Shown here in pieces: positions 1 through 64,000 of a stretch of DNA of 64,000 nucleotides. The stretch is taken from sequence record ON529851.1; one strand, 5' to 3'. The translations under genes were made by a program, and so were the position numbers. Positions within the stretch are counted from its first letter, which is position 1. Each line of letters starts with the position of its first letter. The notes below the pieces were generated by a model. The model saw only the letters and a list, made by a program, of their open reading frames with translations, did no database searches and was not told the DNA's origin.

Positions 1-139
1 ACACGGCGCGGATCAGTCGCGACCGCTTCAACGACGGCGTGCATCTGGCGCATACCAGCAGGATGCCCGGTCCCAACTCAGGCATGATTGACGAACGTCG
101 CACGTACCGGGACTACGTCCGCAACCCCTTCTACGCCCG

Positions 140-556
140 ATGAGCGAGATCGCCAACATCATCGTCTGCGGCGGCCGCGTCGGGCGCAACCTCACCCAGC
201 AACGGGTCTGGCGGGTCATGGACGCCTTGGCGCCCAACTGGCCGCGCCCGTTCCGCATCGTTCAGGGCGCGGCGCGCTTCGCTGACGAGTGGAGCGGCCA
301 GTGGGCGCTGGCGCGCGGTCACCCGATGCAGCCGGTGCCGATCGACCCACGCTTCGACGGCGACGACCTGGACGCGCCCTACCAGCGCAACCAGCGCATG
401 GCGGATCACTTCCCGCCCTATGCCTGCGTCGGGTTTCCCGGCGGCAACGGCACCCTCAACATGATGACCATCTGCCACGAACTCGGCGTGCCCGTCGCCG
501 ATGTCGACCTCAATCACGACGGGACGTTTGAAATCCATTGGTGGCCTCAGAAATGA
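140..556 (+). CDS. SLOG-superfamily protein (DUF2493/YspA-like)
   Basis: IIVCGGR, QGAARFAD and GFPGGNGT motifs; ATGA overlap with next gene. Confidence 0.75.
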   Translation: MSEIANIIVCGGRVGRNLTQQRVWRVMDALAPNWPRPFRIVQGAARFADEWSGQWALARGHPMQPVPIDPRFDGDDLDAPYQRNQRMADHFPPYACVGFPGGNGTLNMMTICHELGVPVADVDLNHDGTFEIHWWPQK

Positions 557-1818
557 CCGACTTCGCCTTCGTCTACGCCAAACCGCGCCAGCATCTTCTG
601 ACCGAGGACGGCGCGCTGGAACGCCACCGCCCGATCTACAAGGTCGACGCCCTGGGCAAGATGCGCGTCTGGTTCATGGAGCGCCAGGATGAGAAGCACC
701 GCGTCGTCTCCGGCTTCGACGGCGGCTCGCTGGTGGCGAACGCCTGGACCGTGTGCAAGTCCAAAGGCAAGGGCAAGGCCCAGACCACGCCGCTGCAACA
801 GTGCGCCAAGGAGGTCGAGGCCCTCTACAAGAAGGCGCTGGAGCGCGACTATTACGAGACCCATGCAGAGGCCAAGGGTCCGCCGCGCAACTACCTGCCC
901 ATGCTGGCCGAAAGCTGGAAGGACACCACCTGGGACAAGTGGGTCGCCCGACTGAAGAAGGCGGGCTCCACACCGCTGCCAGGCACGACCGGGGTCTACT
1001 TCCAGCCCAAGCTGGACGGCTACTGCTGCATTTCCTACGACAGCAAGATGCAGTCGCGCGAAGGCCTGCCGATCCTGACGGCGCCGCATGTCGTCGCCGC
1101 GCTGGAATCCTTCTACGCGATGTTCCCCGGACGGCCGCTTCACGGCGAACTCTACAACCACGACCTCAAGGAAGAGTTCGAGGCCCTGGGTTCGCTTCTG
1201 AAAAAGCAAAAGGACATCACCCAGGACCACATCGACGAGGTCGTCGCCAAGGTCCAGTTCCACGTCTATGATTATCCGGGCGCCGGCGAACACCTGCCGT
1301 TCGGCGAGCGGATCGCCGCGCTGAAACGCGATCTGATCGCGGCCGGCGTCGATCTCGACAGCGGCGTCATCCAGATCGTGGAGACGACCGAGGTCCAGGA
1401 CGAGGCGCACCTGGAGACGCTGTGCGGCCTTGCCCTGGAAGCTGGATACGAAGGCGGCATCGGCCGCCTGCACCTGATCTACGAGAAGGCCAAGCGCTCC
1501 TGGAGCGTCATCAAGATCAAGATTTTCGATGACGCCGAGTTCGAGGTGGTGATGGTGCTGGAGGGCGAAGGCAACTACGCCGGTTACGCCAAGGCGGTGG
1601 TCTGTTGGCTGCCCGGCGCGGACCAGGAGGAGGGGCCGACCAAGGACAACACCTTCAAGGCCGGGATCAAGGGTCAGAAAAACCAGCGTCTCAAGGACCT
1701 GCTGACCGAGGAGAACCGGATCGTGACGATCCGCTACTTCGGCTACACCTACGGCGGCACGGGCAAACCGCGCTTCGCCGTCGCCACCAAATGGCACGGC
1801 CTGGAACGGGTGCTGTGA
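553..1818 (+). CDS. lig: ATP-dependent DNA ligase
   Basis: QPKLDG (KxDG), HGELY, FHVYD, GYEG and KIK motifs plus C-terminal OB-like region; ATG at 553 overlaps upstream TGA. Confidence 0.93.
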   Translation: MTDFAFVYAKPRQHLLTEDGALERHRPIYKVDALGKMRVWFMERQDEKHRVVSGFDGGSLVANAWTVCKSKGKGKAQTTPLQQCAKEVEALYKKALERDYYETHAEAKGPPRNYLPMLAESWKDTTWDKWVARLKKAGSTPLPGTTGVYFQPKLDGYCCISYDSKMQSREGLPILTAPHVVAALESFYAMFPGRPLHGELYNHDLKEEFEALGSLLKKQKDITQDHIDEVVAKVQFHVYDYPGAGEHLPFGERIAALKRDLIAAGVDLDSGVIQIVETTEVQDEAHLETLCGLALEAGYEGGIGRLHLIYEKAKRSWSVIKIKIFDDAEFEVVMVLEGEGNYAGYAKAVVCWLPGADQEEGPTKDNTFKAGIKGQKNQRLKDLLTEENRIVTIRYFGYTYGGTGKPRFAVATKWHGLERVL

Positions 1819-2114
1819 TGGAAGGATTCCAGCGCGGCCTTGAACTGATCGGCACCGGCGCCGCCGGACTGTTGGTGCTGGCGTGTCTCATCTTCGGCGC
1901 CTGCTGGTGCGGAATGAAGGTCGGCGGCGTCCTGGAGCCGCTCGCCACCAGCGCGCGCGCGCGCCAGAACGCCTGGACCGCCACGAAGGCCCTGGCCCAG
2001 GTCCTGTTCTGGATCGCCGTGATCCTGGGCGCGCTGGCGGCCCTGGGCTGCCTGGTGGAACTCCTGCTCGGCGCGCCCCTGGCGGACGCCGTCAACACTC
2101 TGGCGAGGGCCTGA
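1818..2114 (+). CDS. small membrane protein (2 TM)
   Basis: two hydrophobic stretches; TGATG coupling. Confidence 0.7.
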   Translation: MEGFQRGLELIGTGAAGLLVLACLIFGACWCGMKVGGVLEPLATSARARQNAWTATKALAQVLFWIAVILGALAALGCLVELLLGAPLADAVNTLARA

Positions 2115-2115
2115 C

Positions 2116-2379
2116 ATGAAACCTGATCCCACCTTCATCGACGTCGGCATCCTCTACCTGTTCGCCCTGGGGGTCACGACGGCGCTGATCATCTTGGGCG
2201 TCGACCTGGCGCGCCGCCTCGCGACGTCCGGCTTCGACGGGGCCTGGCGACGCCTGCGCAACACTGTCCTCTACCTCACGCTGACCCTTACGGGCGCTGG
2301 CCTCGCCATCGCCGTTCTCATGACCCTCGCCTACGGCGTCGGCTGGGTCGTTCACTTCCTGGGCTGGTGGCCCTACTGA
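2116..2379 (+). CDS. small membrane protein (2 TM)
   Basis: two hydrophobic stretches; operon packing. Confidence 0.7.
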   Translation: MKPDPTFIDVGILYLFALGVTTALIILGVDLARRLATSGFDGAWRRLRNTVLYLTLTLTGAGLAIAVLMTLAYGVGWVVHFLGWWPY

Positions 2380-2660
2380 TGGCGAACCTGGAGCGCTATT
2401 TCGAGGCCGGAGCCTCCGTGCTGATGCTCCTCGTCCTGCTCGCTTGCGGGCTGGGGTTCGCGTGGCGCGTCTACACGCTCACGCGAACGCGCCAGTGGGT
2501 CCGCGTGATTCGTTCGGTCCATGACTGGGTCTCGCCCTCCTACCCCATGCTCGGCGCAATGGCGACGGTTGCGGGCCTCGCCGCCTGTTCCGTCTTGATC
2601 GGCTGGACCCTCGACCTTCTCAACCTCTGGCCTTATTGGCTGGCCCCTGTTACAAGCTGA
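2379..2660 (+). CDS. small membrane protein (2 TM)
   Basis: two hydrophobic stretches; TGATG coupling. Confidence 0.7.
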   Translation: MANLERYFEAGASVLMLLVLLACGLGFAWRVYTLTRTRQWVRVIRSVHDWVSPSYPMLGAMATVAGLAACSVLIGWTLDLLNLWPYWLAPVTS

Positions 2661-2682
2661 GCCATTAGAAGAAAGTAAGCCG

Positions 2683-3159
2683 ATGAGCACTCTGAAAGAC
2701 CTTCAAGACCTCGCCCTCCAACAGCGCAAGGCCGCCGCCCAGGGCGACGGCGGCGAACACGCCGTCTTCCTCGCCATGATCCTGTCCGACGCCGCCGGCC
2801 TCGCCAAGGCGCAGCAGCGGCCGATGACGGACGACGACGCCGAGACCGCCATCCGGTCGACCGTCAAGGCGTTCGAAAAGACCCTGGCCGGCGACGAGGC
2901 CAAGGGATTGAAGCCGGTCGAACCCGACAGCGACTACGCCCGCAAGCTGATCGCCCAGCGTGACGTGATCGCCGCCCTGGTGCCGGCGCCGCTGGAAGGG
3001 CACCTGCTCGCCATGGCGATCCGCGACGCCGCCCAGGCGACCGAGAGCGAGATCAGCCCCAAGGGCATGGGCAAGATCATGGGCTGGCTGAACGCGCAGT
3101 ACCCCGGTCGGGTTGACGGCGCAAAGGTCAAGGCGGTCCTGGCCTCTGGTGTGGCCTAA
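2683..3159 (+). CDS. GatB/YqeY domain protein
   Basis: C-terminal KGMGKIMGWLNAQYPGRVDG matches the YqeY pattern; helical 158 aa. Confidence 0.8.
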   Translation: MSTLKDLQDLALQQRKAAAQGDGGEHAVFLAMILSDAAGLAKAQQRPMTDDDAETAIRSTVKAFEKTLAGDEAKGLKPVEPDSDYARKLIAQRDVIAALVPAPLEGHLLAMAIRDAAQATESEISPKGMGKIMGWLNAQYPGRVDGAKVKAVLASGVA

Positions 3160-3186
3160 ACGCGTCGGAGCCTGTAGGCGCAATAG

Positions 3187-3220
3187 AAAAGGCCCGCTGG
3201 AGCGATCCAGCGGGCCTTTT
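3187..3220. terminator. bidirectional intrinsic terminator
   Basis: AAAAGGCCCGCTGG-AGCGAT-CCAGCGGGCCTTTT between convergent genes. Confidence 0.9.
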
Positions 3221-3222
3221 GT

Positions 3223-3474
3223 TTAGCGGCGTTTCTTGAATGACCGGGTCTTGGGCTTGAACCCCTTCACCATCGGGGCGCCGACGTGCCAGTGGTCGCC
3301 GTGCGGGCAGGGATAGGGCTCCACCGGCGTGGCGCCGGGCAGCGTCATCAGGTAGGCGGCGTGACGCTCGGCGTCGGCGCGCGAGCGAGGGACCTTTCCT
3401 CGACACTCATCCACAGGTTCGCCGGGAAGCGTCGGCGTGGGCAGATCGCGCAGCGATCGCAACAGACTACCCAC
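3223..3474 (-). CDS. small Cys/His phage protein
   Basis: C...YPCPHGDHWHVG pattern. Confidence 0.65.
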   Translation of the reverse strand: MGSLLRSLRDLPTPTLPGEPVDECRGKVPRSRADAERHAAYLMTLPGATPVEPYPCPHGDHWHVGAPMVKGFKPKTRSFKKRR

Positions 3475-3979
3475 GCGAAACCTGCCTGCCCGCCAGCGAC
3501 GCCAACTCCAGGCGCCGGTTCAGATCGACGAGGGCGCGGTCCAGGTCCTCGTAGACGGGAATGCCGTAGCGTTCGCCCATGATGTCGATGTTGCCCTTGC
3601 GCCAGAAGCCCTGGGGGCAGCAGACGATCGTCTGGCGCGGTTTCAGGGCGCAGCACAGGCCGAACTCAGCCATGGTCACCGGGCTCTGGGACCCCGGTAG
3701 GTAGTTGACCAGGACGAAGTCGGCGCGCTCGATCATGTCGAGTTCCCAGTGGGCCTGGTTGTTGAAGGCCTCGCTGTCGATGGTCTGTTCCCACGACGAA
3801 TCCCAGGCCGGGCGGCGCGGGTTGTAGATGATCTCCGCGATGGGGCCGATCACCGTCGACGCCTTCTCCTGCCAGTCCAGGCTGTCGCCCATATCGATGG
3901 TGCCGGCGAGGAAGACGGTGGCCTTCGAGGCCAGAGCGCCCTTGTAGCGAATCAGGGGCGGGAAAACGACGTTGGACAT
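3467..3979 (-). CDS. nucleoside 2-deoxyribosyltransferase-like protein
   Basis: VFLAGTID..DWQ, YNPRR, WELDMIERAD, SPVTMAEFG. Confidence 0.85.
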   Translation of the reverse strand: MSNVVFPPLIRYKGALASKATVFLAGTIDMGDSLDWQEKASTVIGPIAEIIYNPRRPAWDSSWEQTIDSEAFNNQAHWELDMIERADFVLVNYLPGSQSPVTMAEFGLCCALKPRQTIVCCPQGFWRKGNIDIMGERYGIPVYEDLDRALVDLNRRLELASLAGRQVSRG

Positions 3980-4419
3980 TAGACCTCGCGTGGCGGCTGC
4001 TGGCCCGGCAGGGGTTCCAGCGCCGTGGTGATGGCGTCGACCGCCTCCCCGACCTGAGACAGGCCCGCGTAGGGCATGCCGTGCAGGTCCATCAGCTTGG
4101 CGAGCGCGACGATGCGCTCGGTGATGATGAACTGGAGGTGGCGGGCGACGGGCGGATTCAGGTCGCGCGACTTGTTGAGGTAACGCGTGACCTGGGATTT
4201 GGAGCAGCCGATCGCCTTGGCGATGTCGGCCTGCCAGTGATCCCCGTTGAGCGTGGAGCCGATCAGCCGGAAGTCCTCCGGGCTCAGAATTGGCGGCGCG
4301 GGGGCCACGGCAGGCGCCTTAGCAGGGCGAGCGCCCGCTGCTCGCGCAGGCCGTCCAGGGGACTTGGCGGCGGCAGGCGCACGGCGGGCGGGGGGCGTAA
4401 GGGTGGGGGCGTCCGGCAT
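3979..4419 (-). CDS. HTH DNA-binding protein with Ala/Pro-rich N-terminus
   Basis: QADIAKAIGCSKSQVTRYLN helix-turn-helix. Confidence 0.7.
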   Translation of the reverse strand: MPDAPTLTPPARRAPAAAKSPGRPARAAGARPAKAPAVAPAPPILSPEDFRLIGSTLNGDHWQADIAKAIGCSKSQVTRYLNKSRDLNPPVARHLQFIITERIVALAKLMDLHGMPYAGLSQVGEAVDAITTALEPLPGQQPPREV

Positions 4420-4420
4420 G

Positions 4421-5029
4421 TCATGCAGTCTCCGGGAGGGCGCCGCCCTTGAGCAGGGCGGCGTATTCGAACAGGGTCATCGGTGCGTCAGCGGCCCGAT
4501 TGGTCCAGGCGGCGGCGGTCCCGCCCACCTGGACGGAGGCCCCCGCGCCCAGGGTTTCCGCCAGGGCGAAGGCTTGGACGCCGGCGGTGGTGGGATAGTA
4601 GCGGGTGCGGCGCATCTGGTAGCCGACGTGCTGGTCGGTGGTGCGCAGCGCGCCGCCCTTGACCAGGCTGCGCACGGCGCCCGCGACGGACCCGCACAGG
4701 TCAGCCTGCCCCGCGTCTTCCAGGCGGGCGTGAATGTCCTTGACGGTCACGCCGGGATCGTCGGCGCCCTGGACGCGCCGGGCGGACCAGGCGCCCCAGA
4801 CGGCCTTGAAGATCGGCAGGTGGCTCAAGGTGAGCCGCACGGCGGGCTGATCGACCTTGCGCAGGACGACCGCGTCGCGTTTGCCGCCCGCCGGCGCGCC
4901 GCTGAGACGGCCGCCAGGGCGGGCCTGAGCGATCGCCGTCATCTCGACCGGGCGAACGATCTTGCGGCGCGCGCGCGCGCCCACCACTTCGGCGGCGCCG
5001 TCGTCGTCGATGTCGTCAAAAGCCTGCAT
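4421..5029 (-). CDS. hypothetical protein, possible winged-helix C-terminus
   Basis: GGAG RBS before ATG 5029; phage-like codon use. Confidence 0.6.
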   Translation of the reverse strand: MQAFDDIDDDGAAEVVGARARRKIVRPVEMTAIAQARPGGRLSGAPAGGKRDAVVLRKVDQPAVRLTLSHLPIFKAVWGAWSARRVQGADDPGVTVKDIHARLEDAGQADLCGSVAGAVRSLVKGGALRTTDQHVGYQMRRTRYYPTTAGVQAFALAETLGAGASVQVGGTAAAWTNRAADAPMTLFEYAALLKGGALPETA

Positions 5030-5176
5030 ATGCACTCCGCGCCCCCGATGGGGATCAAGGGGCTTAACCATATTGGAGACGCCTGTCAACGATCTCGGTC
5101 ACAAGACGTCGAGTGTTGACTGACAGCAAAGTTATGTCATACTTGCCATCACCCCGCAACGAAGGAGTATCGCTTC

Positions 5177-5488
5177 ATGCAGATCAACACCCGAGGCGTG
5201 CTCCTGATCGGCGCTGTCGCTCTCATTGTCCTCAAACTCGCCGGCGTGATCACCTGGCCCTGGCTGGCGGTCCTTGTGCCCGCCCTCGTCTACCTGACGC
5301 CGTTCATCTGGTCGCTCGCCTGCGCCCTGGCGGCCGTCGCCGTCGGCGCGGTCTTCCTGATCGGCGTGCTGATCATGGGCCTCGGCGCCAGCCTGATCGA
5401 GGCGGCGCGGTCGCACCGCTGGAAGAAGGCGCGCCAAGCCCAGTTGAAGGCCGGCGCCGTCGAAGGCCCCTGGGACTACCCCGCCTGA
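5177..5488 (+). CDS. membrane protein
   Basis: AAGGAG RBS; long hydrophobic segments. Confidence 0.7.
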   Translation: MQINTRGVLLIGAVALIVLKLAGVITWPWLAVLVPALVYLTPFIWSLACALAAVAVGAVFLIGVLIMGLGASLIEAARSHRWKKARQAQLKAGAVEGPWDYPA

Positions 5489-5736
5489 TGGGCATGGCGA
5501 CCGCCTCCTCGGGCAGCAACACCATGCCGGACTGGGTCCATGTCTACGACACCGCCGTCATCCACGCCAACAACGCCTCCGGGTCGGACGACAAGCCCGC
5601 GCCCCGGCCGAAGCGCCGCAAGCGGGCCAAGGCCCGCCAGAAGACCGTCGAGCATCTCTACGCCGACCTGATCAAGGCGGGGATCGTGCGGATCGAGCGC
5701 AAGAAGGGTCAGCCGCCCAAAATCATCTGGCTCTGA
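5488..5736 (+). CDS. hypothetical basic protein
   Basis: TGATG coupling; followed by terminator. Confidence 0.65.
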   Translation: MGMATASSGSNTMPDWVHVYDTAVIHANNASGSDDKPAPRPKRRKRAKARQKTVEHLYADLIKAGIVRIERKKGQPPKIIWL

Positions 5737-5737
5737 T

Positions 5738-5777
5738 AGAAAAACCCCGGAGGCGTGAGCCTCCGGGGTTTCTTTTT
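5738..5777. terminator. bidirectional intrinsic terminator
   Basis: AAACCCCGGAGG/CCTCCGGGGTTT 12-bp stem with A/T tracts on both sides. Confidence 0.9.
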
Positions 5778-5937
5778 GCGGCGGGCGCAGACGTCGCGAA
5801 CGCCTGGCGGCCGCCGAGGCCTGGCTTTTTGACCGACTTTCACGGTCGGGTTGGACAAATACGCTGGCCCACCTAACCCGATGGCCCCTGTTCATGAGGC
5901 GCGGCCTTGGCCCGTCGACTGACTGTACCGCACCCCC

Positions 5938-5978
5938 ACCCTAACGGGAGACCTGCCCAACGTCAAGATTTACGTCAC
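5938..5978 (-). promoter_or_regulatory. sigma70-type promoter with upstream CGT box
   Basis: GTGACGTAAATC-TTGACG-17 nt-TAGGGT. Confidence 0.6.
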
Positions 5979-5994
5979 TCGCCCTGGAACGCCA

Positions 5995-6023
5995 AAGGCC
6001 CCGGCGACGAGCGCCGGGGCCTT
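5995..6023 (-). terminator. hairpin after primase-helicase gene
   Basis: 12-bp stem AAGGCCCCGGCG/CGCCGGGGCCTT; short U tract. Confidence 0.6.
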
Positions 6024-6070
6024 CATGATCCTGCCGTATTCCCACCCGGCAGGACCGCCCGCCAATCCCC

Positions 6071-9000
6071 TTAGGCAGCGAGGGGATCGGGCTGGGGCTG
6101 CTCTTCCAGGTACTGTTCCACCCGTTGCAGGAAGAACATCGGATCGCCCTCCTCCGACAGGCCCGAACGGACCAGATAGTCGAGGTTGTCGATCCGGAAG
6201 GCGCGGCCGTCGAGGTTGTGCATCTTCTTCTGGAACATGCGCTTCTTCTGGTCGTCGTTGTTGCCTTCGATGATGTCCATCTCCATGCCGTAGGCGTGGT
6301 TGAACAGGTCGCCGGTGAGCACCTTGTTGAAGCCGTACTTCTTGATCCACTCCTTGACGAAGGCGCGGATCGCGGTCTCGTCCATGTCGGCGATGGCGCT
6401 GGCGCGGTTGTCGAGGAAGCCTTCGATGCCGCAGGCCTGGAGCACGCCGCCCACCTTGCGCGACCAGTCCTCGAACGAGGCCCGTTTGCGCTCTTCGAAC
6501 ATCGGCTTCTCCAGATCAATCCAATACTGGATCATGGTCAGGATGTAGCCGACGATCTTGGAGCGGTTCGAGTTCAGGAAGTCGGTGAAGTCCTTGTGGC
6601 GGAAGACCCGCGTCTGGATGTCGACCGTCTTGCCGTTCAGGCGCACCCAGACGATCCGGCGCTCCATTTCCGACAGCACGATCGGGTTGTTGCCGGTGCC
6701 GATCCAGTTGAACAGGTTCGGACGGCTGATGTTGGCCGTCTTGCCCAGCATGCGCCCGCCGATTTCCTGCGCCGTGATCGACTGAAGCAGGGCGCGGTTG
6801 TTGAACTCCTTCACGTCATCGAAGAACAGGTGAGAACGAGTCTCAATAATCGCCGACAGCAGCGACTTCTGCATCTCCTCCTCGTTCTGCGTGTAGCGCA
6901 TCGGAGCGCTCTCCTGGCCGTCGAACAGCAGCATCGGCAGCTTGCCCAGCAGGGTGCCGCCGGTGCCCGGCGTCGGTTTGGAGACGAAGAAGACCGGCGT
7001 ACAGCCGTTGATCATCCGGCGCATGAAGGGCGTGATGATCATCGCCAGGGCGTTCGCCTCCGACGGATCGCGCCGCTCGGTGCCGTTCGTGTCGTAGTCC
7101 AGGAACGGGAAGTCGATCAGGACCTCCTCACGCAGGAAGGCGACCGCCTCCTCGACCTCGGCCCAGGTCGGCGACTGCGGCACCGCGACGGTGAAGTTGA
7201 TGTTCGCCATCAGGATGTTGAGGTCGGCCTTGTAGCCCGGCGTCATCACCAGATCGCCGTCGGCGGTGAACAGGGGCGTGTAGATGATTTCCGGCGACTG
7301 CGGCAGTTCATTGTAGCACTGCTGATAGACGTATTCGCCGACTTCCTTCGGGATGGCCTCACGCGTGCCGTCGCCCTTTTCGGACCGGCGCATGAAGGTC
7401 ATGCGCTTGTTCATCTCCGAACGCATCGCCGCCTCGTTGAGGACGTCAAAGGAAATGCGGCCGGTCTTGGCGTTCCGGTTCAGGCGCACGGGATCGGTCT
7501 GGACGCAGGAGAAGGTCGGCTCCTTGTCCTTCTTGTTGGTCATGGTCAGGGTGCGGAAGCAGGCGTCGAAGGCTTCGTCGAAGTTGTAGCTGCTCTCGTA
7601 CTCGAAGACCTCGCGGCCCTTCGGGTCCTTGATCGAGCCCTTTTCGTTCTTCGCGCGCGAAATCTCCGCCCGCGCCGACTTCAGCAGCTTGGTGACGTTG
7701 GGCTGCGAGAGTTTCAGCGCCTTTCTGATCTTGGCCTCGATCTGGATGCTGCGCCGCGTCGGCAGGTTGGCCTCGATCACCGCGCGCAGGCAGTCGTCGA
7801 CATCCTCTTCCGAGGAATCCTCCGTCAGCCCGTCGACCAGCTTCTCGTAGACCTCGCGCGCGTCGTCCTCGACCTTGATCTTCTCGCCTTCCGGCGACAA
7901 CCCTTCGGAGCCCTCTTCCAGGAGGGCGTTGTAGGTCGGGTCGTCGATGGTGTCGCGATCGAACCAGTCGTCCTTGAGCATCTTGCCCAGGAAGTCGAGA
8001 TTGGTCCGCTGCGAGCAGCTATCGTGCTGGCACTTGATCGTGAAGATTTCGCTGGGGCCGTCGCCGGCGTTGACCGCGAAGCAGCCCTTGTCTTCCGGGT
8101 TGCCCGGATCGGAGTGATCCTCGTCGAAGGGGCACTCGATGTCGATCTTGTGGGCGCCGTTGGTGCGGATGCGGTCGTCGGCGTGGTCCTTGATCAGGTC
8201 CACGATCTGGAAGCCGCCGGCCGCCTTGATCGACCAGCGCCCCAGGTCGCGCCCTTCCTCGGTGGTCGACTTGGACTTCGGCTTGGACTTGTCCGTCGCC
8301 TTCACCTCGTTCAGCACCAGGTCGAGCAGGGCGTCGCCAGTGGGGGCGTCGTCGGCCCCGCCCTGCGCCAGTTCCAGCGACTTCCAGTCCAGCAGGTCGC
8401 CGCCGACAATGCGGGCCTCGAACGGCCGGTTGGCGGCGTGGCGCGGGAAGTAGAACAGGCGCGAGGGGTCGACGGCCGACCGGTCGAGCGGCAGGTCGCC
8501 CAGGGCCTTCGCCAGCGCATGGCAGACCTCGCCCCACATCTTCATGCCTTCGTCGTGGGTCTTCGCCACGGCGGTGGGCACGAAGGGCTCGGTCAGGGGC
8601 AGCACGATGCGGTGCTTGGGCATCGGGATGTGGTCAAGCTGGACCATGAACCCTTCGGGATCATGGACGTCGTCGACGTATTCGACCGTCTTGATGATCG
8701 ATTCGTCCCAGCGCATGGTGGGCTCTTCACGCAGGAAGCGCTCGATCGACTGCTGGGTCACGCCCTCGGCGATGTCGTGCTTCTTGCACCACTTGGCGAT
8801 GCGGTCCTTCAGCATCTTGGTCGAGGTCTTGGCGTGGCTGTGGGTGGTGTAGCGCACCGCCAGCTTGCCCAGCTTGACCAGAGCCTCGTCGATCACGGCG
8901 CCCGAGACGCCCACGTCGATGTCGAGCCCGACGCCGTAACAGGCCTTGACGGCGGCCTTCCGGCGCTGGTTGCCGACGATCTCGGCCAGCACGAAGGCCA

Positions 9001-9727
9001 ACCCGTCCTTCTTCTTGTCCTCGCGGTGGCGCGAGAGCATATCGACGAAGGTCCACACCGTCATGGCCTTGGGCGTCCACTTGACGGATTCGCGGTTGGC
9101 GCCGATGGAGACGGTCATCTCCTGCGCGTATCGCGGGTCGTCAAGCTGGAACGGGCTCAACAGCTTGGCGTCGTTCAGCGCGCCGTGGTCTTCCTCTTCC
9201 CACGGCAGGGCGTAGCCTTCAGTCTGGACGGCCGGGGTGTCGATCAGGATTTCGGGCGCCGGCGGCGCGTCCTCGACGTAGACCTCGGCCAGTTGGGCGA
9301 AGGTGACGTAGTGTTCGGGGTCGAGGTGGACGACTTCCCAGCCGTTGGCGCCGGGGGTCGGCACGGGATCGGTCAGATAGCCCGCCATCGCATCCGCGAT
9401 GGCCGTCACCTCCGGCGTGACCTGGACCGCCGCGTCCAGGGCGTAGGCGCAGATCAGCAGGCCGTCCTTGAACAGGACCGCCGTCGGCTTGACGACGTCG
9501 TCCTGCCACTGGTCGGGCTGGGCGTTCTCGGTATAGGAGTAGAGGAACGGCACATCGCCGTTGGCGGTCACCGGGTCCAGGTAGAGCGGCTCGGCGCCGG
9601 CGGCGGCCACGGCCGCCTCCAGGGATTCGGGGGTGGTGATTTCTGCGGTGACGTCACCGTAGATCAGGCGAAACGCGTCTTCGGTTGCGCTGACCAGCGC
9701 CGACAGGAATTCGTTCAGGGCTGCCAT
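6071..9727 (-). CDS. large primase-like / P-loop replication protein
   Basis: 1218 aa; Zn-finger-like CPFDEDH...CQHDSC; C-terminal P-loop-like KPTPGTGGT and LFFDD Walker B. Confidence 0.7.
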   Translation of the reverse strand: MAALNEFLSALVSATEDAFRLIYGDVTAEITTPESLEAAVAAAGAEPLYLDPVTANGDVPFLYSYTENAQPDQWQDDVVKPTAVLFKDGLLICAYALDAAVQVTPEVTAIADAMAGYLTDPVPTPGANGWEVVHLDPEHYVTFAQLAEVYVEDAPPAPEILIDTPAVQTEGYALPWEEEDHGALNDAKLLSPFQLDDPRYAQEMTVSIGANRESVKWTPKAMTVWTFVDMLSRHREDKKKDGLAFVLAEIVGNQRRKAAVKACYGVGLDIDVGVSGAVIDEALVKLGKLAVRYTTHSHAKTSTKMLKDRIAKWCKKHDIAEGVTQQSIERFLREEPTMRWDESIIKTVEYVDDVHDPEGFMVQLDHIPMPKHRIVLPLTEPFVPTAVAKTHDEGMKMWGEVCHALAKALGDLPLDRSAVDPSRLFYFPRHAANRPFEARIVGGDLLDWKSLELAQGGADDAPTGDALLDLVLNEVKATDKSKPKSKSTTEEGRDLGRWSIKAAGGFQIVDLIKDHADDRIRTNGAHKIDIECPFDEDHSDPGNPEDKGCFAVNAGDGPSEIFTIKCQHDSCSQRTNLDFLGKMLKDDWFDRDTIDDPTYNALLEEGSEGLSPEGEKIKVEDDAREVYEKLVDGLTEDSSEEDVDDCLRAVIEANLPTRRSIQIEAKIRKALKLSQPNVTKLLKSARAEISRAKNEKGSIKDPKGREVFEYESSYNFDEAFDACFRTLTMTNKKDKEPTFSCVQTDPVRLNRNAKTGRISFDVLNEAAMRSEMNKRMTFMRRSEKGDGTREAIPKEVGEYVYQQCYNELPQSPEIIYTPLFTADGDLVMTPGYKADLNILMANINFTVAVPQSPTWAEVEEAVAFLREEVLIDFPFLDYDTNGTERRDPSEANALAMIITPFMRRMINGCTPVFFVSKPTPGTGGTLLGKLPMLLFDGQESAPMRYTQNEEEMQKSLLSAIIETRSHLFFDDVKEFNNRALLQSITAQEIGGRMLGKTANISRPNLFNWIGTGNNPIVLSEMERRIVWVRLNGKTVDIQTRVFRHKDFTDFLNSNRSKIVGYILTMIQYWIDLEKPMFEERKRASFEDWSRKVGGVLQACGIEGFLDNRASAIADMDETAIRAFVKEWIKKYGFNKVLTGDLFNHAYGMEMDIIEGNNDDQKKRMFQKKMHNLDGRAFRIDNLDYLVRSGLSEEGDPMFFLQRVEQYLEEQPQPDPLAA

Positions 9728-9839
9728 TCAAACTTCGGGGGGCGGGGGTGAGCCGAGGGTGGGGACCTCGTAATGAAGCCGCACCCTCGGTCATCCCGCC
9801 TCGAATGTCAAGATTGACGTCAGTGAATGCCGTGATTTC

Positions 9840-10514
9840 TCACCAATTGGTGACGTTGACCAGATCGCGCTGGAACTCGCTGGGCTCGATATAGGCGGCG
9901 GTGGTTTCCAGCCGCTTGTGACCCATCAGCTTCTGGACGTCCAGGATCGAGCACTTCTTCTGGTTCGCCATGCGGGCGCGCACGGTGCCGAAGGTGCGGC
10001 GGCCGCTGTGCGACGACGCGCCGTCCAGCGAGGCCTTGGCGTAGAGGCGGCGGAACCACTGCACCACCGCGTTCGGCGTCACCGACCCCGGCACGAAGTC
10101 CTTGTCGATGGTGCTGACCGGGCGGTCGTTGCGGGTGCGCTTGACCTTGCCGTCGGCGGTCTTGGCCTTGGGCGGCATATAGTTGTGCACGGCGTAGAAG
10201 ACGAACTCGTCCTCGGGGCGGGCCTGGCGCAGGCGCTGGAGCACCGAGGCCAGTTCCGGCGTGATCGGGATCAGACGCTCGACCGAGCGCTTGCCGACGT
10301 CGCCGGTGATCGCCAGGGTGGTGCGGACCTTGCCGGCGGCGTCCAGCACGTTGGTGCGCCAGCGCAGCTTGGCGATCTCCGAGGCCCGCAGGCCGGCGAA
10401 GAAGGACAGGCGCAGGGCGGCTTCATCGCGCAGCGGATGATCGCTGGCGCGGGTGATCTTCAGGGCCGCCTTGAACTGCTGGCCGGTCAGGGTCTGGGCG
10501 CGCTTGGTAGCCAT
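9840..10514 (-). CDS. tyrosine recombinase (catalytic domain only)
   Basis: GLRASEI, SHSGRRTF, LMGH..LETTAAY: R-H-R-H-Y residues. Confidence 0.92.
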   Translation of the reverse strand: MATKRAQTLTGQQFKAALKITRASDHPLRDEAALRLSFFAGLRASEIAKLRWRTNVLDAAGKVRTTLAITGDVGKRSVERLIPITPELASVLQRLRQARPEDEFVFYAVHNYMPPKAKTADGKVKRTRNDRPVSTIDKDFVPGSVTPNAVVQWFRRLYAKASLDGASSHSGRRTFGTVRARMANQKKCSILDVQKLMGHKRLETTAAYIEPSEFQRDLVNVTNW

Positions 10515-10617
10515 GGGAAAGTTCCTCCGTTGATGTCGTCACGGAGTCACATAAAGAAGGCCGACATGACTGTCAAGCGTCTGTCAACGATCTCACGCCA
10601 AAATCGTCAAAGCGGCA

Positions 10618-11001
10618 TTAGGCCGGGTAGCGCCGCCCGGTGTTGACGCCGTCCTGGGTCGCGGTGGGCGCCGGCTCCACGCCGGTCTTGCCGTCCATGA
10701 AGCGGGCGCGGTGCGACGCCTTGGCCCCGGCCAGGGCCTTCGTCAGCAGAGCGCGATCGTCGCCGATCGACGCCTTGAAGGCGGTTTCGAAACGGTCCAT
10801 GGCGACGTCCAGGTCCACATCCATCTTCACCTGGTAGACCGGCACGTCCTCATGGACGAACTGGGTCCAGCGCGGTTGGCGCCGACCCTGACTGTCGTAG
10901 CCCGGCTTGATGATGTGAAAGGTCTCGCCGCCGAGGACAAAGGCGCCGATCTTGTTCGCCTTGAGCGCCCCGTCGTAGAGGGCGTGCGACTGCCGGCTCA
11001 A
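10618..11001 (-). CDS. hypothetical protein
   Basis: overlap-coupled ORF, high GC3. Confidence 0.65.
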   Translation of the reverse strand: MSRQSHALYDGALKANKIGAFVLGGETFHIIKPGYDSQGRRQPRWTQFVHEDVPVYQVKMDVDLDVAMDRFETAFKASIGDDRALLTKALAGAKASHRARFMDGKTGVEPAPTATQDGVNTGRRYPA

Positions 11002-11441
11002 TGGACGACTCGGCTGTCGGGCAGCAGGACGCCGTGCACGCGCTTGCCGTATTCGCGGTTGAAGGCGCGGTTCCAGTATTCCGCCGCCGCGTGATTCGAC
11101 CAGGCTTCGCTCGTCGCCAGTTCGGGGTTCTCATCCAGCAGCCGGGCGAAGAACACCGCGCGCAGGTAGGAGAAGTAGAGCCCGGCGCTGATCAGGCTCA
11201 GGTCGTCCGACAGTTGCCAGTCGTCGAGCGGCAGCGGCAGATCGAGGTGGAAGTGCTCCGGGTGCAGGCGCAGGGCGTCGGCGATATAGGCTGCCTTGGC
11301 CTTGTTGCTGATGCCCGACTGGAACGCCTCGTCGGGCGAATCGTCGGTCAGGATTGCGGCGTGGAGTTTGTCGTACTTGTGGCCGTAGCTGGGGGTTCGC
11401 TGGGGTCCGTCACCGTCACCGTGATTCCGTGGATTTCGCAT
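10998..11441 (-). CDS. hypothetical protein
   Basis: GAGG RBS; high GC3. Confidence 0.65.
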   Translation of the reverse strand: MRNPRNHGDGDGPQRTPSYGHKYDKLHAAILTDDSPDEAFQSGISNKAKAAYIADALRLHPEHFHLDLPLPLDDWQLSDDLSLISAGLYFSYLRAVFFARLLDENPELATSEAWSNHAAAEYWNRAFNREYGKRVHGVLLPDSRVVH

Positions 11442-11789
11442 GACTTCCTCGCATACCAGACAGGCTTCGACGCATCGCCGGGGCCAAAGATTTCGACAAA
11501 TTCATTCCGCGCCGCACGCTCTTGGCAGATGCAGCCTTCCACACCACGCTGGGGGAGTTCGGGATGACGGGGGAAACGCCCGCGCACCTTGGCGGGGGTC
11601 GTTTCCTGCGTGATGTTTCGCATTCAGCAATTCTGACTGAAATCCCGGCAAACGTCAAGAATTACGGCAGAGTTCGGGGCTTTGGTGGCGTTTATGCGTT
11701 GACAGTCGGCGTCCGCAAGGCCTATGCCGTCATTACCGTCATCGCCTACCGGAGTTCCCGCCTTGCGCTACGCCTATAAGCCCGACCAA

Positions 11790-13916
11790 ATGGAGGCCTC
11801 GGGCGTCCTGGCTGTCCGGAAATCGTCCACGCACACCTCGCGCAAGACGATTCGCATGCAGATCAACGACCTCTATTCCGACAAGGTCGGCGCCATCGTG
11901 CGCGAGATCACCGCCAACGCGGACGATTCGCATCGGCGCGCCGGTCAGGAGCGCCCCTTCTACGTTCACGTCCCGACGGCCCTGGAGCCCGAGTTCTTCG
12001 TGCGCGACTTCGGCTGCGGCATGACCGATCAGGTCATGGAAGAGGTCTACATCGTCATCGGCCTGAGCGACAAGGACGAGAGCGACGCCGAGACCGGCAT
12101 GTGGGGCCTGGGCTCCAAGACGCCCTTCTCCTACGCGGACCAATACACCATCACCTGTTTCGACGGCGAGACCGCGCGCCACTACGGCTACGGCATCGCT
12201 GACGACGGCATCCCCAACCTCTACACCCTGGCGATCGAGCCTTCCCCCGAGCCCTGCGGCGTGCGCATCGGCCTGGCGGTCGAGGCCCAGGACTTCCACC
12301 TGTTCGAGACGGCGGTCAAGCACAGCGCCGTCGCCCATGAGGGCCGGTTCGAGCACAACCTGGGCGACATCAACATCGGCACGGTCGCTTATCACGGCGC
12401 CGGGTGGACCGCGCTCAGCGAGGCGCCTTTGACCGGCGCCAGCGCCTACAGCGACACCTGGTGGGTGCGCCAGGGCTGCGTCATCTACCCGATCAAGGAT
12501 TCGCAGATCGCCCTGCCGCAGAGTTCGCGGATGGACGGACGTCTCACCTACATCCTGGACTGCCCGATCGGCTCGGTGCGCATGACGCCGTCGCGTGAAG
12601 CCCTCCAGTATGATGCGGAAGGGGTCGACTACCTCCGGGCGCGTATCGAAAGCGTCAAGGCGGAGATCGGCGACGCCGTTCATGAGGCGACCAAGGACAT
12701 CGTCTCGGTCGTGGACTATTTCGAGAAGGTGGCGAAGCTGAAGCCCGCCTTCCTCCAGCGCGACTTCACCCACCCCCTCACCGGCATGACCGGCTATTCG
12801 CTGACGTTGGGCTGGCCCTCGCTGATCTATAGCGCGGAGCGCCGCTCCGCCACGGGCGAATGGATGTTCGACATGCCCGGCGCGCTCGATCTGCGCTTCA
12901 CGCGCGCGGACCACCGTCGGGTCTTCATCCTGGACGACATCCGGCCCCTGCTGGACCCCTCGCGCGGGGAAAACGACGCCGCCAAGGGGGCGACCAAGTG
13001 GCTGACGCGCAGCGAACTGCGCCGGGTGAGCCGTTTCGTCCGCCATTACCTGGAATCGAAGTCCATCAACCAAGCGATCCTGGTCTGCAACGTCGATTGG
13101 AGCGACGATTACATCCAGGCCTTCAGCCACCAGAAGGGTAAGCCGGTCGCCGTCTTCGAACGCCTGACGTTTGACGACCTGCGCGCGGCGGTTCCCCGGC
13201 GCCTGGCGCCGCCCACGGTGAGCGCCCCCACGCCGCCGATCCGGGGGCTGGCGCTCGCCAAGGCCGCCGGCGAACAGAAGCCGGTCTTCACTGTGAGCGA
13301 GCCGGGCGAAAAATACGCCTGGGTGGCGTCCGACGAATACCGCAAGCAGGCCGGCGCCGTGTTCAAACTGGCGCGCAAGGCCGGGATTGAGGCGCTCTAC
13401 ATCGCCGCCGAGGGCGACGCCCAGAAACAGGTGATCGACGCCGGGCACCCCCACCTGTCGATCCCCCTGGGCAAGATGTTCACCCGCGCCGGATGGACGA
13501 TGGCGACGCACGAGTTCGTGCGCCTGACCTTCCCGTCCGACTATTCGAACAAGACGTCGGACTTCCTGCGCGCCTTGAAACAGGTCAGTCCCGAGCAATA
13601 CGACCGACTGGCCCAGGGCGAGGGCGTCTACTCCAAACTGGCGGCCGCCTTGAGCAAGGTGATCGCCAAGCCTCTGGTCAGCCTCTCGGATGACGAGCGC
13701 CGGGTGATGGAGGTGCTGCTGCCCAAGCCCGAGATGAAGGTGACCAAGAAGCTTCAGGAGGCCCAGGCGCTCTACAAGACTCTGGAGTCCCACTACCACA
13801 ACCCGACGAGCAAGTTCGTCAGCGAACTGAAAATCACCAAGGACCGGGCCGAGGATTACGTCAGCGCCGTCCTGGCGCTTCAGACCATCATCCCGCCCAC
13901 CGCCCGCCACTCCTGA
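11790..13916 (+). CDS. rIIA: rIIA-like protein (GHKL/HSP90-type ATPase N-terminus)
   Basis: LYSDKVGAIVREITANADD, VRDFGCGM, GMWGLGSKTPFSY; followed by rIIB. Confidence 0.88.
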   Translation: MEASGVLAVRKSSTHTSRKTIRMQINDLYSDKVGAIVREITANADDSHRRAGQERPFYVHVPTALEPEFFVRDFGCGMTDQVMEEVYIVIGLSDKDESDAETGMWGLGSKTPFSYADQYTITCFDGETARHYGYGIADDGIPNLYTLAIEPSPEPCGVRIGLAVEAQDFHLFETAVKHSAVAHEGRFEHNLGDINIGTVAYHGAGWTALSEAPLTGASAYSDTWWVRQGCVIYPIKDSQIALPQSSRMDGRLTYILDCPIGSVRMTPSREALQYDAEGVDYLRARIESVKAEIGDAVHEATKDIVSVVDYFEKVAKLKPAFLQRDFTHPLTGMTGYSLTLGWPSLIYSAERRSATGEWMFDMPGALDLRFTRADHRRVFILDDIRPLLDPSRGENDAAKGATKWLTRSELRRVSRFVRHYLESKSINQAILVCNVDWSDDYIQAFSHQKGKPVAVFERLTFDDLRAAVPRRLAPPTVSAPTPPIRGLALAKAAGEQKPVFTVSEPGEKYAWVASDEYRKQAGAVFKLARKAGIEALYIAAEGDAQKQVIDAGHPHLSIPLGKMFTRAGWTMATHEFVRLTFPSDYSNKTSDFLRALKQVSPEQYDRLAQGEGVYSKLAAALSKVIAKPLVSLSDDERRVMEVLLPKPEMKVTKKLQEAQALYKTLESHYHNPTSKFVSELKITKDRAEDYVSAVLALQTIIPPTARHS

Positions 13917-13932
13917 TCGGACCTAAGCCCTC

Positions 13933-15576
13933 ATGACCGACACCTCCGCCCCGAAGGCGCCCGCCGCCATGCCGATCGCCTTCATGATCGGCAAGGAACG
14001 CGTCAGCTTCGTGCTGAACTCGCGCCACCGCTCCTACCACCTGAAGTCCCAGCAGGGACAGGACCTGGTCGCCCTGCTGCGCGCCGTGCCCCAGGACGTC
14101 GAACGCATCGGTGAACTGGCGGACATCATCACCTATATCGCCAAGCAGTCGAACGGCCGCGTGACGGTGGACGACTGCGACCGCCTGCGCCTGGACGGCA
14201 AGCTGATCGACTACGGTCTGTCGGGGCGCATGGCCCAGGTCGTGGAAGCGGGCGTGCCGTTCGACGCGCTCAGCCGTTTCATCGAGAAGGTCTCCGAGAA
14301 CCCCGACAAGACGGTGGCCGAAGATTTGTATCGCTTTATGGAGAAGGGCGGTATCCCGCTGACTCCGGACGGCAACATCCTGGTCTTCAAGAAGGTCGAT
14401 CCGAACTACTACTCCTATGCCTCGGGCACGACGATGGCGCGCGCCACCCTGGCGGACGGCACGGTCAAAGAGATGACCGGCAAGGTCCTCTACCCGCTGG
14501 GCGGCTACGTCGAAATGGATCGCGAAGACTGCGACCCGAACCGCCAGCGCACCTGCTCCAAGGGCCTGCACGGCTGCTCGCCGGAATACCTGAACTTCTG
14601 GTACAAGCAGGCGGGCATCGTCCTGATCGGCGAAGTCGATCCCAAGGACGTCACCGCGATCCCGGCGGACCACAACGACCAGAAGCTGCGCTGCTGCCGC
14701 ATGAAGATCGTCGGCGAAATCCCCGAGAGCGACGCCAAGACCCACTTCCCTTCGGTGATTGAGCGCCGTTACGAGACGTCCTACCCGTCCTGGGACCTGT
14801 CGGACGACGGCCGCCGCGCCGGCGGCCCGGCGCTGGACGCCGAAGGCCGGACGCAGGCCTGGATCAAACGCGATGACGCCATGGTTTGGGGCGTGACGGA
14901 CGATGAAGCGGGCGAACCCACGGCGCCGGCGGACGCCGTCAACGACCGCATCCCCAACGCGGCCACCGAGGCGGCGCTGGAGGCGGTCGAGGCGGGCGAC
15001 GTGACCCGTCACGACACGGTCGACGACCTGATGGCCGACCTGAACGCGCCGGACGCGCGAACGCCGCTCCAGTTCGTCGCCACCGACGAGGACGACAACG
15101 AGTTCGACGTCTGGGGTTGCGGCCACGACGAAGGCCTGACCGCCGGGCGCCAGGACAAGGCGAACGGTTATCCGGCCGACGACGCCATCCTCAAGGAACC
15201 GCGCAACCTCGACGCCGACGACCTGAAATTCTATCGCGAGGGTTACGCCGAAGGCTACGCCAAGGGGTACGCCGAACCGGCCGACGAGACCCTGGCGGAC
15301 GCCGACGGCGAAGGCCGCTGGACCCTGGCCCGTGCGCTTGATGAAGGTCGCAAGTTTGGCGTCTTGGAGGCCGGCAAGGACCACAGCGAGGGCGTCGGCT
15401 ACGTCAACGACCCCTGGGACAGCCCGGTGCGCGACGCACTCGATGAGTGGCTCGAAGCCGCCTACACCGCCGATGAGGACGGGGGTTCCCACGAGCATCC
15501 GTTCGCCAAGGCGTTTGAGCGGGCTTACCGCGACGCCTACCACACGGCCTGGAACGCCCGTGAGGACGCCGCCTGA
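13933..15576 (+). CDS. rIIB: rIIB-like protein with acidic C-terminal extension
   Basis: LTPDGNILVFKKV, DCDPNRQRTCSKGLH, VDPKDVTAIPAD..KLRCC. Confidence 0.88.
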   Translation: MTDTSAPKAPAAMPIAFMIGKERVSFVLNSRHRSYHLKSQQGQDLVALLRAVPQDVERIGELADIITYIAKQSNGRVTVDDCDRLRLDGKLIDYGLSGRMAQVVEAGVPFDALSRFIEKVSENPDKTVAEDLYRFMEKGGIPLTPDGNILVFKKVDPNYYSYASGTTMARATLADGTVKEMTGKVLYPLGGYVEMDREDCDPNRQRTCSKGLHGCSPEYLNFWYKQAGIVLIGEVDPKDVTAIPADHNDQKLRCCRMKIVGEIPESDAKTHFPSVIERRYETSYPSWDLSDDGRRAGGPALDAEGRTQAWIKRDDAMVWGVTDDEAGEPTAPADAVNDRIPNAATEAALEAVEAGDVTRHDTVDDLMADLNAPDARTPLQFVATDEDDNEFDVWGCGHDEGLTAGRQDKANGYPADDAILKEPRNLDADDLKFYREGYAEGYAKGYAEPADETLADADGEGRWTLARALDEGRKFGVLEAGKDHSEGVGYVNDPWDSPVRDALDEWLEAAYTADEDGGSHEHPFAKAFERAYRDAYHTAWNAREDAA

Positions 15577-15980
15577 TGCCGGTCCTGTTCCAGAAGATCG
15601 TCAAGAGGGAGGACCTGCGGCGAAACCCGCAGGTGCTCTACGTCTTCGGCGACAACGTCCAGCGCGTCGGCCTGGGCGGCCAGGCCGGCGAGATGAGACA
15701 TGAAGTCAACGCCGTCGGCGTGGCGACGAAATATTCGCCGCGCGACTACTTCGGCGAGGACCCCGCCGAGGTCTCGGCGCAGAACCGGATCATCGACGGG
15801 GACATGAAGCCCCTGTTCGAGAAGGTGAACCAGGGCGGGGTCGTCGTCTGGCCCGCCGACGGCATCGGCACGGGCCTGGCGGACCTGCCGCGTGTGGCGC
15901 CCTCCACCTTCGCCTATCTCAACCAGAAGCTGGCGGCGTTGCTGAAGGCGGCCGACCTGTTCGACAAGGAGACGGCATGA
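15576..15980 (+). CDS. conserved phage protein with YVFGDN...GGQA motif
   Basis: LYVFGDNVQRVGLGGQA, NAVGVATK, DGIGTGLA. Confidence 0.75.
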   Translation: MPVLFQKIVKREDLRRNPQVLYVFGDNVQRVGLGGQAGEMRHEVNAVGVATKYSPRDYFGEDPAEVSAQNRIIDGDMKPLFEKVNQGGVVVWPADGIGTGLADLPRVAPSTFAYLNQKLAALLKAADLFDKETA

Positions 15981-16249
15981 CCCTTCCCGCCCTGACCGTG
16001 GACCATTACAGCCGCGCCGCCCAGCGCGCCAAGCCGGTGCTGAAGCGCGGCGACAAGGTCTACATGATCGCGCACGGCGCCGACGGCAACGGCTTCGCCA
16101 CCTACACCTTCGATCACTGGGACGAACACGCGCCCGGCGGCGACTTCTTCGTCTCGAAATCAGGGATCGACGAACTGCATCCGTTCAACATCGCGCGTCT
16201 CAACGGCGTGGCGGTCAACTTCCGGGACGAGGGTCATGTCGAGGCCTGA
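15977..16249 (+). CDS. hypothetical protein
   Basis: ATGA overlap, GGAG RBS. Confidence 0.65.
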   Translation: MTLPALTVDHYSRAAQRAKPVLKRGDKVYMIAHGADGNGFATYTFDHWDEHAPGGDFFVSKSGIDELHPFNIARLNGVAVNFRDEGHVEA

Positions 16250-16469
16250 GCCTGAAGAAAATCCATTCGATTCCATCCACGCCTGCATCGCCTTTTCTCC
16301 GCACGATTGGTCCCAGCACCACCGGATGGCGTGGATTTACGGCATCGTGTGCGGCTGGGACGCCGCGTCGATGAAGGAGGTGGCGGCCAAGCATCGCTGG
16401 GGGCCTAATGAGGTGGCGCGCTTGAAGCGGCTGCACATCCGCTACCAGGCGCAGAAGAAGGACGCCTGA
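16236..16469 (+). CDS. hypothetical protein
   Basis: tight operon packing. Confidence 0.6.
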   Translation: MSRPEPEENPFDSIHACIAFSPHDWSQHHRMAWIYGIVCGWDAASMKEVAAKHRWGPNEVARLKRLHIRYQAQKKDA

Positions 16470-16470
16470 C

Positions 16471-17073
16471 ATGGCGAACTACTGGAACCCGCTCTTCTAC
16501 ACCAAGGCGGACTACGACGGGTTCATGGTCCCGGCGGCCGAGGGCGGCCGAGGCCCCGACAACGCCCGCCACGAACTGGGTCTGGAGATCGACCACCACG
16601 CCGGCATGGAGACGGTGGCGCTGCTGCCGGGCGAGAGCGTCGAGCAGGCCGCCTATCGCGCCATGCGCGAGAGCCACGCCTTTCTGACCGACGACAATCA
16701 CGCCTGGGAGGTCGTTCCGGGCGAGCAGGCGCATTGGATGTCGCGCCTGCGGGTCATCAAGAACGAGAAGTCCGGATACTTCACCCGCATCCCCGGCCTG
16801 TCGTGGATGATCCTGGAGGACGGCCCCGGCGCCCACTGGTTCGACATGCGCTTCCGCCTCGCCACCGTCGGCATGATCGCCGCCGAGATCGAGGCCGACC
16901 GGGTGAAGGCCTTGGAGTATGACGCCGAGGCGGACGCCTGCAACGATTCCATTCGGGGCCGCAAGCGCGCCCGGACGGCGCGCAATTGCGCCCATTCGGC
17001 CCGGTTTCGCGGCGAGGTCGCGCCGGGGCGGCGCTGGCCGGATCACTTCCAAACCGAGAAAGTCCCCGCATGA
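16471..17073 (+). CDS. hypothetical protein
   Basis: AAGGA RBS, high GC3. Confidence 0.7.
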   Translation: MANYWNPLFYTKADYDGFMVPAAEGGRGPDNARHELGLEIDHHAGMETVALLPGESVEQAAYRAMRESHAFLTDDNHAWEVVPGEQAHWMSRLRVIKNEKSGYFTRIPGLSWMILEDGPGAHWFDMRFRLATVGMIAAEIEADRVKALEYDAEADACNDSIRGRKRARTARNCAHSARFRGEVAPGRRWPDHFQTEKVPA

Positions 17074-17387
17074 GCCTGGTCCGTTTCACCCTGACTTCAC
17101 CGCAGGACCCTGCGCTTCACGCGCGGGTCACCAACGCCCGGTGCGGGTTCAACGAACTGGTGCGTGAGGCGCGCCAACGTAAGATCGATCCCGGCGACGC
17201 CGTCTACGCCGAGCAGACCCTGAGGATGGCGGAAAGCCGTCACAGCGGGACCTGGGGCATTGCCGAATACGCCGACCGGATGCTGAAGGCGGCGCGCACG
17301 CAACATCGCGCCTATTTGCTGGCGCTGCTTGACGAGATGGACGCCTGGGACGCCGCGCAAGAGGCGAAGAAGGCGGCCCAGCCATGA
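17070..17387 (+). CDS. hypothetical protein
   Basis: ATGA overlaps at both ends. Confidence 0.65.
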   Translation: MSLVRFTLTSPQDPALHARVTNARCGFNELVREARQRKIDPGDAVYAEQTLRMAESRHSGTWGIAEYADRMLKAARTQHRAYLLALLDEMDAWDAAQEAKKAAQP

Positions 17388-17935
17388 AGGTCGTCTTGTT
17401 GGACTCTGCGGGCGCGGTCGTCGGCTACACGGCGGTGGGCGCCTTGCCGGTCGAAGCCCCGCAGCAAATCCCCGATCTGCTGGAGCATCGCGGCGTCTAC
17501 TACGCCCTGCAACCGCGCGAGGCCTTCCCCGAGGCCTTGGGCAACTGCGAGGCGGTCTTCAAGCAAGCCATCCTCGGCGACATCACGACCCCGGTCTATG
17601 CCGACAAGGTCGACGGGCTGGCGCTGAGGACCCTGGAAGGTCTGAAGTGGTTTCTGGCGCAACCGCGTGACGTCGTTCTGATCGATGACCCGCAGACGCA
17701 GGCCATGGTCGGACGGGGTGAAGCCCTCCTGGCGGCGACGGCGCCGCTGCATCCACACAACGCTCAGGTCCTCCAGGACCTTCGCGTCGCGGTCGCCGAG
17801 GCCCGCTACTGGATGAAGCCGGACCCTGGCACCGCCAGGGCCGTGGTTCAGGCGCGTAATCGCCATCACATCGCGGCGTCCAAGACCGCCTTCGCCCAGG
17901 CGATGCTCCACCCGCAAAACGAGGAACACCCATGA
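17384..17935 (+). CDS. hypothetical protein
   Basis: ATGA overlaps at both ends. Confidence 0.65.
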   Translation: MKVVLLDSAGAVVGYTAVGALPVEAPQQIPDLLEHRGVYYALQPREAFPEALGNCEAVFKQAILGDITTPVYADKVDGLALRTLEGLKWFLAQPRDVVLIDDPQTQAMVGRGEALLAATAPLHPHNAQVLQDLRVAVAEARYWMKPDPGTARAVVQARNRHHIAASKTAFAQAMLHPQNEEHP

Positions 17936-18246
17936 ACTGGCTCTTCTACGGGCAAAACCCGGACGCCCCGCGCGGGCCGTGCCGCCGACGGTTCCTGCCC
18001 ATTGCCCTGGCGGGCGCCGCCGCCCTGTCGGGCTGCAAGGGCGTGGCCGAGGAAATCCAGGCGGTCGGCATGCAGGCCCGCGACGACTTGATCGCGGGGA
18101 ACACCTACCACTACGATCCCCGTGTGAACCTCTGCTTCGCGGTCGGCTCCTATGCCCGCACCGGAAACTTCACCGACAACCTGACCCAGTCCTATGTGCC
18201 CTGCACCGACGCGGTCATGGCCCAAGCCCTGAAAGACGCCCCGTGA
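17932..18246 (+). CDS. putative lipoprotein
   Basis: RRR-hydrophobic-LSGC lipobox. Confidence 0.6.
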   Translation: MNWLFYGQNPDAPRGPCRRRFLPIALAGAAALSGCKGVAEEIQAVGMQARDDLIAGNTYHYDPRVNLCFAVGSYARTGNFTDNLTQSYVPCTDAVMAQALKDAP

Positions 18247-19100
18247 GTTATATCGCCCCCGTCCTGCCGCACGACGTCTACGGCGAGGCCAATGTGCGCC
18301 TCGGCCGCGTGGAGTCCGAAGAGAACGTCACCATCCTGTTCGCGGTGGAGTCCGGGTCGCGCGCCTGGGGCTTCCCCTCGCCCGACAGCGACAACGACGT
18401 GCGCTTCTTCTACGTGCGCCCGATCAGCCACTACCTGGGCCTGGAGTCCCCGCGCGACGTGATCGAACGCCCGATCGAGGACCCGTGGGACCTGAACGGC
18501 TGGGACCTGCGCAAGGCTCTGCAACTACTGGTCAAGGGCAACGCCACCGCCATGGAATGGCTGTCGAGCCCGCTGATCTATCGGGAGCACGGTCCGCTGC
18601 CGGCGCGCCTGCGTGACCTGATCAAGCGTCACGCCTCTCCGGAATCCAGCGCGCGTCACTATTTCGGCCTGACCCGGCAATGCTACGCCGGCGAAATCAG
18701 CAACCGGCCGACCGCCGCCCAGAACGCCCGGAACGAGGCTGACGGCGTCATCGTCAAGGGCCTGACCCAGGTCAACCTGAAGAAGTACCTCTATGCGGTG
18801 CGCGGCGCCATGTCGATCGCCTGGATCGCCCGCTACAAGGAGGTGCCGCCGATGACGATGCCGGCGCTGATGAGCCACGCCGTAGCCTCCGAAGCCGTCG
18901 CGGCCGAGATCACCACCCTGCTGCGGCGCAAGGCCACCATGGGCGAGTTCGGTCACGGCGATCGCATCGCGGTGCTGGATGAGTTCATCGAAGCCCAGAT
19001 GGACTGGGTCAAGGCCCAGGGTTTCGACCGCCTGCCGATGAGCGAGGCCTTCGCCGCCGAGGCTGAACAGCTTCTGCTCGACGCCCTGGGGATCGGCTGA
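18243..19100 (+). CDS. Pol-beta superfamily nucleotidyltransferase (RlaP/YcgL-like)
   Basis: AVESGSRAWGFPSPDSDNDVRF (GS..DxD), WDLRKAL, N...EWLSSP..Y, KKYLY; GTGA overlap. Confidence 0.88.
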   Translation: MSYIAPVLPHDVYGEANVRLGRVESEENVTILFAVESGSRAWGFPSPDSDNDVRFFYVRPISHYLGLESPRDVIERPIEDPWDLNGWDLRKALQLLVKGNATAMEWLSSPLIYREHGPLPARLRDLIKRHASPESSARHYFGLTRQCYAGEISNRPTAAQNARNEADGVIVKGLTQVNLKKYLYAVRGAMSIAWIARYKEVPPMTMPALMSHAVASEAVAAEITTLLRRKATMGEFGHGDRIAVLDEFIEAQMDWVKAQGFDRLPMSEAFAAEAEQLLLDALGIG

Positions 19101-19315
19101 TGGCGACGCTTCGTCTGCGCATCGTCGAGGTCGGCGCCGAAGGCGGCTTCCTGATCGAGCGGCGCCGGTGGTGGGGATGGGACGCCGTCGCCGTGCATGA
19201 TACTGTGTCCGAAGCCCATGACGACGCGATCGCCATGGGCGTGATGTGGCGGCGGGTCCGAGGCTACGCGGATACGGCCCGCGTGCGCATCGTCGCGAAC
19301 CACGCCTACGCATGA
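19100..19315 (+). CDS. hypothetical protein
   Basis: TGATG coupling. Confidence 0.6.
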   Translation: MATLRLRIVEVGAEGGFLIERRRWWGWDAVAVHDTVSEAHDDAIAMGVMWRRVRGYADTARVRIVANHAYA

Positions 19316-19563
19316 GCGCCCAGGCCATTCATCTGCTGGCGCTGGTCGTGCTGTTCCCGACCACGATCGCGTCGTTTGTCTGGTTCCTCATGGCGTGGGG
19401 TTTCCGGGGCGGCTTCGGCGTCACCTGGCGCTCGGTCATCCTGTCCGGCGCCGTCTTCCTGACGCTGTTCATGACCCTGGGCGTGGTCCTCTACCATCCC
19501 TACGCCCTGCCGAACCTCCTGTCGGGCATCGTCCTGCCGCCCAACCCCTTCAAGGTGCCCTGA
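19312..19563 (+). CDS. small membrane protein (2 TM)
   Basis: hydrophobic; ATGA overlap. Confidence 0.65.
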   Translation: MSAQAIHLLALVVLFPTTIASFVWFLMAWGFRGGFGVTWRSVILSGAVFLTLFMTLGVVLYHPYALPNLLSGIVLPPNPFKVP

Positions 19564-19914
19564 ATGGCCGTCGAGATCATCCAAGCCTACGCCGCCTTCG
19601 AGACCACGGATGAATTCGGTCGGCTCGGCGGAGTCTACGGCTATTATCAGAGCGAAATCGCCGCGCAGGCGGCGGCGGCGTGCATCGGCTGGTGGGGCGG
19701 TCCGGGGAGGGTCGTGCCGCATACGCTGATCGTGGCCGACGGGCGGTGCTACCCGATCATGTCCGGACAGGAAGCGGGTTTCGACCGCGACCTCCTCGAC
19801 AAAAACCTGATTGAGGAATCCCGCAAGACCAAGGCGGCCGCCTGGCGCAAAATCCAGGCGACGCTGACGCCGGATGAGATCGAAGAACTCGGCCTGAAGG
19901 AGCCCAAGGCATGA
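19564..19914 (+). CDS. hypothetical protein
   Basis: operon packing. Confidence 0.65.
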   Translation: MAVEIIQAYAAFETTDEFGRLGGVYGYYQSEIAAQAAAACIGWWGGPGRVVPHTLIVADGRCYPIMSGQEAGFDRDLLDKNLIEESRKTKAAAWRKIQATLTPDEIEELGLKEPKA

Positions 19915-20276
19915 CCAATCCCGTCGTCCTGATCGTCGAGGAGACGATCCAGCGCGCCTACAAGCTGGACCTCGATAATCCCGCCCACGCCGAACTGGTG
20001 GACCGGGTGCTGAACAATCCTCTGGACCGCCCGGCGGTGTTCGCCTTCGATCGCCACACCCCGCCGGCCTTGTTGGGCAAACGCGCCCTCAAGGGCAATC
20101 GCACGCCCTGGATCAGCGCCACGACCGCCAAGGGCCACCAGGTGCGCCTGGACCCGGACGCTGAGCACGCCGTCAACTCGATGATGACGCTGCTGCACGT
20201 CGACGAGAAGGGCAAGGCCTATCATCAGGTCAAGATCAAGCGCACCACGGTGGAGCGCGGGCCGGTGAAGTCGTGA
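19911..20276 (+). CDS. hypothetical protein
   Basis: ATGA overlap, AAGGAG RBS. Confidence 0.65.
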   Translation: MTNPVVLIVEETIQRAYKLDLDNPAHAELVDRVLNNPLDRPAVFAFDRHTPPALLGKRALKGNRTPWISATTAKGHQVRLDPDAEHAVNSMMTLLHVDEKGKAYHQVKIKRTTVERGPVKS

Positions 20277-20590
20277 GTGCTGTGATGCTTTGCCCCGAAA
20301 ACGCCGTGACGGTGGTCGGCGCGCCGCGCGATAAGAGCGGCCCGATCCTCCTGCGCCTGCACGCCAGTCACTACGCCCAGGCGGTGCAGGCGCTTCTGGA
20401 AGAGACGGCCGCCGACCTGCGTGACGATCTGAGCCCTGAAGAAGAGGCGGACCCGCAGGCTCAGGCCGACGCCGACCAGCAGGCCTGGAACGACGCCTGC
20501 GACCACTTCACCTCGGTGAAGGTCTATCGCGGCCACCCGCCGGAAGGATCGGACGTCGTGGCGTCGCTCCCGCTGATCCATGAGGAATAG
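20273..20590 (+). CDS. hypothetical protein
   Basis: GTGA overlap. Confidence 0.6.
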   Translation: MSAVMLCPENAVTVVGAPRDKSGPILLRLHASHYAQAVQALLEETAADLRDDLSPEEEADPQAQADADQQAWNDACDHFTSVKVYRGHPPEGSDVVASLPLIHEE

Positions 20591-20821
20591 ATGGCGCCCG
20601 GTTTCTATGTCGTGCGGATGCCGAAGAACGGCGCCGGCAGCCGCCTGATCGTGGAGAGCCGGCCGTTTCAGAAGATCGCCTGGATCGAGACACAGGAGCC
20701 GGGTTGGGCGCGGCGCCAGGCTGAACTCTGGTGTGACTTCGTCCAGTCGCAGCACCCCAAAGACGACGTCTTCGTGATCGAACGTAAAGGCCCCGAGATC
20801 GAGGCGGCGCGCGATGAATAA
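20591..20821 (+). CDS. hypothetical protein
   Basis: GAGG RBS; abuts upstream stop. Confidence 0.6.
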   Translation: MAPGFYVVRMPKNGAGSRLIVESRPFQKIAWIETQEPGWARRQAELWCDFVQSQHPKDDVFVIERKGPEIEAARDE

Positions 20822-21359
20822 CAAGCCACCGTGCAAGAAGGGCTTCCTGGCGAAGACGGTGCAGGACCTGGGCAGGCTTACGCAGCATTTTGACCTGGCG
20901 CCGCCCGAGGGCCACGACCTGAGTCTGAAGGCGCTGGAGCAGCAGGCCTGGGACTGGTTCGCCCAGGTTCTGCATCCGGTTGGGCTCGCTCTACATGATC
21001 TCAGCCTCACTTCCCGTCAGCAGCCCATGGACCGTCGCTGGGGAATCGCGCTGAACATCGCCTACGCGCCCGCGACGATCGGCTCGCTGGTCGTCATCAA
21101 CGTCCCGCCCTCGCGGGCTCCCGAGGGAAGTCGCGACTGCGTCGGCCTGCTGCTGGCGGCGGACCGGGAACGGACCTCGACACGCCTCTATGCGGAAGAC
21201 GGCGGGCCGGTGGGGTGGGGTGCTCGCTATCACCTGCAACGCCTCGACGGCTCCGTGCAGACCTGGGGCAACTGCACGCCGCGCGCCCTGATCACCCACC
21301 GCACGATCGAGATGTGCCGCACCCTCCACCGAGACGTCTACGGAGCGCGCAATGAATGA
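20814..21359 (+). CDS. hypothetical protein
   Basis: 8-nt overlaps with neighbours. Confidence 0.6.
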   Translation: MNNKPPCKKGFLAKTVQDLGRLTQHFDLAPPEGHDLSLKALEQQAWDWFAQVLHPVGLALHDLSLTSRQQPMDRRWGIALNIAYAPATIGSLVVINVPPSRAPEGSRDCVGLLLAADRERTSTRLYAEDGGPVGWGARYHLQRLDGSVQTWGNCTPRALITHRTIEMCRTLHRDVYGARNE

Positions 21360-21618
21360 ACCTCTGACACCTGCCGAGATCGATGAAGGCTGGAGGGCCG
21401 AGCCCTGCGGCTGCGCCTATCACCCTGGCTCCAGCACCCCGCGCCGCATCGACGGCGGCATGGTCGTGGTCAACGAAGGGTTCCGGCGACGGTGGTGTCA
21501 GGCGCACACCGACGAGATCATGCAAAAGCGTGACGCCCTGCGCCAGCGCCTGTTCGAAGCGGCGGACCTACCGACGCCCAGCCCGATGACGTTGTGGCTG
21601 CGGCGGAACCGCTGCTGA
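21352..21618 (+). CDS. hypothetical protein
   Basis: GGAG RBS; operon packing. Confidence 0.55.
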   Translation: MNEPLTPAEIDEGWRAEPCGCAYHPGSSTPRRIDGGMVVVNEGFRRRWCQAHTDEIMQKRDALRQRLFEAADLPTPSPMTLWLRRNRC

Positions 21619-21619
21619 C

Positions 21620-22090
21620 ATGGCGGTTCTCGACATCGGCTCGTGGAAGCCCTGGCCCTCGGGCGCCTTGTCCAACTTCCCGCCCCACGCCTTCGTGTTC
21701 GAAGACGTCGAGTGCGCCTCCATGGAGGGGCTGGTCCAGGCGTTCAAGTTCAACGAGCCCTATAAGCAGGTCATCACCTGCAAGGCCGTGGGCGAGGCCG
21801 CCAAAAACATGGGCCGCCGGCGCAACCTGCATTGGCAGCGCGCCCAGACCCTGTGGTGGAAGTCCGACGCCTACGACCGCCATGGCCCCGAATATCAGGC
21901 CCTGCTGGATCGCGCCTACAACGCCCTGGCGACCAACCCCGATTTCCGCGACGCCTTGCTCGCGACGGGCGATGATTTCCTGACCCATTCGATCGGCGGG
22001 CGCGATCCGCACGAGACGATCCTGACCGAAGCCGAGTTCTGCACCCGGCTGATGCGGCTACGCCGCGAAATCCGCGAAGGCCTGAGATGA
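21620..22090 (+). CDS. T4 gp30.3-like NADAR-superfamily protein
   Basis: LSNF.PH.FVFEDVECASMEGLVQAFK, QTLWW, ALLATG...LTHSIG, TILT..EF. Confidence 0.85.
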   Translation: MAVLDIGSWKPWPSGALSNFPPHAFVFEDVECASMEGLVQAFKFNEPYKQVITCKAVGEAAKNMGRRRNLHWQRAQTLWWKSDAYDRHGPEYQALLDRAYNALATNPDFRDALLATGDDFLTHSIGGRDPHETILTEAEFCTRLMRLRREIREGLR

Positions 22091-22341
22091 CCGCCCCCTG
22101 CATCTATTTGACGGCCCCGGCTGAACTGTACGAGGCCAAACGCTTCGGCGACGGTTGGCGCCCGGTCGCGCAGCCGGATCGCTTCCTGTGCGCCTGGGCC
22201 ACCTACCACGAGGACGCGGTCGCCGCGTTGTCGAAGGCGCCGCCCTGGCTGGTGACCAACGCCCTCGCCGGCCACCTGGTGCGGGCGAGCAAGGATTGCC
22301 CCCGGTGCCCCTACTACCAGGCGGGCGATCCCGTCGAATAG
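22087..22341 (+). CDS. hypothetical protein
   Basis: ATGA overlap. Confidence 0.6.
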   Translation: MTAPCIYLTAPAELYEAKRFGDGWRPVAQPDRFLCAWATYHEDAVAALSKAPPWLVTNALAGHLVRASKDCPRCPYYQAGDPVE

Positions 22342-22401
22342 CCGTAAATCCTGACATTTTCTGCCGTATTTCTTGACACCAACCACGGCGTTAACCATAG
22401 T
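22339..22401 (+). promoter_or_regulatory. promoter of RNA ligase operon with tandem CGT boxes
   Basis: GCCGTAAATC-CTGACA then CTGCCGTATTTC-TTGACA-17 nt-CATAGT. Confidence 0.65.
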
Positions 22402-22433
22402 CCGAGGCTTGAACCCCGACCTCAGGACTTGCC

Positions 22434-23672
22434 GTGAGCACCTTTGCTGTTCCGATCCTCGCGATCGACGACGTCTACGATCACCCCAACGCTGATCGAC
22501 TCTCCATCATCCGTATTCGCGGCTACGAAGCCGTCGCCGGCAAGGCCGAGGACGGCTCGCACCGCTTCGCCAAGGGCGAACGCATCATCTACGTGCCCGA
22601 GGGCGCGGTGGTGCCGGACCAGCACCTGAAGGAGCGCGGCTACTGGAACGAGGCCAAGGGCGTCGGGCTGCTGGCGGGCACAAAGGGCAACCGCGTCAAG
22701 GCCATCACCCTGCGCGGCGTGCTGAGCCAAGGCCTGGTCTGGAAGACCGAACCCCTCACGGGGGCGAAGGTCAAGGATCGCGTGACCGGAGACATCGTGA
22801 CCCAGGTGAACCCTGAGAAACCCGCTCTGGCGATCGCCACGGCTGAAGACGGCACGCAGACGGCGGTGATGGTCGATTTCGGCGACGACGTCGCCGACTT
22901 CTTCGGCATCACCAAGTACGATCCGCCCATCCCGCCGGGCCTGGACGGCGACGTCTTCGGTCTGTTCGAGGCGATGTTCAACTACGACATCGAGAACGCC
23001 AAGGCCTTCCCGAACCTGTTCACCGAGGACGACATCGTCACGGTGACGGAGAAGCTGCACGGCACCTTCTGCCGGATGACCTACATGCCCGGCATCGAAC
23101 CGCGCGAGGACCTGTTCGGCGACGGCCGCGTGGCGATCACCTCCAAGGGCCTGGGCGCCGACGGCCTGGTGTTCAAGAACACCGCCTTCAACCGCCAGAA
23201 GAACGTCTACGTCCGTAACATGCTGCCGCTGGTGGACCACTTCGTCTCGGCCTGCAACCAGGACGCCAAGGGCCTGACGGTCCACCTGATGGGCGAGGTT
23301 TACGGCGCCGGCGTGCAGGACCTGAAGTACGGCCGTACCGAGGATCAGGGCTTCGCCGCCTTCGACGTCTGGATCGAGAAGTCTGGCTTCCTGGCCGAGA
23401 TCGAGAAGGAGTACGCCTGCATCGCCTTCGGGGTGGAGCGGGTGCCGGTGTTGTTCGAGGGCTTCTACGACAAGGGCCTGATCGAGGACTTCGCCAAGGG
23501 CGACACTACGATCGACGGCGCCGAGAACATCCGCGAGGGCGTCGTCGTGACCCTGACCGGCGAGCAGGACAAACGCCCTGACGGCAACGGCCTGGGCGGA
23601 ACCCTGCGCCCGATCTGCAAGGTCGTGTCGGAAGCCTACCTGACCCGCAAGGGCGGGACCGAACTGCAATAG
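22434..23672 (+). CDS. ATP-dependent RNA ligase (DRB0094/Rnl2-like, N-terminal OB-like domain)
   Basis: TEKLHGT (KxHG), GEVYG, FAAFDV, REGVVV, KVVSEAYL; N-terminal HPNADRL. Confidence 0.9.
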   Translation: MSTFAVPILAIDDVYDHPNADRLSIIRIRGYEAVAGKAEDGSHRFAKGERIIYVPEGAVVPDQHLKERGYWNEAKGVGLLAGTKGNRVKAITLRGVLSQGLVWKTEPLTGAKVKDRVTGDIVTQVNPEKPALAIATAEDGTQTAVMVDFGDDVADFFGITKYDPPIPPGLDGDVFGLFEAMFNYDIENAKAFPNLFTEDDIVTVTEKLHGTFCRMTYMPGIEPREDLFGDGRVAITSKGLGADGLVFKNTAFNRQKNVYVRNMLPLVDHFVSACNQDAKGLTVHLMGEVYGAGVQDLKYGRTEDQGFAAFDVWIEKSGFLAEIEKEYACIAFGVERVPVLFEGFYDKGLIEDFAKGDTTIDGAENIREGVVVTLTGEQDKRPDGNGLGGTLRPICKVVSEAYLTRKGGTELQ

Positions 23673-23687
23673 GAGTCACGTTTTCCG

Positions 23688-24032
23688 ATGCAGTCGCTTC
23701 AAGACGGCCTGGTCGAATGGGCCACCTACGCCTTCGGGCGTGAAACGATCGACGACCAGCGCCAGCGCGCCATGCGCTGCCTGGAAGAGGCGGTCGAACT
23801 GGCCCAGGCCCTGGGCGTGGATGAGGCGGCCTGCCACCGGCAGGTCGTCCACACCTACGGCCGCCCCGTGGGCGAACCCGCCCAGGAGGTCGCCGGCGTC
23901 ATCAACGGCGCCCTGATGGCGGCCGAGAGCATCGGCGTCGACGGCCTGCTGGTCGCCGAGGCTGAACTGGAGCGGGTCTGGCTCTGCGTGGACGACATCC
24001 GCGTCAAGCAACTGGCGAAGGTTCAGCCCTAA
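23688..24032 (+). CDS. MazG-like NTP pyrophosphatase
   Basis: RCLEEAVELAQA..QEVAGV acidic helical motif. Confidence 0.65.
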   Translation: MQSLQDGLVEWATYAFGRETIDDQRQRAMRCLEEAVELAQALGVDEAACHRQVVHTYGRPVGEPAQEVAGVINGALMAAESIGVDGLLVAEAELERVWLCVDDIRVKQLAKVQP

Positions 24033-24035
24033 GCC

Positions 24036-25970
24036 GTGGCCCACATCGACTATGAGAACAACCTGTTCCTCGGACGGGGCACGTTCGAGGAACGGGAAAT
24101 CTTCCGTGACGTCCTGGGCAAGTTCCAAGGCTTCACCTTCTCGAAGGAATACGGCTGCTGGGTGACCGGCGACGTCCACATGGCCCAGGCGGTCAAGGGC
24201 GTCGTCTGGACCGACCGGGCCATGGGGCGGCTCAACACCCTGCTGGAAGCCGCCAAGATCAGTGAAGAACTGTCCTGGCGGGCTGACACGTCCTATGTGC
24301 CGCCGTCGCCGCCAGGGTTGAGTTATCTCCCCTACCAGCGCGCCGGGATCGAATACGCGTTGATGCGAAAGGACACCCTTATTGCCGATCAGCCTGGTTT
24401 GGGCAAAACTATACAGGCCATCGGTGTATTGAATGCTGATGAGACGATCAACTCTGCTCTATTCATCGTCCCCGCATCTCTAAAGATCAATTGGCACCGA
24501 GAGATCGACAAGTGGATGCTGCCCAACCTGACCTTCGGCATCGCCGAGGCCAAGCGGATCGACAAGGAGTTGATCGGCTACGCCAAGGCCTATGAACAGG
24601 TCGAGGACGGCGTCTACAAGTCCGGCCCCAAGGCCGGGCAGCCGAAATTCAAGAAGGTCGAGGTCCAGGGCAAGCCCAAGTATCGCAACGTCGAGACGTC
24701 GGACTACTGGCCCGACACCGACATCGTCATCATCAACTACGACATCCTGGAACGCTTCGCGGTCCAGATCAAGGAACGCAACTGGGACCTCCTGGTCTGC
24801 GACGAGTGCCATGCGCTCAAGAGCGCCGCGACGGGGCGCACCCTGTTCGTCCTCGGCGGCAAGCAGGAGTTCAACAAGACCCAGCGCGACAAGCGCAAGG
24901 CCGAGGGCCTGTCGACGCGCCCCGTCTGGCACCGCGCCATCGACGCCAGCCGCCGCGTCTTCCTGTCAGGCACGCCGATGATGTCGCGCCCGATCGAGTT
25001 GTGGCCGGTGGCGCACGCCTTCAACCCCTCCGGCCTGGGCCGGGACTACAACGACTTCGCCTACCGCTACTGCGCCGCCTGGACGACCGCCTACGGCCTG
25101 GACGTCTCGGGCGCCTCGAACCTGGAGGAACTGGGCCAGAAGGCGCGCGCCAGCTTCATGGTGCGCCGGCTGAAGCGCGAAGTGCTGCCGGAACTGCCGC
25201 CCAAGCGCCGGATCGTGGTCACGCTGGACAGCCCGGAAATCCGTGACCTGGTCGCCCGTGAGGACGAACTGGCCCAGGCGCTGCGACTCTATGAGAACGT
25301 CACCCTCAACAAGGGCGCGGTGGTCGACGAGATCAACCACGGCATCCAGATCGTCAACCACATGACGCGGATGGGGATGACGGACGAGTTCGATCCGGAC
25401 AACCCGAACTGGCGCTCCCTCGATCTGGATTACGCCGCCTCCGTCGCCGGCCTGGAGCCGCCGGCCGTCGCCATCCTGTTCGAGGAGATGGCGAAGGTGC
25501 GCCGCGACCTCGGGCTCGCCAAGCTGAGCGCGCTCAAGCCGTGGATGGACGACTTCCTGGAGGGCGGCGAGAAGCTGCTGATGTTCGCCTACCACTCCGA
25601 CGTGGTCAAGGCGCTGGCGTTGGCGGCCGAGAAGTGGAACCCGGCGGTGATCTGGGGCGGCACGCCGCTGCACAAGCGCCAGGGCGAGGTCGACAAGCTG
25701 CAAGGCGACGAAAGCTGTCGCCTGTTCATCGGCAACATCCAGGCGGCCGGCGTCGGCTTCACCATGACGCGCGCCCATGACGTCGCCTTCGCCGAGGGCG
25801 ACTGGGTGCCCAGCCAGATCGAACAGTGCGAGGACCGCGCCTGCCGCATCGGCCAGACGGCCGAGAAGATCAACAGCTACTTCCTGGTCGCGAACGGCTC
25901 GCTGGATTCCCGCATCGCCCAGGCCGCCAAGGCCAAGGAAGACAACATCAACCTGGCGATGGGCGCGTGA
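24036..25970 (+). CDS. SNF2/HARP-like SF2 helicase
   Basis: ADQPGLGKT, VCDECH, LSGTP, MVRRLK, GVGFTM, QCEDRACRIGQ. Confidence 0.92.
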   Translation: MAHIDYENNLFLGRGTFEEREIFRDVLGKFQGFTFSKEYGCWVTGDVHMAQAVKGVVWTDRAMGRLNTLLEAAKISEELSWRADTSYVPPSPPGLSYLPYQRAGIEYALMRKDTLIADQPGLGKTIQAIGVLNADETINSALFIVPASLKINWHREIDKWMLPNLTFGIAEAKRIDKELIGYAKAYEQVEDGVYKSGPKAGQPKFKKVEVQGKPKYRNVETSDYWPDTDIVIINYDILERFAVQIKERNWDLLVCDECHALKSAATGRTLFVLGGKQEFNKTQRDKRKAEGLSTRPVWHRAIDASRRVFLSGTPMMSRPIELWPVAHAFNPSGLGRDYNDFAYRYCAAWTTAYGLDVSGASNLEELGQKARASFMVRRLKREVLPELPPKRRIVVTLDSPEIRDLVAREDELAQALRLYENVTLNKGAVVDEINHGIQIVNHMTRMGMTDEFDPDNPNWRSLDLDYAASVAGLEPPAVAILFEEMAKVRRDLGLAKLSALKPWMDDFLEGGEKLLMFAYHSDVVKALALAAEKWNPAVIWGGTPLHKRQGEVDKLQGDESCRLFIGNIQAAGVGFTMTRAHDVAFAEGDWVPSQIEQCEDRACRIGQTAEKINSYFLVANGSLDSRIAQAAKAKEDNINLAMGA

Positions 25971-26386
25971 CCTCCCGCACCGCGTGGCAGAAAGAGATCG
26001 ACGACCAGTTCTGGGGCGGCGAACCGTTCGCCGTCCGTCAGCGCCGGGTCGAGGCTGAACGCCGCGAGCGGTGGTTCCAGGAAGTGCGCATCAATCCGTC
26101 GGCCGAGGTCCTGGTCGGGCTGTGCCGTACAGCGCGATCACAGGGTCTGCGCGGCATGCTGTACCAGGGAGACCTCTACTGGTGGCAGGCCTATTACGCC
26201 ACGCACCACGACGCCCTTCACTGGATGGCGATCCCCGGCAACAAACTGGCGTCCGGCGTGGAGTTGCACGTCTTCGACGACGGCGTAGGCCTGACCGCGT
26301 TCGAGCCGGCGGCTTTCGAAGCGTGTTTGAGCCACCCGAGCCTGATCGGCCGGATCGACGCTGAAGGCGTATTGATCAACACCTGA
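25967..26386 (+). CDS. hypothetical protein
   Basis: GTGA overlap. Confidence 0.6.
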   Translation: MTSRTAWQKEIDDQFWGGEPFAVRQRRVEAERRERWFQEVRINPSAEVLVGLCRTARSQGLRGMLYQGDLYWWQAYYATHHDALHWMAIPGNKLASGVELHVFDDGVGLTAFEPAAFEACLSHPSLIGRIDAEGVLINT

Positions 26387-26468
26387 CGGGCGCCGACGTT
26401 TTTCGCAACGCAACAAAAACGTGATAGGGGCGTTTCTTCAAGCTGTTCACCTCAGCTTCAGGGACCCC

Positions 26469-26798
26469 ATGCACACCCGTAATCCAGAAGAGTTCTCTCG
26501 TATCCTCGACGAGGCGGCCGAGCATATCGCGCGGCAGCCGATCCATCCCGGTCAGACCATGCCGGGGCTGTGGAGCCTGGATGACGGAACGCATGAGCCG
26601 GCGCGGCTGATCGGCGTGATCGTGGCCCTGGCGCTGGCGCAGGTGTGCAAGACCGGCGATTGCGACCTCCAGGAAGCGCTCGCCAGCTATGCCGCCGTCG
26701 CCCACGACATTCCCCTGATCGCCAAGGGCGGACCGGACGTGATCGCCGCGCAGAACCTGCGGGACGCCGCCCAGACCCTGCGAGAAGCGCGACACTGA
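26469..26798 (+). CDS. hypothetical protein
   Basis: AGGGA RBS; followed by terminator. Confidence 0.6.
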   Translation: MHTRNPEEFSRILDEAAEHIARQPIHPGQTMPGLWSLDDGTHEPARLIGVIVALALAQVCKTGDCDLQEALASYAAVAHDIPLIAKGGPDVIAAQNLRDAAQTLREARH

Positions 26799-26802
26799 CA
26801 CG

Positions 26803-26836
26803 AAAAAGGCCCGTCGCTGTCGAGCGCCGGGCCTTT
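26803..26836. terminator. bidirectional terminator closing the RNA island
   Basis: AAAGGCCCG/CGGGCCTTT stem. Confidence 0.8.
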
Positions 26837-26844
26837 GATCGTGA

Positions 26845-26931
26845 TGGAGGTGCGACCTGGACTCGAACCAGGATGAGGGTTTCCCCTACGGCTTATGAGG
26901 CCGCTGCCTATTCCAGCCGCGCCACCGCACC
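26845..26931 (-). tRNA. tRNA with CAU anticodon (Met or Ile2), long variable arm, U73
   Basis: acceptor GGTGCGG/TCGCACC-T-CCA; anticodon arm GCGGC-CTCATAA-GCCGT; V-arm AGGG-GAAA-CCCT; T arm CCTGG-TTCGAGT-CCAGG. Confidence 0.9.
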
Positions 26932-26942
26932 AAAAAGAAGTC

Positions 26943-27021
26943 CAGGCGTGCTCCCGTTACACTAAACCGGCGAGGGTCATGACCCTCGGGCGCCGGCTGC
27001 GGGGTTGAACCGCTCTGCCTG
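26943..27021 (-). ncRNA. circularly permuted tRNA mimic (YrlA-like module)
   Basis: order CAGGC, T arm GCGG-TTCAACC-CCGC, AGCCGGCG, palindromic hairpin GAGGGTCATGACCCTC, CGCCGGTT, TA, D arm GTGT-AACGGGA-GCAC, GCCTG. Confidence 0.75.
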
Positions 27022-27161
27022 TGTTTCCGCCGCTGCGCCATGCGAGCGCTGGCCGCTAAGCCAACGCCTGAGGGCTCGAACCCCGGCGACGAAGATTCGG
27101 ACCAGCCCGTCGGCCGGTCCACGAACGCCGCTGCGCCGAGGGAGGCGCCGAGGCGATCGAA

Positions 27162-27239
27162 TGGGAGCGGGGACACGATTCGAACGTGCGATCTCTTGGT
27201 TATGAGCCAAGAATGTTGACCGGGCTACACTACCCCGCG
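27162..27239 (-). tRNA. tRNA-Met(CAU), initiator-like
   Basis: CGCGGGG/CCCCGCT (C1xU72 mismatch), CTTGG-CTCATAA-CCAAG, GCACG-TTCGAAT-CGTGT, encoded CCA. Confidence 0.9.
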
Positions 27240-27250
27240 ACTCTTAGGCG

Positions 27251-27620
27251 CCAGTTCCGACGGCAGTGCGCCGGCTGGTACTCAACGGACTCCTCCGCCG
27301 ACCCTGCGCCAGGAACCATGGCGGACGCAGGATCAAGACGAAGGCGTTGCTTTACACCCACCTTGGACGTCGGACCCGTCGGGCCGACGAAACTTTGACC
27401 AGGGGTTATGGGACGAGTAATCCCGCCCTCTGGCCCGGCGGACTACTAGGCCTGCCCTTGCCTGGGCTCCCCCAGACGTCCGGCACGACTTTTGGTCAAC
27501 CAACCTTTACTCACGAAGACGGACGTAGCACCCGGCGTGGATCGGAACTGGTAGGCCCCTCTCCTGAACGGGCCGCCGTGCTCTGGCGGTGGTCCGTCGT
27601 CATCGCCGCCGGCGTCCGCC
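27251..27620 (-). ncRNA. candidate structured ncRNA between tmRNA and tRNA-Met
   Basis: no credible ORF; 10-bp closing helix 27542-27551/27251-27260; flanked by RNA genes. Confidence 0.4.
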
Positions 27621-27629
27621 TGCGAGAGT

Positions 27630-27971
27630 AAAGTGGGGAACTTTCTGTTCCAAGGCCCGGCAAGCCGGGGTTCCCCATACCCGTGGTCGCCCTTAGGCGG
27701 CCAGGAGGACTCGTTCGCCAGCGGCGAAGTTGTCGTTGTGTGCTTCGACAGTTGTCAAAGTTGGATCGTGAGCAGCCCGAAGACCACCATGCAGACCCTA
27801 GCACTCGCCATTCAATCCCGTCACCAACGTCAATCGATACTGTTCGGCCCCTCAAACCGCGCCCGTCTCCCATTATAGGAGGGGGATTGGTGGAGCCGAC
27901 GGGATTCGCACCCGTGTCTTGCCCGTCTGTTTCGTTCTCTCTGCTTCGGTCCGGAGACCTCCGCGCGACGA
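27630..27971 (-). ncRNA. ssrA: two-piece (circularly permuted) tmRNA, alphaproteobacterial type
   Basis: acceptor piece ends GACACGGGTGCGAATCCCGTCGGCTCCACCA (CCA 27888-27890); 36-nt spacer; coding piece starts GGGGCCG at 27851 (G3:U70, A73); tag frame 27743-27693 AHNDNFAAGERVLLAA*. Confidence 0.93.
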
Positions 27972-27977
27972 AATGCC

Positions 27978-28018
27978 TGTATACAGAGTCCGTTTCTGAG
28001 TGTCAAGCATTACGTCAA
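27978..28018 (-). promoter_or_regulatory. tmRNA promoter
   Basis: TTGACGTAATGC-TTGACA-17 nt-TATACA. Confidence 0.75.
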
Positions 28019-28026
28019 AGATTTTT

Positions 28027-28113
28027 TGGAGGGACGGGTGAGAATCGAACTCACGCCAGGCTTTCGCCAGGAGGATTTGCAGTCCCCCGCCTTACCACTC
28101 AGTCCACCGTCCC
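28027..28113 (-). tRNA. tRNA-Cys(GCA) with long variable arm
   Basis: GGGACGG/CCGTCCC-T-CCA (U73); GGGGA-CTGCAAA-TCCTC; ~16-nt extra arm CTGGCGAAAGCCTGG; GTGAG-TTCGATT-CTCAC. Confidence 0.9.
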
Positions 28114-28119
28114 CTGGTG

Positions 28120-28314
28120 TCGTTCTGGAGAGGGGAGCCCGCCCGTATCCGCCGCAGGTCCCGTGGTCGGTCCCGGCGGCGTCAGGGTTTCACGGCCCCA
28201 GGTCGACCCTCTCCCGTGATAGAGGGCGATACGCTGCGGACGGGCTCGCCTCTCCAGACGAGAAGGACCGCCCTGTTGCACTCCCCGGAGGGATCGTGTG
28301 GCGGCCCGTGACCC
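28120..28314 (-). ncRNA. candidate rod-shaped ncRNA upstream of tRNA-Cys
   Basis: promoter TTGCGG-17-TATAAG (28347-28319); stems TCTGGAGAGG/CCTCTCCAGA, GAGCCCG/CGGGCTC, CGTATC/GATACG. Confidence 0.55.
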
Positions 28315-28493
28315 TCGTCTTATAGCAGTGACGCCCCGTCCCCGCAACCGGAAAATGCCGACTATGTCTAAAATCCCGACACTTCCCGTTCAATTTGACA
28401 AGAAAATAGAGGATTGAACTTTATGTTAAGTCGTGCTACGCTCTTCGAGCGGCCGACATCAGTGCGCCGCGTCCTGCCAACGGAGACAACCAA

Positions 28494-29231
28494 ATGCTAC
28501 ACAGTGTTCATGGCGCCGTTCCCAAGCTTAAGCGCTGGTGCGGACCTTCCGCCATTTCCATCATTACCGGGCAGCCCTATCACCATGCTCTGGCGTTGCT
28601 CAAAGACGTCAAGGCGTCCAGGCGTACTTACCGCATCACGAAGGAGCCCGTCATCAAGGGCGCCTCGTCGCCAAGCGTGCGCACCGTCCTGAAGGACCTG
28701 GGCTACCGGACGACGCGGCGGGTGACGCCCTCAGGCGTCACCGTCGCGGCCTGGCTGGCGTCCCGACGACCCGACGACCTGTTCACGACCTTCCTGATCG
28801 TGGCGGCCAATCACTGGATGGTGGTGCGCGGCGACGAAGCCTGCTGCGGCATCCTCGGGACGCCGACGCCGGTCGAGCGCATGAAGTTCCGGCGCGGCGT
28901 CGTCACCGAGTGCTGGGTGGTTGAGGCGTCCGCGCAGGGCGTGGCGCCGATCGTCACCGAGGTGCGGGCCAAGCCGAGGGCGGCGGCGTCCGCCTGGGAC
29001 CGGCGTGAAGCGCGCGACCGCCGCGCTTTCGCCAAGCTGGCGCGCCAGCAGGGGTTCACCTACAAGATCGTGCGCGACTGCGACACGATCCGCTACATGG
29101 AAATCGACGCCTGCGGCCCGTTCCCCCAAGGGCTCGCCACCCTGCACCACGACTGGGCGGAGACCCTGGACCGGGTCCGGCACTGTCTGGAGCATCCCGA
29201 GGACGCCGCCGAGGGCAGCTACGGCCGCTGA
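28494..29231 (+). CDS. hypothetical protein, possible papain/C39-like Cys-His fold
   Basis: GGAG RBS; WCGPSAIS...NHWMVV; own promoter TTGAAC-17-TACGCT. Confidence 0.65.
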   Translation: MLHSVHGAVPKLKRWCGPSAISIITGQPYHHALALLKDVKASRRTYRITKEPVIKGASSPSVRTVLKDLGYRTTRRVTPSGVTVAAWLASRRPDDLFTTFLIVAANHWMVVRGDEACCGILGTPTPVERMKFRRGVVTECWVVEASAQGVAPIVTEVRAKPRAAASAWDRREARDRRAFAKLARQQGFTYKIVRDCDTIRYMEIDACGPFPQGLATLHHDWAETLDRVRHCLEHPEDAAEGSYGR

Positions 29232-29238
29232 ATGCAAG

Positions 29239-29270
29239 AGCCCCGACCGAGCGATCGGTCGGGGCTTTTT
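29239..29270. terminator. bidirectional intrinsic terminator
   Basis: AGCCCCGACCGA/TCGGTCGGGGCT stem then TTTT. Confidence 0.9.
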
Positions 29271-29279
29271 CTCGCCGTC

Positions 29280-29455
29280 GTCTGTTTCTCGGCCGGCGCA
29301 GCGTCAGGAGGGTGTGTCGCGAGACCTCCGTCACGGCTCCAGGGCGCTGGGTCCCCTGAAGCAATCCTCACCTGAACCGGGCTTTCCTCCCCAAGGGGCT
29401 GAAGGTGGCGGCGTCCAGGCGACCCTGCGGGGCTCACACGGCAAGGTCGCTTCTT
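29280..29455 (-). ncRNA. candidate ncRNA unit U4
   Basis: non-coding, hairpin-rich; shares CGTGACGG and an ACGCCG loop with U1-U3. Confidence 0.35.
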
Positions 29456-29529
29456 AATGCCAGGCATAGAAGTCGACAGGAGAAAGGGTTTTCCTATTCT
29501 CCAGCATTGGCGTGGTCCGATGTCGATGT

Positions 29530-29730
29530 AGCACAGCCTCTGGCTGCCGTCACGCCTGGTTCCCATTTCTAGGACGGCGTTCTCCTCAGAAGACGGGTCC
29601 GGGTAGACCTCGTGCGGCTCTTCAGCGCCTGACGGAACTCGACGACGTGGTTGCCGGCCGTCTGAACTGGCGTCCCCAAGCGCTCCCAGGGGCATGCCGT
29701 AGGAGTGTGGCAGGGTCCGCCCCACGCTGT
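29530..29730 (-). ncRNA. candidate ncRNA unit U3
   Basis: promoter TTGACT-17-GTATAT; 3' pseudoknot motif GGA-GAACGCCG-TCC...AGGCGTGAC. Confidence 0.6.
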
Positions 29731-29764
29731 GTCAGGATATACGACAATGAAGAGGGGGAAGTCA

Positions 29765-29995
29765 ACACCGCCTCTGGCGGCCGTCACGCCTGGTCGTTCG
29801 TCTCGGGCGGCGTTCCCGTCAGGCCTGATTGTCCCCGGCCGAGGTTTGTTCGGGGGAGCGGTGCGGTCAATCACCCCGACTCACGTTCTCTCGTAACCCG
29901 GCAGTACGGGCTTAAGCGCGCACGAGCGCTGCAAGGCAGTCACGCGGTGGTCCGCCTGTGGTGGGGCTTCAAATCCAGTCGCGCAATCCCCGCCT
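29765..29995 (-). ncRNA. candidate ncRNA unit U2
   Basis: promoter-like TTGACC-17-CATATA; same 3' motif; 27/29 identity with U3 3' end. Confidence 0.6.
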
Positions 29996-30029
29996 ATATG
30001 TCAGGATTGTCGTCAACGGTCAAGATGGT

Positions 30030-30240
30030 AAAGGGCGCTCTCTCCCGGTCACGCCTTGTCCTGATGTCTCAGCCGGCGTTCGCTTCAGACAGTACGGCAT
30101 TCTCGGGGCCGTCCCACTCACCCGCTGTCGTCGGGCCTGTTCCCAGAGGAAGGTCTACCCCAGGACAGATTGCTCCGGAGGCCAGGTCAGGGGCAAACCC
30201 TGTGTGCTGCGCCTAAGGACCTTCAGCAAGCGGAGAGCCT
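30030..30240 (-). ncRNA. candidate ncRNA unit U1
   Basis: begins after rsr terminator; AGC-GAACGCCG-GCT...AGGCGTGAC; CTCTCC/GGAGAG end pairing. Confidence 0.55.
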
Positions 30241-30262
30241 ATCAGGATCAGGGCGAGAGGGC

Positions 30263-30298
30263 AAAGAAAAACGGCCCTGATCTTCAGATCAGGGCCGC
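30263..30298 (-). terminator. terminator of the Y RNA-rsr operon
   Basis: CGGCCCTGATC-TGAA-GATCAGGGCCG then TTTTTCTTT. Confidence 0.9.
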
Positions 30299-30354
30299 AT
30301 CAAACTTACGTTGTAGCGTAATTCCGCACGCGGATTACGAATACCCGTGCCGGA

Positions 30355-31740
30355 TCAGCCGACGACGTTTCCGTCCGAGAAGTCCATCGCTTCGACTTCC
30401 CGGATATAGCGCAGGACGCTCTCCGAGAAGCCGTCGATGTGGACCCACCCGTTGCCGTACCCGACACCATTCTGGTGGCTGGCGACGTTGATCATATAGG
30501 CCTTGTCGGCCTTGGGCGCCGGCAGTCGTCCGCCGCCCATGCCACTGCTCAGGGCGCCGTTCGCCTGTTCGTCAGTGATGACGATCAGTCGGTCGCAGGC
30601 GAACTGGCGGTTCACCACGTCCACGGCCTGGGCCAGGGCGGTGCCGCTGTGCGGCTGCGAACGGATCACCGCCTCGACCCCCGCCATGCCCTTGCGGGCC
30701 GGCACTTCCACGAGGCCGTTGGAGAAGGTCACGACGCGCACGTCGCCCGGCAGGATCGACGCCAGCGTCGCCGCCGCGTCCATCCGGGTCAGGTCCGACT
30801 TTCCGGACAGCTTGTTCCGCATGGAATAGGAGACGTCGACCATGACCACGGTCGATCCCGTGAAGGGTTCGGCCTGGTTGATCGAGGCCACCAGGGCGTC
30901 GTCCAGCGCCCGCTCGAACGAGGGCGCATAGCGCGCCGCCGCCGTGAAGCGGAAGGGCAGGACGCGATCCGCGCCCTTGCGCGCCCGGATCGCGGCGTTG
31001 ACCAGATCGCGATCGACGCCGGCCTGCTCCATGTTGCGCAGGTTGCGCAGCAGGGCGAGGTAGCCCAGCTTGCCGTCGGTCAGCAGACGCGTGAACGTCG
31101 CCTTCTTGTCCGCGCCGCCCGACAGGGCGACTTCCCAGGTGTCGGGCGCCGCCAGTTCGTTGTCGACCAGCTTCTTGTAGAGGGTCTCGCGGTCATCGTT
31201 CGCCGGCTTGGCGTGCGCCAGGAACAGGACGTCGCGCAGACGCACCGACTTGGCCCGATCGTATTTGGCGATCTGGTAGGCGTCGAAGTTGCCGAAGGCC
31301 ATCGACAGGCCCTTCTTCACCTGGGCCGACAACGGCGCCTTCTTGCCGTTCGAGCGCAGCGGGTTCAGCGCCCAGTAGAGGGCCAGGAACTCGCTCAGTT
31401 CGTCAGCGCGCTGAATGACGCGCGCGATGGTGAGCGACACCAGGGCCGAACCTGAGCCGCGCTGGGCCAGCACGACGAGCAGCAGAAGGGGAACGTGACG
31501 CAGCTTGGCGTCCTCGCGGGCCTCGACGGCGATCTGGGCGAGGGTCTCGACCGGAACCTCCTTGGCGAGGCTCTGGATACGGTCGGCGATCGACACGCCG
31601 CTCTCGTAGAAATTGTCTTCCCAGAGCAGGCAGGACATGACCGACCGGCGCAGGGCCTGCGTCTTGGTCATCCGATCGGCCGGCGCGCCTTCATGAGTTC
31701 GCGCGGTGGTCGCTTTGGGCTTTGCGTTGATCGACGCCAT
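30355..31740 (-). CDS. rsr: Ro60/Rsr-like TROVE + vWA RNA-binding protein
   Basis: THEGAPA, LRRSVMSCLLWEDNFYESG, KYDR..VRLRDVLFLAH, TWEVALS, LLRNLRNM, VLPFRF; vWA DVSYSM, GT, ITDEQ; AGGAGG RBS. Confidence 0.93.
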   Translation of the reverse strand: MASINAKPKATTARTHEGAPADRMTKTQALRRSVMSCLLWEDNFYESGVSIADRIQSLAKEVPVETLAQIAVEAREDAKLRHVPLLLLVVLAQRGSGSALVSLTIARVIQRADELSEFLALYWALNPLRSNGKKAPLSAQVKKGLSMAFGNFDAYQIAKYDRAKSVRLRDVLFLAHAKPANDDRETLYKKLVDNELAAPDTWEVALSGGADKKATFTRLLTDGKLGYLALLRNLRNMEQAGVDRDLVNAAIRARKGADRVLPFRFTAAARYAPSFERALDDALVASINQAEPFTGSTVVMVDVSYSMRNKLSGKSDLTRMDAAATLASILPGDVRVVTFSNGLVEVPARKGMAGVEAVIRSQPHSGTALAQAVDVVNRQFACDRLIVITDEQANGALSSGMGGGRLPAPKADKAYMINVASHQNGVGYGNGWVHIDGFSESVLRYIREVEAMDFSDGNVVG

Positions 31741-31782
31741 GATGGGTCCCCTCCTAAGTGTCTGTCGGCAGGATGACCTTGA

Positions 31783-31937
31783 GGTTGGGGAGGAAAAGTC
31801 GAAAACCCTTTCATACCGGTGCGTCTACCGTTTCCGCCACCCGCGCATTGTGGCGCGCGAGCCAGGACTTGAACCTGGAAGCCCTTGACGGGCGCCGGTT
31901 CCAGACGAAGTATGGGCTCTCTGCGCCATCCCCGACC
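31783..31937 (-). ncRNA. Y-RNA-like element D: permuted class II (Leu-like) tRNA mimic with internal GCCA
   Basis: ACCGG, V-arm GCCC-GTCAA-GGGC, T arm CCAGG-TTCAAGT-CCTGG, CTCGCGC-GCCA-CAAT-GCGCGGG, TG, D arm GCG-GAAACGGTAGA-CGC, CCGGT; outer stem GGTCGGGGA/TCCCCAACC. Confidence 0.85.
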
Positions 31938-31957
31938 TCGCGGTCAGTGAACTCTCC

Positions 31958-32095
31958 GGCGCTCTGGTAGGAAGGCGGGGGAACATACGCAGCCGGATAG
32001 CGGGATCGAACCGCGAGACCGGGGGTTTGAATCCCGGCTTATCAACCAGCGATGTAACCGACCGCTTTCACCACCCGCCCACCAACCAGGGCGCC
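31958..32095 (-). ncRNA. Y-RNA-like element C: non-permuted degenerate tRNA-like core (UCA loop) in a long closing stem
   Basis: outer GGCGC-CTGGT/ACCAG-GCGCC and GGCGGG/CCCGCC; GGTGGTGAAAG motif; T arm GCGG-TTCGATC-CCGC; loop ATTCAAA. Confidence 0.7.
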
Positions 32096-32108
32096 GGAAA
32101 AGCAGAAA

Positions 32109-32259
32109 CATGAAGGCGGTGGGGGAATAAGCGACCCCACTCTTTTTTAGGCGTGCTACCGTTACACCAAACGCCGCTAGGCGACGTTGCGGAATCGAAC
32201 CGCTCATCCCGCTCCACATGCGATGAAAGTGACGTCTGTCGCCACCCACCGCCTTCATG
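32109..32259 (-). ncRNA. Y-RNA-like element B: permuted tRNA mimic
   Basis: 15-bp perfect outer stem CATGAAGGCGGTGGG; T arm GCGG-TTCGATT-CCGC; AACGTCGC-CTA-GCGGCGTT; D arm GTGT-AACGGTA-GCAC. Confidence 0.85.
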
Positions 32260-32269
32260 CTGTTGGTCC

Positions 32270-32445
32270 AGAAGCGTATGGTGGATCGACAGGGGAACCG
32301 GCGGAAAGGCGCCGTTTGGACTATCGTTCTAACCAACTGAACTACCGCCGCGCCCGAGGGTGCGCCGGGTGGGACTCGAACCCACGACCTACAGTGTGCG
32401 AAGAATGCCTCTCCTTCACCACCTGTCGACCCGCCATACGCTTCT
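32270..32445 (-). ncRNA. Y-RNA-like element A: permuted tRNA mimic with bulged helix
   Basis: 12-bp outer stem AGAAGCGTATGG; GTCGACAGG/CCTGTCGAT; GGTGG[T]GAAGG/CCTTTCCGCC; ACTGT-AGGTC-T arm GTGGG-TTCGAGT-CCCAC; D arm GTTC-AGTTGGTTA-GAAC; ATAGT. Confidence 0.88.
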
Positions 32446-32464
32446 CGACCCTGTCCGCGACAGT

Positions 32465-32580
32465 CCCGAGGACTGACCCCGCAGAGAACCGGAGTTCCCT
32501 TGCGGGGTCAAGTCGTCCGGGAATAGGCGGAACCGAGAGCGGGGCCAAGGCCCCAACGTACCAAAAACGAAGAACTCGGT
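32465..32580 (-). ncRNA. 5' leader hairpins of the Y RNA array
   Basis: TGACCCCGCA/TGCGGGGTCA 10-bp stem; ACCGAG/CTCGGT enclosing GGGGCC/GGCCCC. Confidence 0.4.
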
Positions 32581-32625
32581 CCCTGTCGCCACGGACAATG
32601 ACTGTGTGCCCGATCCCGTTCATTG

Positions 32626-32643
32626 TGTCAACAACGACGACAG
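32626..32643 (-). promoter_or_regulatory. -35 element with CGT box upstream of Y RNA array
   Basis: CTGTCGTCGTTG-TTGACA; -10 not clear. Confidence 0.5.
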
Positions 32644-32663
32644 AAAAAGTTGGGATTTGCGGC

Positions 32664-32696
32664 AAAAAGAAACCCCCGGATCGCTCCGGGGGTTTC
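32664..32696 (-). terminator. terminator after repressor gene
   Basis: GAAACCCCCGGA/TCCGGGGGTTTC stem then TTTTT. Confidence 0.85.
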
Positions 32697-32728
32697 CACG
32701 ACGTCTGACGTCGGCGGGGGTTCCAGGG

Positions 32729-33445
32729 TCAGACGCCGATCTTGCCCACCACCTTGCCCAGCAGGGTGATGCTCTTGGCGGGGACGTCGCGGTGTCCGCG
32801 ACGGTCCTGATCGAAGATGCGGTAGGGGCCGTTGGCGCTGGGGCGGGTGAGGTGGTCGACGCGGACCTCGCCGTCCAGGGCGTAGACGAAGGTGGCGCCC
32901 GTGGGGGTGGGGGTCGCCTCGCGCTGCACGAAGGCCATCTCGCCCGGTTGCAGGTTCTCGGCGAAATCGTCGATCCGGATCAGGGCGAGGGATTCGGTCG
33001 GCACGTCGAACTGGGTTTGCAGCCAGTCGGCGAACATGGGCCAGGCGCGGGCGGCGGTGAAGCCCTTGCGCGGGCCGGCGAACTCGACTTCTTGCAGGGT
33101 GACGAGGTCTTCGATCCCGTCGGCCAGCCATTGCGGCGCGGTTTGCAGCGCCTCGGCGAGGATGTCAGCCTTCTGGGTGCCGAACGCCAGCCACTCCGGC
33201 GAACATTGCAGGGCCTCGGCCAGGGTGACGATCTTCTCGATGTCCGGCAGAACGTCCCCGGTCTCGTACATGCAGTAGGCGGAGCGGGACAGGACCTTCC
33301 ACTCGGCCTGGCGGCGGTTGTAGAATCTGATCTTGGCCGCAACCTCGGCCTGGGACATGTCCAGTTCCATGCGGCGCGACGTCATGCGCTCCTGCATGGT
33401 GGTGGGGTTATCGATCATTCCCTTGAGCGACCCCTTGCGATGCAT
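32729..33445 (-). CDS. XRE-family HTH / S24-like repressor
   Basis: RRMELDMSQAEVA...YETG..P..EKIVTLAEALQCSPEWLAFG; C-terminal S24-like beta domain; AAAGGA RBS at 33445. Confidence 0.8.
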   Translation of the reverse strand: MHRKGSLKGMIDNPTTMQERMTSRRMELDMSQAEVAAKIRFYNRRQAEWKVLSRSAYCMYETGDVLPDIEKIVTLAEALQCSPEWLAFGTQKADILAEALQTAPQWLADGIEDLVTLQEVEFAGPRKGFTAARAWPMFADWLQTQFDVPTESLALIRIDDFAENLQPGEMAFVQREATPTPTGATFVYALDGEVRVDHLTRPSANGPYRIFDQDRRGHRDVPAKSITLLGKVVGKIGV

Positions 33446-33844
33446 GGGTCCTTTCTCCTTGAGAACGGCAGACTTAATAGGGCGGGTCGCTTCCAGCGTG
33501 CTCGGCATCTCTTATAGTCCTCTTCTTAGGCGACCGGTCCCCCGGCCTGCGGCGCCATGTCAACAGCGGTAACCGCGACTGACAGGAATGGTTGCAGAGG
33601 CTTGTATCGATTGTCTGGCAACGAATCAACGCCAGACAACGAAAAAACCCCGGCGACACGCGATATAGGCGCTGTCACCGGGGCTTCAACCATCAGTCTG
33701 AGGCGATCTTGTGTCCGAGCCGATTCCCTTAAAAGCCCGTCAGATCACAGATATTGGTGTTTTTCTTGACGCCTACCGCCAGCCATCCTCACAGGAATGG
33801 GGTGCGACACTCTGTCGCACCTTTATCCACGCAACTCTGCGCGA

Positions 33845-34489
33845 TCAGGCTTGACCGGTAGACCCGAATCCGCCTTCGCCGCGCCGAGTCGGGCTCAGCG
33901 TCTCGACTTCGACCCAGCGCGCCTGGATGACGGGCGACACCACCGCCTGGGCGATTCGATCCCCACGCTGGATCGGGAACGGCTCCTCGCCCGCGTTGAA
34001 CAGGATGACCTTGATCTCGCCGCGATAGTCGGCGTCGATCGTGCCGGGCGCGTTCAGGACGAAGACGCCGTGCTTGGCCGCCAGCCCCGAGCGCGAGCGC
34101 ACCTGGAGTTCGTAGCCGGCGGGGATGGCGACATTGAACCCGGTCGGCACCAGGACCCGCTTGCCGGGCTGGAGGTAGATGTCGGCGCCCGCCTTGATCG
34201 CCGCGCGCAGGTCCATGCCGGCCGCCTGGGCGGTCTCATAGGCCGGCATGGGGAGATCGACGCCGTAAGGCAGGGCGACGAACTCGATCGGCACGGCCCT
34301 GTCGAGGCCTTGCAGGTAGAGCGCCGCGTCGTGCCAGGTCATCCGCGTGCCCGACGGCAGGACGACGGCGTCTTGCTCGCCGTAGCCGACATGGATGTTG
34401 TCGAAACCAGCGGCGACGAACTGGCGCCGCAGGGCCTCGGCCGCCTCATGGCGACCGGACCGCACGTACTGGATCAGGACTTCGCTCAC
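33845..34489 (-). CDS. dut: trimeric dUTPase with ~70-aa N-terminal extension
   Basis: AGMDL, RSGLA, GTIDADYRGEI, RIAQ, RGEGGFGSTG. Confidence 0.95.
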   Translation of the reverse strand: MSEVLIQYVRSGRHEAAEALRRQFVAAGFDNIHVGYGEQDAVVLPSGTRMTWHDAALYLQGLDRAVPIEFVALPYGVDLPMPAYETAQAAGMDLRAAIKAGADIYLQPGKRVLVPTGFNVAIPAGYELQVRSRSGLAAKHGVFVLNAPGTIDADYRGEIKVILFNAGEEPFPIQRGDRIAQAVVSPVIQARWVEVETLSPTRRGEGGFGSTGQA

Positions 34490-35820
34490 GCGGTCAGAAC
34501 CTTTTCGAGTTCGGCTGCGCCGCCGAGGAATTCGGCTTCGTGGAAGAACTCCTCGGTGCCGGCGCCGACGTTGGCGGGGACGGCGCCGACGTCGAACACC
34601 AGCGGGAAGGTGCGCCAGCCGGGCTTGGCCGCTTCCTTCAGCCGCGCGCGTTCTTCCGCATCCTCGATCAGGTGGAACTCGACCTTATGGTCCGATCCCA
34701 GCAGCAGGGCCTTGGCCTTGTCGCAGTAGGGGCAGTTCGGCATGGTGTAGACCACGAACGCCTTCGGCAGGGTCGTGATCAACGTCTTGGCGATCTTGCC
34801 GGCGCCGCCCTCGACCAGCAACGGCCCGCGCTTCAGGAAGCTGAAGGCGTTGTCCCAGCCCTGGGTCTCGCCCTTGCCGTATTCCGTCGAGCGCTGCTCG
34901 AAGAAGTTGGTGTGGGTCGGCGCGTTCATGATCCAGTCCAGCCAGTCGAACGGGTTCTCCTTGACGCCGTAGTTGGCCTTCAGCCCCAGTTGCAGCAGGC
35001 GGCGGTCGGCGATGTAGCGGATGTAGGCCTTGGCCTCGGCGGGCGTCACGCCGTCCACGCCGCCCAGCGAGAAGGCCTGGTCGATGAAGGCGTCTTCCAG
35101 GTCCACCATGTCGCGGCAGGCCTGATAGATGCGCTGCTTGGTCTCATCGTTCCAGATGCGCGGGTGCTCCTTGATCAGTTCGTGGAGCAGCTTGATCATC
35201 GATTCGACGTGGTGGCTCTCGTCGCGGATCGACCATTCGACGATCGTCGTCATGCCCTTCATCAGGCCGCGACGCTGGAACGACATCAGCAGGGCGAACG
35301 AGGAGAACAACTGCATGCCTTCGCCGAAGGCCGAGAAGACGGCGATGTCGACGGCCAGGTCGGAGATGCCCTTGCCGGTGTTGCGCTCGAACATGTATTC
35401 GTGCTTGGAGCGCATCGCGGCGTAGTCCTGAAACGCCTTGAACTCGATTTCGGGCAGGCCCAGCGTGTCGATCAGCGTGGCGTAGGCGTCGATGTGGTTC
35501 GCCTCGGCCGCAATGAACGACCCGATCATCATGCGCAGTTCAGGATGCTGGAAGCGCAGGGCGTACTTTTCGAAGTAACCGCGCGCAACATCGACATCAG
35601 CTTGCGTGAAGAATCGGAAAAGCTGGGTGAGCAGCGACTTCTCGTTGTCGCTCAGCTTCTTCTGCCAGTCCTTGACGTCGTCCGCCATGGGGGCTTCGTG
35701 CGGCAGCCAGTGCATGGACTGCATCGTCTTGTAGGCCTGGTAGGCCCAGGGGTAGGCGAAGGGCTTGTAGTAGTCGCGGGGCTCAAGGAGCGAAGGCTGG
35801 ACGTGGGGGACGGTGGTCAT
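34486..35820 (-). CDS. nrdB: class Ia ribonucleotide reductase beta subunit fused to glutaredoxin
   Basis: FFTQAD, EANHIDAY, EGMQLFSSF, RDESHH, NFFE; C-terminal YTMPNCPYC...WRTFPLVF. Confidence 0.93.
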   Translation of the reverse strand: MTTVPHVQPSLLEPRDYYKPFAYPWAYQAYKTMQSMHWLPHEAPMADDVKDWQKKLSDNEKSLLTQLFRFFTQADVDVARGYFEKYALRFQHPELRMMIGSFIAAEANHIDAYATLIDTLGLPEIEFKAFQDYAAMRSKHEYMFERNTGKGISDLAVDIAVFSAFGEGMQLFSSFALLMSFQRRGLMKGMTTIVEWSIRDESHHVESMIKLLHELIKEHPRIWNDETKQRIYQACRDMVDLEDAFIDQAFSLGGVDGVTPAEAKAYIRYIADRRLLQLGLKANYGVKENPFDWLDWIMNAPTHTNFFEQRSTEYGKGETQGWDNAFSFLKRGPLLVEGGAGKIAKTLITTLPKAFVVYTMPNCPYCDKAKALLLGSDHKVEFHLIEDAEERARLKEAAKPGWRTFPLVFDVGAVPANVGAGTEEFFHEAEFLGGAAELEKVLTA

Positions 35821-35827
35821 GTCTATC

Positions 35828-36397
35828 TCAGGTTTGGATGGGGTCAGGGGCCTGGTCGCCCCAGAGCGCCCAGCCGGGACGAGCGCGGCGGGCGAAAAGT
35901 TCGATCTTGGACGCCTCGGGGTAGAGGGCCTCGATCCGTTCGTGGACGTCGTCCGGCTTGCGGGAATGTTCGGTGCGCGGGGCGAAGACGGTCTGGACCA
36001 CCTTCTCGCTCGCCAGCTTCATCGGACGGCCCTTGGCGACCGGAGAGGCCGCCAGGACGTATTCGGTCAGCGGCTTCACGATGGAAGGGCGCACCCCCTG
36101 GGCGCCGATGGGCGAGCCGTCCATCTTGGTCTTGATCCAGACGAAGGCGACGCCGCGATAGTGCAGCTTCCAGGCGCGCAGGCAGTCGAGCGCGAAGTCC
36201 AGGCGCGGCGAGGTCACCCACATGAACAGGACGCCGTTGTCGGACAGTAGCTGGCGCATCGGAAACGCCAGCAGGTCCGCGTCGGGCATCGTGTTGTAGT
36301 GGTTCGCCGCCGCGCCCATCTTGTCCTGCTGGCCGTGGTATTCCCACGGCGGGTCGGCCAGCACGACATCGAAGGTCCCCTGGGGGAGGGCGATCAC
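35828..36397 (-). CDS. MT-A70 family adenine methyltransferase
   Basis: ADPPW, LFMWVT, FVWIK, EHSRKP, IELFAR. Confidence 0.9.
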   Translation of the reverse strand: MIALPQGTFDVVLADPPWEYHGQQDKMGAAANHYNTMPDADLLAFPMRQLLSDNGVLFMWVTSPRLDFALDCLRAWKLHYRGVAFVWIKTKMDGSPIGAQGVRPSIVKPLTEYVLAASPVAKGRPMKLASEKVVQTVFAPRTEHSRKPDDVHERIEALYPEASKIELFARRARPGWALWGDQAPDPIQT

Positions 36398-36400
36398 GCC

Positions 36401-39220
36401 CTACCCCTCACACGCGACGCAGGTGCTGTCGTCGAGCGGGTTGGCGCTGAGCGCCAGACCTTGCGGGACTTCGGCGATCACCTTGCGCTCCACCTTCGAG
36501 TTGGTGTTCTCGGCGCGGCGCGGCGTCGTCGAGCGGTAGTAGTAGAGGCTCTTCAGCGGCGCGCCTTCGCCGTCGGGGTCCCAGGCCATGTAGTGGACCT
36601 CGGTGGCGTAACCGGCGTCGGCGTCGTGCGGGAAGGCCAGGTTGATCGACTGCGCCTGGTCGATCTCGCCCTGACGGTCACGGGCGTGCTGGACGACCCA
36701 GCGCATGTCCAGTTCCGTGAAGGTCTTGAACACGGCGCGGACGTGTTCCCAGTCGTCGGCGTCCACGAAGGTGCCGAAGATGTCGTAGACCGCCGGCTCG
36801 CCCAGCTTCTCGATGCGGATGCCCAGGTTCTGGATCGACCCTTCGTCCGCGACGATGGCTTTCCAGACTTCGGCCGTGTCCAGGTTCCGCTTGCGCAGTT
36901 CACGGATCAGGAAGGGGTTCTTGACCGCGAAGGACCCCGACAGGGTCTTCTGGAGGTAGGCGTTGGCGCGCCACGGCTCGACCGACGGCGAGGTGTTGCC
37001 GCACAGGATCGAGGACGAGGCGTTCGGGGCGATCGCCAGCTTGTGCGCAAAGCGCTCGCCGGTGCCGGCCATGTCCGGCGCCTCGCCGCGCTCGGCGCCG
37101 AGGTCCAGCGACGCCTGGTCGGCGTCCGCGCGGATGTGGCGGAAAATCAGCTTGTTGATCTCACGCGCCGCATTCGATTCGAACGCGATCATCTTGCGCT
37201 GGAGCAGGGCGTGGAAGCCCAGCAGGCCCAGGCCCACCGACCGCTCCTGGGTCGCCGAATAGACCGCATAGGCCAGTTCCGGCGGCGCATCGTTGATGAA
37301 GACCTCCAGGCAGTTGTCGAGCATCCGCATCAGGTCGGGGATGAACTCCGGCACGGTGCTCCACTCGGGGTACTTCTCGCCGTTCACCGACGACAGGCAG
37401 CAGACGGCGGTGCGCTTGGCGCCGGTGTCGTCGCGGCCGGTCGCCAGGGTGATCTCGGTGCAGTTGCCGGTCAGGACGCCGTTGAAGACGCCGCGCGAAC
37501 GCTGGGACTCGGTGAAGCAGAAGGTGTCCGACTTCCAGGCCAGGGGCTGGACATCGACGACGACCGGCAGCGGCGTCAGCTTGCCGATGTGATCTTCCGG
37601 CAAACGTGACTCCTGCTTGACCAGCAGGCCCTTGTTCGCCAGGCGATGCACGTCATAGACGTTCAGCATGAAGCCGGCGCCGGTGTCGGTGATGCGCACG
37701 CGCGGGGTCAGCCCGGCTTCGAGCGCCGCCAGGCGCATCTCGCGCACCAGATCAGCGTCAGCCGTCGCGACCGACAGATAGTCCCGGAACCCGGTGGCGT
37801 CCGCCTGCTCCAGTTCGATCCACTCGCCGGCGGCGTCCATGACGCCGGCGAACCAGGCCAGACGGGCGTCCTGCGACCAGCGCAGCGGCGCGCGGCCCGA
37901 CGGGATCGTCTGGGGCTCGAAGCGGATATAGAGGCCTTCCGCGACCGTGTCGGCCTGGGAGTCCACCGACACCGACAACAGGCGCTTGAGCACGCCCACA
38001 TCGGTTTCACGCGCGAACACCGACAGACGGTTCTTGTCTTCGAAACCGGTGAAGGTGGCGTAGCCCGCCGTATAGGCGGTGTCGATCGAATGGTCAGCGT
38101 CGTTCGGGTTGACGACGGTCGGGTGGTGAGCCGGCTCCAGGCGCAGGCCCGCCGTCAGTTCGCCGGCGCGCTTCAGGCCTTCGGTGGTGTAGAACTTGTG
38201 GTGGGGCGTGCAGTCGAGGTGCGAACCGTCCTCGAACCAGACGCGCACCAGTTCCTGGGCCGTGCCGGTCTGCTCGACCGTGGTGACGCTCCAGTCCTCG
38301 CCGTTCCAGACCTCGACCTGCTGGCCCTTGAGGGCGCCGATCGGCGCATAGCCGTCGCGCGTCAGGATTTCCGTCTGCGGCGTGACGCACAGGTTGGACT
38401 GGTTGACGCGAAGGCCCTTGGCCTTCTGCGTTGCCGGCAGGGCGGCGTTGGCGTGGTCGACGAAGAACAGATAGGGCTCGCCCGTCTGCTTGCGCGTCTC
38501 GATGATCAGGCGCCACAGCGCTCGGGCGTCCACCGTCTCGGTGACCGCCTTGGTCTTGGGATCGACCAGATCGAACGCGCCTTCATCGGCGACGGCCCGC
38601 ATGAACTCGTCGGTGATGCAGACGGCGTTGTGCAGGTTGGTGAACTTGCGGTTCTCGTCGCCGCCGGTCGGCTTGCGGCCGGTGATGAACTCGACCACCT
38701 CGGGGTGGCTGATGTCCAGATAGGCCGCATAGGAGCCGCGACGGGTCCCGCCCTGGCTGACCGACAGGATCAGGCGATCGACGGTGGCGATGAAGGGCAC
38801 CACGCCGGTCGAGGCCGAGCCCTTGGAGGTCTTGGCGCCGTTCGAACGCAGGCCGCCCCAGTAGCCGCCGACGCCGCCGCCGACCGACGACAGCCAGCCC
38901 GTCTCGGCCCAGTGGTCGAAGATGCCGGCGCGGCTGTCTTCGGCGGTGGTCAGGAAGCAGGAGATCGGCAGGCCGCGATCCGTGCCGCCGTTCGACAGCA
39001 GCGGCGTCGCGAACATGAACCAGCCCTGCGAGACGTAGTCGTACAGGCGCTGCGCATGGGCCTCGTCGTCGGCGAAGGCCGCCGAAGCGCGTGCAAAAGC
39101 TTCCTGGGGCGAGGTCTCGCCAGGGATCAGGTAACGGTCCCGGAACGTCTGGAGGGTGAATTCATCGAACACCTCGTCACGCGTGAGATTAAGGCGAATA
39201 GACGAGCGGTCGACAGACAT
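36401..39220 (-). CDS. nrdA: class Ia ribonucleotide reductase alpha subunit (no ATP cone) with intein
   Basis: ATPLLSN, PISCF, QGGTRRGSYA, QSNL|CTEI, AIAPNASSS, QAQSINL, KSLYY, C-terminal CVACEG. Confidence 0.95.
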   Translation of the reverse strand: MSVDRSSIRLNLTRDEVFDEFTLQTFRDRYLIPGETSPQEAFARASAAFADDEAHAQRLYDYVSQGWFMFATPLLSNGGTDRGLPISCFLTTAEDSRAGIFDHWAETGWLSSVGGGVGGYWGGLRSNGAKTSKGSASTGVVPFIATVDRLILSVSQGGTRRGSYAAYLDISHPEVVEFITGRKPTGGDENRKFTNLHNAVCITDEFMRAVADEGAFDLVDPKTKAVTETVDARALWRLIIETRKQTGEPYLFFVDHANAALPATQKAKGLRVNQSNLCVTPQTEILTRDGYAPIGALKGQQVEVWNGEDWSVTTVEQTGTAQELVRVWFEDGSHLDCTPHHKFYTTEGLKRAGELTAGLRLEPAHHPTVVNPNDADHSIDTAYTAGYATFTGFEDKNRLSVFARETDVGVLKRLLSVSVDSQADTVAEGLYIRFEPQTIPSGRAPLRWSQDARLAWFAGVMDAAGEWIELEQADATGFRDYLSVATADADLVREMRLAALEAGLTPRVRITDTGAGFMLNVYDVHRLANKGLLVKQESRLPEDHIGKLTPLPVVVDVQPLAWKSDTFCFTESQRSRGVFNGVLTGNCTEITLATGRDDTGAKRTAVCCLSSVNGEKYPEWSTVPEFIPDLMRMLDNCLEVFINDAPPELAYAVYSATQERSVGLGLLGFHALLQRKMIAFESNAAREINKLIFRHIRADADQASLDLGAERGEAPDMAGTGERFAHKLAIAPNASSSILCGNTSPSVEPWRANAYLQKTLSGSFAVKNPFLIRELRKRNLDTAEVWKAIVADEGSIQNLGIRIEKLGEPAVYDIFGTFVDADDWEHVRAVFKTFTELDMRWVVQHARDRQGEIDQAQSINLAFPHDADAGYATEVHYMAWDPDGEGAPLKSLYYYRSTTPRRAENTNSKVERKVIAEVPQGLALSANPLDDSTCVACEG
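37463..38389 (-). mobile_element. intein (309 aa) in NrdA with degenerate LAGLIDADG region
   Basis: starts CVTPQTEILT after QSNL, ends GVLTGN before C(+1)TEI; WFAGVMDAAG block. Confidence 0.92.
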
Positions 39221-39391
39221 AGGCGTTTCCGTAGAAAAGGCTCTGCCCAGCAAAAAGTGCTGTCTAAACAGAGCCTTAGAGATTTAGTGAAAGGTGGTCA
39301 CTCTATCGAGAAACCGGCTGATTGTCAATTATTACGGCAGTCAGTTAGGGAGATTGATTCCTTGACAGGCACTCATCCCGAAACGTGACTC

Positions 39392-39613
39392 CTACTCGTC
39401 CGCGTACTTCAGATTGGCCGCGCGCAGGATGTCCCTGACATTGCACAGCTTTCCATCCAGGGTGTAGCCCAGCTTGGTCTCTTTCATGCGCGGACCGAGG
39501 ATCGCCTGGGCGATCTCCATCAGCGGCGGCGGATCATTGAAGGGCACCACGGGGTGATTGTCCTCGCGCGGCAGGCGCTTGGACAGCTTCTCGTTGACGG
39601 GTTTGCGAGCCAT
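39392..39613 (-). CDS. hypothetical protein
   Basis: follows upstream stop by 3 nt; high GC3. Confidence 0.6.
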   Translation of the reverse strand: MARKPVNEKLSKRLPREDNHPVVPFNDPPPLMEIAQAILGPRMKETKLGYTLDGKLCNVRDILRAANLKYADE

Positions 39614-39616
39614 AGG

Positions 39617-39898
39617 CTAGGCGGCTCCTTTACAGGTCTGGGGGTGGGCGTTGTCCGGGACGACGCAGACGCGTTCGGTGCGAACGCAGATTTGGCGCGG
39701 GTGATCGACGGCGATCCATTGACCCTGGATCAGGCGGCGCACCTGGCCCGGCTCCGTGCGGTAGGCGGCGCAGGTCGTCTCCCAGTACGGCCGGGGCTTG
39801 ACCACCCCGACCGCCTTGGTGATTTCATAAACGCCGCCCAGCGCGCCCGCGAGGACCACGCACCAGAACGCAATGCGAATCTGGGTGATGACCCGCAT
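39617..39898 (-). CDS. membrane-anchored hypothetical protein
   Basis: N-terminal TM; TGATG coupling. Confidence 0.6.
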   Translation of the reverse strand: MRVITQIRIAFWCVVLAGALGGVYEITKAVGVVKPRPYWETTCAAYRTEPGQVRRLIQGQWIAVDHPRQICVRTERVCVVPDNAHPQTCKGAA

Positions 39899-40323
39899 CA
39901 GGCGCCGCGCACCCGGTCGTGGTGGGAGGTCTGGATCGGGCAGGGCGCCGTGATCTTGACCTTGGTGACCCGATGGGGCGGATAGTGGACCAGCACATGG
40001 GGCTGGTTCGTCTGGACCGAGCGATAGCCCGTTGCGACGATGGCCGAGGCGTGCTCGCGCGCGGCCTGCATCGACGGCAGATCATAGTCGTAGACGACGC
40101 CGTCGTCGATGTAGACCGAGACGATCCAGTTCTGTCGAATCGCGCCGCCGCCGCTGGCCGTGCCGCCGGCGCCTTGATAGACGTCGCGGGGCACGGCGCT
40201 GCCGCCGCCAAGGGTGGAGACCGCCGCTTCGCCGCCGCCCACGACGACCGGGACGTCGGCGGCGGACGCGTAGGGCCGCCCGGCGGCGTCTTCGCGGTCC
40301 ATGCCCAGGAAACCGGGGCTCAC
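39898..40323 (-). CDS. hypothetical protein
   Basis: operon packing; start uncertain (40323 or 40302). Confidence 0.6.
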   Translation of the reverse strand: MSPGFLGMDREDAAGRPYASAADVPVVVGGGEAAVSTLGGGSAVPRDVYQGAGGTASGGGAIRQNWIVSVYIDDGVVYDYDLPSMQAAREHASAIVATGYRSVQTNQPHVLVHYPPHRVTKVKITAPCPIQTSHHDRVRGA

Positions 40324-40326
40324 GCC

Positions 40327-40701
40327 CTAGCCCTCGACGGTCGAGACGGCCCCGGCCAGGGCTTCGTCGGCGGCGTCCGCGACCGCGTCTTCGTCCGCGC
40401 CGGCTTCAAGCTGACGGGTGACGTCGCGCAGGGTCTCGTTGACCAGGTTGACGGCGCTGCGGAAGTCTTCCGGCTGCGTCTGGATGATGTTCGACACCGC
40501 CAGGGCGATCACGTCGACGATCGACACCGGGAACGACTTGTCCGGGTAGAGTTCGTTCATCTTGGCGCCGTGCAGGCCGAGGCCGACGGTGAAACCGCCG
40601 CCGGGGGCTTCGGTCAGGGTGATGATGGACTTGGGGGCTTCGGTCATGGCGGACTTCTTGGCTTGACGGCGCTGGAGGCGCGACTTGGAGGCGGTGGTCA
40701 T
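40327..40701 (-). CDS. hypothetical protein
   Basis: GAGG RBS; high GC3. Confidence 0.65.
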   Translation of the reverse strand: MTTASKSRLQRRQAKKSAMTEAPKSIITLTEAPGGGFTVGLGLHGAKMNELYPDKSFPVSIVDVIALAVSNIIQTQPEDFRSAVNLVNETLRDVTRQLEAGADEDAVADAADEALAGAVSTVEG

Positions 40702-40713
40702 GGGGACCCTCGG

Positions 40714-41016
40714 TTAGGCTGCGGGCGGCTCGTCGTCGCGCCGCAGCAGGTGTTGGATGCGGTTGGCCGCGTCGACCTCGTTGATCGAGCCCGACGCCAG
40801 CAGTTCATCCATGCGGTCAGCGATCAGCCCCTCTTCGTCGAGGGACAGGACCGCCAGGAGGTAAAGACCGGCCAGAGAGACGTGCTTGCGAATGTCCGGC
40901 CGCTCGGGGAGGTTGACGATCAGTTCCACGTCCGCTTCTTCGTCGTCGCCGATGTCGAAGAGGTTGAGCGTATATTGCCGCAGCGAAAACAGATCGGCGG
41001 TGGAAGAAGAGGTCAT
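40714..41016 (-). CDS. hypothetical acidic protein
   Basis: GGAG RBS; high GC3. Confidence 0.6.
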   Translation of the reverse strand: MTSSSTADLFSLRQYTLNLFDIGDDEEADVELIVNLPERPDIRKHVSLAGLYLLAVLSLDEEGLIADRMDELLASGSINEVDAANRIQHLLRRDDEPPAA

Positions 41017-41098
41017 GACCGGCGGGCTCCAGATCGTCATTGCCGTAATTGTTGGCAATCAATGTCACGATGGCTGACGCCGGTCAACGCGGTTTGAC

Positions 41099-41374
41099 CT
41101 AAGAAACCCTGCTGGTTGAGGCGGTTGAGCCGAAACGCGCAGGAGGGTGCGGCAGCGGCGTCCACCATTCGTGGTAGCCCGGCCAGCCGCCCAGATCGAC
41201 CACGGTGGTGAAGTCGCCGATCGACAGTTCGTAGCCCCGCCCCTGACACAGGGGCGAGCCGACATAGGGCGCCTCGGAAACCGGGTTGGTCCACCACAGG
41301 ACGTCGCCCATGTCCTCGTGCCACTCGTCGATATGGCGGGCGTCAGGGGTCGGAGGACGCGCGGTCATGCCCAT
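41099..41374 (-). CDS. Trp-rich hypothetical protein
   Basis: WHEDMGDVLWW...WPGYHEWWTP pattern. Confidence 0.6.
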   Translation of the reverse strand: MGMTARPPTPDARHIDEWHEDMGDVLWWTNPVSEAPYVGSPLCQGRGYELSIGDFTTVVDLGGWPGYHEWWTPLPHPPARFGSTASTSRVS

Positions 41375-41586
41375 TCTCCCCGGTGCAGACGCGCGTCGCC
41401 GTATTGGCGCTCACGCGGGTCCTTGAAGATCACCTCTTCGACGCCGTGCAGCTTCCTGGCGTAGTCCGGCACGAACAGGCCGGCGAGGCTCGGATTGTCG
41501 AGCCAGGCCTGCCAGTCGGCGCGCCGGGCGTGCTCGACCAGGAACCACATCCCCTCGACCTGGGTCAGGAAGTAGTAGCCCTTCAT
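41365..41586 (-). CDS. hypothetical protein
   Basis: TGATG coupling to thyX. Confidence 0.6.
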   Translation of the reverse strand: MKGYYFLTQVEGMWFLVEHARRADWQAWLDNPSLAGLFVPDYARKLHGVEEVIFKDPRERQYGDARLHRGEWA

Positions 41587-42521
41587 CACAGGCACTCGTT
41601 GGGCACGAACTTGCGGAACTGGGCGAAGCCCTTGAGATTGCCCTGCACCCAGTCGGGCTCGACGTCGAAGGCGATGCGGGCCTGGTGCTCCAGGGGCGAA
41701 GCGTGCAGCGGCGTGGCGCCGGCCAGGCGCAGATAGAGGTTGAGGTCGGTGTCGATCTCGGGGCGGGCTCCGTCGTGCTTGGAATAGCTGACGCGGCAGC
41801 AGCGGGCGGTGGAGATCGCCAGCAGCAGCGCATCGACCGGCGACACGCGCTCGAACGGTCCGCCCAGGTTCTCGACGCCGCACAGGGTGTCGATGATCTG
41901 GTAGGCGAGCGGGTGACGATTGAGTTCAAGCACCACCCGCTTGGCGTCGGCGATGTCGTCTTCGGTGACATAGGGCAGATGCCAGTCGCCTTCGCGCAGC
42001 AGGCGCGGTTCGGCGTCCTGGCGCGCCTGCTTGATCGCCTGGGCCAGATGCATGATCTCGTCCTGGGCGTCGGTGTGGTCGCGCAGGGCGTCGAAGTTCG
42101 ACCAGGTGGTCGAGGTGGCGACCACCTCGATATAGCCGAACCACTCCAGCGGGCGGTTGACCCACTGCTTGTGCACGTTCAGGCCGTCCTTGGCCGCCAG
42201 CAGGCGGGTCTTCTCCAGGACGAAGTCCGCCATTTCGCGCCAGATCGCCTCAGCCTCGGCCTGCTGGGACGGCGACAGGAAGTCGCCCGGCTGCATGCCC
42301 GGCTGATTGACCCGGAACTGCGGGACATAGATGTCGGCGTCGCGGATCGTCAGCGAGGCGTGGGGAATGGCGCGGCTCGACGAGGCGTTGCGGCTGAAGA
42401 CGCGGTGCGTCATGAAGTCGGCGTGCACCATGCGCGGGTAGCGCAGTTGCAGGGTGTCGATGCGCTCGCCGTCCTCGGTGATCGAGGAGGCGATGGATTT
42501 GGCGGTGATTTGAGGAATCAT
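41586..42521 (-). CDS. thyX: flavin-dependent thymidylate synthase
   Basis: MTHRVFSRNASSSRAIP (RHRxxS-like), NRPLE, LR....AQ.E, HASPLEH. Confidence 0.9.
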   Translation of the reverse strand: MIPQITAKSIASSITEDGERIDTLQLRYPRMVHADFMTHRVFSRNASSSRAIPHASLTIRDADIYVPQFRVNQPGMQPGDFLSPSQQAEAEAIWREMADFVLEKTRLLAAKDGLNVHKQWVNRPLEWFGYIEVVATSTTWSNFDALRDHTDAQDEIMHLAQAIKQARQDAEPRLLREGDWHLPYVTEDDIADAKRVVLELNRHPLAYQIIDTLCGVENLGGPFERVSPVDALLLAISTARCCRVSYSKHDGARPEIDTDLNLYLRLAGATPLHASPLEHQARIAFDVEPDWVQGNLKGFAQFRKFVPNECL

Positions 42522-42760
42522 TCGGAAGGCTTCCAGTCCTTGGACCAGCTTTGCTTGATCGCGGCGGTGAAGAGTTGAACGGGGCGGCTGTAGAAGTCGG
42601 CGAAGGCGTCCCAGGCGTCACCCAGGGCGCTGGGGAGAACCCAGAGCACGGTCGGGGTCATGCCGAGCACCATCACCGGCACGGCGACGAAGATCACCGC
42701 CAGCCGGCGCAGGAAGGTGGACCGGATGCCGCCGATCAGGCCGTTGGGACCGAGGGCCAT
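42518..42760 (-). CDS. small membrane protein
   Basis: hydrophobic segment; overlap coupling. Confidence 0.6.
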   Translation of the reverse strand: MALGPNGLIGGIRSTFLRRLAVIFVAVPVMVLGMTPTVLWVLPSALGDAWDAFADFYSRPVQLFTAAIKQSWSKDWKPSE

Positions 42761-43380
42761 CAGAGGTCCTTGCCCGGAGCGGCGAAGGTCGCCAGCGGCA
42801 CGGCGCTGGCCGGCGCCAGCAGCAGGGCGGTGTCGCGCAGGTCGCGGGCCGTGCGATCGTTGATGATCGTCATGGACACGGGCAGGAGAGGGATTTCGCG
42901 TTCCGACGCGTGGGCGCCGTAGACGTCCACGATCTTCTGATCGTCGCCGTGGTTGTTCATCTTGCGCGGGTCGGTGATGCGGATCAGCGAGGCCCCCATG
43001 GCGCGCAGCATGGCGGCCTCGTTCAGGAAGCGGCAGTCTGAGCAGACCACGCCTTCGGCGCCGTCGCGCAACAGGTCGTTGACGGTGCGCTCGAACGCCT
43101 TGACCCAGGTGTCGTCGAGGTAGCCCCGGAACATCTCGGTGCCGATCCGCTGGAGCAGTTCGCGCGGCGACTTGAACGGATAGCGATCCAGGACCGTCTC
43201 CTTCAGCACCGGGTCGAGCATCTCGATGTAGGAGACGCCGTACACACGGTGGCAGACGTCGCGCACCGGATCGGCGAAGTTGACGTGGGCGTAGCCGTAG
43301 GTTTCGGTCAGGGCTTCGGCGGCGGTGGTCTTGCCGTGGCCGCGCAGCCCGGTGAACGCGATGATGGGGCGGGCGCTCAT
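42760..43380 (-). CDS. deoxynucleoside monophosphate kinase
   Basis: GLRGHGKTT, FADPVR, PRELLQRIGTE, SDCRFLNE, HASE. Confidence 0.9.
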   Translation of the reverse strand: MSARPIIAFTGLRGHGKTTAAEALTETYGYAHVNFADPVRDVCHRVYGVSYIEMLDPVLKETVLDRYPFKSPRELLQRIGTEMFRGYLDDTWVKAFERTVNDLLRDGAEGVVCSDCRFLNEAAMLRAMGASLIRITDPRKMNNHGDDQKIVDVYGAHASEREIPLLPVSMTIINDRTARDLRDTALLLAPASAVPLATFAAPGKDL

Positions 43381-43405
43381 GGGCGCAGTCCTTTCGGGCA
43401 GGAGA

Positions 43406-44770
43406 TCAAACAAGGATTTTGAGGGTTTCGGCCGCACGGGTGATGCCGGTGTAGAGGTGCTTGTCGGCGTCCTCGCGGAAGCAGCCCGACTCGTCGATGA
43501 GCACGACATGGTCCGACTGCGAGCCCTGGAAGTTGTGCACCGTCAGCGCATAGGCCCAGTCGAGTTGGATCAGACGCTGCTTGGCGCGGTAGGCCGAGCG
43601 GCTGTCGGTCGAGAAGGAGTTCTTCTTGGTCGTGTAGTGCTCTTCGAACAGACCCTGGAACACGGCCTTGTCCATGTATTGCGCGCCGTCCTCGTCCTCG
43701 AAGGACATGCGGCAGGCGTTCTGGCCCGGCGAGAGGTTGACCTGCTCCGACAGGCAGGTCGCCAGGGCGCCGTTGACCAGCGCCGGGTGCTCCTTGGAGT
43801 TCTTGCGCACGATCAGCGGCTCGCCGCCGACCGGTCCCGAGGCCAGGCCTTCGCGATACATCCGCGTGATGCGCCAGCGCGTCCGGTTCGTGCCGCACAG
43901 CACCTGGGGCACCTCGACGTCGAGGCCCTGACGCCGCTCCGCCGCCGCCTGGATGGCGCTCTCGGGGTCATAGTCGCGGCGGCTCATGACCTCGGCGCGC
44001 ACGACGCCCGAGGAATCCTTGAACTGCCCCATCGGCAGGTCCTTGCCCTGACGGGCCAGGGTGGCAAGCTGGATGATGGGGTTGTCGGCGGCCTGGCGGT
44101 GGATTTCGGTCAGGAAGAAATCGGGGTCGCCCGCCGTCAGACCGGGCTTGTCGCCGACCGGCGGAAGCTGGCCCGGATCACCCATGGCGATGATCGGCAC
44201 CTTGAACGACATCAGGTCACGCGTCATCTGGAGGCCGACCATGGAGGCCTCGTCGACGACGATCACCTTCTTGTTGGCGATCGCGCTGTCGCCGTTCAGT
44301 TGGAAGTTGATGCGGTCCTCGACGTAGCAGTTCTCCAGATCGGCTTCGAGACGCCGGATCGTGGCCTGGACCTTGACGATCTCGGCGTGGGCGCCGCCCG
44401 ACTTCAACAGGGCGTCGCGCGCGACCTGGGCGGCGTACAGTTCGTTCTCCAACTGACCCACGGGCGCCGGCTTGGCGCGGTAGATCGCCGAGTGAATCGT
44501 CGAGGCGAACGGCAGGGCGAACTTCTGCGCCTTCAGCTTGGCGCTCATGATCTTGGCGGCCTTGCCGGTCGGCGCGCAGAAGCCGATCTCTTCCGGGCTG
44601 AAGCCCAGATCGTCCAGGATGAAGGGCAGGATGGTCGACTTACCGGTGCCCGCGAAGCCGCCGATGTAGGTGACTTCCTCCGGGTACTCGCCTTTCAGGC
44701 GGGCCGTGACGACGCGCACGGCGTCGCCCTGGTGTTCGGTAAGGGTGGTCATATCCGAAAGGTGCGCCAA
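43406..44770 (-). CDS. RecD/Dda-like SF1B helicase
   Basis: GFAGTGKS, DEASMV, GDPGQLPPV, YALTVHNFQGS, LYTGITRA. Confidence 0.9.
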   Translation of the reverse strand: MAHLSDMTTLTEHQGDAVRVVTARLKGEYPEEVTYIGGFAGTGKSTILPFILDDLGFSPEEIGFCAPTGKAAKIMSAKLKAQKFALPFASTIHSAIYRAKPAPVGQLENELYAAQVARDALLKSGGAHAEIVKVQATIRRLEADLENCYVEDRINFQLNGDSAIANKKVIVVDEASMVGLQMTRDLMSFKVPIIAMGDPGQLPPVGDKPGLTAGDPDFFLTEIHRQAADNPIIQLATLARQGKDLPMGQFKDSSGVVRAEVMSRRDYDPESAIQAAAERRQGLDVEVPQVLCGTNRTRWRITRMYREGLASGPVGGEPLIVRKNSKEHPALVNGALATCLSEQVNLSPGQNACRMSFEDEDGAQYMDKAVFQGLFEEHYTTKKNSFSTDSRSAYRAKQRLIQLDWAYALTVHNFQGSQSDHVVLIDESGCFREDADKHLYTGITRAAETLKILV

Positions 44771-44924
44771 GGGGCCTTGGACGGGATCACACTGCGGGAG
44801 GTCGGCGGCCGTTCAGGCGCACGCACGCTCCCCCAGTCGAGCCGACTGAGAGCGATGAAGAGGAAACGGGTGGGAGGGGAAGCGCCCCGCCCGGCGAACC
44901 GGGCGGGGCCTTCAGTCGCGTCGC

Positions 44925-45758
44925 TTAGAAGCGACGGCCACGGCCGGCGGGGGCCGCAGCGGGAGCCGCCTGCTCCTGGGTTTCAGCCGGAGCGGCGTTG
45001 GCCGAGCGGGGGGTGCCCGCCGAGGCCGGCGCGTCGCGGCGTCCGCCACGCTTGGGGGCTTCGGCGGCCGGTTCCGGCGTGGGTTCCGGAGCCGGCAGCG
45101 CCGCCTGCTGAGCCGCCGGTTCGTCAGCGACGTAGTCGTCGGCGTTGGAGCCTTCGCCTTCCTTGTAGCCGGCGAACTCGTCCTGGGTGATCCAGCCCTT
45201 GATCACGAACTTCGGCGCGTGCTTCTTGACCTTGCGGCCGCCGTCGCGGGGCTTGGCCTCGAACTCGTTGGCGCCGAGTTCGATGACCGGCACCATGCCG
45301 GGGTTGCTCTTGAACTGACGCGCGAAGTCTTTCATGACCGCTTCCAGCGCGTTCATCTTCGAGCGGTTGTTCGCCTGGAACAGCAGGGCCGGGGCGTCGC
45401 CTTCGATCGGCACGAACTCGATCGTCTTCTGCTCCGACCAGCCGTCGTCCTGGCCGTAGGGGCCATAGTCGGGCAGCAGGTGCTTCTGCGGCGGCACGCC
45501 CTCTTCGAGGGTCATCATGATCTCTTCCTGGACCTTGCCGTCCTTCCAGCAAATCCAGCCGCGCTTCAGCGTGCGCGGGTCCATCGCCGCCTGGGTGCCG
45601 ATCTCCAGATCGGTGTCATCGGCGCCGTAGCTGTAATAGCCGTCGTTGCCGTTGAACTTCAGGAAGGCCGATCCGCCGCCACCGCCACGGTAGCTTTGGG
45701 CTTCGGCCGCGAGGGCGGCGTAATAGTCGTCCGTGGACGTAACGAGAGCGTTGCTCAT
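44925..45758 (-). CDS. putative ssDNA-binding/annealing protein
   Basis: FLKFNGNDG beta-rich core with low-complexity acidic tail; lies between helicase and exonuclease. Confidence 0.55.
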   Translation of the reverse strand: MSNALVTSTDDYYAALAAEAQSYRGGGGGSAFLKFNGNDGYYSYGADDTDLEIGTQAAMDPRTLKRGWICWKDGKVQEEIMMTLEEGVPPQKHLLPDYGPYGQDDGWSEQKTIEFVPIEGDAPALLFQANNRSKMNALEAVMKDFARQFKSNPGMVPVIELGANEFEAKPRDGGRKVKKHAPKFVIKGWITQDEFAGYKEGEGSNADDYVADEPAAQQAALPAPEPTPEPAAEAPKRGGRRDAPASAGTPRSANAAPAETQEQAAPAAAPAGRGRRF

Positions 45759-45810
45759 CTTCTTCTACTTCTAATTCTAAGACTAAGTCTAAGGTTGGGG
45801 GTTATCCCGC

Positions 45811-45855
45811 CCGACTACGCGCCGGGCGGGAGTTGTCCTTCCGACTACGCGCCGG
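45811..45855. repeat. 15-bp direct repeat CCGACTACGCGCCGG x2
   Basis: exact copies at 45811-45825 and 45841-45855 upstream of the SSB-like gene. Confidence 0.8.
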
Positions 45856-45963
45856 ATGGACGGGGTCTTTCGTCAGACCGCTTTGCGTTTATTTGTTATT
45901 GTCGAGAGGTGGCTTCGACGAATATAGTCTTAGCACAAATCTCATCTTGGCGGAAGTAAAACG

Positions 45964-47061
45964 CTACTCCTCGTCAGAGATTTTTGGACCCTTTTCCTTA
46001 ATGGTCAGACGATCATGACCTTCGGACGTCTTGGTGAAATCTTCCACCGGAAGCCCTGCGGCCCGCATGGCTTCAACGTCGTAGGTCTTCCTGCCCTTCA
46101 TCCAGGAGAGGGAAACCTTCGCCAGACCGGGCACCTCGGCCCGACGAACTCCAACGTCGCGGAACCAGGCCTTAAGTCTCTCTGAGGCTGACCTGTATGC
46201 CGCTTCCGAGGTCTTGCGCGCTGCGGACGCCGCCCGCTCTTCGCGCAAGATGTCCTCGAATTCCTTCATGATCGGCAGCGCCATGTTGCTGGCGTTCGCC
46301 TCGCCCGACGTGGGGGTCGACAGCCGCGACGCCTTGGCGCATGCCTGGGTGAACTTGCAGTAGGTGCAGCCGCCGTCGACCTTGCCCTCGGGGTAGACCT
46401 GACCGACATCCTTGATCTTGTAGACAGACCGAGCGCGCTCCTTGGCGATGTCGTATTCGATCTGATCGAACGGGATCACGAACACTTCGATGTCGTCGAA
46501 GAAGGAGGCGTCGATATAGACGATGACCGCGTAGTTGGGCTTGTAGTCTGTCGTCTCGCGAATCGTTCCCATCTGCACCTGGGTCTGGCCCCGGTGAATG
46601 CTTTTCTCTTCCTTCAGATTCACCCGAGGGTCGATCGACTTGATCTCGAAGTTGAAGCAGCCGGAGCCGCCGAGACTGGGGATGCCGTAGACCGCCAGGG
46701 CGTCGTCGTCGGCGTCGATCACCAGACCGTCGGGCGTGGCGGTCAGGGGCGCGTCGGCCGCCTTGAACGTCTGCTGGTCGTCGCCGCCCCAGATCAGGCG
46801 CGTGTCCCAGAAGTGGTTCTCCAGGAACCACTTGACGGCGGGCTCGGCGAAATGCTGCTCGATCAGGTCGCCGCGTTGCAGGGCGCCCCAGCTTTCGACA
46901 TAGTCCTTGTCGACCTCGCCGCCGTGTTTGGCGAACCACGTCTTGCGCAGGCAGCCGAACGCCTCGGACGCGCCGACCGTCTTGGAGCGGTCGTGCGCCC
47001 AGACCTTCTGGTGGCCTTTGACCCAGGTGTCGTAGGCTTCCTTGAAGTCAATTGCTGCCAT
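45964..47061 (-). CDS. Cas4-like PD-(D/E)XK exonuclease with Fe-S cysteines
   Basis: GCLRK, ATPDG, FEIKS, Q.Q..M, CTYCKFTQAC. Confidence 0.85.
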   Translation of the reverse strand: MAAIDFKEAYDTWVKGHQKVWAHDRSKTVGASEAFGCLRKTWFAKHGGEVDKDYVESWGALQRGDLIEQHFAEPAVKWFLENHFWDTRLIWGGDDQQTFKAADAPLTATPDGLVIDADDDALAVYGIPSLGGSGCFNFEIKSIDPRVNLKEEKSIHRGQTQVQMGTIRETTDYKPNYAVIVYIDASFFDDIEVFVIPFDQIEYDIAKERARSVYKIKDVGQVYPEGKVDGGCTYCKFTQACAKASRLSTPTSGEANASNMALPIMKEFEDILREERAASAARKTSEAAYRSASERLKAWFRDVGVRRAEVPGLAKVSLSWMKGRKTYDVEAMRAAGLPVEDFTKTSEGHDRLTIKEKGPKISDEE

Positions 47062-47198
47062 TACGGATTTCGTGACTCATTCAAACCGGCGCGGCGCCGG
47101 ACGTGTTGGGCGGGTCGCCGGGCATGAAGAGCGCGACGAGCAAAAGCAGGAGGGCCAGGGCTTCCATCAGTCCGGCAAGGCCCGGTGCAGGGCCTCGG

Positions 47199-47813
47199 TC
47201 ATGCCGCCGCCTCGGCCTTGGCGGCGCGTTCGGCCGCCAGGTGGTCCTGGATGAACCAGAAGAGGTCGCGGCAGTCGATGACGTCGCCGATCGCCTGGTG
47301 CGCCGAGGTCGGTTCGCGGTGCAGCAGCTTGCGCACCGCGTCTTCCAGCTTGGGCCAGGCGTAGCCCTGGTAGCCGTTCTTGTTGGGGAACTTGCAGATC
47401 GGGATGCCGGTCTGCATGGTGCAGAACTGATTCTTACCCTGGAAGACGTCGAGCGACGAATTGCCCGACAACAGCCGAGCGGCGTTGTTGATGATGTTGA
47501 CGTCGAACTCGATGTTGTGCGCCACCACCACGTCCGCGACCGCGACCATGTCGCAGAACACGTCCAGAACCGGGCCTTCCGTCAGACCGATCGCCCGAGA
47601 CACCGCCGTGGTCGTGCCGTGCACATTGGACGAAGCGAGCGGGATCGGCTGGTCGCGATAGACGATCATGTCCATACGCATGAGTTCGGCGCGCGTCTCG
47701 CTGTCCTGGAGGATGGCGGCGATCTGGACGATGCGCGGCTGGTCCTGATGACCGCACGCCATGCGCTTGTTCCACAGACCGGTGGTTTCGGTGTCGAAGA
47801 AGAGCAGGTTCAC
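47199..47813 (-). CDS. DEDDh 3'-5' exonuclease (DnaQ-like)
   Basis: FDTETTG, AHNIEFD, AHQAIGD. Confidence 0.9.
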   Translation of the reverse strand: MNLLFFDTETTGLWNKRMACGHQDQPRIVQIAAILQDSETRAELMRMDMIVYRDQPIPLASSNVHGTTTAVSRAIGLTEGPVLDVFCDMVAVADVVVAHNIEFDVNIINNAARLLSGNSSLDVFQGKNQFCTMQTGIPICKFPNKNGYQGYAWPKLEDAVRKLLHREPTSAHQAIGDVIDCRDLFWFIQDHLAAERAAKAEAAA

Positions 47814-47814
47814 G

Positions 47815-48321
47815 TCACGCGTCTCCCGAGGGCTTCGGGTTCTTCAGGGCGTCGAGCCGCTCCTTGAGGAAGTCGGACATATAGGCGACAGACCCCTCGG
47901 GCGCGGGGCGCTCCGCCGGCTGGGCGGCGCGATTCTCGGCGACCATCTGGTCTTGCGCCGCCGCCATGGCGTTGGCCTGAGCCTGGGCGTAGGCCGCCAG
48001 GGTCGTCAGGACGTGCGCGACGATCAGGGTATAGCCTTCAAACGCACCGCGCGTGCGGGCGGCGACCAGATGGTTGATCAACGCCCAGGCGGCGTTGAAG
48101 ACGAACCAGCCGACCGCCGCCAGCCAGGTGATCCGATACAGCCCCGCCGTCGGGGCGCCGATGAAGCCGGGCGCCAAAGCATGGCCGACGGTGAAGAACA
48201 GCGTCAGCCCGCCGGTGATCAGCAGCAGCAGCGTCGTCAGCGCGCGGAAGCCTGCCGCATCGGCGGCGGGCTGGTAGGGCGCCGGTTTCGGCGGGGTGTT
48301 CGGGGGAGTGTCGGGGGACAT
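47815..48321 (-). CDS. membrane protein (3 TM)
   Basis: three hydrophobic segments; GAG RBS. Confidence 0.65.
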   Translation of the reverse strand: MSPDTPPNTPPKPAPYQPAADAAGFRALTTLLLLITGGLTLFFTVGHALAPGFIGAPTAGLYRITWLAAVGWFVFNAAWALINHLVAARTRGAFEGYTLIVAHVLTTLAAYAQAQANAMAAAQDQMVAENRAAQPAERPAPEGSVAYMSDFLKERLDALKNPKPSGDA

Positions 48322-48412
48322 CGGGGCGTCTCGCTCTTGAGGGACCTTGTTAACCATATTGGCGGTGAATGTCAACATTCCCGGCAGTGATCCGCCGGAA
48401 AATGTGACTCCA

Positions 48413-50896
48413 TCAGTGCGTTTCCGACCAGCGGCGGCCGAACTTGGTGTCCACGTCGACCGGCAGGCGGAAACCGAACCCGGCGCCGGCGTCGTAGGCC
48501 GCGTCCTTGATGTTTTTCTCGCAGATCGCCATGATCCGGGCGTCATCGCGGACCGCCACCTGGAGTTCGTCGTGAATCCAGGCCACGATGGCGAAGTCGC
48601 CGTCCCAACCGTGTTTCAGGCCGTCTTCCAGGCAGTATTCGTGGAAGTTCACGCACCACTGCTTGGCGATCGTCGCGCCGGCGCCCTGGAGCAGGGTGTT
48701 CAGCGCGGCGTGCTGCGCCCGCACGAACAGGCGGCGCCCGTCCATCGCATCCAGCATGCCGGACTTGGCCTGCTTCTGGATGTTCTTGACCACCATGCCC
48801 AGAGCGGGAATGCGGGTCATCAGACGGCGGCGCATTTCGGCCCCGACCTTCTTGGCCTCGGTCGGCCGCAGCGCCAGCGCCGGGTCGATGACCGTGCCCA
48901 GCTTGAAGTCCTGGGCGCCGTAGATGAGGGCGTAGATGAAGGTCTTGGCGGTGTCGCGGTTGTTCAGTTCGAGCGCGGCCGTGTGCAGGTCGTGCGGGTC
49001 GGATTCGACCACCAGGCGGCCGTAGACGCCGTCGTCGAACTCGGCCATGAAGTGACCCAGGGCGCGCAGTTCGATGCCCTTCTGGTCGGAACCCATGAGA
49101 ATCCAGCCCTGGGGCACGATGAAGAGGTCGCGGCAGTTCCAGCCGTGATCGCCCGGACGGCCCTTCAGCATCTGCTTCTTGGTCAGGACCTTCTGACCCT
49201 CATCCAGCAGATACCAGCCGTCGCGGCCCTCGATCGCCTCGACCCGGACGAACTCGCCCTTCTCGTTGACGTAGCCGTTCAGGCCGTCGCGCACGATGAC
49301 GTCGAGCGGCGAACCGTCCTTCATCTTGGCCTTGGCGGGGTTGCCCTCAAGCTGTTTGCCGGTCAGCGGATCAAGCAGCGGCGTCAGGTCGGCGCGGTGC
49401 TCGAAGACCTGCTTGTCGTCAGGACCGTCGACCCAGTAGCCGTAGATGATCTTGCCCTTCTGGAAGTCGATGCCGACCCCCGGCTCCAGCCACTGCTTCA
49501 GCTTCTTGAAGACGACGCGCGGGACCTGGGCGATGTTCGGATTGGCGTGCGAGGCGCGGTTGGTCACCGTCCCCCCGACGTTGAACGTCGGGTGGATGCG
49601 ACCGTCGCCGCGCTCCATCGCCTTGCCGATCCAGCCGTTCTTGCCGTCGACAAGCTGGCCGAGCCGCTTGTTGTAGTAGAACAGTTCGGCCAGTTCGTCG
49701 CAGATCGGGATCGTCTGGGCGAGGTCGCGCAGGATTTCGTCGTTGACGGCGATGCCGCCGGCCTCCGTCTTGTCGCGGTCGTCGTGGTCCCAGCCGTAGA
49801 CCTTTTCCAGGCGCTCGATGATCTGCGGGCGCGAGCCGGGGTTGAACTCCTTCAGTTCCACCGGGCAGTAGGCGCAGCCTTCCATCCGGTCCGGCTTGCC
49901 CGAGCCCGGCTTGAACTTCATCGTCTTCTTGGGAACCGTGATGTCGCCCCAGTTGGAGCGACCCAGGTCTTCGCCGTGCTCGGTGCGCGGCTTGTAGGCG
50001 ATCTTGGTCTTCTTGATCTTGCCGTTGTCGTCCAGCAAGGGCTTGCCGGTCTCGGGGTCGAGCATCTCGACCGTGTATTCCTTGCCGATCGTCTTCCACT
50101 TGGACGGCACCCACCATTCGCCGAAGTGCGCGATCGCCTTGCGCTCCTTCTCCTCGACGACGGCGCGCAGTTCCGCTTCCAGGGCGCGCGCGGCCTCCAT
50201 GTCGAAGGGGAAGCCGTTGTTGGTGACTTCCTCCATCAGGGCGTGGACCCGATGCTCCAGCGTGATCGACTGTTCGGAGTGACGACGCGGGTCGACCTCC
50301 ATCAGGCGCCACAGGGCCTCGTTGACGTTCAAGTCCTGAACGCAGTAATCCTCCATCTCCTGGCTCCATTCGGACCAGACGAGACGGATCAGTTCTTCCT
50401 TGGGATAGTCCGGGTAGAGGGACTTGTAGTAGGCCTGCTTGGTCTTGGCGTAGTCGCCCTTGGGGAAGCCCAAGCGCTGGCCCCAGGCCTCCAGGCCGTG
50501 TCGGCCGATCTGGGCGCCTTCGATCTCGTCGCGCTTGAAGCGGCGGAAGTCGCGCTCTTTCTCGTCCGCGTAGAAGATGCGGCTGAGCACCATGGTGTCG
50601 CGCACCAGGGCGTTGCACTGGAACTGCGGGTAGAGCAGTTCGATCGCGGGAATATCGAAGCCGACGATGTTGTGCCCGACGAGCAGATCAGCCTCGGCCA
50701 GCATCGCCACGCCGCGCGCGATCTGGTCCGTCCGCTTGTTCTTGCGGAAGACGTGCGTCTGACGCGTGGTCAGATCGCGGATCGCGAGGATGTGGATACG
50801 GCTCTTGACGTCGTCGCCCTTGTGGGCGGTCAGATAGGGCAGCAGGCCCGTCGTTTCGATGTCGAAGAGGTACTGCTTACCGGGGGGCAGTTGCAT
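48413..50896 (-). CDS. polA: family A (T7-like) DNA polymerase
   Basis: FDIET, GHNIVGFD, YCVQD; GSDQKGIELR, RDTAKTFIYALIYG, NTLLQGAG, IHDE. Confidence 0.96.
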   Translation of the reverse strand: MQLPPGKQYLFDIETTGLLPYLTAHKGDDVKSRIHILAIRDLTTRQTHVFRKNKRTDQIARGVAMLAEADLLVGHNIVGFDIPAIELLYPQFQCNALVRDTMVLSRIFYADEKERDFRRFKRDEIEGAQIGRHGLEAWGQRLGFPKGDYAKTKQAYYKSLYPDYPKEELIRLVWSEWSQEMEDYCVQDLNVNEALWRLMEVDPRRHSEQSITLEHRVHALMEEVTNNGFPFDMEAARALEAELRAVVEEKERKAIAHFGEWWVPSKWKTIGKEYTVEMLDPETGKPLLDDNGKIKKTKIAYKPRTEHGEDLGRSNWGDITVPKKTMKFKPGSGKPDRMEGCAYCPVELKEFNPGSRPQIIERLEKVYGWDHDDRDKTEAGGIAVNDEILRDLAQTIPICDELAELFYYNKRLGQLVDGKNGWIGKAMERGDGRIHPTFNVGGTVTNRASHANPNIAQVPRVVFKKLKQWLEPGVGIDFQKGKIIYGYWVDGPDDKQVFEHRADLTPLLDPLTGKQLEGNPAKAKMKDGSPLDVIVRDGLNGYVNEKGEFVRVEAIEGRDGWYLLDEGQKVLTKKQMLKGRPGDHGWNCRDLFIVPQGWILMGSDQKGIELRALGHFMAEFDDGVYGRLVVESDPHDLHTAALELNNRDTAKTFIYALIYGAQDFKLGTVIDPALALRPTEAKKVGAEMRRRLMTRIPALGMVVKNIQKQAKSGMLDAMDGRRLFVRAQHAALNTLLQGAGATIAKQWCVNFHEYCLEDGLKHGWDGDFAIVAWIHDELQVAVRDDARIMAICEKNIKDAAYDAGAGFGFRLPVDVDTKFGRRWSETH

Positions 50897-51031
50897 CAGA
50901 AGTGACCAGTTGGCGCAGGTCCCCGGCCGTGAGCGGGCCGGGGCTGAGCAGTTGTTGGATCAGGGCGGCGGACAAGCCCTCCGCCCTCAGAATCGTCGCG
51001 GGGTCGCGGGACATCAGCAGCGGCGGAGGAG

Positions 51032-52039
51032 TCACGCTGCTTCGCGTTTCATGACTCCATCCAGACGTTCGCCGAGCCAGCGGACGACCGGAACGGCCAG
51101 GGAGTTGCCGATGGCGGTGCGGCGCGCCGTCACCGAGGCGCCGGGGATGTCGGTGTAGCCGTCCGGCATCCCTTGCAGGCGCTCGTACTCCACCGGGGTC
51201 AGGGCGCGCACGACCCAACGCCCTTCGTGCTGGGTCAGGACCTGGGCGACGGAGCCGCCGCCGGCGGCCGTGCGCAGGCAGTTGGACACTTCGTCGCCTT
51301 GCTCGATCTGCTGGGCCTTGACGCCCTTCAGGACGCGTCCCCGGATGGCGATGCGATAGGCAGGGGCGACAGCGCCTCCAGCAGTTCCGGCGACAGCGTC
51401 CGTCCCGCCGCCCGCGCGTTCGCCAGCAAGGTCGCCTTGCGGTCCTCGCTCAAAAAGAACGTCGCGGGGATCGATTCCGCCCCGAGGACACGCGACAACG
51501 TAGACGCGCTCGCGTTGTTGGGGCAGGCCGAAGTGTTGTGCGTCCAGGACTCGCCAAGCAATGGCCCGTTTGGGGCCAAGCACATAACCAGAGTTCGTCC
51601 ACCGATCCCCTGACGGGACGAGGTTCCCAAACTCTCCGGCCAGGGCTCCGAGGAATTGTCCAAAGGCGTTGCAGTCATCGGTAAGCAGTCCGGGCACGTT
51701 TTCGAAGAAGAAGACATCAGGATCGATCTCGTCGATCAGCTTGATGCCAGCGAGGGTGAGGAAGCCGCGACCGCCGTCGACGCCGGCCTTCTTGCCGGCT
51801 TCGGAGAAGTCCTGGCAGGGGAAGGAGGCCCAGAGGATGTTGACGGCCTTGCGGAAGGCTTCGCCGTCGATCGTCAGCAGGTTGCCCAGGTTCGGCGTTT
51901 CGCCGTAGCGGTGATGCAGGAAACGGGTGGGGAAGGCGGCGTTGTCGGCGAAAAAGACCGGCGTCAGCTTGAGGTCCTTCCACGCCAGCGAGACGGCTTC
52001 AATGCCGGAGCAGAGGGTGGCGAAGGTGCGTTGGGTCAT
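51032..52039 (-). CDS. C5-cytosine DNA methyltransferase
   Basis: LCSGIEA, FPCQDFS, ENVPG, PQQRERVY, TPVEYERLQG, IGNS. Confidence 0.93.
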   Translation of the reverse strand: MTQRTFATLCSGIEAVSLAWKDLKLTPVFFADNAAFPTRFLHHRYGETPNLGNLLTIDGEAFRKAVNILWASFPCQDFSEAGKKAGVDGGRGFLTLAGIKLIDEIDPDVFFFENVPGLLTDDCNAFGQFLGALAGEFGNLVPSGDRWTNSGYVLGPKRAIAWRVLDAQHFGLPQQRERVYVVACPRGGIDPRDVLFERGPQGDLAGERAGGGTDAVAGTAGGAVAPAYRIAIRGRVLKGVKAQQIEQGDEVSNCLRTAAGGGSVAQVLTQHEGRWVVRALTPVEYERLQGMPDGYTDIPGASVTARRTAIGNSLAVPVVRWLGERLDGVMKREAA

Positions 52040-52100
52040 GGGTCCGGTATGGTTAACGAATGCCGTGGATGGAGTCAAGGATTGACGGGAAAGCTGACAA

Positions 52101-52877
52101 TCACTCCACCTGACCCGGCCAGACCCGGTCCGCCAGGCGCAGCAAGGCGCCGATGACCAGCTTCTTGTCCTTGCCGTTGACGAAGGGGCTCATCGTCTCG
52201 GGCCAGCGCGGGGGCAGGCCCATGAAGGGCAGGGTGCGCTCGGCCGCCGCGAACTCCGAGGCGGCGAAGCCGGCGACCTGGTGGAGGCCGACGGCGTAGG
52301 AGTGCAGGCCGTAAAGCTTCTCGTTGTCCCCGTCGTGGTAGCCCATGCCGAGGCGGATTTTCTCGATCTCGCTGTCGTAGGCCATCCAGCAGAAGCGGCC
52401 GTCGGGCAGGTCCAGATGCTGGGTGTCCCAGTCGAGCGGATGCCCGAAGGCGTCGATGCGGCACCGGTCGACCGCCTGGGCGAAGGGCGCCAGGCGGCCG
52501 ATCGCCTTGATGGTCGCAACCAGCGGCATGAACCGCCCCGCCGACAGTTCCAGGCAGGGGGTCCGGTCCAGCAGGGCGCGGTATTCCGCCACCGTCTGGC
52601 CGGCGCTCGACAGCGGATGGCGCTTGCCTTCGACCTGCTCACGCAGCAGCAGGCCGTCGACGGGATCGCGCGACGCCAGCCAGTCCACGAAGGCCGAGAC
52701 GTGGTATTCGTGCACCTGCGGCCCCAGGATATGGGCGCGCTGGAGTTCGTTGACCGATTCCATGCCGAAGCCGATGTGCAGGCTGTTGTTCTCGTCCTGA
52801 TGCAGGGCGTAGAGGAACAGCCGGCTCGCGCCGGTGGCCTTCAAAGGCGTGCGTTCATAGGCGTTGAGGAGGCTCAC
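52101..52877 (-). CDS. hypothetical protein
   Basis: GTGA overlap; high GC3. Confidence 0.65.
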   Translation of the reverse strand: MSLLNAYERTPLKATGASRLFLYALHQDENNSLHIGFGMESVNELQRAHILGPQVHEYHVSAFVDWLASRDPVDGLLLREQVEGKRHPLSSAGQTVAEYRALLDRTPCLELSAGRFMPLVATIKAIGRLAPFAQAVDRCRIDAFGHPLDWDTQHLDLPDGRFCWMAYDSEIEKIRLGMGYHDGDNEKLYGLHSYAVGLHQVAGFAASEFAAAERTLPFMGLPPRWPETMSPFVNGKDKKLVIGALLRLADRVWPGQVE

Positions 52878-54586
52878 AGGCGCCACTTCGCTCCCTGCAT
52901 GGTGATGATCTGCCGGTGACCGTTGCGCAGGGTCACGACGTGGGAATGGGACCAGCCCGACAGGCCCTTGTTGTACCCCATGTCCAGCTTGGACGTGGTG
53001 CCCGCCACATAGGCCCCGTCGATGATCTGACAGGCGTGGGTGTGGCCGGTGGTCGACTTGGCGCCAGCGCGGGTGAACTGCTTGGGCGCCCCGCGCGCGC
53101 CATTGGCGCCCAGGTGGCCGTGCATGCCCTTCTCGATGTCCATGACCATGAAGGATTCGTCTTCACGGAGGAACCGAACGCCTTCGCAGGAGACGTCGTC
53201 GAAATGGTCGGTCAGGACGTATTCGAAGACCGAGAAGCCCTTCTCGCGCTCGCGGATCGACTGATAGGTGCGCCGCTGGCACGCCAGGAAGAACTCGGCG
53301 TTGCGCGGATCATGGCGATAGTCGGCTTCCTTGAGCCAGCGCTTCAGCGCCAGGTCGTGGTTGGATTCCACCACCACGGTCTGGCAGAAGTCCCGGCGCG
53401 TCTTCTGGATGAAGTCGCCGACCTCGTGCAGTTCGGTCTCCACCGAATCCGCGCCGTCCACGTAGAGCGAGAACATGTGGTGCGGATCGCGCAGGTTGTG
53501 GTGATTGCGCGCCTGGAAGTCGCAGACGTCGTGGAAGAATTGATACGACGGGCGCAGAGCGTCCAGGATCGGCATCGGATCGCCGGACGTAATCGTGTCC
53601 CAGCGGCGCCCTTGTCCCCGGCCCTTGTCGTCGAGCGGATAATAACCGAAGCAGGCCTTGGCGACGACGGGGTCGATCTGCGCGACGTGCAGGTCGCCCC
53701 AGTTGACGGAGGCGACGCGGTGGCGGCTGGTGATCACCGGCGTATTGCCCCGCGTCGACTTGTCCAGGCGCGTCTCGACGCGCACGTCCAGGTCCATGAA
53801 GGACCCGTCCGGCTCGGCGAACAGGTGCCGGCAGAAGAACTCGCCCTGGTCGTTCATCTCGACCAGTAGCGCCGCGACTTCATGGTGGAAGGCCGCCTTG
53901 ATGCCCGCCTTCTTCTTCACATAGTTCGGCAGGGTGATCGAGCCGGTGGTCATGTTCAGCTTGGTCGGGGCGTGCTTCATCGTCGGCACCGACTGAAGCT
54001 GGACCTTGGCGTGGGGGAAGATGCCCCAGCGATGCTTGGTGTAGGTCTCAAAGCCGCTGAGCGGATTGACCGCCGTCGGCTGGGTGTTCATCTCGCCGCA
54101 GTAGTCGATCTTGTCGCCCAGCCGGATGCGCTTGTTCGAGATATAGGGAATGACCCGGAAGTGGTGGCTGGGCTCCTTCTCGTTCTTGCCGCGATCGTCG
54201 CCGTCCTTGGCGTGGCCCCGGTACAGCTTCTTGTTGTAGGTGTAGCCCGAGATCATGATCTCGCACGGCCCGTCCTTGGCGAGGTGGTCCCGATAGACTT
54301 CCAGGTTGGTCAGGAAGTCCTCGTGGATCGCCGTTTCGGTCTGGGCCGAGGTCAGGATGAAGCGCCGGACGGTGCCGGGCTCCACCACGATCTTCTGCGG
54401 ATCGACCGGCGGGATGTAGCTGAACGGGTCGCGATGCACCTTGTGCAGGCGCAGTTGCAGGGTCGAGCGCGCCACGCCATAGTGGCGGCTGAACTGCCGC
54501 TGACCGCCCATGTCGGTGACGATGCGGTCAAGTTCCTCGGGCGAGACGGAGTCGAGGTCGAAGGACCCCTTGGCTTCAGCCGGCAA
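52874..54586 (-). CDS. T5 A1-like protein (HTH + calcineurin-like metallophosphoesterase)
   Basis: N-terminal HTH; ILTSAQ; GDLH, HD, SNHD, HGH.G.NGARG, GHTH. Confidence 0.75.
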   Translation of the reverse strand: MPAEAKGSFDLDSVSPEELDRIVTDMGGQRQFSRHYGVARSTLQLRLHKVHRDPFSYIPPVDPQKIVVEPGTVRRFILTSAQTETAIHEDFLTNLEVYRDHLAKDGPCEIMISGYTYNKKLYRGHAKDGDDRGKNEKEPSHHFRVIPYISNKRIRLGDKIDYCGEMNTQPTAVNPLSGFETYTKHRWGIFPHAKVQLQSVPTMKHAPTKLNMTTGSITLPNYVKKKAGIKAAFHHEVAALLVEMNDQGEFFCRHLFAEPDGSFMDLDVRVETRLDKSTRGNTPVITSRHRVASVNWGDLHVAQIDPVVAKACFGYYPLDDKGRGQGRRWDTITSGDPMPILDALRPSYQFFHDVCDFQARNHHNLRDPHHMFSLYVDGADSVETELHEVGDFIQKTRRDFCQTVVVESNHDLALKRWLKEADYRHDPRNAEFFLACQRRTYQSIREREKGFSVFEYVLTDHFDDVSCEGVRFLREDESFMVMDIEKGMHGHLGANGARGAPKQFTRAGAKSTTGHTHACQIIDGAYVAGTTSKLDMGYNKGLSGWSHSHVVTLRNGHRQIITMQGAKWRL

Positions 54587-55313
54587 AATACATCTCCGCC
54601 TTGGCGTGCGGGGCGGTCAGGGCCTTGCGCCAGTCCCAGACGTACCAGGCGTAGGAGAAGCGCGGGCTCTTGGAGTCCTCGCCCGCCTTCTTCTCGATCC
54701 AGACCGGACGGAAGCGCAGGGTGATCTTGGCGATGAAGGCGGGGTGGTCGATCAGGTGGGCGCGACCCTTGGCCGTGTCCCACTCATGGCGCATCAGCAT
54801 GGCGACGTAGCCCTGCTCGGCCTCCATCAACTCCAGCGCCTTCTCAACCGCCAGCACGGCTTCCTTGCCGTAGGGCGGGTTGGTGATGATGCAGTCCGGG
54901 CGGAAGCCCAGGGCCGCCTCGACCTCGGACATGGAGATCGGACGGGCGGGCGCTTCGTTTTTCGTGACTCCGCCGTCCAGCGTCGCCTTGTCGATCGTGC
55001 GCTCCCAGGCCGCCACGGCGATTTCGTGGGCGTCGCCGTCGGCGTAGATGTTGAAGAAGTCCAGCATCGCCGTGGGGTCGAGGCCCTCGTAGCGGTGAAT
55101 GTCGCTGGTGGCTTCCAGCCGGCACAGCGGGCCGACCAGTCGGGAAATGGCGCCGTTGCCGGCAAAGGGCTCCCAGAAGGCCATCTGCTCCAGGTCGTCC
55201 TCGACCACAGAGATGAAGGCCTCGGTCGCGCGGGCCGGGGTCGGGTAGAAGTCCAGGGCGTTCCGGGGGTAGTTCGTACCCCCCAGCATGGAGGGGTCTT
55301 GACGCGTGGTCAT
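54576..55313 (-). CDS. amino (N6A/N4C) DNA methyltransferase
   Basis: DFYPTP, WEPFAGNGAI, ITNPPY, YAWYVWD. Confidence 0.88.
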   Translation of the reverse strand: MTTRQDPSMLGGTNYPRNALDFYPTPARATEAFISVVEDDLEQMAFWEPFAGNGAISRLVGPLCRLEATSDIHRYEGLDPTAMLDFFNIYADGDAHEIAVAAWERTIDKATLDGGVTKNEAPARPISMSEVEAALGFRPDCIITNPPYGKEAVLAVEKALELMEAEQGYVAMLMRHEWDTAKGRAHLIDHPAFIAKITLRFRPVWIEKKAGEDSKSPRFSYAWYVWDWRKALTAPHAKAEMYFAG

Positions 55314-55867
55314 TCAGCAGGCCGTTTTGATGAAGGGGATGCGCGGTCGGAGCGCTTGCGGCCTTCTTGGTCTCACGATTAACCACGAACGTCAAGATTT
55401 ACGTCAATGGGAGTCAGTTACACTGGCACACTTGCGCCGGGGCCGCCCTTGGTCTATTCGGTGGGCTTCGAGAAGACGACGAGGATCGTCGAGCGTCTCC
55501 TGGCCGCGCATGGGTCAGGATCAACGCCGTCGTCTCAGGGAGACGCGGACCTAAGGCGATAGGGCTCCGCGTCAATGGGTGAAGTGAGGAACGGACGGCG
55601 CATCCGTGTTGGAGCCATAGTCCAGGTGGGCGATTCACTGCCTTACCCGGTCCGAGTCGCGGTGATCGAATACCGCCGCGTGACGTGACGCCGACCGACA
55701 GTAGAGGATGGCGTGACCTAAGGGGAGAGGCCCATGCAGGGCGGACCGCGTCGGACGCGGCCGCCGACTAGCCGGAGGGGCTGCACACCCGATGGACAGG
55801 ATCGCCCCGCCCGCGAAGAAGCGAATGGGGGATGACGCCGGCGCGGCCGACACAGACGACGCGCACG

Positions 55868-55900
55868 AAAAAGGCCCCGATCTTGCGATCGGGGCCTTTT
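55868..55900. terminator. bidirectional intrinsic terminator
   Basis: AAAAGGCCCCGATC/GATCGGGGCCTTTT 14-bp stem. Confidence 0.92.
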
Positions 55901-56451
55901 GAGTCGTGGCGGGGTCCTCGGTTTTCATCGTCGCGGCCGGCGTGCCTTTCGCTAAACGATCCCGCATCTCTTCGCGCCGGGCGGACCCGGACTACTTTAC
56001 CGCCGGCCCCCATACGGTGAACCTAGAAGGCAGGGCCTCAAGCGCATCCTAGCAGCGCCATAGCGGTGTGTGAGGAAGGACTTCTCACCTCACGACCTTG
56101 GAAGTGGACGACCGGGGAAGCGTCCCGCCGGCCTGGTCGTCCGGGCATTGCGCCCTTGAAAGCGAAACGGCAGGTGGGGACGGACCCGACCTGCCGCTCT
56201 GTGACCAGGGGAGAGGCGTACCTGTCCCGTTGGTCGGTGCGGCGGCGCATGGTCCGAAGACCAGAGGAGCCTGTGATCCGGGGTAACTCGAAAGTCCCGC
56301 GCGCTCACCCGCTGCTGTTTATTCTGATGCCCCGTCGTTCCAGCCGGGGACTGCGTGTGGCCGTCGCCAATACCGCCTTGGTCCGTTCCAGGAGCCACCC
56401 TGCCTGAGCAGTCGCCAGCGAAGCCGTACTATAAGCGCCTCGCCGAGAAGA
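55868..56451 (-). ncRNA. candidate ~585-nt structured ncRNA
   Basis: consensus promoter TTGACA-17-TATAGT (56486-56458) to terminator; several 6-8 bp hairpins; no credible ORF. Confidence 0.55.
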
Positions 56452-56503
56452 GGCCGGACTATAATCGTAGTTTTCTGTTATGTCAAGATCGACGGCAGAA
56501 AAA

Positions 56504-56863
56504 TTAGCGGCCGAAGCGGAAAAATCGCTTCAGCGGCGATTCCGTCTCGCGCTTGTATTGCTCGGCGTAGTCGGCCTTGCGTTTCTTGGTCTCGCCGACG
56601 GTGTCATGGCAATCCGCCCAGGCGCCGTGCAGGTCCCGATCGTAGGCGGCCTTGTCCTCATCCAGACGCGGCAGTCCCGGCGCGGGGCGCGGGGGCACGA
56701 CGGGCTCGTCCCGGCACTCGGTGATCGAGTCCGGGTAGAGGCTGTCAGGGGACAACAACACCGTCGGGCTGCTTGCGCAGGCCGACAGCAGCAGGCTGGT
56801 CGTCAGCAGGAGCGCCGCCAATCGGGCGGGCTTGCGCTTCCGCGCGGCGGTCGAGGGCTTCAT
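56504..56863 (-). CDS. o-spanin (Rz1-like lipoprotein)
   Basis: basic N-terminus, LLLSAC lipobox, Pro-rich; overlaps i-spanin in another frame. Confidence 0.8.
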   Translation of the reverse strand: MKPSTAARKRKPARLAALLLTTSLLLSACASSPTVLLSPDSLYPDSITECRDEPVVPPRPAPGLPRLDEDKAAYDRDLHGAWADCHDTVGETKKRKADYAEQYKRETESPLKRFFRFGR

Positions 56864-57278
56864 CTTGGGCTCCGTGATAGTCGGGTCGTTCGGCGGCGAT
56901 ACCGTCAAGGGCGGCGTCGTGTTTGCGGCCCTGGGGGGCCTGTTCAATCCGCGTGGTGATGCGGTCGTTCTGGGTGCGGCGCACGTCGCGCTGGGCGGCG
57001 CGCCGCGTCTGGGATTTCTGGGCGTCCTCGTCCGCCTGGGCCTGGCGGGCGGCGCCGGCGATCTGGGCCTCAAGGGCGTCGGCGCGCTTCTCCGAGTGGG
57101 CGAAGGCCAGGACCGCCAGAACCAGGCCCAGGACGAACCAGGTGCGGATGTCGGCCGCGATCTTCATGACGAACGCCGGCCCCACCGTGAACCACAGGGC
57201 GACCACGGCGGCGCAGACCGCCGCAATCGTCCACAGGGTGGCGGGGTTGAGCAGGAGGGCCAGAAGGATGGAGAACAT
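56745..57278 (-). CDS. i-spanin (Rz-like)
   Basis: N-terminal TM segments then Ala/Gln-rich coiled coil; follows endolysin. Confidence 0.75.
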   Translation of the reverse strand: MFSILLALLLNPATLWTIAAVCAAVVALWFTVGPAFVMKIAADIRTWFVLGLVLAVLAFAHSEKRADALEAQIAGAARQAQADEDAQKSQTRRAAQRDVRRTQNDRITTRIEQAPQGRKHDAALDGIAAERPDYHGAQDEALDRRAEAQARPIGGAPADDQPAAVGLRKQPDGVVVP

Positions 57279-57739
57279 CAGCGCTTGAACGTCACAGGGT
57301 GGATGCCCTGGCGATAGCCTGAGCCGTTGTAGGTCAGGTTCTGCTGGCGCATCCGGGGGTTGAAGGAGATGTGTACCCACCAGGCGCCGTTGGGCTTGCG
57401 CTCGTGGATCAACTGGTCGTAGTCCAGTTCGGAGGCGGCGATCTCGCGGCAGATCGCCAGGGGATCGCCGAAGCCGGGGCAGGTGAAGTCGACGGCCCAG
57501 CCCAGGGCGTGGTCGGAGTTGGGCACGCCGCCCACGGCGCGGTTGACGGCCGGGTTGCGGTAGGCCGAGTTGACCCGGATGGCGTTGTCGCCCAGCACCC
57601 AGCGCACCTGCTCCATCCGCTGGGCGGTCTGGCGCATATTCTCCAGGTGGGCTGGGGTCGGCATGTTGTCGTTGCGCAGACGAGCGGCGGCGTCTGACCG
57701 CACAAACTCTGCAAGCGTGAAATGGTCAGACAGGCGCAT
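57278..57739 (-). CDS. peptidase M15-family endolysin
   Basis: LSDHFTLAEF, SAYR, SDH..GWAVD, WVHIS. Confidence 0.9.
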   Translation of the reverse strand: MRLSDHFTLAEFVRSDAAARLRNDNMPTPAHLENMRQTAQRMEQVRWVLGDNAIRVNSAYRNPAVNRAVGGVPNSDHALGWAVDFTCPGFGDPLAICREIAASELDYDQLIHERKPNGAWWVHISFNPRMRQQNLTYNGSGYRQGIHPVTFKR

Positions 57740-58260
57740 CAGTCCGTCACCCCCGTGTCCGAGGCCTTGTCGTCATCGACAGAGGGCATGGGGCGTCCGC
57801 CCCGGAAATCATTGCGGCCGCCGAACCCGCCGTAGCCGCCTCCGAAGCCGCCGCCGCTGTAGTCGTCGTCCTTCTTGCCGCCGCCGAAGCCGTAGTCGAC
57901 GTTGCGCGAGGTGGACGGATCGACATCGGGATCGTCGGCGGTGGTGACCAGGGTCAGACCGGCGCCGCCCGGCCCCTTCAGCGACAGGCCCTTGATCGTG
58001 CCCAGCATCGAGATGATGACCAGGGCGAACAGGCCCAGGAAGATGTAGCCGTAGTTGATCAGGCCAGTGATGATCTGGGTCTGGAGGCCGTTGTATTCGG
58101 CCGTGTAGGTCACGGCGAACCAGACCAGCACGATGATCATGCCGACGAACAGCGGGAACAGCGACATGCCCGACAGGATGATCGACACGCGCTGGAGATG
58201 GTCCGGGCGATCGCACAGGACGTCCATGGTGTCGCGCATCCAGCGGAAGAAGCGGCTCAT
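57739..58260 (-). CDS. putative holin/antiholin (2 TM, Gly-rich acidic tail)
   Basis: two TM segments; between two lysins; TGATG coupling. Confidence 0.55.
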   Translation of the reverse strand: MSRFFRWMRDTMDVLCDRPDHLQRVSIILSGMSLFPLFVGMIIVLVWFAVTYTAEYNGLQTQIITGLINYGYIFLGLFALVIISMLGTIKGLSLKGPGGAGLTLVTTADDPDVDPSTSRNVDYGFGGGKKDDDYSGGGFGGGYGGFGGRNDFRGGRPMPSVDDDKASDTGVTD

Positions 58261-58307
58261 GTTGTGGCGCAGCCGCAGCGGCGACGGCGAGGTCGGCCAG
58301 CCGGACA

Positions 58308-58916
58308 TCAGCGGTAGGACCAGGCGGTCTGAAGCGACTGGGCGGCGGGGTGGCCGCCGTAGACCATCAGTTCGGCCAGGCGGCGGCGATAGAGCCCCAG
58401 CGCCCACTTGCCGTTGGCGTTGGACCAGCGGGCGAAGGCGATCTGGATGTTGACCGGTTCGGCCTTGGCCTTGGACTGCGCCGCCAGGCCCGACATGGAG
58501 ATGTTGCCGACCTTGCGGGCGCCCTGGGCGTGCAGACGCGCGACCGCCGAGGAGCGGAACCCGGCGGTGCCGATGTTGAAGCACATGGAGACCATGGCGT
58601 CGAACTCGCCCTGGTAGGTGCGGGCGTCGGCGATCCGGTTGACCTCGGCGACGTAGCGCTTGAGGTCGTCGGTCAGCAGGGCGTCGGCTTCGGCGACGGT
58701 GATGTGCTGTTTGCCGAACATCCGCTGCATGGCTTCGCGGGTCAGTTGATCCGCGCGCGGGCGGCCGAAGACGTCATAGTCGATGATCTGTCCCGTCGGC
58801 GTCGTCAGGGCGTGGCCCCAGCCGATGGTCGAGACGTGGGCCGAGCAGTAATAAGGCTCGGCCTCGAACTGCTCGGTGGACTGAATCAGCTTCAGCCCTT
58901 CCGAGGAAATTTGCAT
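58308..58916 (-). CDS. GH24 muramidase (lysozyme)
   Basis: E-x8-C-x5-T (EQFEAEPYYCSAHVST), TIGWGH, FDAMVSMCFNIG, GLYRRR.AE. Confidence 0.9.
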   Translation of the reverse strand: MQISSEGLKLIQSTEQFEAEPYYCSAHVSTIGWGHALTTPTGQIIDYDVFGRPRADQLTREAMQRMFGKQHITVAEADALLTDDLKRYVAEVNRIADARTYQGEFDAMVSMCFNIGTAGFRSSAVARLHAQGARKVGNISMSGLAAQSKAKAEPVNIQIAFARWSNANGKWALGLYRRRLAELMVYGGHPAAQSLQTAWSYR

Positions 58917-59016
58917 TGTAATGGAGACACGGGCTGTCAAAAAGTCTGGCAGATTGTGCCAGACATATTGACATTCGTCAAGAACTCCACTAGGGGCGCG
59001 CCCGCGTCGCGCCGAC

Positions 59017-60141
59017 TCAGTCCTCGGGCGGCAGCAGCGTCAGGCCCGGCGGCACGGGCGCGCGAGGATCGATCCCGGCGGCGGTCCAGGCCCGATGCGG
59101 CACCTGGAGCGTCGATCGCCCTTCCAGCGCGCGCTCCAGCGCCTGGCTGAAGCGGGGCAGGGCCAGGCCGGTGCCGTAGGTCCAGATGTGGTCGCCGTGC
59201 CGGCGCAGGCCGAAGGAGCCGATCTCAATGCCCGCCAGCATCAGATCGCGGCCCTCGTCGGTCTTCTCCTGGGACAGGGCGGCCTCTGGCGCGCCGAGGC
59301 GAAGCGCCAGTGCATGGGCGTCGGCCAGCATCGCCTTCCAGCCCGTGTCGCTGGCGTAGGTGGTGTCGTAGAGTTCGACCTTCATGAAGGTCGGAAAGTG
59401 CAGGTCGTCCTCGGCGTCGCCCAGCCGGAAGCAGGGCGTGCAGGCGACCATGGGGCCGTGGCCGATGGCGCCGTCTTTATCCAGGTGGAGGAAGGACTGT
59501 TCGGCGGAGCCCACCAGATAGCCCAGTCCCTCCACCCGCGCGGCGTATTCGGGGTTCGGGCAGGTGATGTCGACGGTGTCCTTGGACACCGCCCAGGGCG
59601 TCTCGACATAGCGGTAACCCTCGGCCTCGTAGAAGGCCAGGGCCTCGCCCAGCAGGGCGTAGTCGATGCGCGGCATCCGGGGCAGGTCTTTGTGAGCCGT
59701 GATGACAGGATGGCGCCCGCGCATCTGGCTGATCTCGTTGCGGATCACGCCGACCCAGCGCGACTGCTTGGGCGAGCCGGTCTCGGCGTGATCGATCGCC
59801 TCCAGCGGCTGGTCGTTGAGGTGCGCCAGCGGGGCCGACAGGCCGTAGCGCTTGTGAATTTGCGCGCGCACATAGTCGGGCCACTCAATATCGCTGGCCC
59901 GATAGAAGCGCCAGTCCGGCGGCGGCGGCGGGCTCGGACGGCGGACCTGCTCCGCCGCTATCAGGGCGCGCAGCTTGGCCTCCAGCTTGGGACCGTAGCC
60001 GGATTGGAACCAGGGCGTGGGCCGCGCCATCATGTCGTCCAGCGTCACCGTGGGGTGAAACTCCGAGGTGAAGACCGCCTCCTCGAACCGCTCCAGGTCC
60101 AGGTCGATCACAAAAACAGAACGCCAGTCAGCGTCGTCCAT
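59017..60141 (-). CDS. class II aminoacyl-tRNA synthetase-like catalytic core with unknown N-terminal domain
   Basis: GYRYVETPW (motif 1-like), GSAEQSF, TPCFR..FMKVE (motif 2-like), GIEIGS, GTGLALPRF (motif 3-like). Confidence 0.7.
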   Translation of the reverse strand: MDDADWRSVFVIDLDLERFEEAVFTSEFHPTVTLDDMMARPTPWFQSGYGPKLEAKLRALIAAEQVRRPSPPPPPDWRFYRASDIEWPDYVRAQIHKRYGLSAPLAHLNDQPLEAIDHAETGSPKQSRWVGVIRNEISQMRGRHPVITAHKDLPRMPRIDYALLGEALAFYEAEGYRYVETPWAVSKDTVDITCPNPEYAARVEGLGYLVGSAEQSFLHLDKDGAIGHGPMVACTPCFRLGDAEDDLHFPTFMKVELYDTTYASDTGWKAMLADAHALALRLGAPEAALSQEKTDEGRDLMLAGIEIGSFGLRRHGDHIWTYGTGLALPRFSQALERALEGRSTLQVPHRAWTAAGIDPRAPVPPGLTLLPPED

Positions 60142-60604
60142 TGACGAAAGCCCTTTCGGTGATGTCGGCCATGGTGTCCAGGTCCGCCATGGTGAGATTG
60201 AAGCGGGCGAGATAAGCCCGGATGGCGCCCTGGAGGTCCGCCAGTTCGACCAGGCCCATGATGGTGGCACCCTGCTGGACCGCGTCGGCGAACTCGGCCG
60301 CCTCTTCGATGATCTTGGAGGGTTCGCCGAGCACGCCCTTGGCGATCGGGGTCAGGTGGTAGCCCGGTCTAACTTCCTCAGCCGCCTCGAACGGCCTCAT
60401 CACCTGGGCGAACTCGTGGGCGGTCATTCCGCCGTCGTTCAGGCCGTCAAGGGCTGCGCTGGCATAGCGATCATATTGGTCTTTGTTCGGCCCTTCTCGC
60501 GACGTATCGCCGAACTCGCGCAGGCTCTCGTAGTCATGGCCGTCCCGGCGCGCGAGATGCGTCACGATTGCCGTGAACTGGCGTTGGTAGAGGTCGTCTA
60601 ACAT
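60128..60604 (-). CDS. MazG-like pyrophosphatase domain protein
   Basis: SKIIEEAAEFADA...VELADL. Confidence 0.65.
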   Translation of the reverse strand: MLDDLYQRQFTAIVTHLARRDGHDYESLREFGDTSREGPNKDQYDRYASAALDGLNDGGMTAHEFAQVMRPFEAAEEVRPGYHLTPIAKGVLGEPSKIIEEAAEFADAVQQGATIMGLVELADLQGAIRAYLARFNLTMADLDTMADITERAFVNGRR

Positions 60605-60635
60605 CCGCCACGGTTACGTCAGCGACCCGCTGGTG

Positions 60636-61265
60636 TCAAGCAACCTGACGGTGGTTGACGGGAATCTCGTCATCCGCCAGCAGGTCCGCCAGCGGGCGTT
60701 CCGGAATATAGGTCAGCGACGACGGCGTCGCGCGCACGATCTCGATCCCGCGTGCCTGGAGCGCCGCGATCAGGGGCGGATAGAGAGGGCCGAAGGCCTT
60801 GGTGTAGTTGGTTTCCTTGGTCGGCACCGGATGACCGGCGTGCCAATGGGAGGCCGTGCCGCCCTGGAACCCCATGTCGTAGCCCAGCAGGACGATCCGG
60901 GCGACGCCCAGGTGCAGACACAGGTTCAGCGCCATGTAGCCGCTGTCGTGTCCGGCGAGGTGTTCAGGATCAGTCGACAGCGCCGGGCCGCCGGCCTCGA
61001 AGCGCATGTCGCGGTAGAGGCGTTCGACCCGACGATCGACGGTCGGCGAGGGCGTGAGGATGCGGCCGGAGAAGGTCGGCGGCACGCGGTCGCGATGCCA
61101 GTCCCACCAGCGGGCGTCGGCGAAGAAGAGGATGTCGGGGTCGGGGACGATCTGGTAGGCGTTGTTCAACGCGATCGTGCGTCGGTCGCGCAGTCCGCTC
61201 AGGTCCATGCCCTTCAGGCTCGGCCCGCCGCCGATGATGTAAGCCGTCTCGCCGCGCCAGTCCAT
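60636..61265 (-). CDS. DUF115/CST-like Rossmann transferase
   Basis: IIGGGPSL, ALNNA, FFAD, SGYMALNL..HLG...I.LLGYDM. Confidence 0.7.
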   Translation of the reverse strand: MDWRGETAYIIGGGPSLKGMDLSGLRDRRTIALNNAYQIVPDPDILFFADARWWDWHRDRVPPTFSGRILTPSPTVDRRVERLYRDMRFEAGGPALSTDPEHLAGHDSGYMALNLCLHLGVARIVLLGYDMGFQGGTASHWHAGHPVPTKETNYTKAFGPLYPPLIAALQARGIEIVRATPSSLTYIPERPLADLLADDEIPVNHRQVA

Positions 61266-61345
61266 GCGTCCCCTCTGTCAACGATCGCCGTCAGAGCCCT
61301 CATAGAGGACCCGACGGCGATGTCAACAAGGACGGCAATGAAGGC

Positions 61346-62425
61346 CTATTGCGTGACCTTCCAGCCGAACTCGGCCGCGTTGACTTCGGCGGCGGTCCAG
61401 GCGCCGCCGCCGGGGCGGGGCAGCACGGTCTGCTCGGCGCGGTAGGCGTTGGTCATCTCAATCAGGACCGCCTGGGGCGCCCCATCCGCCTCGGTCCCCG
61501 CCAGCCGGGCGACCGGCGCGATCTTGCGCGGCGACATGCCCGGCGTCCGCGCCGTCATCGTGGCGACGACCGCGTGAACGGTGGCCGCCGCCGCCCCCGC
61601 CGACAGGTCGCCGTAGACGTAGGTGTCCTTTGACCCGACGGCGCTGATCGCGGCGTAGGAGGTGTCGTTGTTCGGCACCACTTCGGAGACCGCCTGCCAG
61701 GCCGTCGCCGCGCCGGTCGGCGTGGACTGGGTCGTGGTGCCGGGACCGGTCGGCCGGATCGTCTCCATGACCAGGTCGCCCAGGAAGCCGTTCATCGTCG
61801 ATCCTGCCGAATTATGGATTTGAGGATCGTCAAGTCGCCAGCTACCGTTCGTGTGGAACGAGGCGCTGTAGATCGACTTCGCACCCGCCTGATAGAGGTC
61901 TCCGGTGAAGTCGATGACGGTGGCGCCGTTGAGGCGGATTTCGGCCGTGCCGCCCGTATCGTCGATATTGGCGACGCGCATCTCAACGCGCAGCCACGCC
62001 CCCAGCGCCAAGGGCATGTCAGCCGTGGCGATGACCGTATTGTTCCGCAGCAGCACAAGCTGCCCCGTGTTGTTGATCCCGACGCAAACCCAGGTGTCCA
62101 GCGTGCCGGCGGGGTTCGATCCCGTGGTCGACGACGGGCCGGTATTGACGGCGCTCATGAGGTGCCGAAGGTTGGACGGGGTCGACAACATGTAGATGGA
62201 GGCGGACAAAAACAACGTGTCTTGGCCCACCCCGCAATGCGGCGTCGGGAGGGCTTTCGAAAGAATGCCCTGGGCGGTCACCGTAGACCCGATGAGGCTG
62301 ACGCCCCCCAGGCGCCCGGTCGTGGTCGAGAGCGTCTGTGAGGTCGTCGGCGCTGCGTCCCACTTGCGCGCGAGGTCGGCGACCGCCGCATGGGAGTCGA
62401 GAGAGTCGTTGAAGATATGCGCCAT
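61346..62425 (-). CDS. tail protein with ConA/LamG-like beta-sandwich
   Basis: beta-rich, W.RVEMR..EIRLNG, WRLDD; lower GC3. Confidence 0.65.
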   Translation of the reverse strand: MAHIFNDSLDSHAAVADLARKWDAAPTTSQTLSTTTGRLGGVSLIGSTVTAQGILSKALPTPHCGVGQDTLFLSASIYMLSTPSNLRHLMSAVNTGPSSTTGSNPAGTLDTWVCVGINNTGQLVLLRNNTVIATADMPLALGAWLRVEMRVANIDDTGGTAEIRLNGATVIDFTGDLYQAGAKSIYSASFHTNGSWRLDDPQIHNSAGSTMNGFLGDLVMETIRPTGPGTTTQSTPTGAATAWQAVSEVVPNNDTSYAAISAVGSKDTYVYGDLSAGAAAATVHAVVATMTARTPGMSPRKIAPVARLAGTEADGAPQAVLIEMTNAYRAEQTVLPRPGGGAWTAAEVNAAEFGWKVTQ

Positions 62426-62428
62426 GTC

Positions 62429-63502
62429 TTAAGGGGTCCGAATGATTTCAATCGTTTGTTGGGTCGTCTGGACGGCCTGTGCTGCGCGGGCCACGAGGAC
62501 CTCCACCGTCTCTTGGGTCACGCGGGTCGGCTGGGCCGTCCGCACCGTGAGGGCCTCCAAGACGTGATGCGTCAGGCGCACGGGTTGGGGATCGTCCGCG
62601 TGGGCGCGGATGACCATCACGCCTGCACGCCCCGCCGTGGCGTAAAGGCCGCCATAGCCGAGTTCGCTTCCGGGGTAGTCTGTATCGGTGATGTTGACCG
62701 GCGTACGGCTGATCCCGCCCCCCGCAAATTGCGGCAGGTCGTAATAGAGATGGTAGCCGTCCAGGCGCCACGACGATCCGCCGCCCGCCGGACCGCTGTA
62801 GAGGGTGTCGTTGCGGTAACCGCCGCCGCCGCCGTAATAACCGCCGCCGCCGCCGCCACCGCCGTTCTCAAGCGCCCGGATCGACGTCATATAGCCCTGC
62901 CCGCCGTGCAGATAGCCGCCGCGCGACAGGGGATTGGCGTTGAGCGGCAGGCCCTCGCCCCCCTCTGACTGGGCGCCGCCCGTAGCGTGCGCGCTGGAAC
63001 CGCCGACGGCGCCGCCGCCGCGTCCCGCAAAGGTGTTCAGGTTGCCGGCCCCGCCGCCGCCGGCCGCCACCAGGGCCAGTTGGCCCTGAAGCCACAGGCG
63101 GGTTGAGCCGCCGCCGCCGCCCGAGATGGAGGCGATCGTTGAGCCTGTGTGACGCCCGCGACCGCCGTCGCCGCCGTCAGGCCAGCCGCCATAGCCGCCG
63201 CGTACGTCGCCCGTTAGGAGGCCGAGTTCGCCGCCGCCGCCGACTTCGATCGCGATCAGGTCGCCCGGTGTCACCTCGAAGACCCGAGAAATGTAACCCC
63301 CCGCGCCGCCGACGATCGAGCCAAAGGTTCCGTAGGGGACGCTGGCGCCCCCCGCGCCCCAGGCCTTGACCTCAATTAGGCGACACCCTGCGGGGATTTT
63401 CCGAATTTCACGGCTCCGCGTGAAGTTGACGATATTCAGTCCCAGCGCGAGCGGGGCGGCCGAGGCGTTGCGGGCGGCGGCGACGAAGCCGGGAATCAAC
63501 AT
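62429..63502 (-). CDS. glycine-rich tail/virion protein
   Basis: WGAGG, GGGGGS, GGGGGGGYYGGGGG, GGSS glycine-rich domain. Confidence 0.75.
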   Translation of the reverse strand: MLIPGFVAAARNASAAPLALGLNIVNFTRSREIRKIPAGCRLIEVKAWGAGGASVPYGTFGSIVGGAGGYISRVFEVTPGDLIAIEVGGGGELGLLTGDVRGGYGGWPDGGDGGRGRHTGSTIASISGGGGGSTRLWLQGQLALVAAGGGGAGNLNTFAGRGGGAVGGSSAHATGGAQSEGGEGLPLNANPLSRGGYLHGGQGYMTSIRALENGGGGGGGGYYGGGGGYRNDTLYSGPAGGGSSWRLDGYHLYYDLPQFAGGGISRTPVNITDTDYPGSELGYGGLYATAGRAGVMVIRAHADDPQPVRLTHHVLEALTVRTAQPTRVTQETVEVLVARAAQAVQTTQQTIEIIRTP

Positions 63503-64000
63503 TATACCGGCTCCAGATCGCCGAACAGCGACCAGACGTCGGTCGCCGTCTGGACCAGGGACGCCACCGAATGGGGGCGACGCAGGCGCGGCAGCATGTC
63601 CGCCGGGTATTCCAGCGTGACGCCCGCCCCCGCCAGGACCGTGAGCGTGCCGGCGCCGCTGCGCCGCACCGAGACCGAGGCCCCCAGGGGGAAGGCCACA
63701 GCCGAATGCGGCGGCACCGTGACGGTCCGGTTGAACGTCGAGGAGAAGGACCGGAACCCGCGCCGGTCGGAAAGCGCGAGCACATAGTCCCCGTCTGCTT
63801 CAGCCTGGACGCTGATCTTCAACAGGTCCTGCTCGAACGCCGGAGCGAGATCGTCGGTCGTCGACAGACGCCGCCACCCTTGCACCGGCGGAGTCGAGAC
63901 CATGACGATCTGGCCCGGCGCGCCGGGCACACCGGACGCGGGCGTGTTCGTCGGCGGAACGCCAATGCCGATCCCGGTCTGATAGTGGGGATCATCCGTA
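63502..64000 (-). CDS. tail fibre-like protein, C-terminal part (5' end outside window)
   Basis: open frame to window edge; TVTVP..AFPLGASVSV...G.LTV.AGAGVTL...GDL C-terminal module. Confidence 0.7.
   Translation of the reverse strand, partial: TDDPHYQTGIGIGVPPTNTPASGVPGAPGQIVMVSTPPVQGWRRLSTTDDLAPAFEQDLLKISVQAEADGDYVLALSDRRGFRSFSSTFNRTVTVPPHSAVAFPLGASVSVRRSGAGTLTVLAGAGVTLEYPADMLPRLRRPHSVASLVQTATDVWSLFGDLEPV

Follow-up and report, generated by a model that had tools for sequence, protein, structure and literature searches.

Iyer, Anantharaman, Krishnan, Burroughs and Aravind (2021, Viruses 13:63), whose data set included Caulobacter jumbo phages, described a jumbo-phage set of many tRNAs, RtcB, ATP-dependent RNA ligases, RlaP and a CCA-adding enzyme, with RlaP "functioning alongside the RNA ligases"; a small subset of these phages also has a ROT/TROVE protein. 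The authors read the repertoire as a counter to host attack on the translation apparatus (PMC7824862). The toolkit idea for jumbo phages is thus already in print, and Ro60/YrlA in CcrColossus has also been published (Chen et al. 2014, PMC4201824). A single operon induced by tRNA fragments can unite rsr, Y RNAs and rtcBA in bacteria (PMC7790460). RlaP was found in vitro to extend the 3'-OH ends of damaged RNA by one or two NMPs, an activity suited to 5'-phosphate ligases, and damaged RNAs are the substrates it prefers (bioRxiv 10.64898/2025.12.29.696909). In the Thermus phage phiLo, the Ro60-Y RNA complex binds host PNPase and lowers its activity in vitro (PMC12135203).

Here we analyse a window of 64,000 nucleotides (record ON529851.1) from the 348-kb genome of the jumbo siphophage Brevundimonas phage vB_BpoS-Marchewka, which was published later than the survey of Iyer et al. 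and is not covered by it. Compared with that survey, the Marchewka ligase belongs to the DRB0094/Rnl5 family, a kinase partner was not detected with one Pfam model, and the inventory also holds tmRNA and PTH2. Like Salmonella with its rsr-yrlBA-rtcBA operon (PMC7790460), the genome has Ro60, tRNA-like YrlA-type Y RNAs and RtcB; however, these form no operon: ~48 kb separates rtcB from rsr and the Y RNAs, which are on the other strand, and there are five Y RNAs instead of two. The Ro60 protein is orthologous to that of CcrColossus (PMC4201824), likewise with YrlA-like RNAs upstream on the same strand, and resembles phiLo Ro60 (PMC12135203) across its whole length, whereas the Y array exceeds those of both phages in size and in variety of architecture, each unit scoring below the Rfam YrlA gathering score of 69. 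With Pseudomonas rtcB-rlaP-rtcA (PfRlaP/PaRlaP; bioRxiv 10.64898/2025.12.29.696909) it shares the Pfam family of RlaP, the catalytic aspartates and an RNA ligase nearby, but this RlaP lies 3.3 kb from a 5'-phosphate ligase and does not adjoin RtcB. As in the anticodon-loop repair by Pnkp and Rnl1 of phage T4, a phage ATP-dependent RNA ligase may restore cleaved tRNA; unlike T4, a search with one Pfam model found no polynucleotide (5') kinase, the ligase is of another family, Rnl5, with the OB domain first, and RtcB offers another route.

Components in the window and in the rest of the genome

Every component named in the preliminary description of this DNA is real, with the aaRS-like protein on weaker evidence than the others (Table 1). 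The family assignments for RlaP, the DRB0094-type ligase, Ro60, tmRNA, tRNAs and YqeY are borne out by Pfam, TIGR02306, Rfam and ARAGORN. The Y-like RNAs also exist, four of them with covariation, but lie at 31777-32598, just past position 31740 where the toolkit had been said to end. For the aaRS-like core, PHROG 4806 and Atlas neighbours bearing the class II families tRNA-synt_2, 2b and 2d speak for the identity, and the protein is 42% identical to CcrPW gp446; against this, it has no Pfam or NCBIfam match, and an anticodon-binding domain is not recognisable.

Elsewhere in the genome are RtcB, which the preliminary description overlooked, a CCA-adding enzyme (PolyA_pol), PTH2 and 23 further tRNAs, giving 26 tRNAs genome-wide with three in the window. 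The RtcB gene is ~36 kb upstream of the RlaP gene and was kept in all five relatives tested; RtcB is the conserved ligase of the phage subfamily. The phage also owns an ATP-dependent DNA ligase (553-1818). The repair genes are flanked by typical conflict functions, namely NAD salvage, Ter proteins, rIIA/B and NADAR. In RNA-virome contigs, pieces occur at low depth only and may be DNA carry-over.

Table 1. Features of the window, in window coordinates (record coordinate minus 248000)
Feature	Position	Strand	Basis or remark
YqeY/GatB-C-like domain protein	2683..3159	+	PF09424, 39.8 bits vs cut-off 27, E 5.9e-10
RlaP, Pol-beta nucleotidyltransferase	18243..19100	+	PF10127, E 3.6e-72, profile positions 6-248 of 249
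T4 gp30.3/NADAR-like protein	21620..22090	+	PF08010, E 1e-53; weak NADAR match; ligase two genes downstream
Candidate promoter-like site TTGACA-17-CATAGT	22373..22401	+	consensus scan, 10/12 matches
ATP-dependent RNA ligase, DRB0094/Rnl5 family	22434..23672	+	TIGR02306, 166.9 bits vs cut-off 151
X114, small all-alpha protein	23688..24032	+	always directly 3' of ligase
SNF2-family helicase	24036..25970	+	SNF2-rel_dom, Helicase_C; conserved 3' neighbour of ligase block
tRNA with CAU anticodon, 87 nt	26845..26931	-	ARAGORN; Rfam tRNA 38.5 bits
Initiator-like tRNA-Met (CAU)	27162..27239	-	1:72 mismatch; ARAGORN; Rfam tRNA 53.2 bits
Two-piece (permuted) tmRNA	27693..27950	-	Rfam RF04321 tmRNA_permuted, 57.2 bits vs gathering score 47
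tRNA-Cys (GCA), 87 nt	28027..28113	-	ARAGORN; Rfam tRNA 44.5 bits
Ro60/Rsr orthologue	30355..31740	-	TROVE and vWA domains (Pfam)
Y4, YrlA-like	31777..31942	-	terminal stem, permuted T-arm/D-arm module; 39 consensus pairs, 12 compensatory
Y3, Y-like	31959..32094	-	core a normal-order tRNA-like fold; 36 pairs, 3 compensatory
Y2, YrlA-like	32107..32261	-	49 pairs, 8 compensatory; perfect 15-bp terminal stem
Y1, YrlA-like	32270..32445	-	57 pairs, 14 compensatory; Rfam YrlA 32.6 bits, E 5.7e-5
Y0, short stem-loop	32513..32598	-	tRNA-like module absent; shared internal-loop motif
Class II aaRS-like core protein	59017..60270	-	PHROG 4806 'histidyl tRNA synthetase', E 1.8e-44

The same-strand block of RlaP and the RNA ligase

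RlaP carries the Pol-beta signature GS...DxD (G38-S39 and D50-x-D52), is assigned to PHROG 14344 (nucleotidyltransferase), and has orthologues of 74-86% identity in CcrPW, CcrColossus, Kikimora and Gurke; among PDB chains no sequence match was detectable. The GenBank label of this gene, 'DNA polymerase', is wrong; PF10127 is matched at near full length.

The ligase matches the RNA_lig_DRB0094 equivalog and consists of an N-terminal OB domain (PHA02142, PF21189) followed by the nucleotidyltransferase domain (PF09414), collinear with the Naegleria Rnl5 structure NgrRnl (5COT/6VT4; 5COT at E 5e-8), with motif I (E206-K207-L-H-G) invariant. In Kikimora and Gurke it is reduced to a remnant of 178 aa that has lost the OB domain and carries R in place of K207. 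The Naegleria enzyme, the closest solved relative, is described in the DraRnl/NgrRnl literature as a nick sealer which requires an RNA 3'-OH strand within a duplex.

RlaP, the NADAR-like gene, the ligase, X114 and the SNF2 helicase make up a conserved block on one strand, common to CcrColossus and CcrPW; CcrPW shows synteny over RlaP...NADAR...Rnl5-X114-SNF2, with proteins 48-74% identical. The NADAR-like protein is 62% identical in CcrPW, at the same position, and 71% in Kikimora; the helicase is 72-78% identical across CcrPW and Kikimora. X114 shares 48% identity with its CcrPW counterpart and is missing from Kikimora, whose ligase has decayed; its AF2 model (pLDDT 60.6) gave no fold match. 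A candidate promoter sits in the 92-nt gap ahead of the ligase gene, and no plus-strand terminator was predicted between RlaP and SNF2. The earlier statement that the genes are not in one operon hence goes too far where RlaP and the ligase are concerned, as these belong to one tightly packed plus-strand string.

Ro60, Y-like RNAs, tRNAs and tmRNA

Marchewka Ro60 matches the solved Thermus phage Ro60 (9KOP/9L5Y) at full length (E 1.6e-19, residues 11-451), is 70% identical to CcrColossus Ro60, and has relatives in 97 phage records. Covariation backs four of the five Y units upstream; the stem nucleotides of Y0 are invariant in all relatives while the flanks vary, so covariation is not assessable there. 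Y1, Y2 and Y4 lack an anticodon arm, which rules them out as cleavage decoys for nucleases of the anticodon loop. Y3 contains a weak tRNA-Sec-like match at 31991-32063, and its counterpart is annotated as 'tRNA-Ser' in Kikimora and Gurke.

The CAU tRNA at 26845 and the tRNA-Cys both have a long extra arm, U73 and an encoded CCA; the arm of the former is GAAA-capped and the same gene is found in CcrPW, where the counterpart of the initiator-like tRNA is annotated as tRNA-fMet. The genome paper found no tmRNA (PMC10070969), and the two-piece tmRNA was missed there. Its predicted tag reads ...NDNFAAGERVLLAA. The tmRNA is kept in CcrPW, Domovoi and Kikimora, where the T-arm has changed in a compensatory way and the tags have LAA at their end.

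Probable separate modules and alternative explanations

Beside the observed gene identities, intact catalytic motifs, RNA structures, synteny and phyletic patterns, we infer all activities and substrates, as well as host ribotoxins as the selective pressure. In our judgement the accessory (non-structural) region is probably made up of several self-contained modules, each guarding RNA or translation during infection, and not of one pathway. For break repair, RlaP would extend a trimmed RNA 3'-OH end by one or two nucleotides, duplex or stacked 3'-OH/5'-phosphate breaks would then be closed by the Rnl5-type ligase, and 3'-phosphate or cyclic-phosphate/5'-OH breaks would be closed directly by RtcB. 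With no 5' kinase found by one Pfam model, the ATP-dependent ligase alone could not mend the cyclic-phosphate/5'-OH ends that classical anticodon nucleases produce. For supply and rescue, the 26 tRNAs, the CCA-adding enzyme, the tmRNA and PTH2 may between them replace lost tRNAs and release stalled ribosomes. In a third module, Ro60 and the five Y RNAs would form an RNP which, by precedent, may alter RNA decay by engaging host PNPase or another tRNA-binding factor.

The preliminary description had proposed that the parts it listed together heal or decoy tRNA cut by host nucleases. This linkage is borne out only in part. Published biochemistry is compatible with repair by RlaP and the ligase, and their block is syntenic in Caulobacter phages; joint action of Ro60/Y RNAs, tmRNA and tRNAs with the ligase is unsupported. 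The phylogenetic co-occurrence suggested as a check does bring RlaP, the ligase and Ro60 together, though in a single clade only. The ligase has been lost from the sister phages Kikimora and Gurke, which kept RlaP, Ro60, RtcB and tmRNA, and in CcrPW ~30 kb separate rsr from the ligase block. RtcB, RlaP and the ligase are all absent in four of six independent Ro60 phage lineages; for instance, a 43-kb Xanthomonas phage has Ro60 (59% identical) and YrlA-like RNAs without RlaP, RtcB or a PF09414 ligase. In phiKZ-like phages RlaP is present and a Ro60 relative was not detected, and in PA1C RlaP is 1 kb from RtcB. In three further phage lineages rsr is found inside a tRNA array or next to one, a hint of some link to tRNA. 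In the control Caulobacter vibrioides, RtcB, TROVE, RlaP and PF09414 are all absent, so in this host relative the functions would be phage-supplied.

These patterns bear on the idea of one integrated system, in which damaged tRNA, caught or imitated by the Ro60/Y RNP, goes on to RlaP and the ligases; acting as anticodon-nuclease decoys would be a second role of the Y RNAs, and tmRNA and tRNAs would cover what is unmendable. The Salmonella rsr-yrlBA-rtcBA operon is induced by tRNA halves, and competitive inhibition of an anticodon nuclease by YrlA was suggested by its authors (PMC7790460); such a shared bacterial operon leaves room for a functional link between Ro60 and repair, which counts against separate modules. 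The Marchewka clade holds all components, with just 6.7 kb, including tRNA and tmRNA genes, between rsr and the ligase. Yet co-occurrence from one lineage is a single evolutionary sample, and the gap in CcrPW, the remote RtcB on the other strand, the Ro60 phages that lack the enzymes and the missing anticodon arms of Y1, Y2 and Y4 make such a system unlikely. It seems equally improbable to us that the target is a duplex and not tRNA, the NADAR-Rnl5-X114-SNF2 block closing nicks with RNA termini in RNA:DNA hybrids as part of replication, recombination or repair, or acting after ADP-ribose removal from bases. The duplex requirement of the Naegleria relative, the SNF2 helicase and NADAR-like protein as invariant ligase neighbours, and the kinase or phosphatase partner not found with one Pfam model would suit it; however, the phage already owns a DNA ligase, and the block also conserves RlaP, an RNA 3'-end enzyme tied to RNA ligases across jumbo phages in published analyses (PMC7824862).

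Compared with the modular guarding of RNA and translation that we prefer, a role in housekeeping or host takeover is very unlikely. Here tRNAs and tmRNA would meet late codon demand, Ro60/Y RNA would sequester PNPase and stabilise phage transcripts, and the ligases would mend spontaneous or phage-induced RNA damage. The lowered PNPase activity with Thermus phage Ro60-Y RNA in vitro (PMC12135203) accords with this. So does the isolation of Marchewka, with ligase, and Kikimora, which lost it, on one host strain, LVF1, so that plaquing there does not need the ligase. The conflict genes on the flanks argue for counter-defence instead, as does the in vitro preference of RlaP for damaged RNAs (bioRxiv 10.64898/2025.12.29.696909).

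Phage identity and gene inventory

By megablast, the window is 100% identical to the genome of Brevundimonas phage vB_BpoS-Marchewka (ON529851.1, 348,421 bp, Dolichocephalovirinae); window positions are obtained from record positions by subtracting 248000. The same search placed Bambus, Kabachok, Domovoi and Papperlapapp as its closest relatives, with 91-97% DNA identity to the window, followed by the more remote Kikimora and Gurke at about 80% and then by the Caulobacter phages CcrPW and CcrColossus. The preliminary description had proposed that RlaP, an RNA ligase, Ro60 with Y RNAs, a tmRNA, tRNAs, a YqeY protein and an aaRS-like core together counter the tRNA-cutting nucleases of the host. 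As components these are real: profile matches uphold the family assignments of RlaP, ligase, Ro60, tmRNA, tRNAs and YqeY (the YqeY domain by Pfam). The aaRS-like protein at 59017-60270 has no Pfam or NCBIfam match; it carries the label of PHROG 4806, has a homologue in CcrPW and has Atlas neighbours with class II aaRS families. The main features are collected in the table, and they correct and complete the published annotation of a giant phage, in which RlaP is called 'DNA polymerase', the two-piece tmRNA was overlooked and the five Y RNAs have no entry.

RNA-repair, Ro60/Y RNA and tmRNA features of the window
Feature	Position	Strand	Basis and properties
RlaP	18243-19100	+	PF10127, E 3.6e-72, 243.5 bits (cut-off 23), profile positions 6-248 of 249
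DRB0094/Rnl5 RNA ligase	22434-23672	+	TIGR02306 'RNA_lig_DRB0094' equivalog, 166.9 bits (cut-off 151.15)
X114 (small protein)	23688-24032	+	always next after the ligase gene in the Marchewka group, in CcrPW and in CcrColossus
Two-piece (permuted) tmRNA	27693-27950	-	Rfam covariance model, 57.2 bits (gathering score 47)
Ro60/Rsr	30355-31740	-	TROVE PF05731, 47.1 bits; VWA_2; vWA_Ro60
Y4	31777-31942	-	T arm before D arm; 12 of 39 pairs compensatory
Y3	31959-32094	-	normal-order tRNA-like core; 3 of 36 pairs compensatory
Y2	32107-32261	-	T arm before D arm; 8 of 49 pairs compensatory
Y1	32270-32445	-	T arm before D arm; 14 of 57 pairs compensatory
Y0	32513-32598	-	without tRNA-like module; stem-forming nucleotides invariant, flanks diverged

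Regarding the rest of the genome, profile search of the whole record gave one RlaP and one PF09414 ligase, and RtcB is encoded at record 229681-230919 on the plus strand (14682-15920 of the Marchewka region L012; 414 bits), 17 kb before the window start. On the same strand rtcB is followed by genes for HD-domain, metallophosphatase-like and Band_7/flotillin proteins and for NAD salvage; neither archease nor PrfH was found among its neighbours. Whole-record searches also found a PolyA_pol/CCA-adding enzyme, 26 tRNA matches and, at about 155053-155310 of the record, a gene for a PTH2-type peptidyl-tRNA hydrolase, the canonical Pth (PF01195) being absent from the record, while the one polynucleotide kinase model used, AAA_33, found nothing in the whole genome. 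A separate ATP-dependent DNA ligase is encoded at 553-1818.

The concept of an RNA-repair toolkit is already published and is not new. For jumbo phages, Iyer et al. described in 2021 a repertoire that comprises tRNAs, both RtcB and ATP-dependent ligases, RlaP 'alongside the RNA ligases', enzymes that add CCA and, in a small subset, ROT/TROVE proteins; in their view it counteracts attacks by the host on translation (PMC7824862).

The RlaP-ligase block and the decay of the ligase

The translation of the RlaP gene, an ORF labelled 'DNA polymerase' in GenBank, has the Pol-beta signature G-S...D-x-D (G38-S39 and D50-N-D52), and the gene lies 3.3 kb upstream of the Rnl5 ligase gene on the same strand (1.9 kb in CcrPW). 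In the ligase, the OB domain (PF21189, residues 9-103) precedes the nucleotidyltransferase domain (PF09414, residues 201-377), an unusual order which is typical of the family, and three collinear segments match the structures of the Naegleria Rnl5 (NgrRnl). The lysine of motif I (KxxG), which forms the ligase-AMP intermediate, is kept in E206-K207-L-H-G and is invariant in Marchewka, Domovoi and CcrPW. The activity of the family, sealing of 3'-OH/5'-phosphate nicks with an RNA 3'-OH strand, is predicted for the phage ligase.

The conserved block joining the two genes is real. CcrPW shares the order RlaP, ORFs at 19564 and 20814, gp30.3/NADAR-like gene, ligase, X114 and SNF2 helicase, with 33-74% protein identity; the ORF at 19911 also has a CcrPW homologue, but there upstream of RlaP. 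Gaps between the plus-strand genes of 15576-26798 never exceed 92 nt, some of the genes overlapping, and terminator prediction gave none on this strand from 11.6 to 26.8 kb, so RlaP and the ligase may be co-transcribed; a single promoter-like site is predicted directly before the ligase gene. The same long string of plus-strand genes contains NAD-salvage, Ter, rIIA/B-like and NADAR-like genes. Two large plus-strand genes at 11763-15576, annotated 'endonuclease' and 'hypothetical' and without Pfam match, sit where rIIA and rIIB are annotated in CcrPW and Kikimora.

All that is left of the ligase in Kikimora and Gurke is a remnant of 178 aa (8133-8669 of the Kikimora region L003, and the same site in Gurke), which has lost the OB domain, reads R-P-E-G in place of K-L-H-G at motif I, where arginine stands for the catalytic lysine, has an altered motif III and gives no PF09414 match in a profile search. 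X114 is absent as well, and the block is otherwise intact. RlaP (86% identical), Ro60, RtcB and tmRNA are all kept, so RlaP does not depend on the ligase; directly upstream of RlaP, Kikimora has a PTH2-type peptidyl-tRNA hydrolase gene (L003 3597-3989). Both ligase-bearing and ligase-decayed phages were isolated on B. pondensis LVF1, hence the ligase is dispensable on that host, and sister phages from one host strain offer a natural comparison of ligase kept and ligase lost.

X114, missing where the ligase has decayed, has the conserved motifs LEEAxELAQA and QExAGVxN, and its AF2 model is all-alpha with low confidence (pLDDT 60.6). A cRec domain or a MazG-like enzyme was suspected, but a Foldseek search of the PDB returned no structure with E below 0.9, and the protein could be assigned to no family; a 'xylose isomerase-like' Pfam match (E 0.007) is sub-threshold, and 114 aa are too short for a TIM barrel.

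As to chemistry, RlaP adds 1-2 NMP to RNA 3'-OH ends, as known from Pseudomonas enzymes only, and the 3'-OH that remains is a suitable end for a 5'-phosphate ligase such as Rnl5, not for RtcB (bioRxiv 10.64898/2025.12.29.696909). RlaP and Rnl5 would then act on 3'-OH/5'-phosphate breaks or on ends that were trimmed. The ends left by classical anticodon nucleases are cyclic-phosphate/5'-OH, and to our knowledge RtcB alone can join these without a kinase; since the one kinase model gave no match, RtcB probably seals such breaks in this phage. The arrangement differs from the T4-type pathway of Pnkp and ligase, which has a 5'-kinase/3'-phosphatase, in that the single kinase model, AAA_33, has no match in Marchewka. 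A metallophosphatase-like gene is present near rtcB.

Ro60, its Y RNAs and the distribution of the genes

The phage Ro60 matches the solved Thermus phage Ro60 (9KOP) at full length, over residues 11-451 (E 1.6e-19). Five structured RNAs lie within 860 nt upstream of rsr, the Ro60 gene, on its strand; they had been counted among the elements of 18243-31740 and in fact fall outside, at 31777-32598. The 990-nt interval that holds them (31741-32729, minus strand) is free of coding signal. Every unit has a long terminal stem broken by an internal loop that all five share (5' side GGUGGYG..., 3' side ...UUCCCC), and compensatory pairs of Y1-Y4 were counted against the Kikimora and Gurke orthologues. 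Y1, Y2 and Y4 fit the layout of YrlA, namely a terminal stem and a T-arm-first tRNA-like module at most 4 kb from rsr. None reaches the gathering score of 69 of the Rfam YrlA model (RF02553), by which Y1 alone is detected, at 32.6 bits; the relatives also score below it (27-52 bits), with sub-threshold matches upstream of rsr in CcrPW, CcrColossus, Gurke, Kabachok and one Xanthomonas phage. That YrlA-like RNAs adjoin Ro60 in phages was reported by Chen et al. in 2014, and a passage of the phiLo Ro60 paper that cites them lists CcrColossus among the Ro60/YrlA phages (PMC12135203); the same paper shows that a phage Ro60-Y RNA complex binds PNPase of the host and slows it.

On the other side of rsr, a 1.1-kb stretch downstream of its terminator (29232-30354, minus strand) has no coding signal, is conserved in relatives and matches no Rfam family. 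The motif AGGCGTGACGGnnnCCAGAGG occurs there twice, at 29537-29557 and 29771-29791, and its hairpin arm shows covariation when the Marchewka group is compared with the Kikimora group.

The Y RNAs were also proposed as cleavage decoys for host nucleases. For Y1, Y2 and Y4 this does not hold with anticodon-loop nucleases, because these three units have no anticodon arm and so cannot be cut in place of a tRNA. Competitive binding to a nuclease is possible, an idea raised earlier for Salmonella YrlA (PMC7790460).

Whether the repair genes travel together was judged by tblastn against 50,697 phage records. Relatives of Ro60 occur in 97 records, including crAss-like, Streptomyces, Xanthomonas, Rhizobium, Gordonia and other phages, RlaP in 76 (53 of them Pseudomonas phages, mostly phiKZ-like) and the Marchewka-type ligase in 23, and all three are found together only in seven Brevundimonas giants, CcrColossus and CcrPW, that is, in one lineage. 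RtcB is far commoner, with 708 records, and is present in phiCbK and all five relatives tested. A scan of IMG/VR for further independent ligase loci, made with an alignment of the ligase, gave only CcrColossus, CcrPW and a single contig, which has just an OB-domain fragment and no other gene of the set nearby. Six independent Ro60-bearing phages were then profile-searched for RtcB, RlaP and the PF09414 ligase. All three are absent from crAss001 (103 kb), RHph_TM30 (208 kb), Mvi-JY20 (108 kb) and MET23-P3 (43 kb); Atuin (194 kb) has RlaP alone, and RsoM2USA (344 kb) has RlaP and two ligases and no RtcB, the genes lying far from rsr in both phages. MET23-P3, with a Ro60 59% identical and two YrlA-like RNAs but without the enzymes, shows at the level of gene content that the Ro60/Y module moves and may be taken to work on its own.

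Gene placement bears on the same question. In CcrPW rsr is about 30 kb from the ligase block, beside the same HTH-dUTPase-RNR neighbours as in Marchewka, so the closeness of rsr and ligase in Marchewka is a rearrangement and not a conserved feature. Unlike the Salmonella-type rsr-yrlBA-rtcBA operon, which is one transcription unit, Marchewka has rtcB at record 229681-230919 (+) and rsr at 278355-279740 (-). A broader union of the genes can be imagined, in which Y0-Y4, diverse in architecture and built from tRNA parts, would be adaptors docking different tRNA-handling enzymes (RtcB, Rnl5, RlaP, the CCA-adding enzyme and host PNPase) onto the Ro60 ring, as a phage triage RNP that would choose between mending and degrading a broken tRNA. 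Such an RNP would make the scattered genes one system and would explain why rsr lies inside or beside the tRNA array in three unrelated phages, Rhizobium RHph_TM30, Microcystis Mvi-JY20 and Arthrobacter Atuin; we consider it quite improbable. That closeness may only reflect common processing of small RNA genes, and some 'tRNA-Leu' genes annotated directly upstream of rsr in these phages may be tRNA-like modules of Y RNAs. The proposed interpretation is upheld in part: the RlaP-ligase block is conserved and a repair role for it is plausible, whereas the wider toolkit is more plausibly seen as a number of independent modules that built up in a genome of very large size.

The host of the related Caulobacter phages can be manipulated genetically and is without RtcB, Ro60, RlaP and this ligase family. 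With this host and the sister phages that keep or have lost the ligase, the clade is a practical system in which to test the role of phage RNA repair enzymes and Ro60/Y RNPs during infection.

The tmRNA and tRNA cluster

The acceptor piece of the tmRNA is CCA-ended, terminating in ...GGCUCCACCA, and the tag frame ends in ...LLAA-TAA. The predicted tag of Marchewka is ...NDNFAAGERVLLAA and that of CcrPW ends in ...RLAA. Domovoi, Kikimora and CcrPW share both pieces, acceptor and coding, as well as the tag, and one T-arm pair shows a compensatory change; the genome paper had reported no tmRNA (PMC10070969). Three tRNA genes flank the tmRNA. Two minus-strand tRNAs, tRNA(CAU) at 26845-26931 and tRNA-Cys(GCA) at 28027-28113, each measure 87 nt and have a long extra arm capped by GAAA, U73 and a CCA that is encoded in the gene, a class-II shape unusual for Met/Ile or Cys tRNAs, and the same pair occurs in CcrPW.

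Two RNA-virome runs contain about 10% of the sampled words of 26800-32740, and on this stretch there are eight low-depth contigs, over the tmRNA, tRNA-fMet, portions of rsr and the beginning of the Y array; since RNA-virome libraries can contain DNA, these contigs are no proof of transcription. Between the tRNA/tmRNA cluster and the noncoding region lies an ORF of 245 aa (28494-29231, plus strand), which belongs to no family, has a Kikimora homologue with 37% identity and has only viral Atlas neighbours.

Follow-up and report, generated by a model that had tools for sequence, protein, structure and literature searches.

Does the giant, lytic Brevundimonas phage vB_BpoS-Marchewka carry its own ribosome-rescue RNA? 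This jumbo phage of the Dolichocephalovirinae (ON529851.1; 348,421 bp; host B. pondensis LVF1) is one of seven whose genome paper reports that ARAGORN was run for tRNAs and tmRNAs and that no tmRNA was detectable (PMC10070969). The GenBank records of Marchewka and its six sister phages have no feature annotated at the locus considered here. An initial annotation, made from the letters of a 64,000-nucleotide stretch of the genome (the window), proposed that positions 27630-28018 encode a two-piece permuted tmRNA with its own promoter. This 389-nt region is present in the six sister phages, in which it matches Marchewka at 92.6-99.5%. Our analysis leads to the conclusion that the circularly permuted two-piece tmRNA gene of Marchewka is real and conserved and was missed by the published annotation; the record is hereby corrected for seven published jumbo-phage genomes.

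The locus has the order tRNA-Cys, tmRNA, tRNA-Met, tRNA-Met. The tmRNA gene sits within an RNA island with tRNA genes, and genes for an RNA ligase and a Ro60-like protein lie nearby.

Detection by ARAGORN and Rfam models

ARAGORN and the Rfam alpha_tmRNA model had been suggested as checks in the initial annotation. On the Marchewka window, ARAGORN called only the three flanking tRNAs and no tmRNA, and it reported no tmRNA in Kikimora. The alpha_tmRNA model (RF01849) recognized the tRNA-like domain only (model positions 73-180), with a score of 48 bits against a cut-off of 50 (E = 2e-12). The tmRNA_permuted model (RF04321) matched positions 27950-27693 (minus strand) at E = 1.7e-8, its 57.2 bits clearing the cut-off of 47. 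For reference, the ssrA gene of a Brevundimonas host scores 198.7 bits on alpha_tmRNA and 123.8 bits on tmRNA_permuted, and the syntenic orthologues in phages CcrPW, Bajun and phiCbK reach 90.4, 87.9 and 71.4 bits, respectively, on RF04321; ARAGORN reports tmRNA* in these three phages and in a host genome. The low scores of the Marchewka gene and the failure of ARAGORN to call it are probably explained by three features: the tag is not followed by a hairpin, the PK1 region is enlarged, and outer P2 helices are not recognizable. Permuted tmRNAs in phages are therefore undercounted by annotation based on ARAGORN, and the newer Rfam model finds them.

Anatomy of the gene

The features of the gene are collected in Table 1. 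The T arm, the acceptor 3′ strand and ACCA come first, followed by a spacer and then by the GGGGCCG 5′ strand, which is the permuted arrangement. The acceptor stem consists of seven pairs (GGGGCCG/CGGCUCC), in which G 27849 lies opposite U 27894 as the G3:U70 pair. The initial annotation had described an acceptor piece of about 84 nt ending in ACCA, an intervening segment of 36 nt and, beginning GGGGCCG, a coding piece with this alanine determinant, and each is present on the minus strand; the 5′ end of the acceptor piece is placed by reference to the promoter.

Table 1. Features of the Marchewka tmRNA gene, with positions in the window and agreement between the Marchewka and Kikimora clades
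Feature	Position	Strand	Basis	Marchewka versus Kikimora clade
Whole gene, promoter to 3′ end	28006-27632	(-)		
-35 hexamer TTGACA	28001-28006	(-)	Sequence; conservation in seven phages	5/6 identical
17-nt promoter spacer				9/17 identical
-10 hexamer TATACA, 17 nt past -35	27978-27983	(-)	Invariant in seven phages	6/6 identical
Acceptor piece, about 84 nt	27888-27971	(-)	Rfam alignment; 5′ end near 27971 inferred from promoter	84/90 positions identical
Acceptor piece, 5′ hairpin	GGUC 27959-27956 / GACC 27951-27948	(-)		
Acceptor piece, purine-rich segment		(-)		
Inner P2 strand, acceptor piece	GACGG 27927-27923, CAA 27921-27919	(-)		
T arm ACGGG/UGCGAAU/CCCGU (5-bp stem, 7-nt loop UGCGAAU)	27915-27899	(-)		
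Acceptor 3′ strand CGGCUCC	27898-27892	(-)		
A73	27891	(-)		
CCA	27890-27888	(-)		
Intervening segment, 36 nt, predicted removal from precursor	27852-27887	(-)	Length-variable between conserved flanks	36 versus 126 nt (Kikimora, Gurke); 90-nt indel; 21/36 aligned positions differ
Coding piece, about 220 nt	27632-27851	(-)	Rfam alignment; full-length alignment to Caulobacterales ssrA	
Coding piece, 5′ part				93/102 identical
Acceptor 5′ strand GGGGCCG, G3 at 27849	27851-27845	(-)		
D-loop analogue	27844-27834	(-)		
Inner P2 strand, coding piece	UUG 27833-27831, ACGUU 27830-27826	(-)		
UUCG hairpin in expanded PK1 region	27788-27771	(-)		
Tag reading frame	27693-27749	(-)	Translation; upstream context versus hosts and related phages	54/57 identical
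Coding piece, 3′ part				61/61 identical
3′ element, ends ACU (27634-27632)	27632-27676	(-)	Aligns with alpha_tmRNA 3′ end in host gene	
3′ element helix	GGGGAAC 27676-27670 / GUUCCCC 27641-27635	(-)		
Hairpin CCCGG-CUUG-CCGGG inside 3′ element helix	27669-27656	(-)		
Conserved AACAGAAA loop inside 3′ element helix	27649-27642	(-)		
14 nt past CACU (27632)				4 changes

In the P2 region, the inner helix is present and covaries, and the outer helices are marked as non-pairing in the Rfam alignment. When the two pieces were co-folded or submitted to duplex prediction, no canonical outer P2 was obtained, and the pairings predicted were inconsistent between Marchewka and Kikimora. Candidate pairings between the acceptor-piece 5′ end and either the tag or the 3′ trailer, checked by eye, are lost in Kikimora and were dropped. 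The PK1 region exceeds that of hosts by about 25 nt owing to a hairpin with a UUCG loop, the pairing of which is kept across the phages; no pseudoknot could be drawn with confidence for PK1 of the Marchewka gene.

Promoter

The promoter noted in the initial annotation, TTGACA-17-TATACA, was recovered upstream of the acceptor piece, and a host promoter occupies the matching position: ssrA of a Brevundimonas genome is preceded by TTGGAA-17-TATATT. In the window, TTGACA-17-TATACA is the sole match to such a promoter with one mismatch allowed, with 0.00 expected from shuffled sequence. A generic promoter scan missed it because that scan demands T as the last base of the -10 hexamer. Across the seven phages, the -10 hexamer and TTGAC of the -35 hexamer are invariant, whereas the spacer is variable (9 of its 17 columns vary), and TTGACA also stands upstream of the tmRNA gene in Bajun, CcrPW and phiCbK. 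The upstream promoter is sigma-70-like. The loop of the spacer hairpin contains a TATAAT (27877-27872), which was rejected as a second promoter because it lacks a -35 partner and three relatives have TATGAT instead.

Conservation and covariation

The seven phages were aligned, and differences between the Marchewka and Kikimora clades were counted for each segment (Table 1). The parts predicted to be mature are 91-100% identical between the clades, whereas the intervening segment is essentially unalignable, and conservation falls just past CACU at 27632. In other permuted genes, the intervening segment ranges from 16 to 196 nt. Such a pattern is expected for a promoter and two mature RNAs with a discarded spacer, and it indicates that both halves are under purifying selection and that the spacer is not.

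Within the clade, little of the RNA varies, and evidence from covariation therefore comes mainly from distant relatives. Among the phages, the 5′ hairpin of the acceptor piece changes from GGUC-UCCG-GACC to GGAC-UUCG-GUCC with pairing kept, and the UUCG hairpin of the PK1 region shows only G-C to G-U steps and one inserted pair. The inner P2 helix has undergone a double compensatory change, being CCG/CGG in hosts and Bajun and CAA/UUG in Marchewka, CcrPW and phiCbK. The wider covariation set comprised 167 permuted genes parsed from retrieved loci. Across it, acceptor pairs 5-6 covary, as do T-stem pairs 1-2 (31 distinct stem sets, with four different standard pairs among relatives). Moreover, a perfect 6-bp helix closes the AACAGAA loop in 137 of the 150 permuted genes that have this loop, with 38 different helix sequences; in Marchewka, this helix is GGGAAC/GUUCCC.

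Tag and resume codon

The tag frame reads GCA CAC AAC GAC AAC UUC ... GCC GCC UAA, with its stop at 27695-27693, and the encoded peptide ends LLAA before UAA. Translation bears out the tag as given in the initial annotation. The start assigned there, GCA at 27743-27741, is probably two codons late; homology points to GUC at 27749-27747 as the resume codon. The context in Marchewka is ...ACAACU/GUC GAA GCA CAC AAC GAC, where the slash precedes the resume codon. The corresponding context is ...AAAU/GUC in phiCbK, Bajun and CcrPW, for which ARAGORN calls V as the first residue, and ...AACU/GCG AAC GAC or ...AAAU/GCG in hosts; the Rfam consensus is UAAAU/GCA.

Read from GUC, the encoded tag is VEAHNDNFAAGERVLLAA (18 codons), with H replaced by S (VEAS...) in four sister phages, and tagged peptides are predicted to end ...NDNFAAGERVLLAA. 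Variation among the seven phages is confined to the third and fourth codons (54-57 of 57 positions kept). Between the resume codon and NDN, CcrPW has no inserted codon, phiCbK and Bajun have two, and Marchewka has three. The tags of all four phage lineages are in frame, with an NDN core and AA followed by a stop, despite their differing lengths, and the NDNFA core in Marchewka is identical to that of Caulobacterales tags.

Relatives and origin of the gene

One genome per bacterial species was scanned for CTCCACCA followed, after a spacer, by GGGG and, after another, by AACGACAACTTCGC. This search returned 76 loci, all but two of which are alphaproteobacterial ssrA, and among the Caulobacterales it found a Brevundimonas genome, several Phenylobacterium genomes and one unclassified Caulobacterales genome. 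The T loop of the UGCGAUU type and the acceptor strand CGGCUCC are common to the phage and the Caulobacterales, whereas other alphaproteobacteria have GGCAGUA and CGCCUCC. The tags in the Caulobacterales are ANDNFAGDVALAA and ANDNFAEEVRLAA.

Among phages, a short query made from the tRNA-like domain matched CcrPW, phiCbK, many phiCbK-like phages and Brevundimonas phage Bajun. The order (tRNA-Cys), tmRNA, tRNA-Met, tRNA-Met is common to Marchewka, CcrPW, phiCbK and Bajun, and the ARAGORN permuted-tmRNA calls in CcrPW, Bajun and phiCbK have the tags VNDNDAPVMEQRLAA, VAANDNAPFAVREAIAA and VAANDNDVVAFASAREAIAA. Some of these genes are on record. The Bajun record already annotates a tmRNA (BAJUN_03120), and Table S1 of a study that counted 402 phage genomes with a tmRNA, two-piece in 53 (PMC9004378), gives phiCbK, CcrPW, CcrSC, CcrBL9, Karma and Magneto as 'Permuted'. 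The phiCbK genome paper makes no mention of a tmRNA, and phage entries are absent from the accessible part of the supplements of the tmRNA database paper. Permuted genes also occur in uncultured viral contigs: of 120 retrieved contigs with the T-loop and acceptor motif, at least 91 have GGGG downstream of CCA, and nearly all of these 91 genes encode tags of the ANDxxx...LAA type.

The initial annotation regarded the gene as an alphaproteobacterial tmRNA that had been captured and had diverged. Its type is upheld by the Rfam match, the homology to Caulobacterales and the conservation in seven phages; a recent or phage-specific capture is contradicted by the shared synteny. The syntenic locus in CcrPW, phiCbK and Bajun indicates that the gene is an old possession of the subfamily rather than a recent acquisition by Marchewka. 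From 48 sequences and 115 columns of the tRNA-like domain, a maximum-likelihood tree was built; it resolved neither monophyly of the phage genes nor their attachment to the hosts, and because its branches are long and its support weak, we make no phylogenetic claim. The tmRNA gene is a stable, syntenic part of the phiCbK-like subfamily, beside tRNA genes, the RNA ligase and the Ro60-like protein.

Proposed function and alternatives

Alanyl-tRNA synthetase (AlaRS) recognizes the tRNA-like domain of tmRNA through the G3:U70 pair, SmpB and EF-Tu act in the delivery of tmRNA to stalled ribosomes, and a C-terminal LAA end is recognized by ClpXP. In agreement with the initial annotation, which saw no smpB in the window, the absence extends beyond it: a tblastn search of 50,697 phage records with E. 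coli SmpB gave 68 hits, with no Brevundimonas or Caulobacter phage among the matches listed, although this query could miss a very divergent phage SmpB. The simplest inference from the lack of a phage homologue is that host SmpB is used.

Judged from its sequence, the Marchewka gene is likely to be a functional phage-carried ssrA of the circularly permuted alphaproteobacterial type. It would be transcribed from its own promoter, and host tRNA-processing enzymes would remove the spacer to leave two RNAs, the acceptor one of about 84 nt and the coding one of about 220 nt, following the two-piece maturation scheme (PMC11915505, PMC9004378). The two RNAs would be held together by the acceptor stem and inner P2, charged with alanine by host AlaRS through G3:U70, and brought by host SmpB and EF-Tu to ribosomes stalled on broken mRNAs. 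Translation would then resume, probably at GUC, adding the tag, and the NDNF core and LAA end would direct the tagged product to host ClpXP for degradation. As a guess, the likely benefit to the phage would be that ribosome rescue is sustained in the infected cell at a time of heavy mRNA breakdown and diverted host RNA synthesis, with the supply of host tmRNA possibly falling.

The same RNA might instead act as a decoy that ties up host SmpB, possibly along with AlaRS and EF-Tu, thereby blocking or outcompeting trans-translation by the host, as has been proposed for the tmRNA of mycobacteriophage DS6A, which has the tRNA-like domain only. The tRNA-like domain is indeed the best-conserved and best-scoring part of the Marchewka gene, outer P2 and PK1 look degenerate relative to those of hosts, and a molecule made up of this domain is reported to inhibit tmRNA strongly (PMC4131195, PMC11915505). 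However, we think that a decoy is improbable, because it has no need of a tag frame, and this frame is almost invariant in the seven phages (54-57 of 57 positions) and has stayed open, with the NDN core and AA-stop, in four divergent lineages despite changes in length. The 3′ element that follows the tag is, moreover, 100% conserved, with a helix that covaries family-wide. The conserved tag frame and 3′ element also argue against a relic, that is, a piece of host ssrA that came along when excision was imprecise or that persists as an attachment site, and is functionless in the phage. Such an origin is conceivable in that integration often takes place at tmRNA genes and prophages are known to carry ssrA fragments (PMC9004378, PMC11915505), but the Marchewka gene is complete, with both halves, promoter and tag, rather than a 3′ fragment; gene order is kept across phage genera that have strongly diverged in sequence; and selection distinguishes the mature parts from the spacer. 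We therefore regard a relic as very improbable.

A further alternative accepts rescue and questions its outcome: an altered tag would change the fate of the tagged proteins. The tag starts with Val, carries three extra residues before NDNF, ends GERVLLAA and has 18 codons versus 12-13 in Caulobacterales genomes, the insertion between the resume codon and NDN is lineage-specific, and recycling of host proteins has been suggested for phage Melnitz (PMC9004378). The parts recognized by the host, the NDNF core and the C-terminal LAA, are nevertheless retained, and we give retargeting a low probability; if real, it could mean use of a different adaptor or protease, or amino-acid recycling as opposed to ordinary quality control. 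A broader reading, which as a single claim we consider unlikely, extends to the surroundings of the gene. The Marchewka-clade tmRNA may have been remodelled, with a Val resume codon, an N-terminally lengthened tag, an enlarged PK1 and a reduced P2; it may share an RNA operon with tRNA-Cys and tRNA-Met of class-II shape and with a structured RNA of about 235 nt (27625-27390) that is specific to the clade; and with the RNA ligase, the Ro60-like protein and a candidate Y RNA, it may form a phage-run island for RNA and translation quality control. If true, such an island would alter the handling of stalled host ribosomes and their products during infection. An ORF at 27266-27631 (plus strand) was rejected as the cause of the conservation downstream of the tmRNA gene; no Pfam family matches it, and the clades differ there by 1-nt indels, which speaks against coding.

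A stable, syntenic tmRNA gene together with laboratory hosts in Caulobacter or Brevundimonas makes these phages a practical system in which to study what a phage gains from its own ribosome-rescue RNA.

Comparison with known systems

The closest host counterpart is ssrA of the Caulobacterales (Caulobacter, Brevundimonas, Phenylobacterium), which the Marchewka gene resembles along its whole length: in gene order, promoter position, 5′ hairpin, T arm and D-loop analogue; in inner P2, including a conserved non-canonical G.A mismatch and a bulge; and in the acceptor stem GGGGCCG/CGGCUCC, the NDNFA core and the 3′ AACAGAA element ending CACU. The host genes are chromosomal, whereas the Marchewka gene lies on the genome of a lytic jumbo phage. 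Host tags have 12-13 residues and an Ala (GCG) start, in contrast to the 18 codons and Val start in Marchewka, and in the hosts the tag is followed by a hairpin and the outer P2 helices are clear, features for which the Marchewka gene has no evident counterpart.

With the tmRNAs of phiCbK, CcrPW and Bajun, the Marchewka gene shares the subfamily, the locus order, the TTGACA -35 hexamer, the T loop UGCGAWU, the GUC resume position and an NDN...AA tag. The Marchewka clade differs from them in its lower RF04321 score (57 versus 71-90 bits) and in being negative with ARAGORN, in three extra codons (EAH or EAS) before NDN, and in a PK1 enlarged by the UUCG hairpin. It also has no recognizable form of the outer P2 helices, which show covariation between phiCbK and CcrPW, and its tmRNA is followed by a conserved structured stretch of about 235 nt that is absent in phiCbK, CcrPW and Bajun.

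The tmRNAs of marine phages (OM43 phage Melnitz and pelagimyophages) and of the viral contigs are likewise permuted, and the T loop UGCGAAU, a purine-rich acceptor segment GAAGCA(A/G)AGAGAA and tags of the ANDxxxALAA type are further points of resemblance to Marchewka. Unlike the Marchewka gene, they are AT-rich, and their tags are short with an Ala start. The Melnitz tmRNA gene carries a glutamine riboswitch (PMC9004378); none was found in the Marchewka gene. Mycobacteriophages provide a parallel, in that the tmRNAs of the Bxz1 group and the DS6A RNA are also phage-borne components of trans-translation without a phage smpB (PMC4131195), but the former are one-piece and not permuted, and the latter is a tRNA-like domain with no tag frame. 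The Marchewka gene is of a kind that is already known, within the same phage subfamily included, and does not represent a new kind of system; what is new is one overlooked, rather divergent instance and the corrected start of its tag.

Structured RNAs around the tmRNA

Directly downstream of the Marchewka tmRNA lies a stretch whose sequence is strongly conserved across all seven of the giant Brevundimonas phages. Its RNAalifold consensus fold has an energy of -98 kcal/mol and comprises 72 pairs; nine of these carry one-sided changes and one a two-sided change, and few are broken. A coding role is disfavoured, because the Marchewka and Kikimora clades differ here by 1-nt indels. The stretch matched no family in Rfam, and no counterpart was found in the loci of the Caulobacter phages CcrPW and phiCbK or of Brevundimonas phage Bajun. 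The stretch is a candidate for a new structured RNA.

In phiCbK, a GOLLD RNA with a tRNA-Gly gene inside it is situated immediately upstream of the tmRNA locus; it does not figure among the annotated features listed for that stretch. A GOLLD search across the whole 64,000-nt Marchewka window gave no match.

Features in the Marchewka window and GOLLD matches in relatives (L206, phiCbK locus; L204, Bajun locus)
Feature	Position	Strand	Remarks
RNA ligase	22434-23672	+	PF09414 + PHA02142 OB-fold domain
SNF2-type helicase	24036-25970	+	
Predicted tRNA-Met(CAU), one of them	26845-26931	-	87 nt
Candidate structured RNA, ~235 nt	27390-27625	-	Conservation + RNAalifold consensus; unannotated
Predicted tRNA-Cys(GCA)	28027-28113	-	87 nt
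Ro60-like protein, annotated 'RNA-binding protein'	30355-31740	-	Pfam TROVE 2.6e-12 + vWA domain
YrlA-like RNA candidate	32301-32413	-	Full-length but weak match, below family cut-off
GOLLD RNA, phiCbK	L206:179-665	-	165.3 bits, cut-off 150
GOLLD-like match, Bajun	L204:227-645	-	104 bits, weaker than phiCbK

RNA-related genes in the window

The tRNA and tmRNA cluster is flanked by the RNA ligase and SNF2-type helicase genes, and RNA-repair and RNA-quality-control genes are therefore clustered in the window. The gene for the Ro60-like protein adjoins an unannotated gap of ~1 kb that contains, on the same strand, the match to YrlA, a Y RNA-like family (32.6 bits, cut-off 69; E = 0.0034). The two are likely to constitute a phage Ro–Y RNA pair.

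tmRNAs of a Brevundimonas genome, related phages and an uncultured virus

For the chromosomal tmRNA of a Brevundimonas genome (L129:428-1191), ARAGORN returned an over-long gene with an implausible tag, GGNDGRAPAPVLGPGRRA; going by the NDNFA frame and the Rfam alignment, the tag reads ANDNFAGDVALAA. This call adds a second indication that GC-rich permuted tmRNAs are not handled reliably by ARAGORN. A table note in PMC10070969 states that tmRNAs were detected in no isolate, which conflicts with the deposited record of Bajun, a phage from the same study, in which tmRNA BAJUN_03120 is annotated (ON529858.1).

A permuted tmRNA was also observed around position 9581 of IMGVR_UViG_3300028394_002328, an AT-rich uncultured viral contig of ~335 kb. 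This tmRNA matches that of Marchewka exactly in both strands of inner P2, AGACGGGCAAGAC and CGAUUGACG, and its tag includes ANDEVFSLAA. The contig may represent a distant giant-phage relative, or the resemblance may reflect convergence.

Unusual tRNAs

The predicted tRNA-Cys(GCA) and the 87-nt tRNA-Met(CAU) both have a long variable arm that forms a stem, a U discriminator and an encoded CCA. To our knowledge, such arms are normally confined to Leu, Ser, Tyr and Sec tRNAs. The same long-variable-arm tRNAs are present in CcrPW and phiCbK.

What the first reader, a model, noticed from the sequence alone, without database searches (positions are those of the whole stretch)
29530..30240. Three tandem ~230-nt paralogous ncRNA units sharing a 3' H-type pseudoknot, downstream of rsr
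Seen: about 1 kb without a credible ORF. The loop (G)AACGCCG (30074-80, 29808-14, 29575-81) is closed by different stems (AGC/GCT, GGG/CCC, GGA/TCC). An invariant AGGCGTGAC follows 17-18 nt later, and its GGCGT can pair with the loop ACGCC. U2 and U3 share 27/29 nt at the 3' end, and the two differences are compensatory (CGCC-AGA-GGCG vs AGCC-AGA-GGCT). U2 and U3 have TTGAC-17 promoter-like sites. Inference: a family of individually transcribed structured RNAs I cannot assign to a known class, possibly further Rsr clients or exonuclease-resistant RNAs.
Basis: seen in the sequence. Interest (0 to 1): 0.8.

Follow-up and report, generated by a model that had tools for sequence, protein, structure and literature searches.

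The report
Widespread phage pseudoknot-hairpin RNA motif
The three repeats downstream of the phage's Ro60 (rsr) gene are small non-coding RNA genes, each ending in a ~55-nt pseudoknot-plus-hairpin module that recurs almost letter for letter in well over a hundred phages and prophages of at least six bacterial phyla and matches no described RNA family; its function is unknown.

Summary
The window is Brevundimonas jumbo phage vB_BpoS-Marchewka. Only the 3' ~60 nt of the three units are homologous; their 140-170-nt bodies are unrelated. The region is non-coding but more conserved than synonymous sites, and each unit has a conserved -35/-10-like pair.

The shared module is not local. It has a 2-3-bp stem closing the loop GAACGCCG, a 5-bp loop-to-AGGCGUGAC pseudoknot, then GAC-purine and a hairpin with an AGAG-type loop. 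A pattern scan found it in over 120 viral contigs, and a covariance model confirmed it in 33 bacterial genomes. A model built only from metagenomic copies recovers all three window units. The pseudoknot covaries (ACGCC/GGCGU, ACACC/GGUGU, ACGAC/GUCGU, ACGUC/GACGU).

Rfam 15 has no match, and it is not YrlA, HDV-like or pistol. Copies sit just after stop codons (capsid, RecT genes), 0-10 nt from tRNA ends, after tmRNA, and in tight arrays. rsr is nearby only in the Brevundimonas phages.

My best guess at function, inferred only, is a 3'-end-marking, exonuclease-blocking module. A new self-cleaving ribozyme, or a decoy/aptamer, remains a live alternative.

The parts
30271..30298 (-). Intrinsic terminator of rsr: a 12-bp hairpin followed by a U-tract. 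It separates rsr from unit 1.
30236..30264 (-). Promoter-like site of unit 1 (TTGCCC, 17 nt, TAGGCT).
   Evidence: Read from the sequence. Both hexamers are conserved and the spacer varies in five related phages. It does not pass the strict sigma-70 scan.
30033..30232 (-). Unit 1 RNA; the ends are approximate. It has a unique body of about 145 nt plus the 3' module.
   Evidence: 92% of columns are identical in five phages, against 80% at rsr third codon positions. The body is unrelated to those of U2 and U3.
30033..30085 (-). Module copy 1: stem AGC/GCU; loop GAACGCCG 30081-30074; pseudoknot ACGCC 30079-30075 with GGCGU 30055-30051; GAC; hairpin 30046-30033 with an AGAGAG-type loop.
   Evidence: Model R1 scores 25.1 bits, E 7.5e-5; sequence read.
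29995..30023 (-). Promoter-like site of unit 2 (TTGACC, 17 nt, CATATA).
29766..29990 (-). Unit 2 RNA; the ends are approximate. It has a unique body of about 170 nt plus the 3' module.
   Evidence: Sub-windows 29917-29798 have 95-100% identical columns in five phages.
29766..29819 (-). Module copy 2: loop 29815-29808; pseudoknot 29813-29809 with 29790-29786; box 29791-29783; hairpin 29781-29767 (GCCGCC-AGA-GGCGGU, with a G.U pair).
   Evidence: Model R1 scores 27.6 bits, E 1.8e-5.
29736..29765 (-). Promoter-like site of unit 3 (TTGACU, 18 nt, UAUAUC). It starts 2 nt after the hairpin of copy 2.
29532..29730 (-). Unit 3 RNA; the ends are approximate. It has a unique body of about 145 nt plus the 3' module.
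   Evidence: 94% identical columns in five phages and no indels.
29533..29586 (-). Module copy 3: stem GGA/UCC (GGG/UCC, i.e. a G.U pair, in Kabachok); loop 29582-29575; pseudoknot 29580-29576 with 29556-29552; box 29557-29549; hairpin 29547-29533 (GCAGCC-AGA-GGCUGU).
   Evidence: Model R1 scores 20.6 bits, E 1e-3.
29272..29531 (-). A 260-nt stretch after unit 3 that carries no module copy. It is moderately conserved; what it is remains unknown.
   Evidence: 47 of 260 columns are substituted, which is more variable than the units.
29239..29272 (.). GC-rich hairpin with a U-tract on the plus strand. It terminates the convergent ORF 28494-29231 and bounds the RNA cluster.

Best explanation
**Shown.** Window 29532-30232 (minus strand) holds three small non-coding RNA genes of Brevundimonas phage Marchewka.
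- Each has its own conserved -35/-10-like pair.
- Each has a unique body of about 145-170 nt that is under purifying selection.
- Each ends in one copy of a ~55-nt module.

The module consists of:
- a 2-3-bp stem closing the 8-nt loop G-A-ACGCC-G;
- an A-rich linker of variable length;
- the box A-GGCGU-GAC, whose GGCGU pairs with the loop ACGCC to form an H-type pseudoknot;
- one purine;
- a 4-7-bp hairpin with an AGAG-containing loop.

**Inferred.** The module acts in cis as a 3'-end cassette. It sits where transcripts or processed RNAs end:
- just after stop codons of highly expressed genes;
- directly against tRNA and tmRNA ends, where RNase P or 3' processing would cut;
- immediately before the next promoter.

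Its compact pseudoknot stacked next to a GC-rich hairpin would stall 3'-to-5' exoribonucleases. The upstream RNA (an mRNA, or here a ~200-nt sRNA) would therefore accumulate. In Marchewka this would give three stable sRNAs with different bodies and a common protected 3' end. The near-invariant unpaired residues (GA..G, A, GAC-R, the AGAG loop) would make the tertiary contacts that lock the fold.
For: **Family and structure**
- It gave 76 hits in bacterial genomes. Model R1 confirms 33 of them at E<0.001, from Pseudomonadota, Myxococcota, Verrucomicrobiota, Planctomycetota, Acidobacteriota and Chloroflexota.
- R1, built without any Dolichocephalovirinae sequence, recovers U1-U3.
- In 93 distinct copies 98.3% of cells are paired, against 81% in shuffles and 25-45% when partners are slid.
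- All 5 hairpin pairs covary. Two of the 5 pseudoknot pairs show double changes and none is ever unpaired.
- The variant copies with ACGUC/GACGU, ACGAC/GUCGU and ACACC/GGUGU were found by searching on the hairpin alone.
- The strand is set by 19 G.U against 3 A.C cells in the hairpin.
- The short closing stem is 88-89% paired, with six pair types.

**Position at 3' ends**
- 27 of 93 distinct copies follow a same-strand open frame of at least 100 codons within 60 nt. In 17 of these the gap is 6-17 nt.
- The upstream genes include three unrelated major-capsid families and a RecT-like protein.
- tRNAs start 3-10 nt after the module or end 0-4 nt before it.
- In L151 a tmRNA ends 48 nt upstream.
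- In the window, Gurke, Colossus and the L032 clade, a TTGAC -35-like box starts 2-11 nt after the hairpin.
- In the L032 and L045 clade a pistol ribozyme lies 53 nt downstream of the second module copy in L032, and 124-174 nt downstream of the first copies. It would create a 3' end there.

**Window units**
- They are non-coding.
- They are more conserved than synonymous sites.
Against: - No expression or end-mapping data exist, so all functional steps are inference.
- Whole-unit minimum free energies are no better than shuffles (z +1.1, +0.8, -0.8). The pseudoknot is not modelled in these folds.
- The window copies have no U-tract.
- The U-rich enrichment after the module (28 of 93, against 8.7 expected) starts 3-5 nt away from the hairpin. 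It may simply reflect AU-rich start regions of the next gene.
- Most copies lie between co-directional genes, and 19 of 100 loci carry arrays with only 3-29 nt between copies. That is more than a simple 3' cap needs.
- Conservation of about 20 unpaired nucleotides across six phyla is more typical of a catalytic or ligand- or protein-binding core than of a mere roadblock.
Confidence: 0.35

Rival explanations
1. The module is a new class of small self-cleaving ribozyme. It would cut at or next to its own boundary, releasing tRNAs, separating cistrons and trimming the three sRNAs to unit length.
For: - Its genomic niche is that of phage self-cleaving ribozymes. It lies 0-10 nt from tRNA ends, as reported for theta ribozymes (PMC10879173).
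- It is intercistronic in phage operons.
- It occurs in tandem arrays.
- In one clade it sits next to pistol ribozymes.
- It is about 50 nt, pseudoknotted, and has about 20 near-invariant unpaired nucleotides.
Against: - It matches no Rfam ribozyme model even at E<=5-10.
- Its topology does not fit HDV-like ribozymes. The linker can be only 10 nt, there is no P1 partner, and no conserved C follows the hairpin.
- Known ribozymes were found near it in only one clade. None turned up in the other 39 loci scanned.
- No candidate cleavage site can be named.
Confidence: 0.22
2. The module is a binding unit (decoy, sponge or aptamer) for a universally conserved host factor or small molecule. Candidates include an exoribonuclease, RNA polymerase, the ribosome or a nucleotide signal. 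Placing it in highly expressed transcripts and in arrays would raise its copy number. The sRNA bodies would be separate cargo.
For: - Loop and junction residues are identical across hosts from six phyla. This argues for a universal partner or a self-contained pocket.
- In arrays with 3-29-nt spacing, neighbouring copies use different pseudoknot sequences, as would be expected to keep multivalent units folding independently.
- Copies sit in capsid mRNAs and in tRNA and tmRNA clusters, which are the most abundant phage RNAs.
Against: - No partner has been identified.
- No protein gene co-occurs with the module across clades.
- The tight spacing to stop codons and tRNA ends is not explained by this reading.
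Confidence: 0.2
3. The three units are additional Y-RNA-like clients or regulators of the phage Rsr (Ro60).
For: They lie directly downstream of rsr on the same strand in the Marchewka group and in Gurke.
Against: - Rsr is absent from the flanks of all other module loci.
- In CcrColossus rsr is about 24 kb away, and there the units abut tRNA-Cys.
- The units have no YrlA model hit, no 5' GNCGAAN0-1G motif and no T- or D-arm.
- The phage has a YrlA-like RNA upstream of rsr.
Confidence: 0.06
4. The conserved boxes are DNA sites, such as an operator or activator site upstream of each TTGAC promoter, and not RNA structure.
For: - AACGCC and GGCGTG form an imperfect inverted repeat.
- In the window the box lies about 25-35 bp upstream of the next -35-like hexamer.
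Against: - Compensatory changes keep the pairing, not the sequence.
- The hairpin has 19 G.U against 3 A.C cells.
- Only 7 of 93 copies are followed by TTGAC.
- Several copies are followed within 3-10 nt by a tRNA gene, with no room for a promoter.
Confidence: 0.03

Closest known systems
Bacterial and phage Y RNAs (YrlA, Rfam RF02553; Chen et al. 2014, PMC4201824)
   Same: Small non-coding RNAs encoded next to rsr on the same strand, sometimes several per locus. CcrColossus and other phages are reported to carry them (PMC12135203).
   Different: - No model hit.
- No GNCGAAN0-1G motif near the 5' end.
- No tRNA-like T and D arms.
- The family is found overwhelmingly without rsr.
- The real YrlA-like RNA of this phage is on the other side of rsr.
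Theta (minimal HDV-like) ribozymes of phages (PMC10879173)
   Same: Small pseudoknotted phage RNAs lying within a few nucleotides of tRNA genes.
   Different: - The module lacks the nested double pseudoknot.
- It has no P1.
- It has no conserved cytosine after the hairpin.
- It also occurs upstream of tRNAs and after protein genes.
- No Rfam HDV-type hit.
Pistol ribozyme (Rfam RF02679)
   Same: About 50 nt, with the same broad topology: a hairpin loop pairs with a strand further 3'. Genuine pistols lie next to the module in the L032 and L045 clade.
   Different: The conserved residues differ, and the pistol model does not score the module. The pistol hits are separate elements lying 53-174 nt downstream of the module copies.
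3'-end stabilisers and exonuclease-resistant structures (intercistronic REP hairpins, RNase III-processed hairpins after T7 gene 10, viral xrRNAs). This comparison is recalled from general knowledge and was not tested here.
   Same: Structured elements placed right after highly expressed genes. They are thought to stop exonucleases and to set differential mRNA stability.
   Different: Those elements are either simple hairpins without conserved sequence or, in the case of xrRNAs, block a 5'-to-3' enzyme. None shares this sequence or fold.

Membership tests
YrlA / bacterial Y RNA | Match to the Rfam YrlA covariance model (gathering score 69 bits) | tested here: not met
   No YrlA hit in 28100-30400 even at E<=10. 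By contrast, 32301-32413 upstream of rsr scores 32.6 bits, E 6e-5.
YrlA / bacterial Y RNA | GNCGAAN0-1G motif near the 5' end, and tRNA-like T and D stem-loops (PMC4201824) | tested here: not met
   No such motif in the 5' parts. The single match is GACGAACG at position 194 of U2, inside the module linker. There is no GTTCRA T-loop, and ARAGORN finds no tRNA-like gene there.
YrlA / bacterial Y RNA | Encoded within about 4 kb of a Ro60 ortholog on the same strand | tested here: inconclusive
   Met in the window and in its Brevundimonas relatives. Not met for the module family at large: 1 of 309 loci, and Colossus rsr is 24 kb away.
YrlA / bacterial Y RNA | Binding to Rsr | not testable with these tools
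   Needs immunoprecipitation or EMSA.
HDV-like / theta ribozyme | Nested double pseudoknot with P1 formed by the 5' end, and a catalytic C at the start of J4/2 | tested here: not met
   - The linker between the short stem and the box can be only 10 nt and has no upstream complement in the copies I inspected.
- The residue after the hairpin is A in 67% of copies, and no conserved C follows.
- No Rfam HDV-type hit.
HDV-like / theta ribozyme | Self-cleavage | not testable with these tools
   Needs in vitro transcription assays.
Pistol ribozyme | Match to Rfam RF02679 | tested here: not met
   The module itself is never scored. Separate pistols are scored at L032 2308-2374 and L045 1577-1649.
Intrinsic (Rho-independent) terminator | GC-rich hairpin immediately followed by a U-tract | tested here: inconclusive
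   The hairpin is present. None of the three window copies has a U-tract. Across the family, 28 of 93 copies are U-rich within 14 nt against 8.7 expected, but the tract is offset by 3-5 nt and may be confounded by start regions of downstream genes.
Pseudoknot-hairpin module defined in this report | A 2-3-bp stem closing an 8-nt loop; a 5-bp loop-to-box pseudoknot; GAC plus a purine; a hairpin with an AGAG-containing loop; model R1 E<0.001 | tested here: met
   U1, U2 and U3 have all elements and score 25.1, 27.6 and 20.6 bits with a model built from unrelated metagenomic copies. U2 and U3 carry the longer-stem AGA-triloop variant, which is also seen in Gurke, Colossus, L072 and L150.
Type III antitoxin RNA arrays (ToxI-like) | Near-identical short direct repeats next to an endoribonuclease toxin gene | tested here: not met
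   The units are 230-265 nt apart and share only the module. No toxin-like neighbour appears in the annotation. An abiF RNA next to the module was seen in one locus only.
UG27 reverse-transcriptase template RNA arrays (bioRxiv 10.64898/2026.09.22.753630) | AUCN7UANAG and UUYA motifs bracketing a central hairpin | tested here: not met
   No AUCN7UANAG on either strand of 29232-30354. Presence of an RT gene elsewhere in the phage was not tested.

The most novel reading that the evidence does not exclude
The module is a new class of natural functional RNA with an activity of its own. It would be either a small self-cleaving ribozyme that processes phage tRNA, tmRNA, sRNA and capsid-gene transcripts, or an aptamer or decoy for a universally conserved host factor or signalling nucleotide. 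Phages from at least six bacterial phyla would be using it.
Probability: 0.4. Interest if true: 0.9.

Novelty: categorically new. Interest (0 to 1): 0.75.

Why it matters
New, widespread and highly conserved RNA folds are now rare finds. This one is short, abundant and phage-borne. About 20 of its unpaired residues are conserved from alphaproteobacterial jumbo phages to prophages of Planctomycetota and Chloroflexota.

- If it is a ribozyme or aptamer, it adds a new natural class and a compact part for RNA engineering.
- If it is a 3'-end protection cassette, it would explain how phages boost capsid mRNAs and stable RNAs. It would also offer a portable RNA-stabilising tag.

Either way it gives an annotation for an unannotated 1.1-kb gap in a group of jumbo phages and for hundreds of intergenic regions elsewhere. 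Caveat: the novelty rests on a negative Rfam 15 result and negative full-text searches. A description in closed literature or in supplementary lists cannot be excluded.

Tried and rejected
- **Protein coding.** Rejected.
- **Rfam.** Searched at gathering score and at permissive E-values on the window and on 46 related loci. No family covers the module.
- **Whole-unit folding.** Not informative, with z near 0.
- **Strict sigma-70 scan.** I kept them as 'promoter-like' on the strength of their conservation pattern only.
- **First pattern scan (loop plus box only).** It returned mostly chance matches in coding DNA. Adding the AGAG hairpin loop fixed this, but it biases the collected set towards AGAG loops.
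- **HDV-like mapping, a k-turn reading of CUGA...GA around the short stem, and a hammerhead-core reading.** All tried by eye and dropped, because other family members lack these features.
- **A long helix enclosing the short stem.** It can be drawn for U1, U3 and Gurke but not for U2 or Colossus, so I do not claim it.
- **Pairing with 16S rRNA or the anti-Shine-Dalgarno sequence.** Considered for the GGUGUGAC box and the GGAG-containing loop but not tested. The box covaries with its own loop, which makes an external partner unnecessary.
- **Full-text searches.** Searches for the conserved strings and for descriptions of such a motif found nothing relevant.
- **Chen et al. 2014 supplementary table.** The table listing the CcrColossus Y RNA is not held.
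- **UG27 template arrays.** Checked and excluded by their motifs.
Full report
**Identity of the window.** The region is 100% identical to Brevundimonas phage vB_BpoS-Marchewka (ON529851.1, 348 kb, Dolichocephalovirinae). Window 29200-30400 corresponds to record 277200-278400. The 1.1 kb between a hypothetical ORF (window 28494-29231, plus strand) and the 'RNA-binding protein' gene (30355-31740, minus strand) is unannotated. That gene has TROVE and vWA domains, so it is an Rsr/Ro60 ortholog. The neighbourhood is an RNA island. It holds two tRNA-Met genes, a permuted tmRNA and tRNA-Cys on the minus strand, an Rnl-type RNA ligase, and a YrlA-like RNA upstream of rsr.

**Checking the observation.**
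- GAACGCCG lies at 30081-30074, 29815-29808 and 29582-29575, closed by different short stems.
- AGGCGUGAC follows 16-17 nt later.
- A hairpin comes next. U2 and U3 differ in it by one compensatory pair (C-G to A-U).
- TTGAC-type -35 boxes with a -10-like hexamer 17-18 nt further on precede U2 and U3. A weaker pair, TTGCCC-17-TAGGCT, precedes U1.

The strict sigma-70 scan does not call these sites. In the alignment with Bambus, Kabachok, Domovoi and Papperlapapp, however, the hexamers are invariant and the spacers between them are the most variable stretches of the region. That is the pattern expected of promoters.

The long plus-strand ORF is an artefact of 62% G+C. It is broken in three relatives and has no Pfam match. 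Substitutions are spread evenly over the three codon phases, and single-base indels separate close relatives.

The units are under constraint. Between 90 and 94% of their columns are identical in all five phages. The comparison values are 80% and 62% at third codon positions of the flanking genes and about 65% in the inter-unit spacers.

One part of the title does not hold. The bodies of U1-U3 are not detectably similar to each other (z -0.9 to 0.7); only the last ~63 nt are (z 7.6-13.4).

**The shared 3' part is a member of a very large family.**
- BLAST showed that a 54-nt piece of U2 also matches CcrColossus. Three copies lie there between a methylase gene and tRNA-Cys, with no rsr nearby.
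- The same pattern gave 76 hits in representative bacterial genomes.
- I built covariance model R1 from 20 metagenomic copies, modelling the pseudoknot and the hairpin as helices.
- R1 finds 128 copies in 100 viral loci at E<0.01.
- R1 confirms 33 of the bacterial hits at E<0.001. They come from alpha-, beta- and gammaproteobacteria, Myxococcota, Verrucomicrobiota, Planctomycetota, Acidobacteriota and Chloroflexota. The unconfirmed bacterial hits include the Streptomyces and other actinobacterial ones, several of which lack the hairpin.
- R1 recovers U1-U3 as the three best hits of the 64-kb window.

**Structure.**
- The hairpin is proven by covariation. All five pairs change on both sides, with up to six pair types per position.
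- The short stem around the loop is only 2-3 bp, but it is 88-89% paired with six pair types.
- The pseudoknot is invariant in the canonical copies, which on its own proves nothing. I therefore searched on the hairpin alone for copies with a different box. These carry exactly the matching change in the homologous loop:

| Loop | Box | Where found |
|---|---|---|
| GAACGUCG | AGACGUGAC | L032, L164 |
| GAACGACG | AGUCGUGAC | L153, L161 |
| GACACCUG | UGGUGUGAC | many loci |

- In the model-based alignment, 2 of the 5 pseudoknot pairs show double changes and no cell is unpaired. That alignment is fitted to the structure, so these numbers lean its way. The compensatory variants are independent of it.
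- The near-invariant unpaired residues are G-A before and G after the loop strand, an A before the box, GAC plus a purine after it, the purine-rich hairpin loop (GAGAGA in most copies; AGA within CCAGAGG in the Dolichocephalovirinae variant), and usually an A after the hairpin. The AGAG loop was part of my search pattern, so its invariance is partly built in.

**What it is not.**
- Rfam 15 has no match to the module at permissive thresholds, in the window or in 46 related loci.
- It lacks the YrlA hallmarks.
- It cannot adopt the HDV-like fold.
- It is not scored by the pistol model.
- It lacks the UG27 template-RNA motifs.
- Full-text searches for its conserved strings or for a description found nothing.

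**Context across the family.**
- The module is co-oriented with the conserved upstream gene in every clade I examined.
- In 27 of 93 distinct copies, a same-strand open frame of at least 100 codons ends within 60 nt. In 17 of these the gap is 6-17 nt.
- Identified upstream genes include major capsid proteins of three unrelated families (SU10-type, PHROG 1005, Mu gpT), a RecT-like annealing protein, and a DUF1599-like protein.
- Where tRNA genes are near, the spacing is strikingly tight. The tRNA starts 3-10 nt after the module or ends 0-4 nt before it.
- In L151 the module follows a tmRNA by 48 nt.
- 19 of 100 loci hold two to four copies, with gaps as short as 3-29 nt. Neighbours in such arrays tend to use different pseudoknot sequences.
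- In one clade (L032, L045), pistol ribozymes lie 53-174 nt downstream of the module copies. No other known ribozyme was seen near the module in the other 39 loci scanned.
- Rsr is found in the flanks of only one other locus, that of Gurke. Colossus rsr is about 24 kb from its units. The adjacency to rsr in Marchewka is therefore lineage-specific. In Colossus and CcrPW (L158) the units run straight into tRNA-Cys and the tmRNA. In Marchewka an ORF on the other strand separates them.

**How it most likely works.**

Shown:
- three separately promoted, constrained, non-coding units;
- a shared pseudoknot-hairpin module at their 3' ends;
- family-wide placement at the ends of genes and stable RNAs.

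Inferred: the module is a cis-acting 3'-end cassette that stalls 3'-to-5' exonucleases after termination or processing, so that the upstream RNA accumulates. The processing could be RNase P at a following tRNA, a following ribozyme, or inefficient termination at the hairpin.

I hold this at about 0.35 for three reasons.
- There are no end-mapping data.
- Tight arrays and intercistronic positions are not required by the model.
- Such strong conservation of unpaired residues is more typical of a catalytic or binding core.

The rivals are:

| Rival | Confidence | Main reason |
|---|---|---|
| New self-cleaving ribozyme | about 0.22 | Same niche as theta, pistol and hammerhead ribozymes |
| Decoy or aptamer for a universal factor or ligand | about 0.20 | Identical core across six phyla; multivalent arrays |
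| Rsr client | about 0.06 | Adjacent to rsr only in one lineage |
| DNA operator | about 0.03 | Contradicted by covariation and the G.U bias |

**Novelty and verdict.** The Rsr link is probably incidental. What it does needs experiments.

Noticed in passing
window 31800-32700 (-), esp. 32301-32413: Upstream of rsr there is a YrlA-like RNA. It scores 32.6 bits on Rfam YrlA (E 6e-5, below the gathering score) and has clear T- and D-arm sequences. Two further weak tRNA-like hits lie at 32180-32253 and 31991-32063, and another T-arm-like GGTTCAAGTCC lies near 31870-31885. These are probably the phage's real Y RNA cluster. In Gurke the equivalent spot is annotated 'tRNA-Ser'.
   Followed up: partly
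window 55682-55736 (+): A weak fourth copy of the module (R1 14.2 bits, E 0.038). It has loop GUGACGCCG, box UGGCGUGAC and a GGG-GAGAGG-CCC hairpin. It lies in a 1.2-kb unannotated gap between a DNA methylase gene and the spanin genes.
   Followed up: partly
window 26845-28113 (-): A permuted (two-piece type) tmRNA lies at 27693-27950. It is flanked by unusually long 'tRNA-Met' (87 nt) and 'tRNA-Cys' (87 nt) calls. The 240 nt upstream of tRNA-Cys (28114-28350) are GC-rich and unannotated.
   Followed up: no
window 29272-29531 (-): The 260 nt after unit 3 are non-coding and moderately conserved in the five related phages. They carry no module copy. They may be a fourth RNA or a 3' extension of U3.
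   Followed up: no
L032 2308-2374 (+); L045 1577-1649 (-): Bona fide pistol ribozymes (56.9 and 44.2 bits) lie a short distance downstream of module copies in one clade of viral contigs. There the order is ORF, module, module, pistol.
   Followed up: partly
L157 7784-8146 (-); L195 2279-2676 (+); L237 11273-11616 (-); L128 8552-8818 (+): Arrays of three to five module copies in 300-400 nt. Adjacent copies use different pseudoknot sequences (ACGCC/GGCGU, ACACC/GGUGU, and an ACGCAC/GUGGCGU type). Some linkers carry 30-60-nt inserts. Many canonical copies are preceded by a hairpin with a GACG loop (GGGACGCC), which contains a second ACGCC.
   Followed up: partly
L146 1713-1754 (-): An abiF RNA motif (Rfam RF03085, 42.7 bits) lies 12 nt downstream of a module copy. 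Another lies elsewhere in L141. This could be coincidence or a link to abortive-infection RNA biology.
   Followed up: no
L006 (Gurke) about 4230-4260 (-): Gurke has, upstream of its canonical copy, a diverged copy with box AGGCUUGAC and hairpin GGUCGCC-AGA-GGCGGC. The family in these jumbo phages is therefore larger than exact-pattern counts suggest.
   Followed up: no
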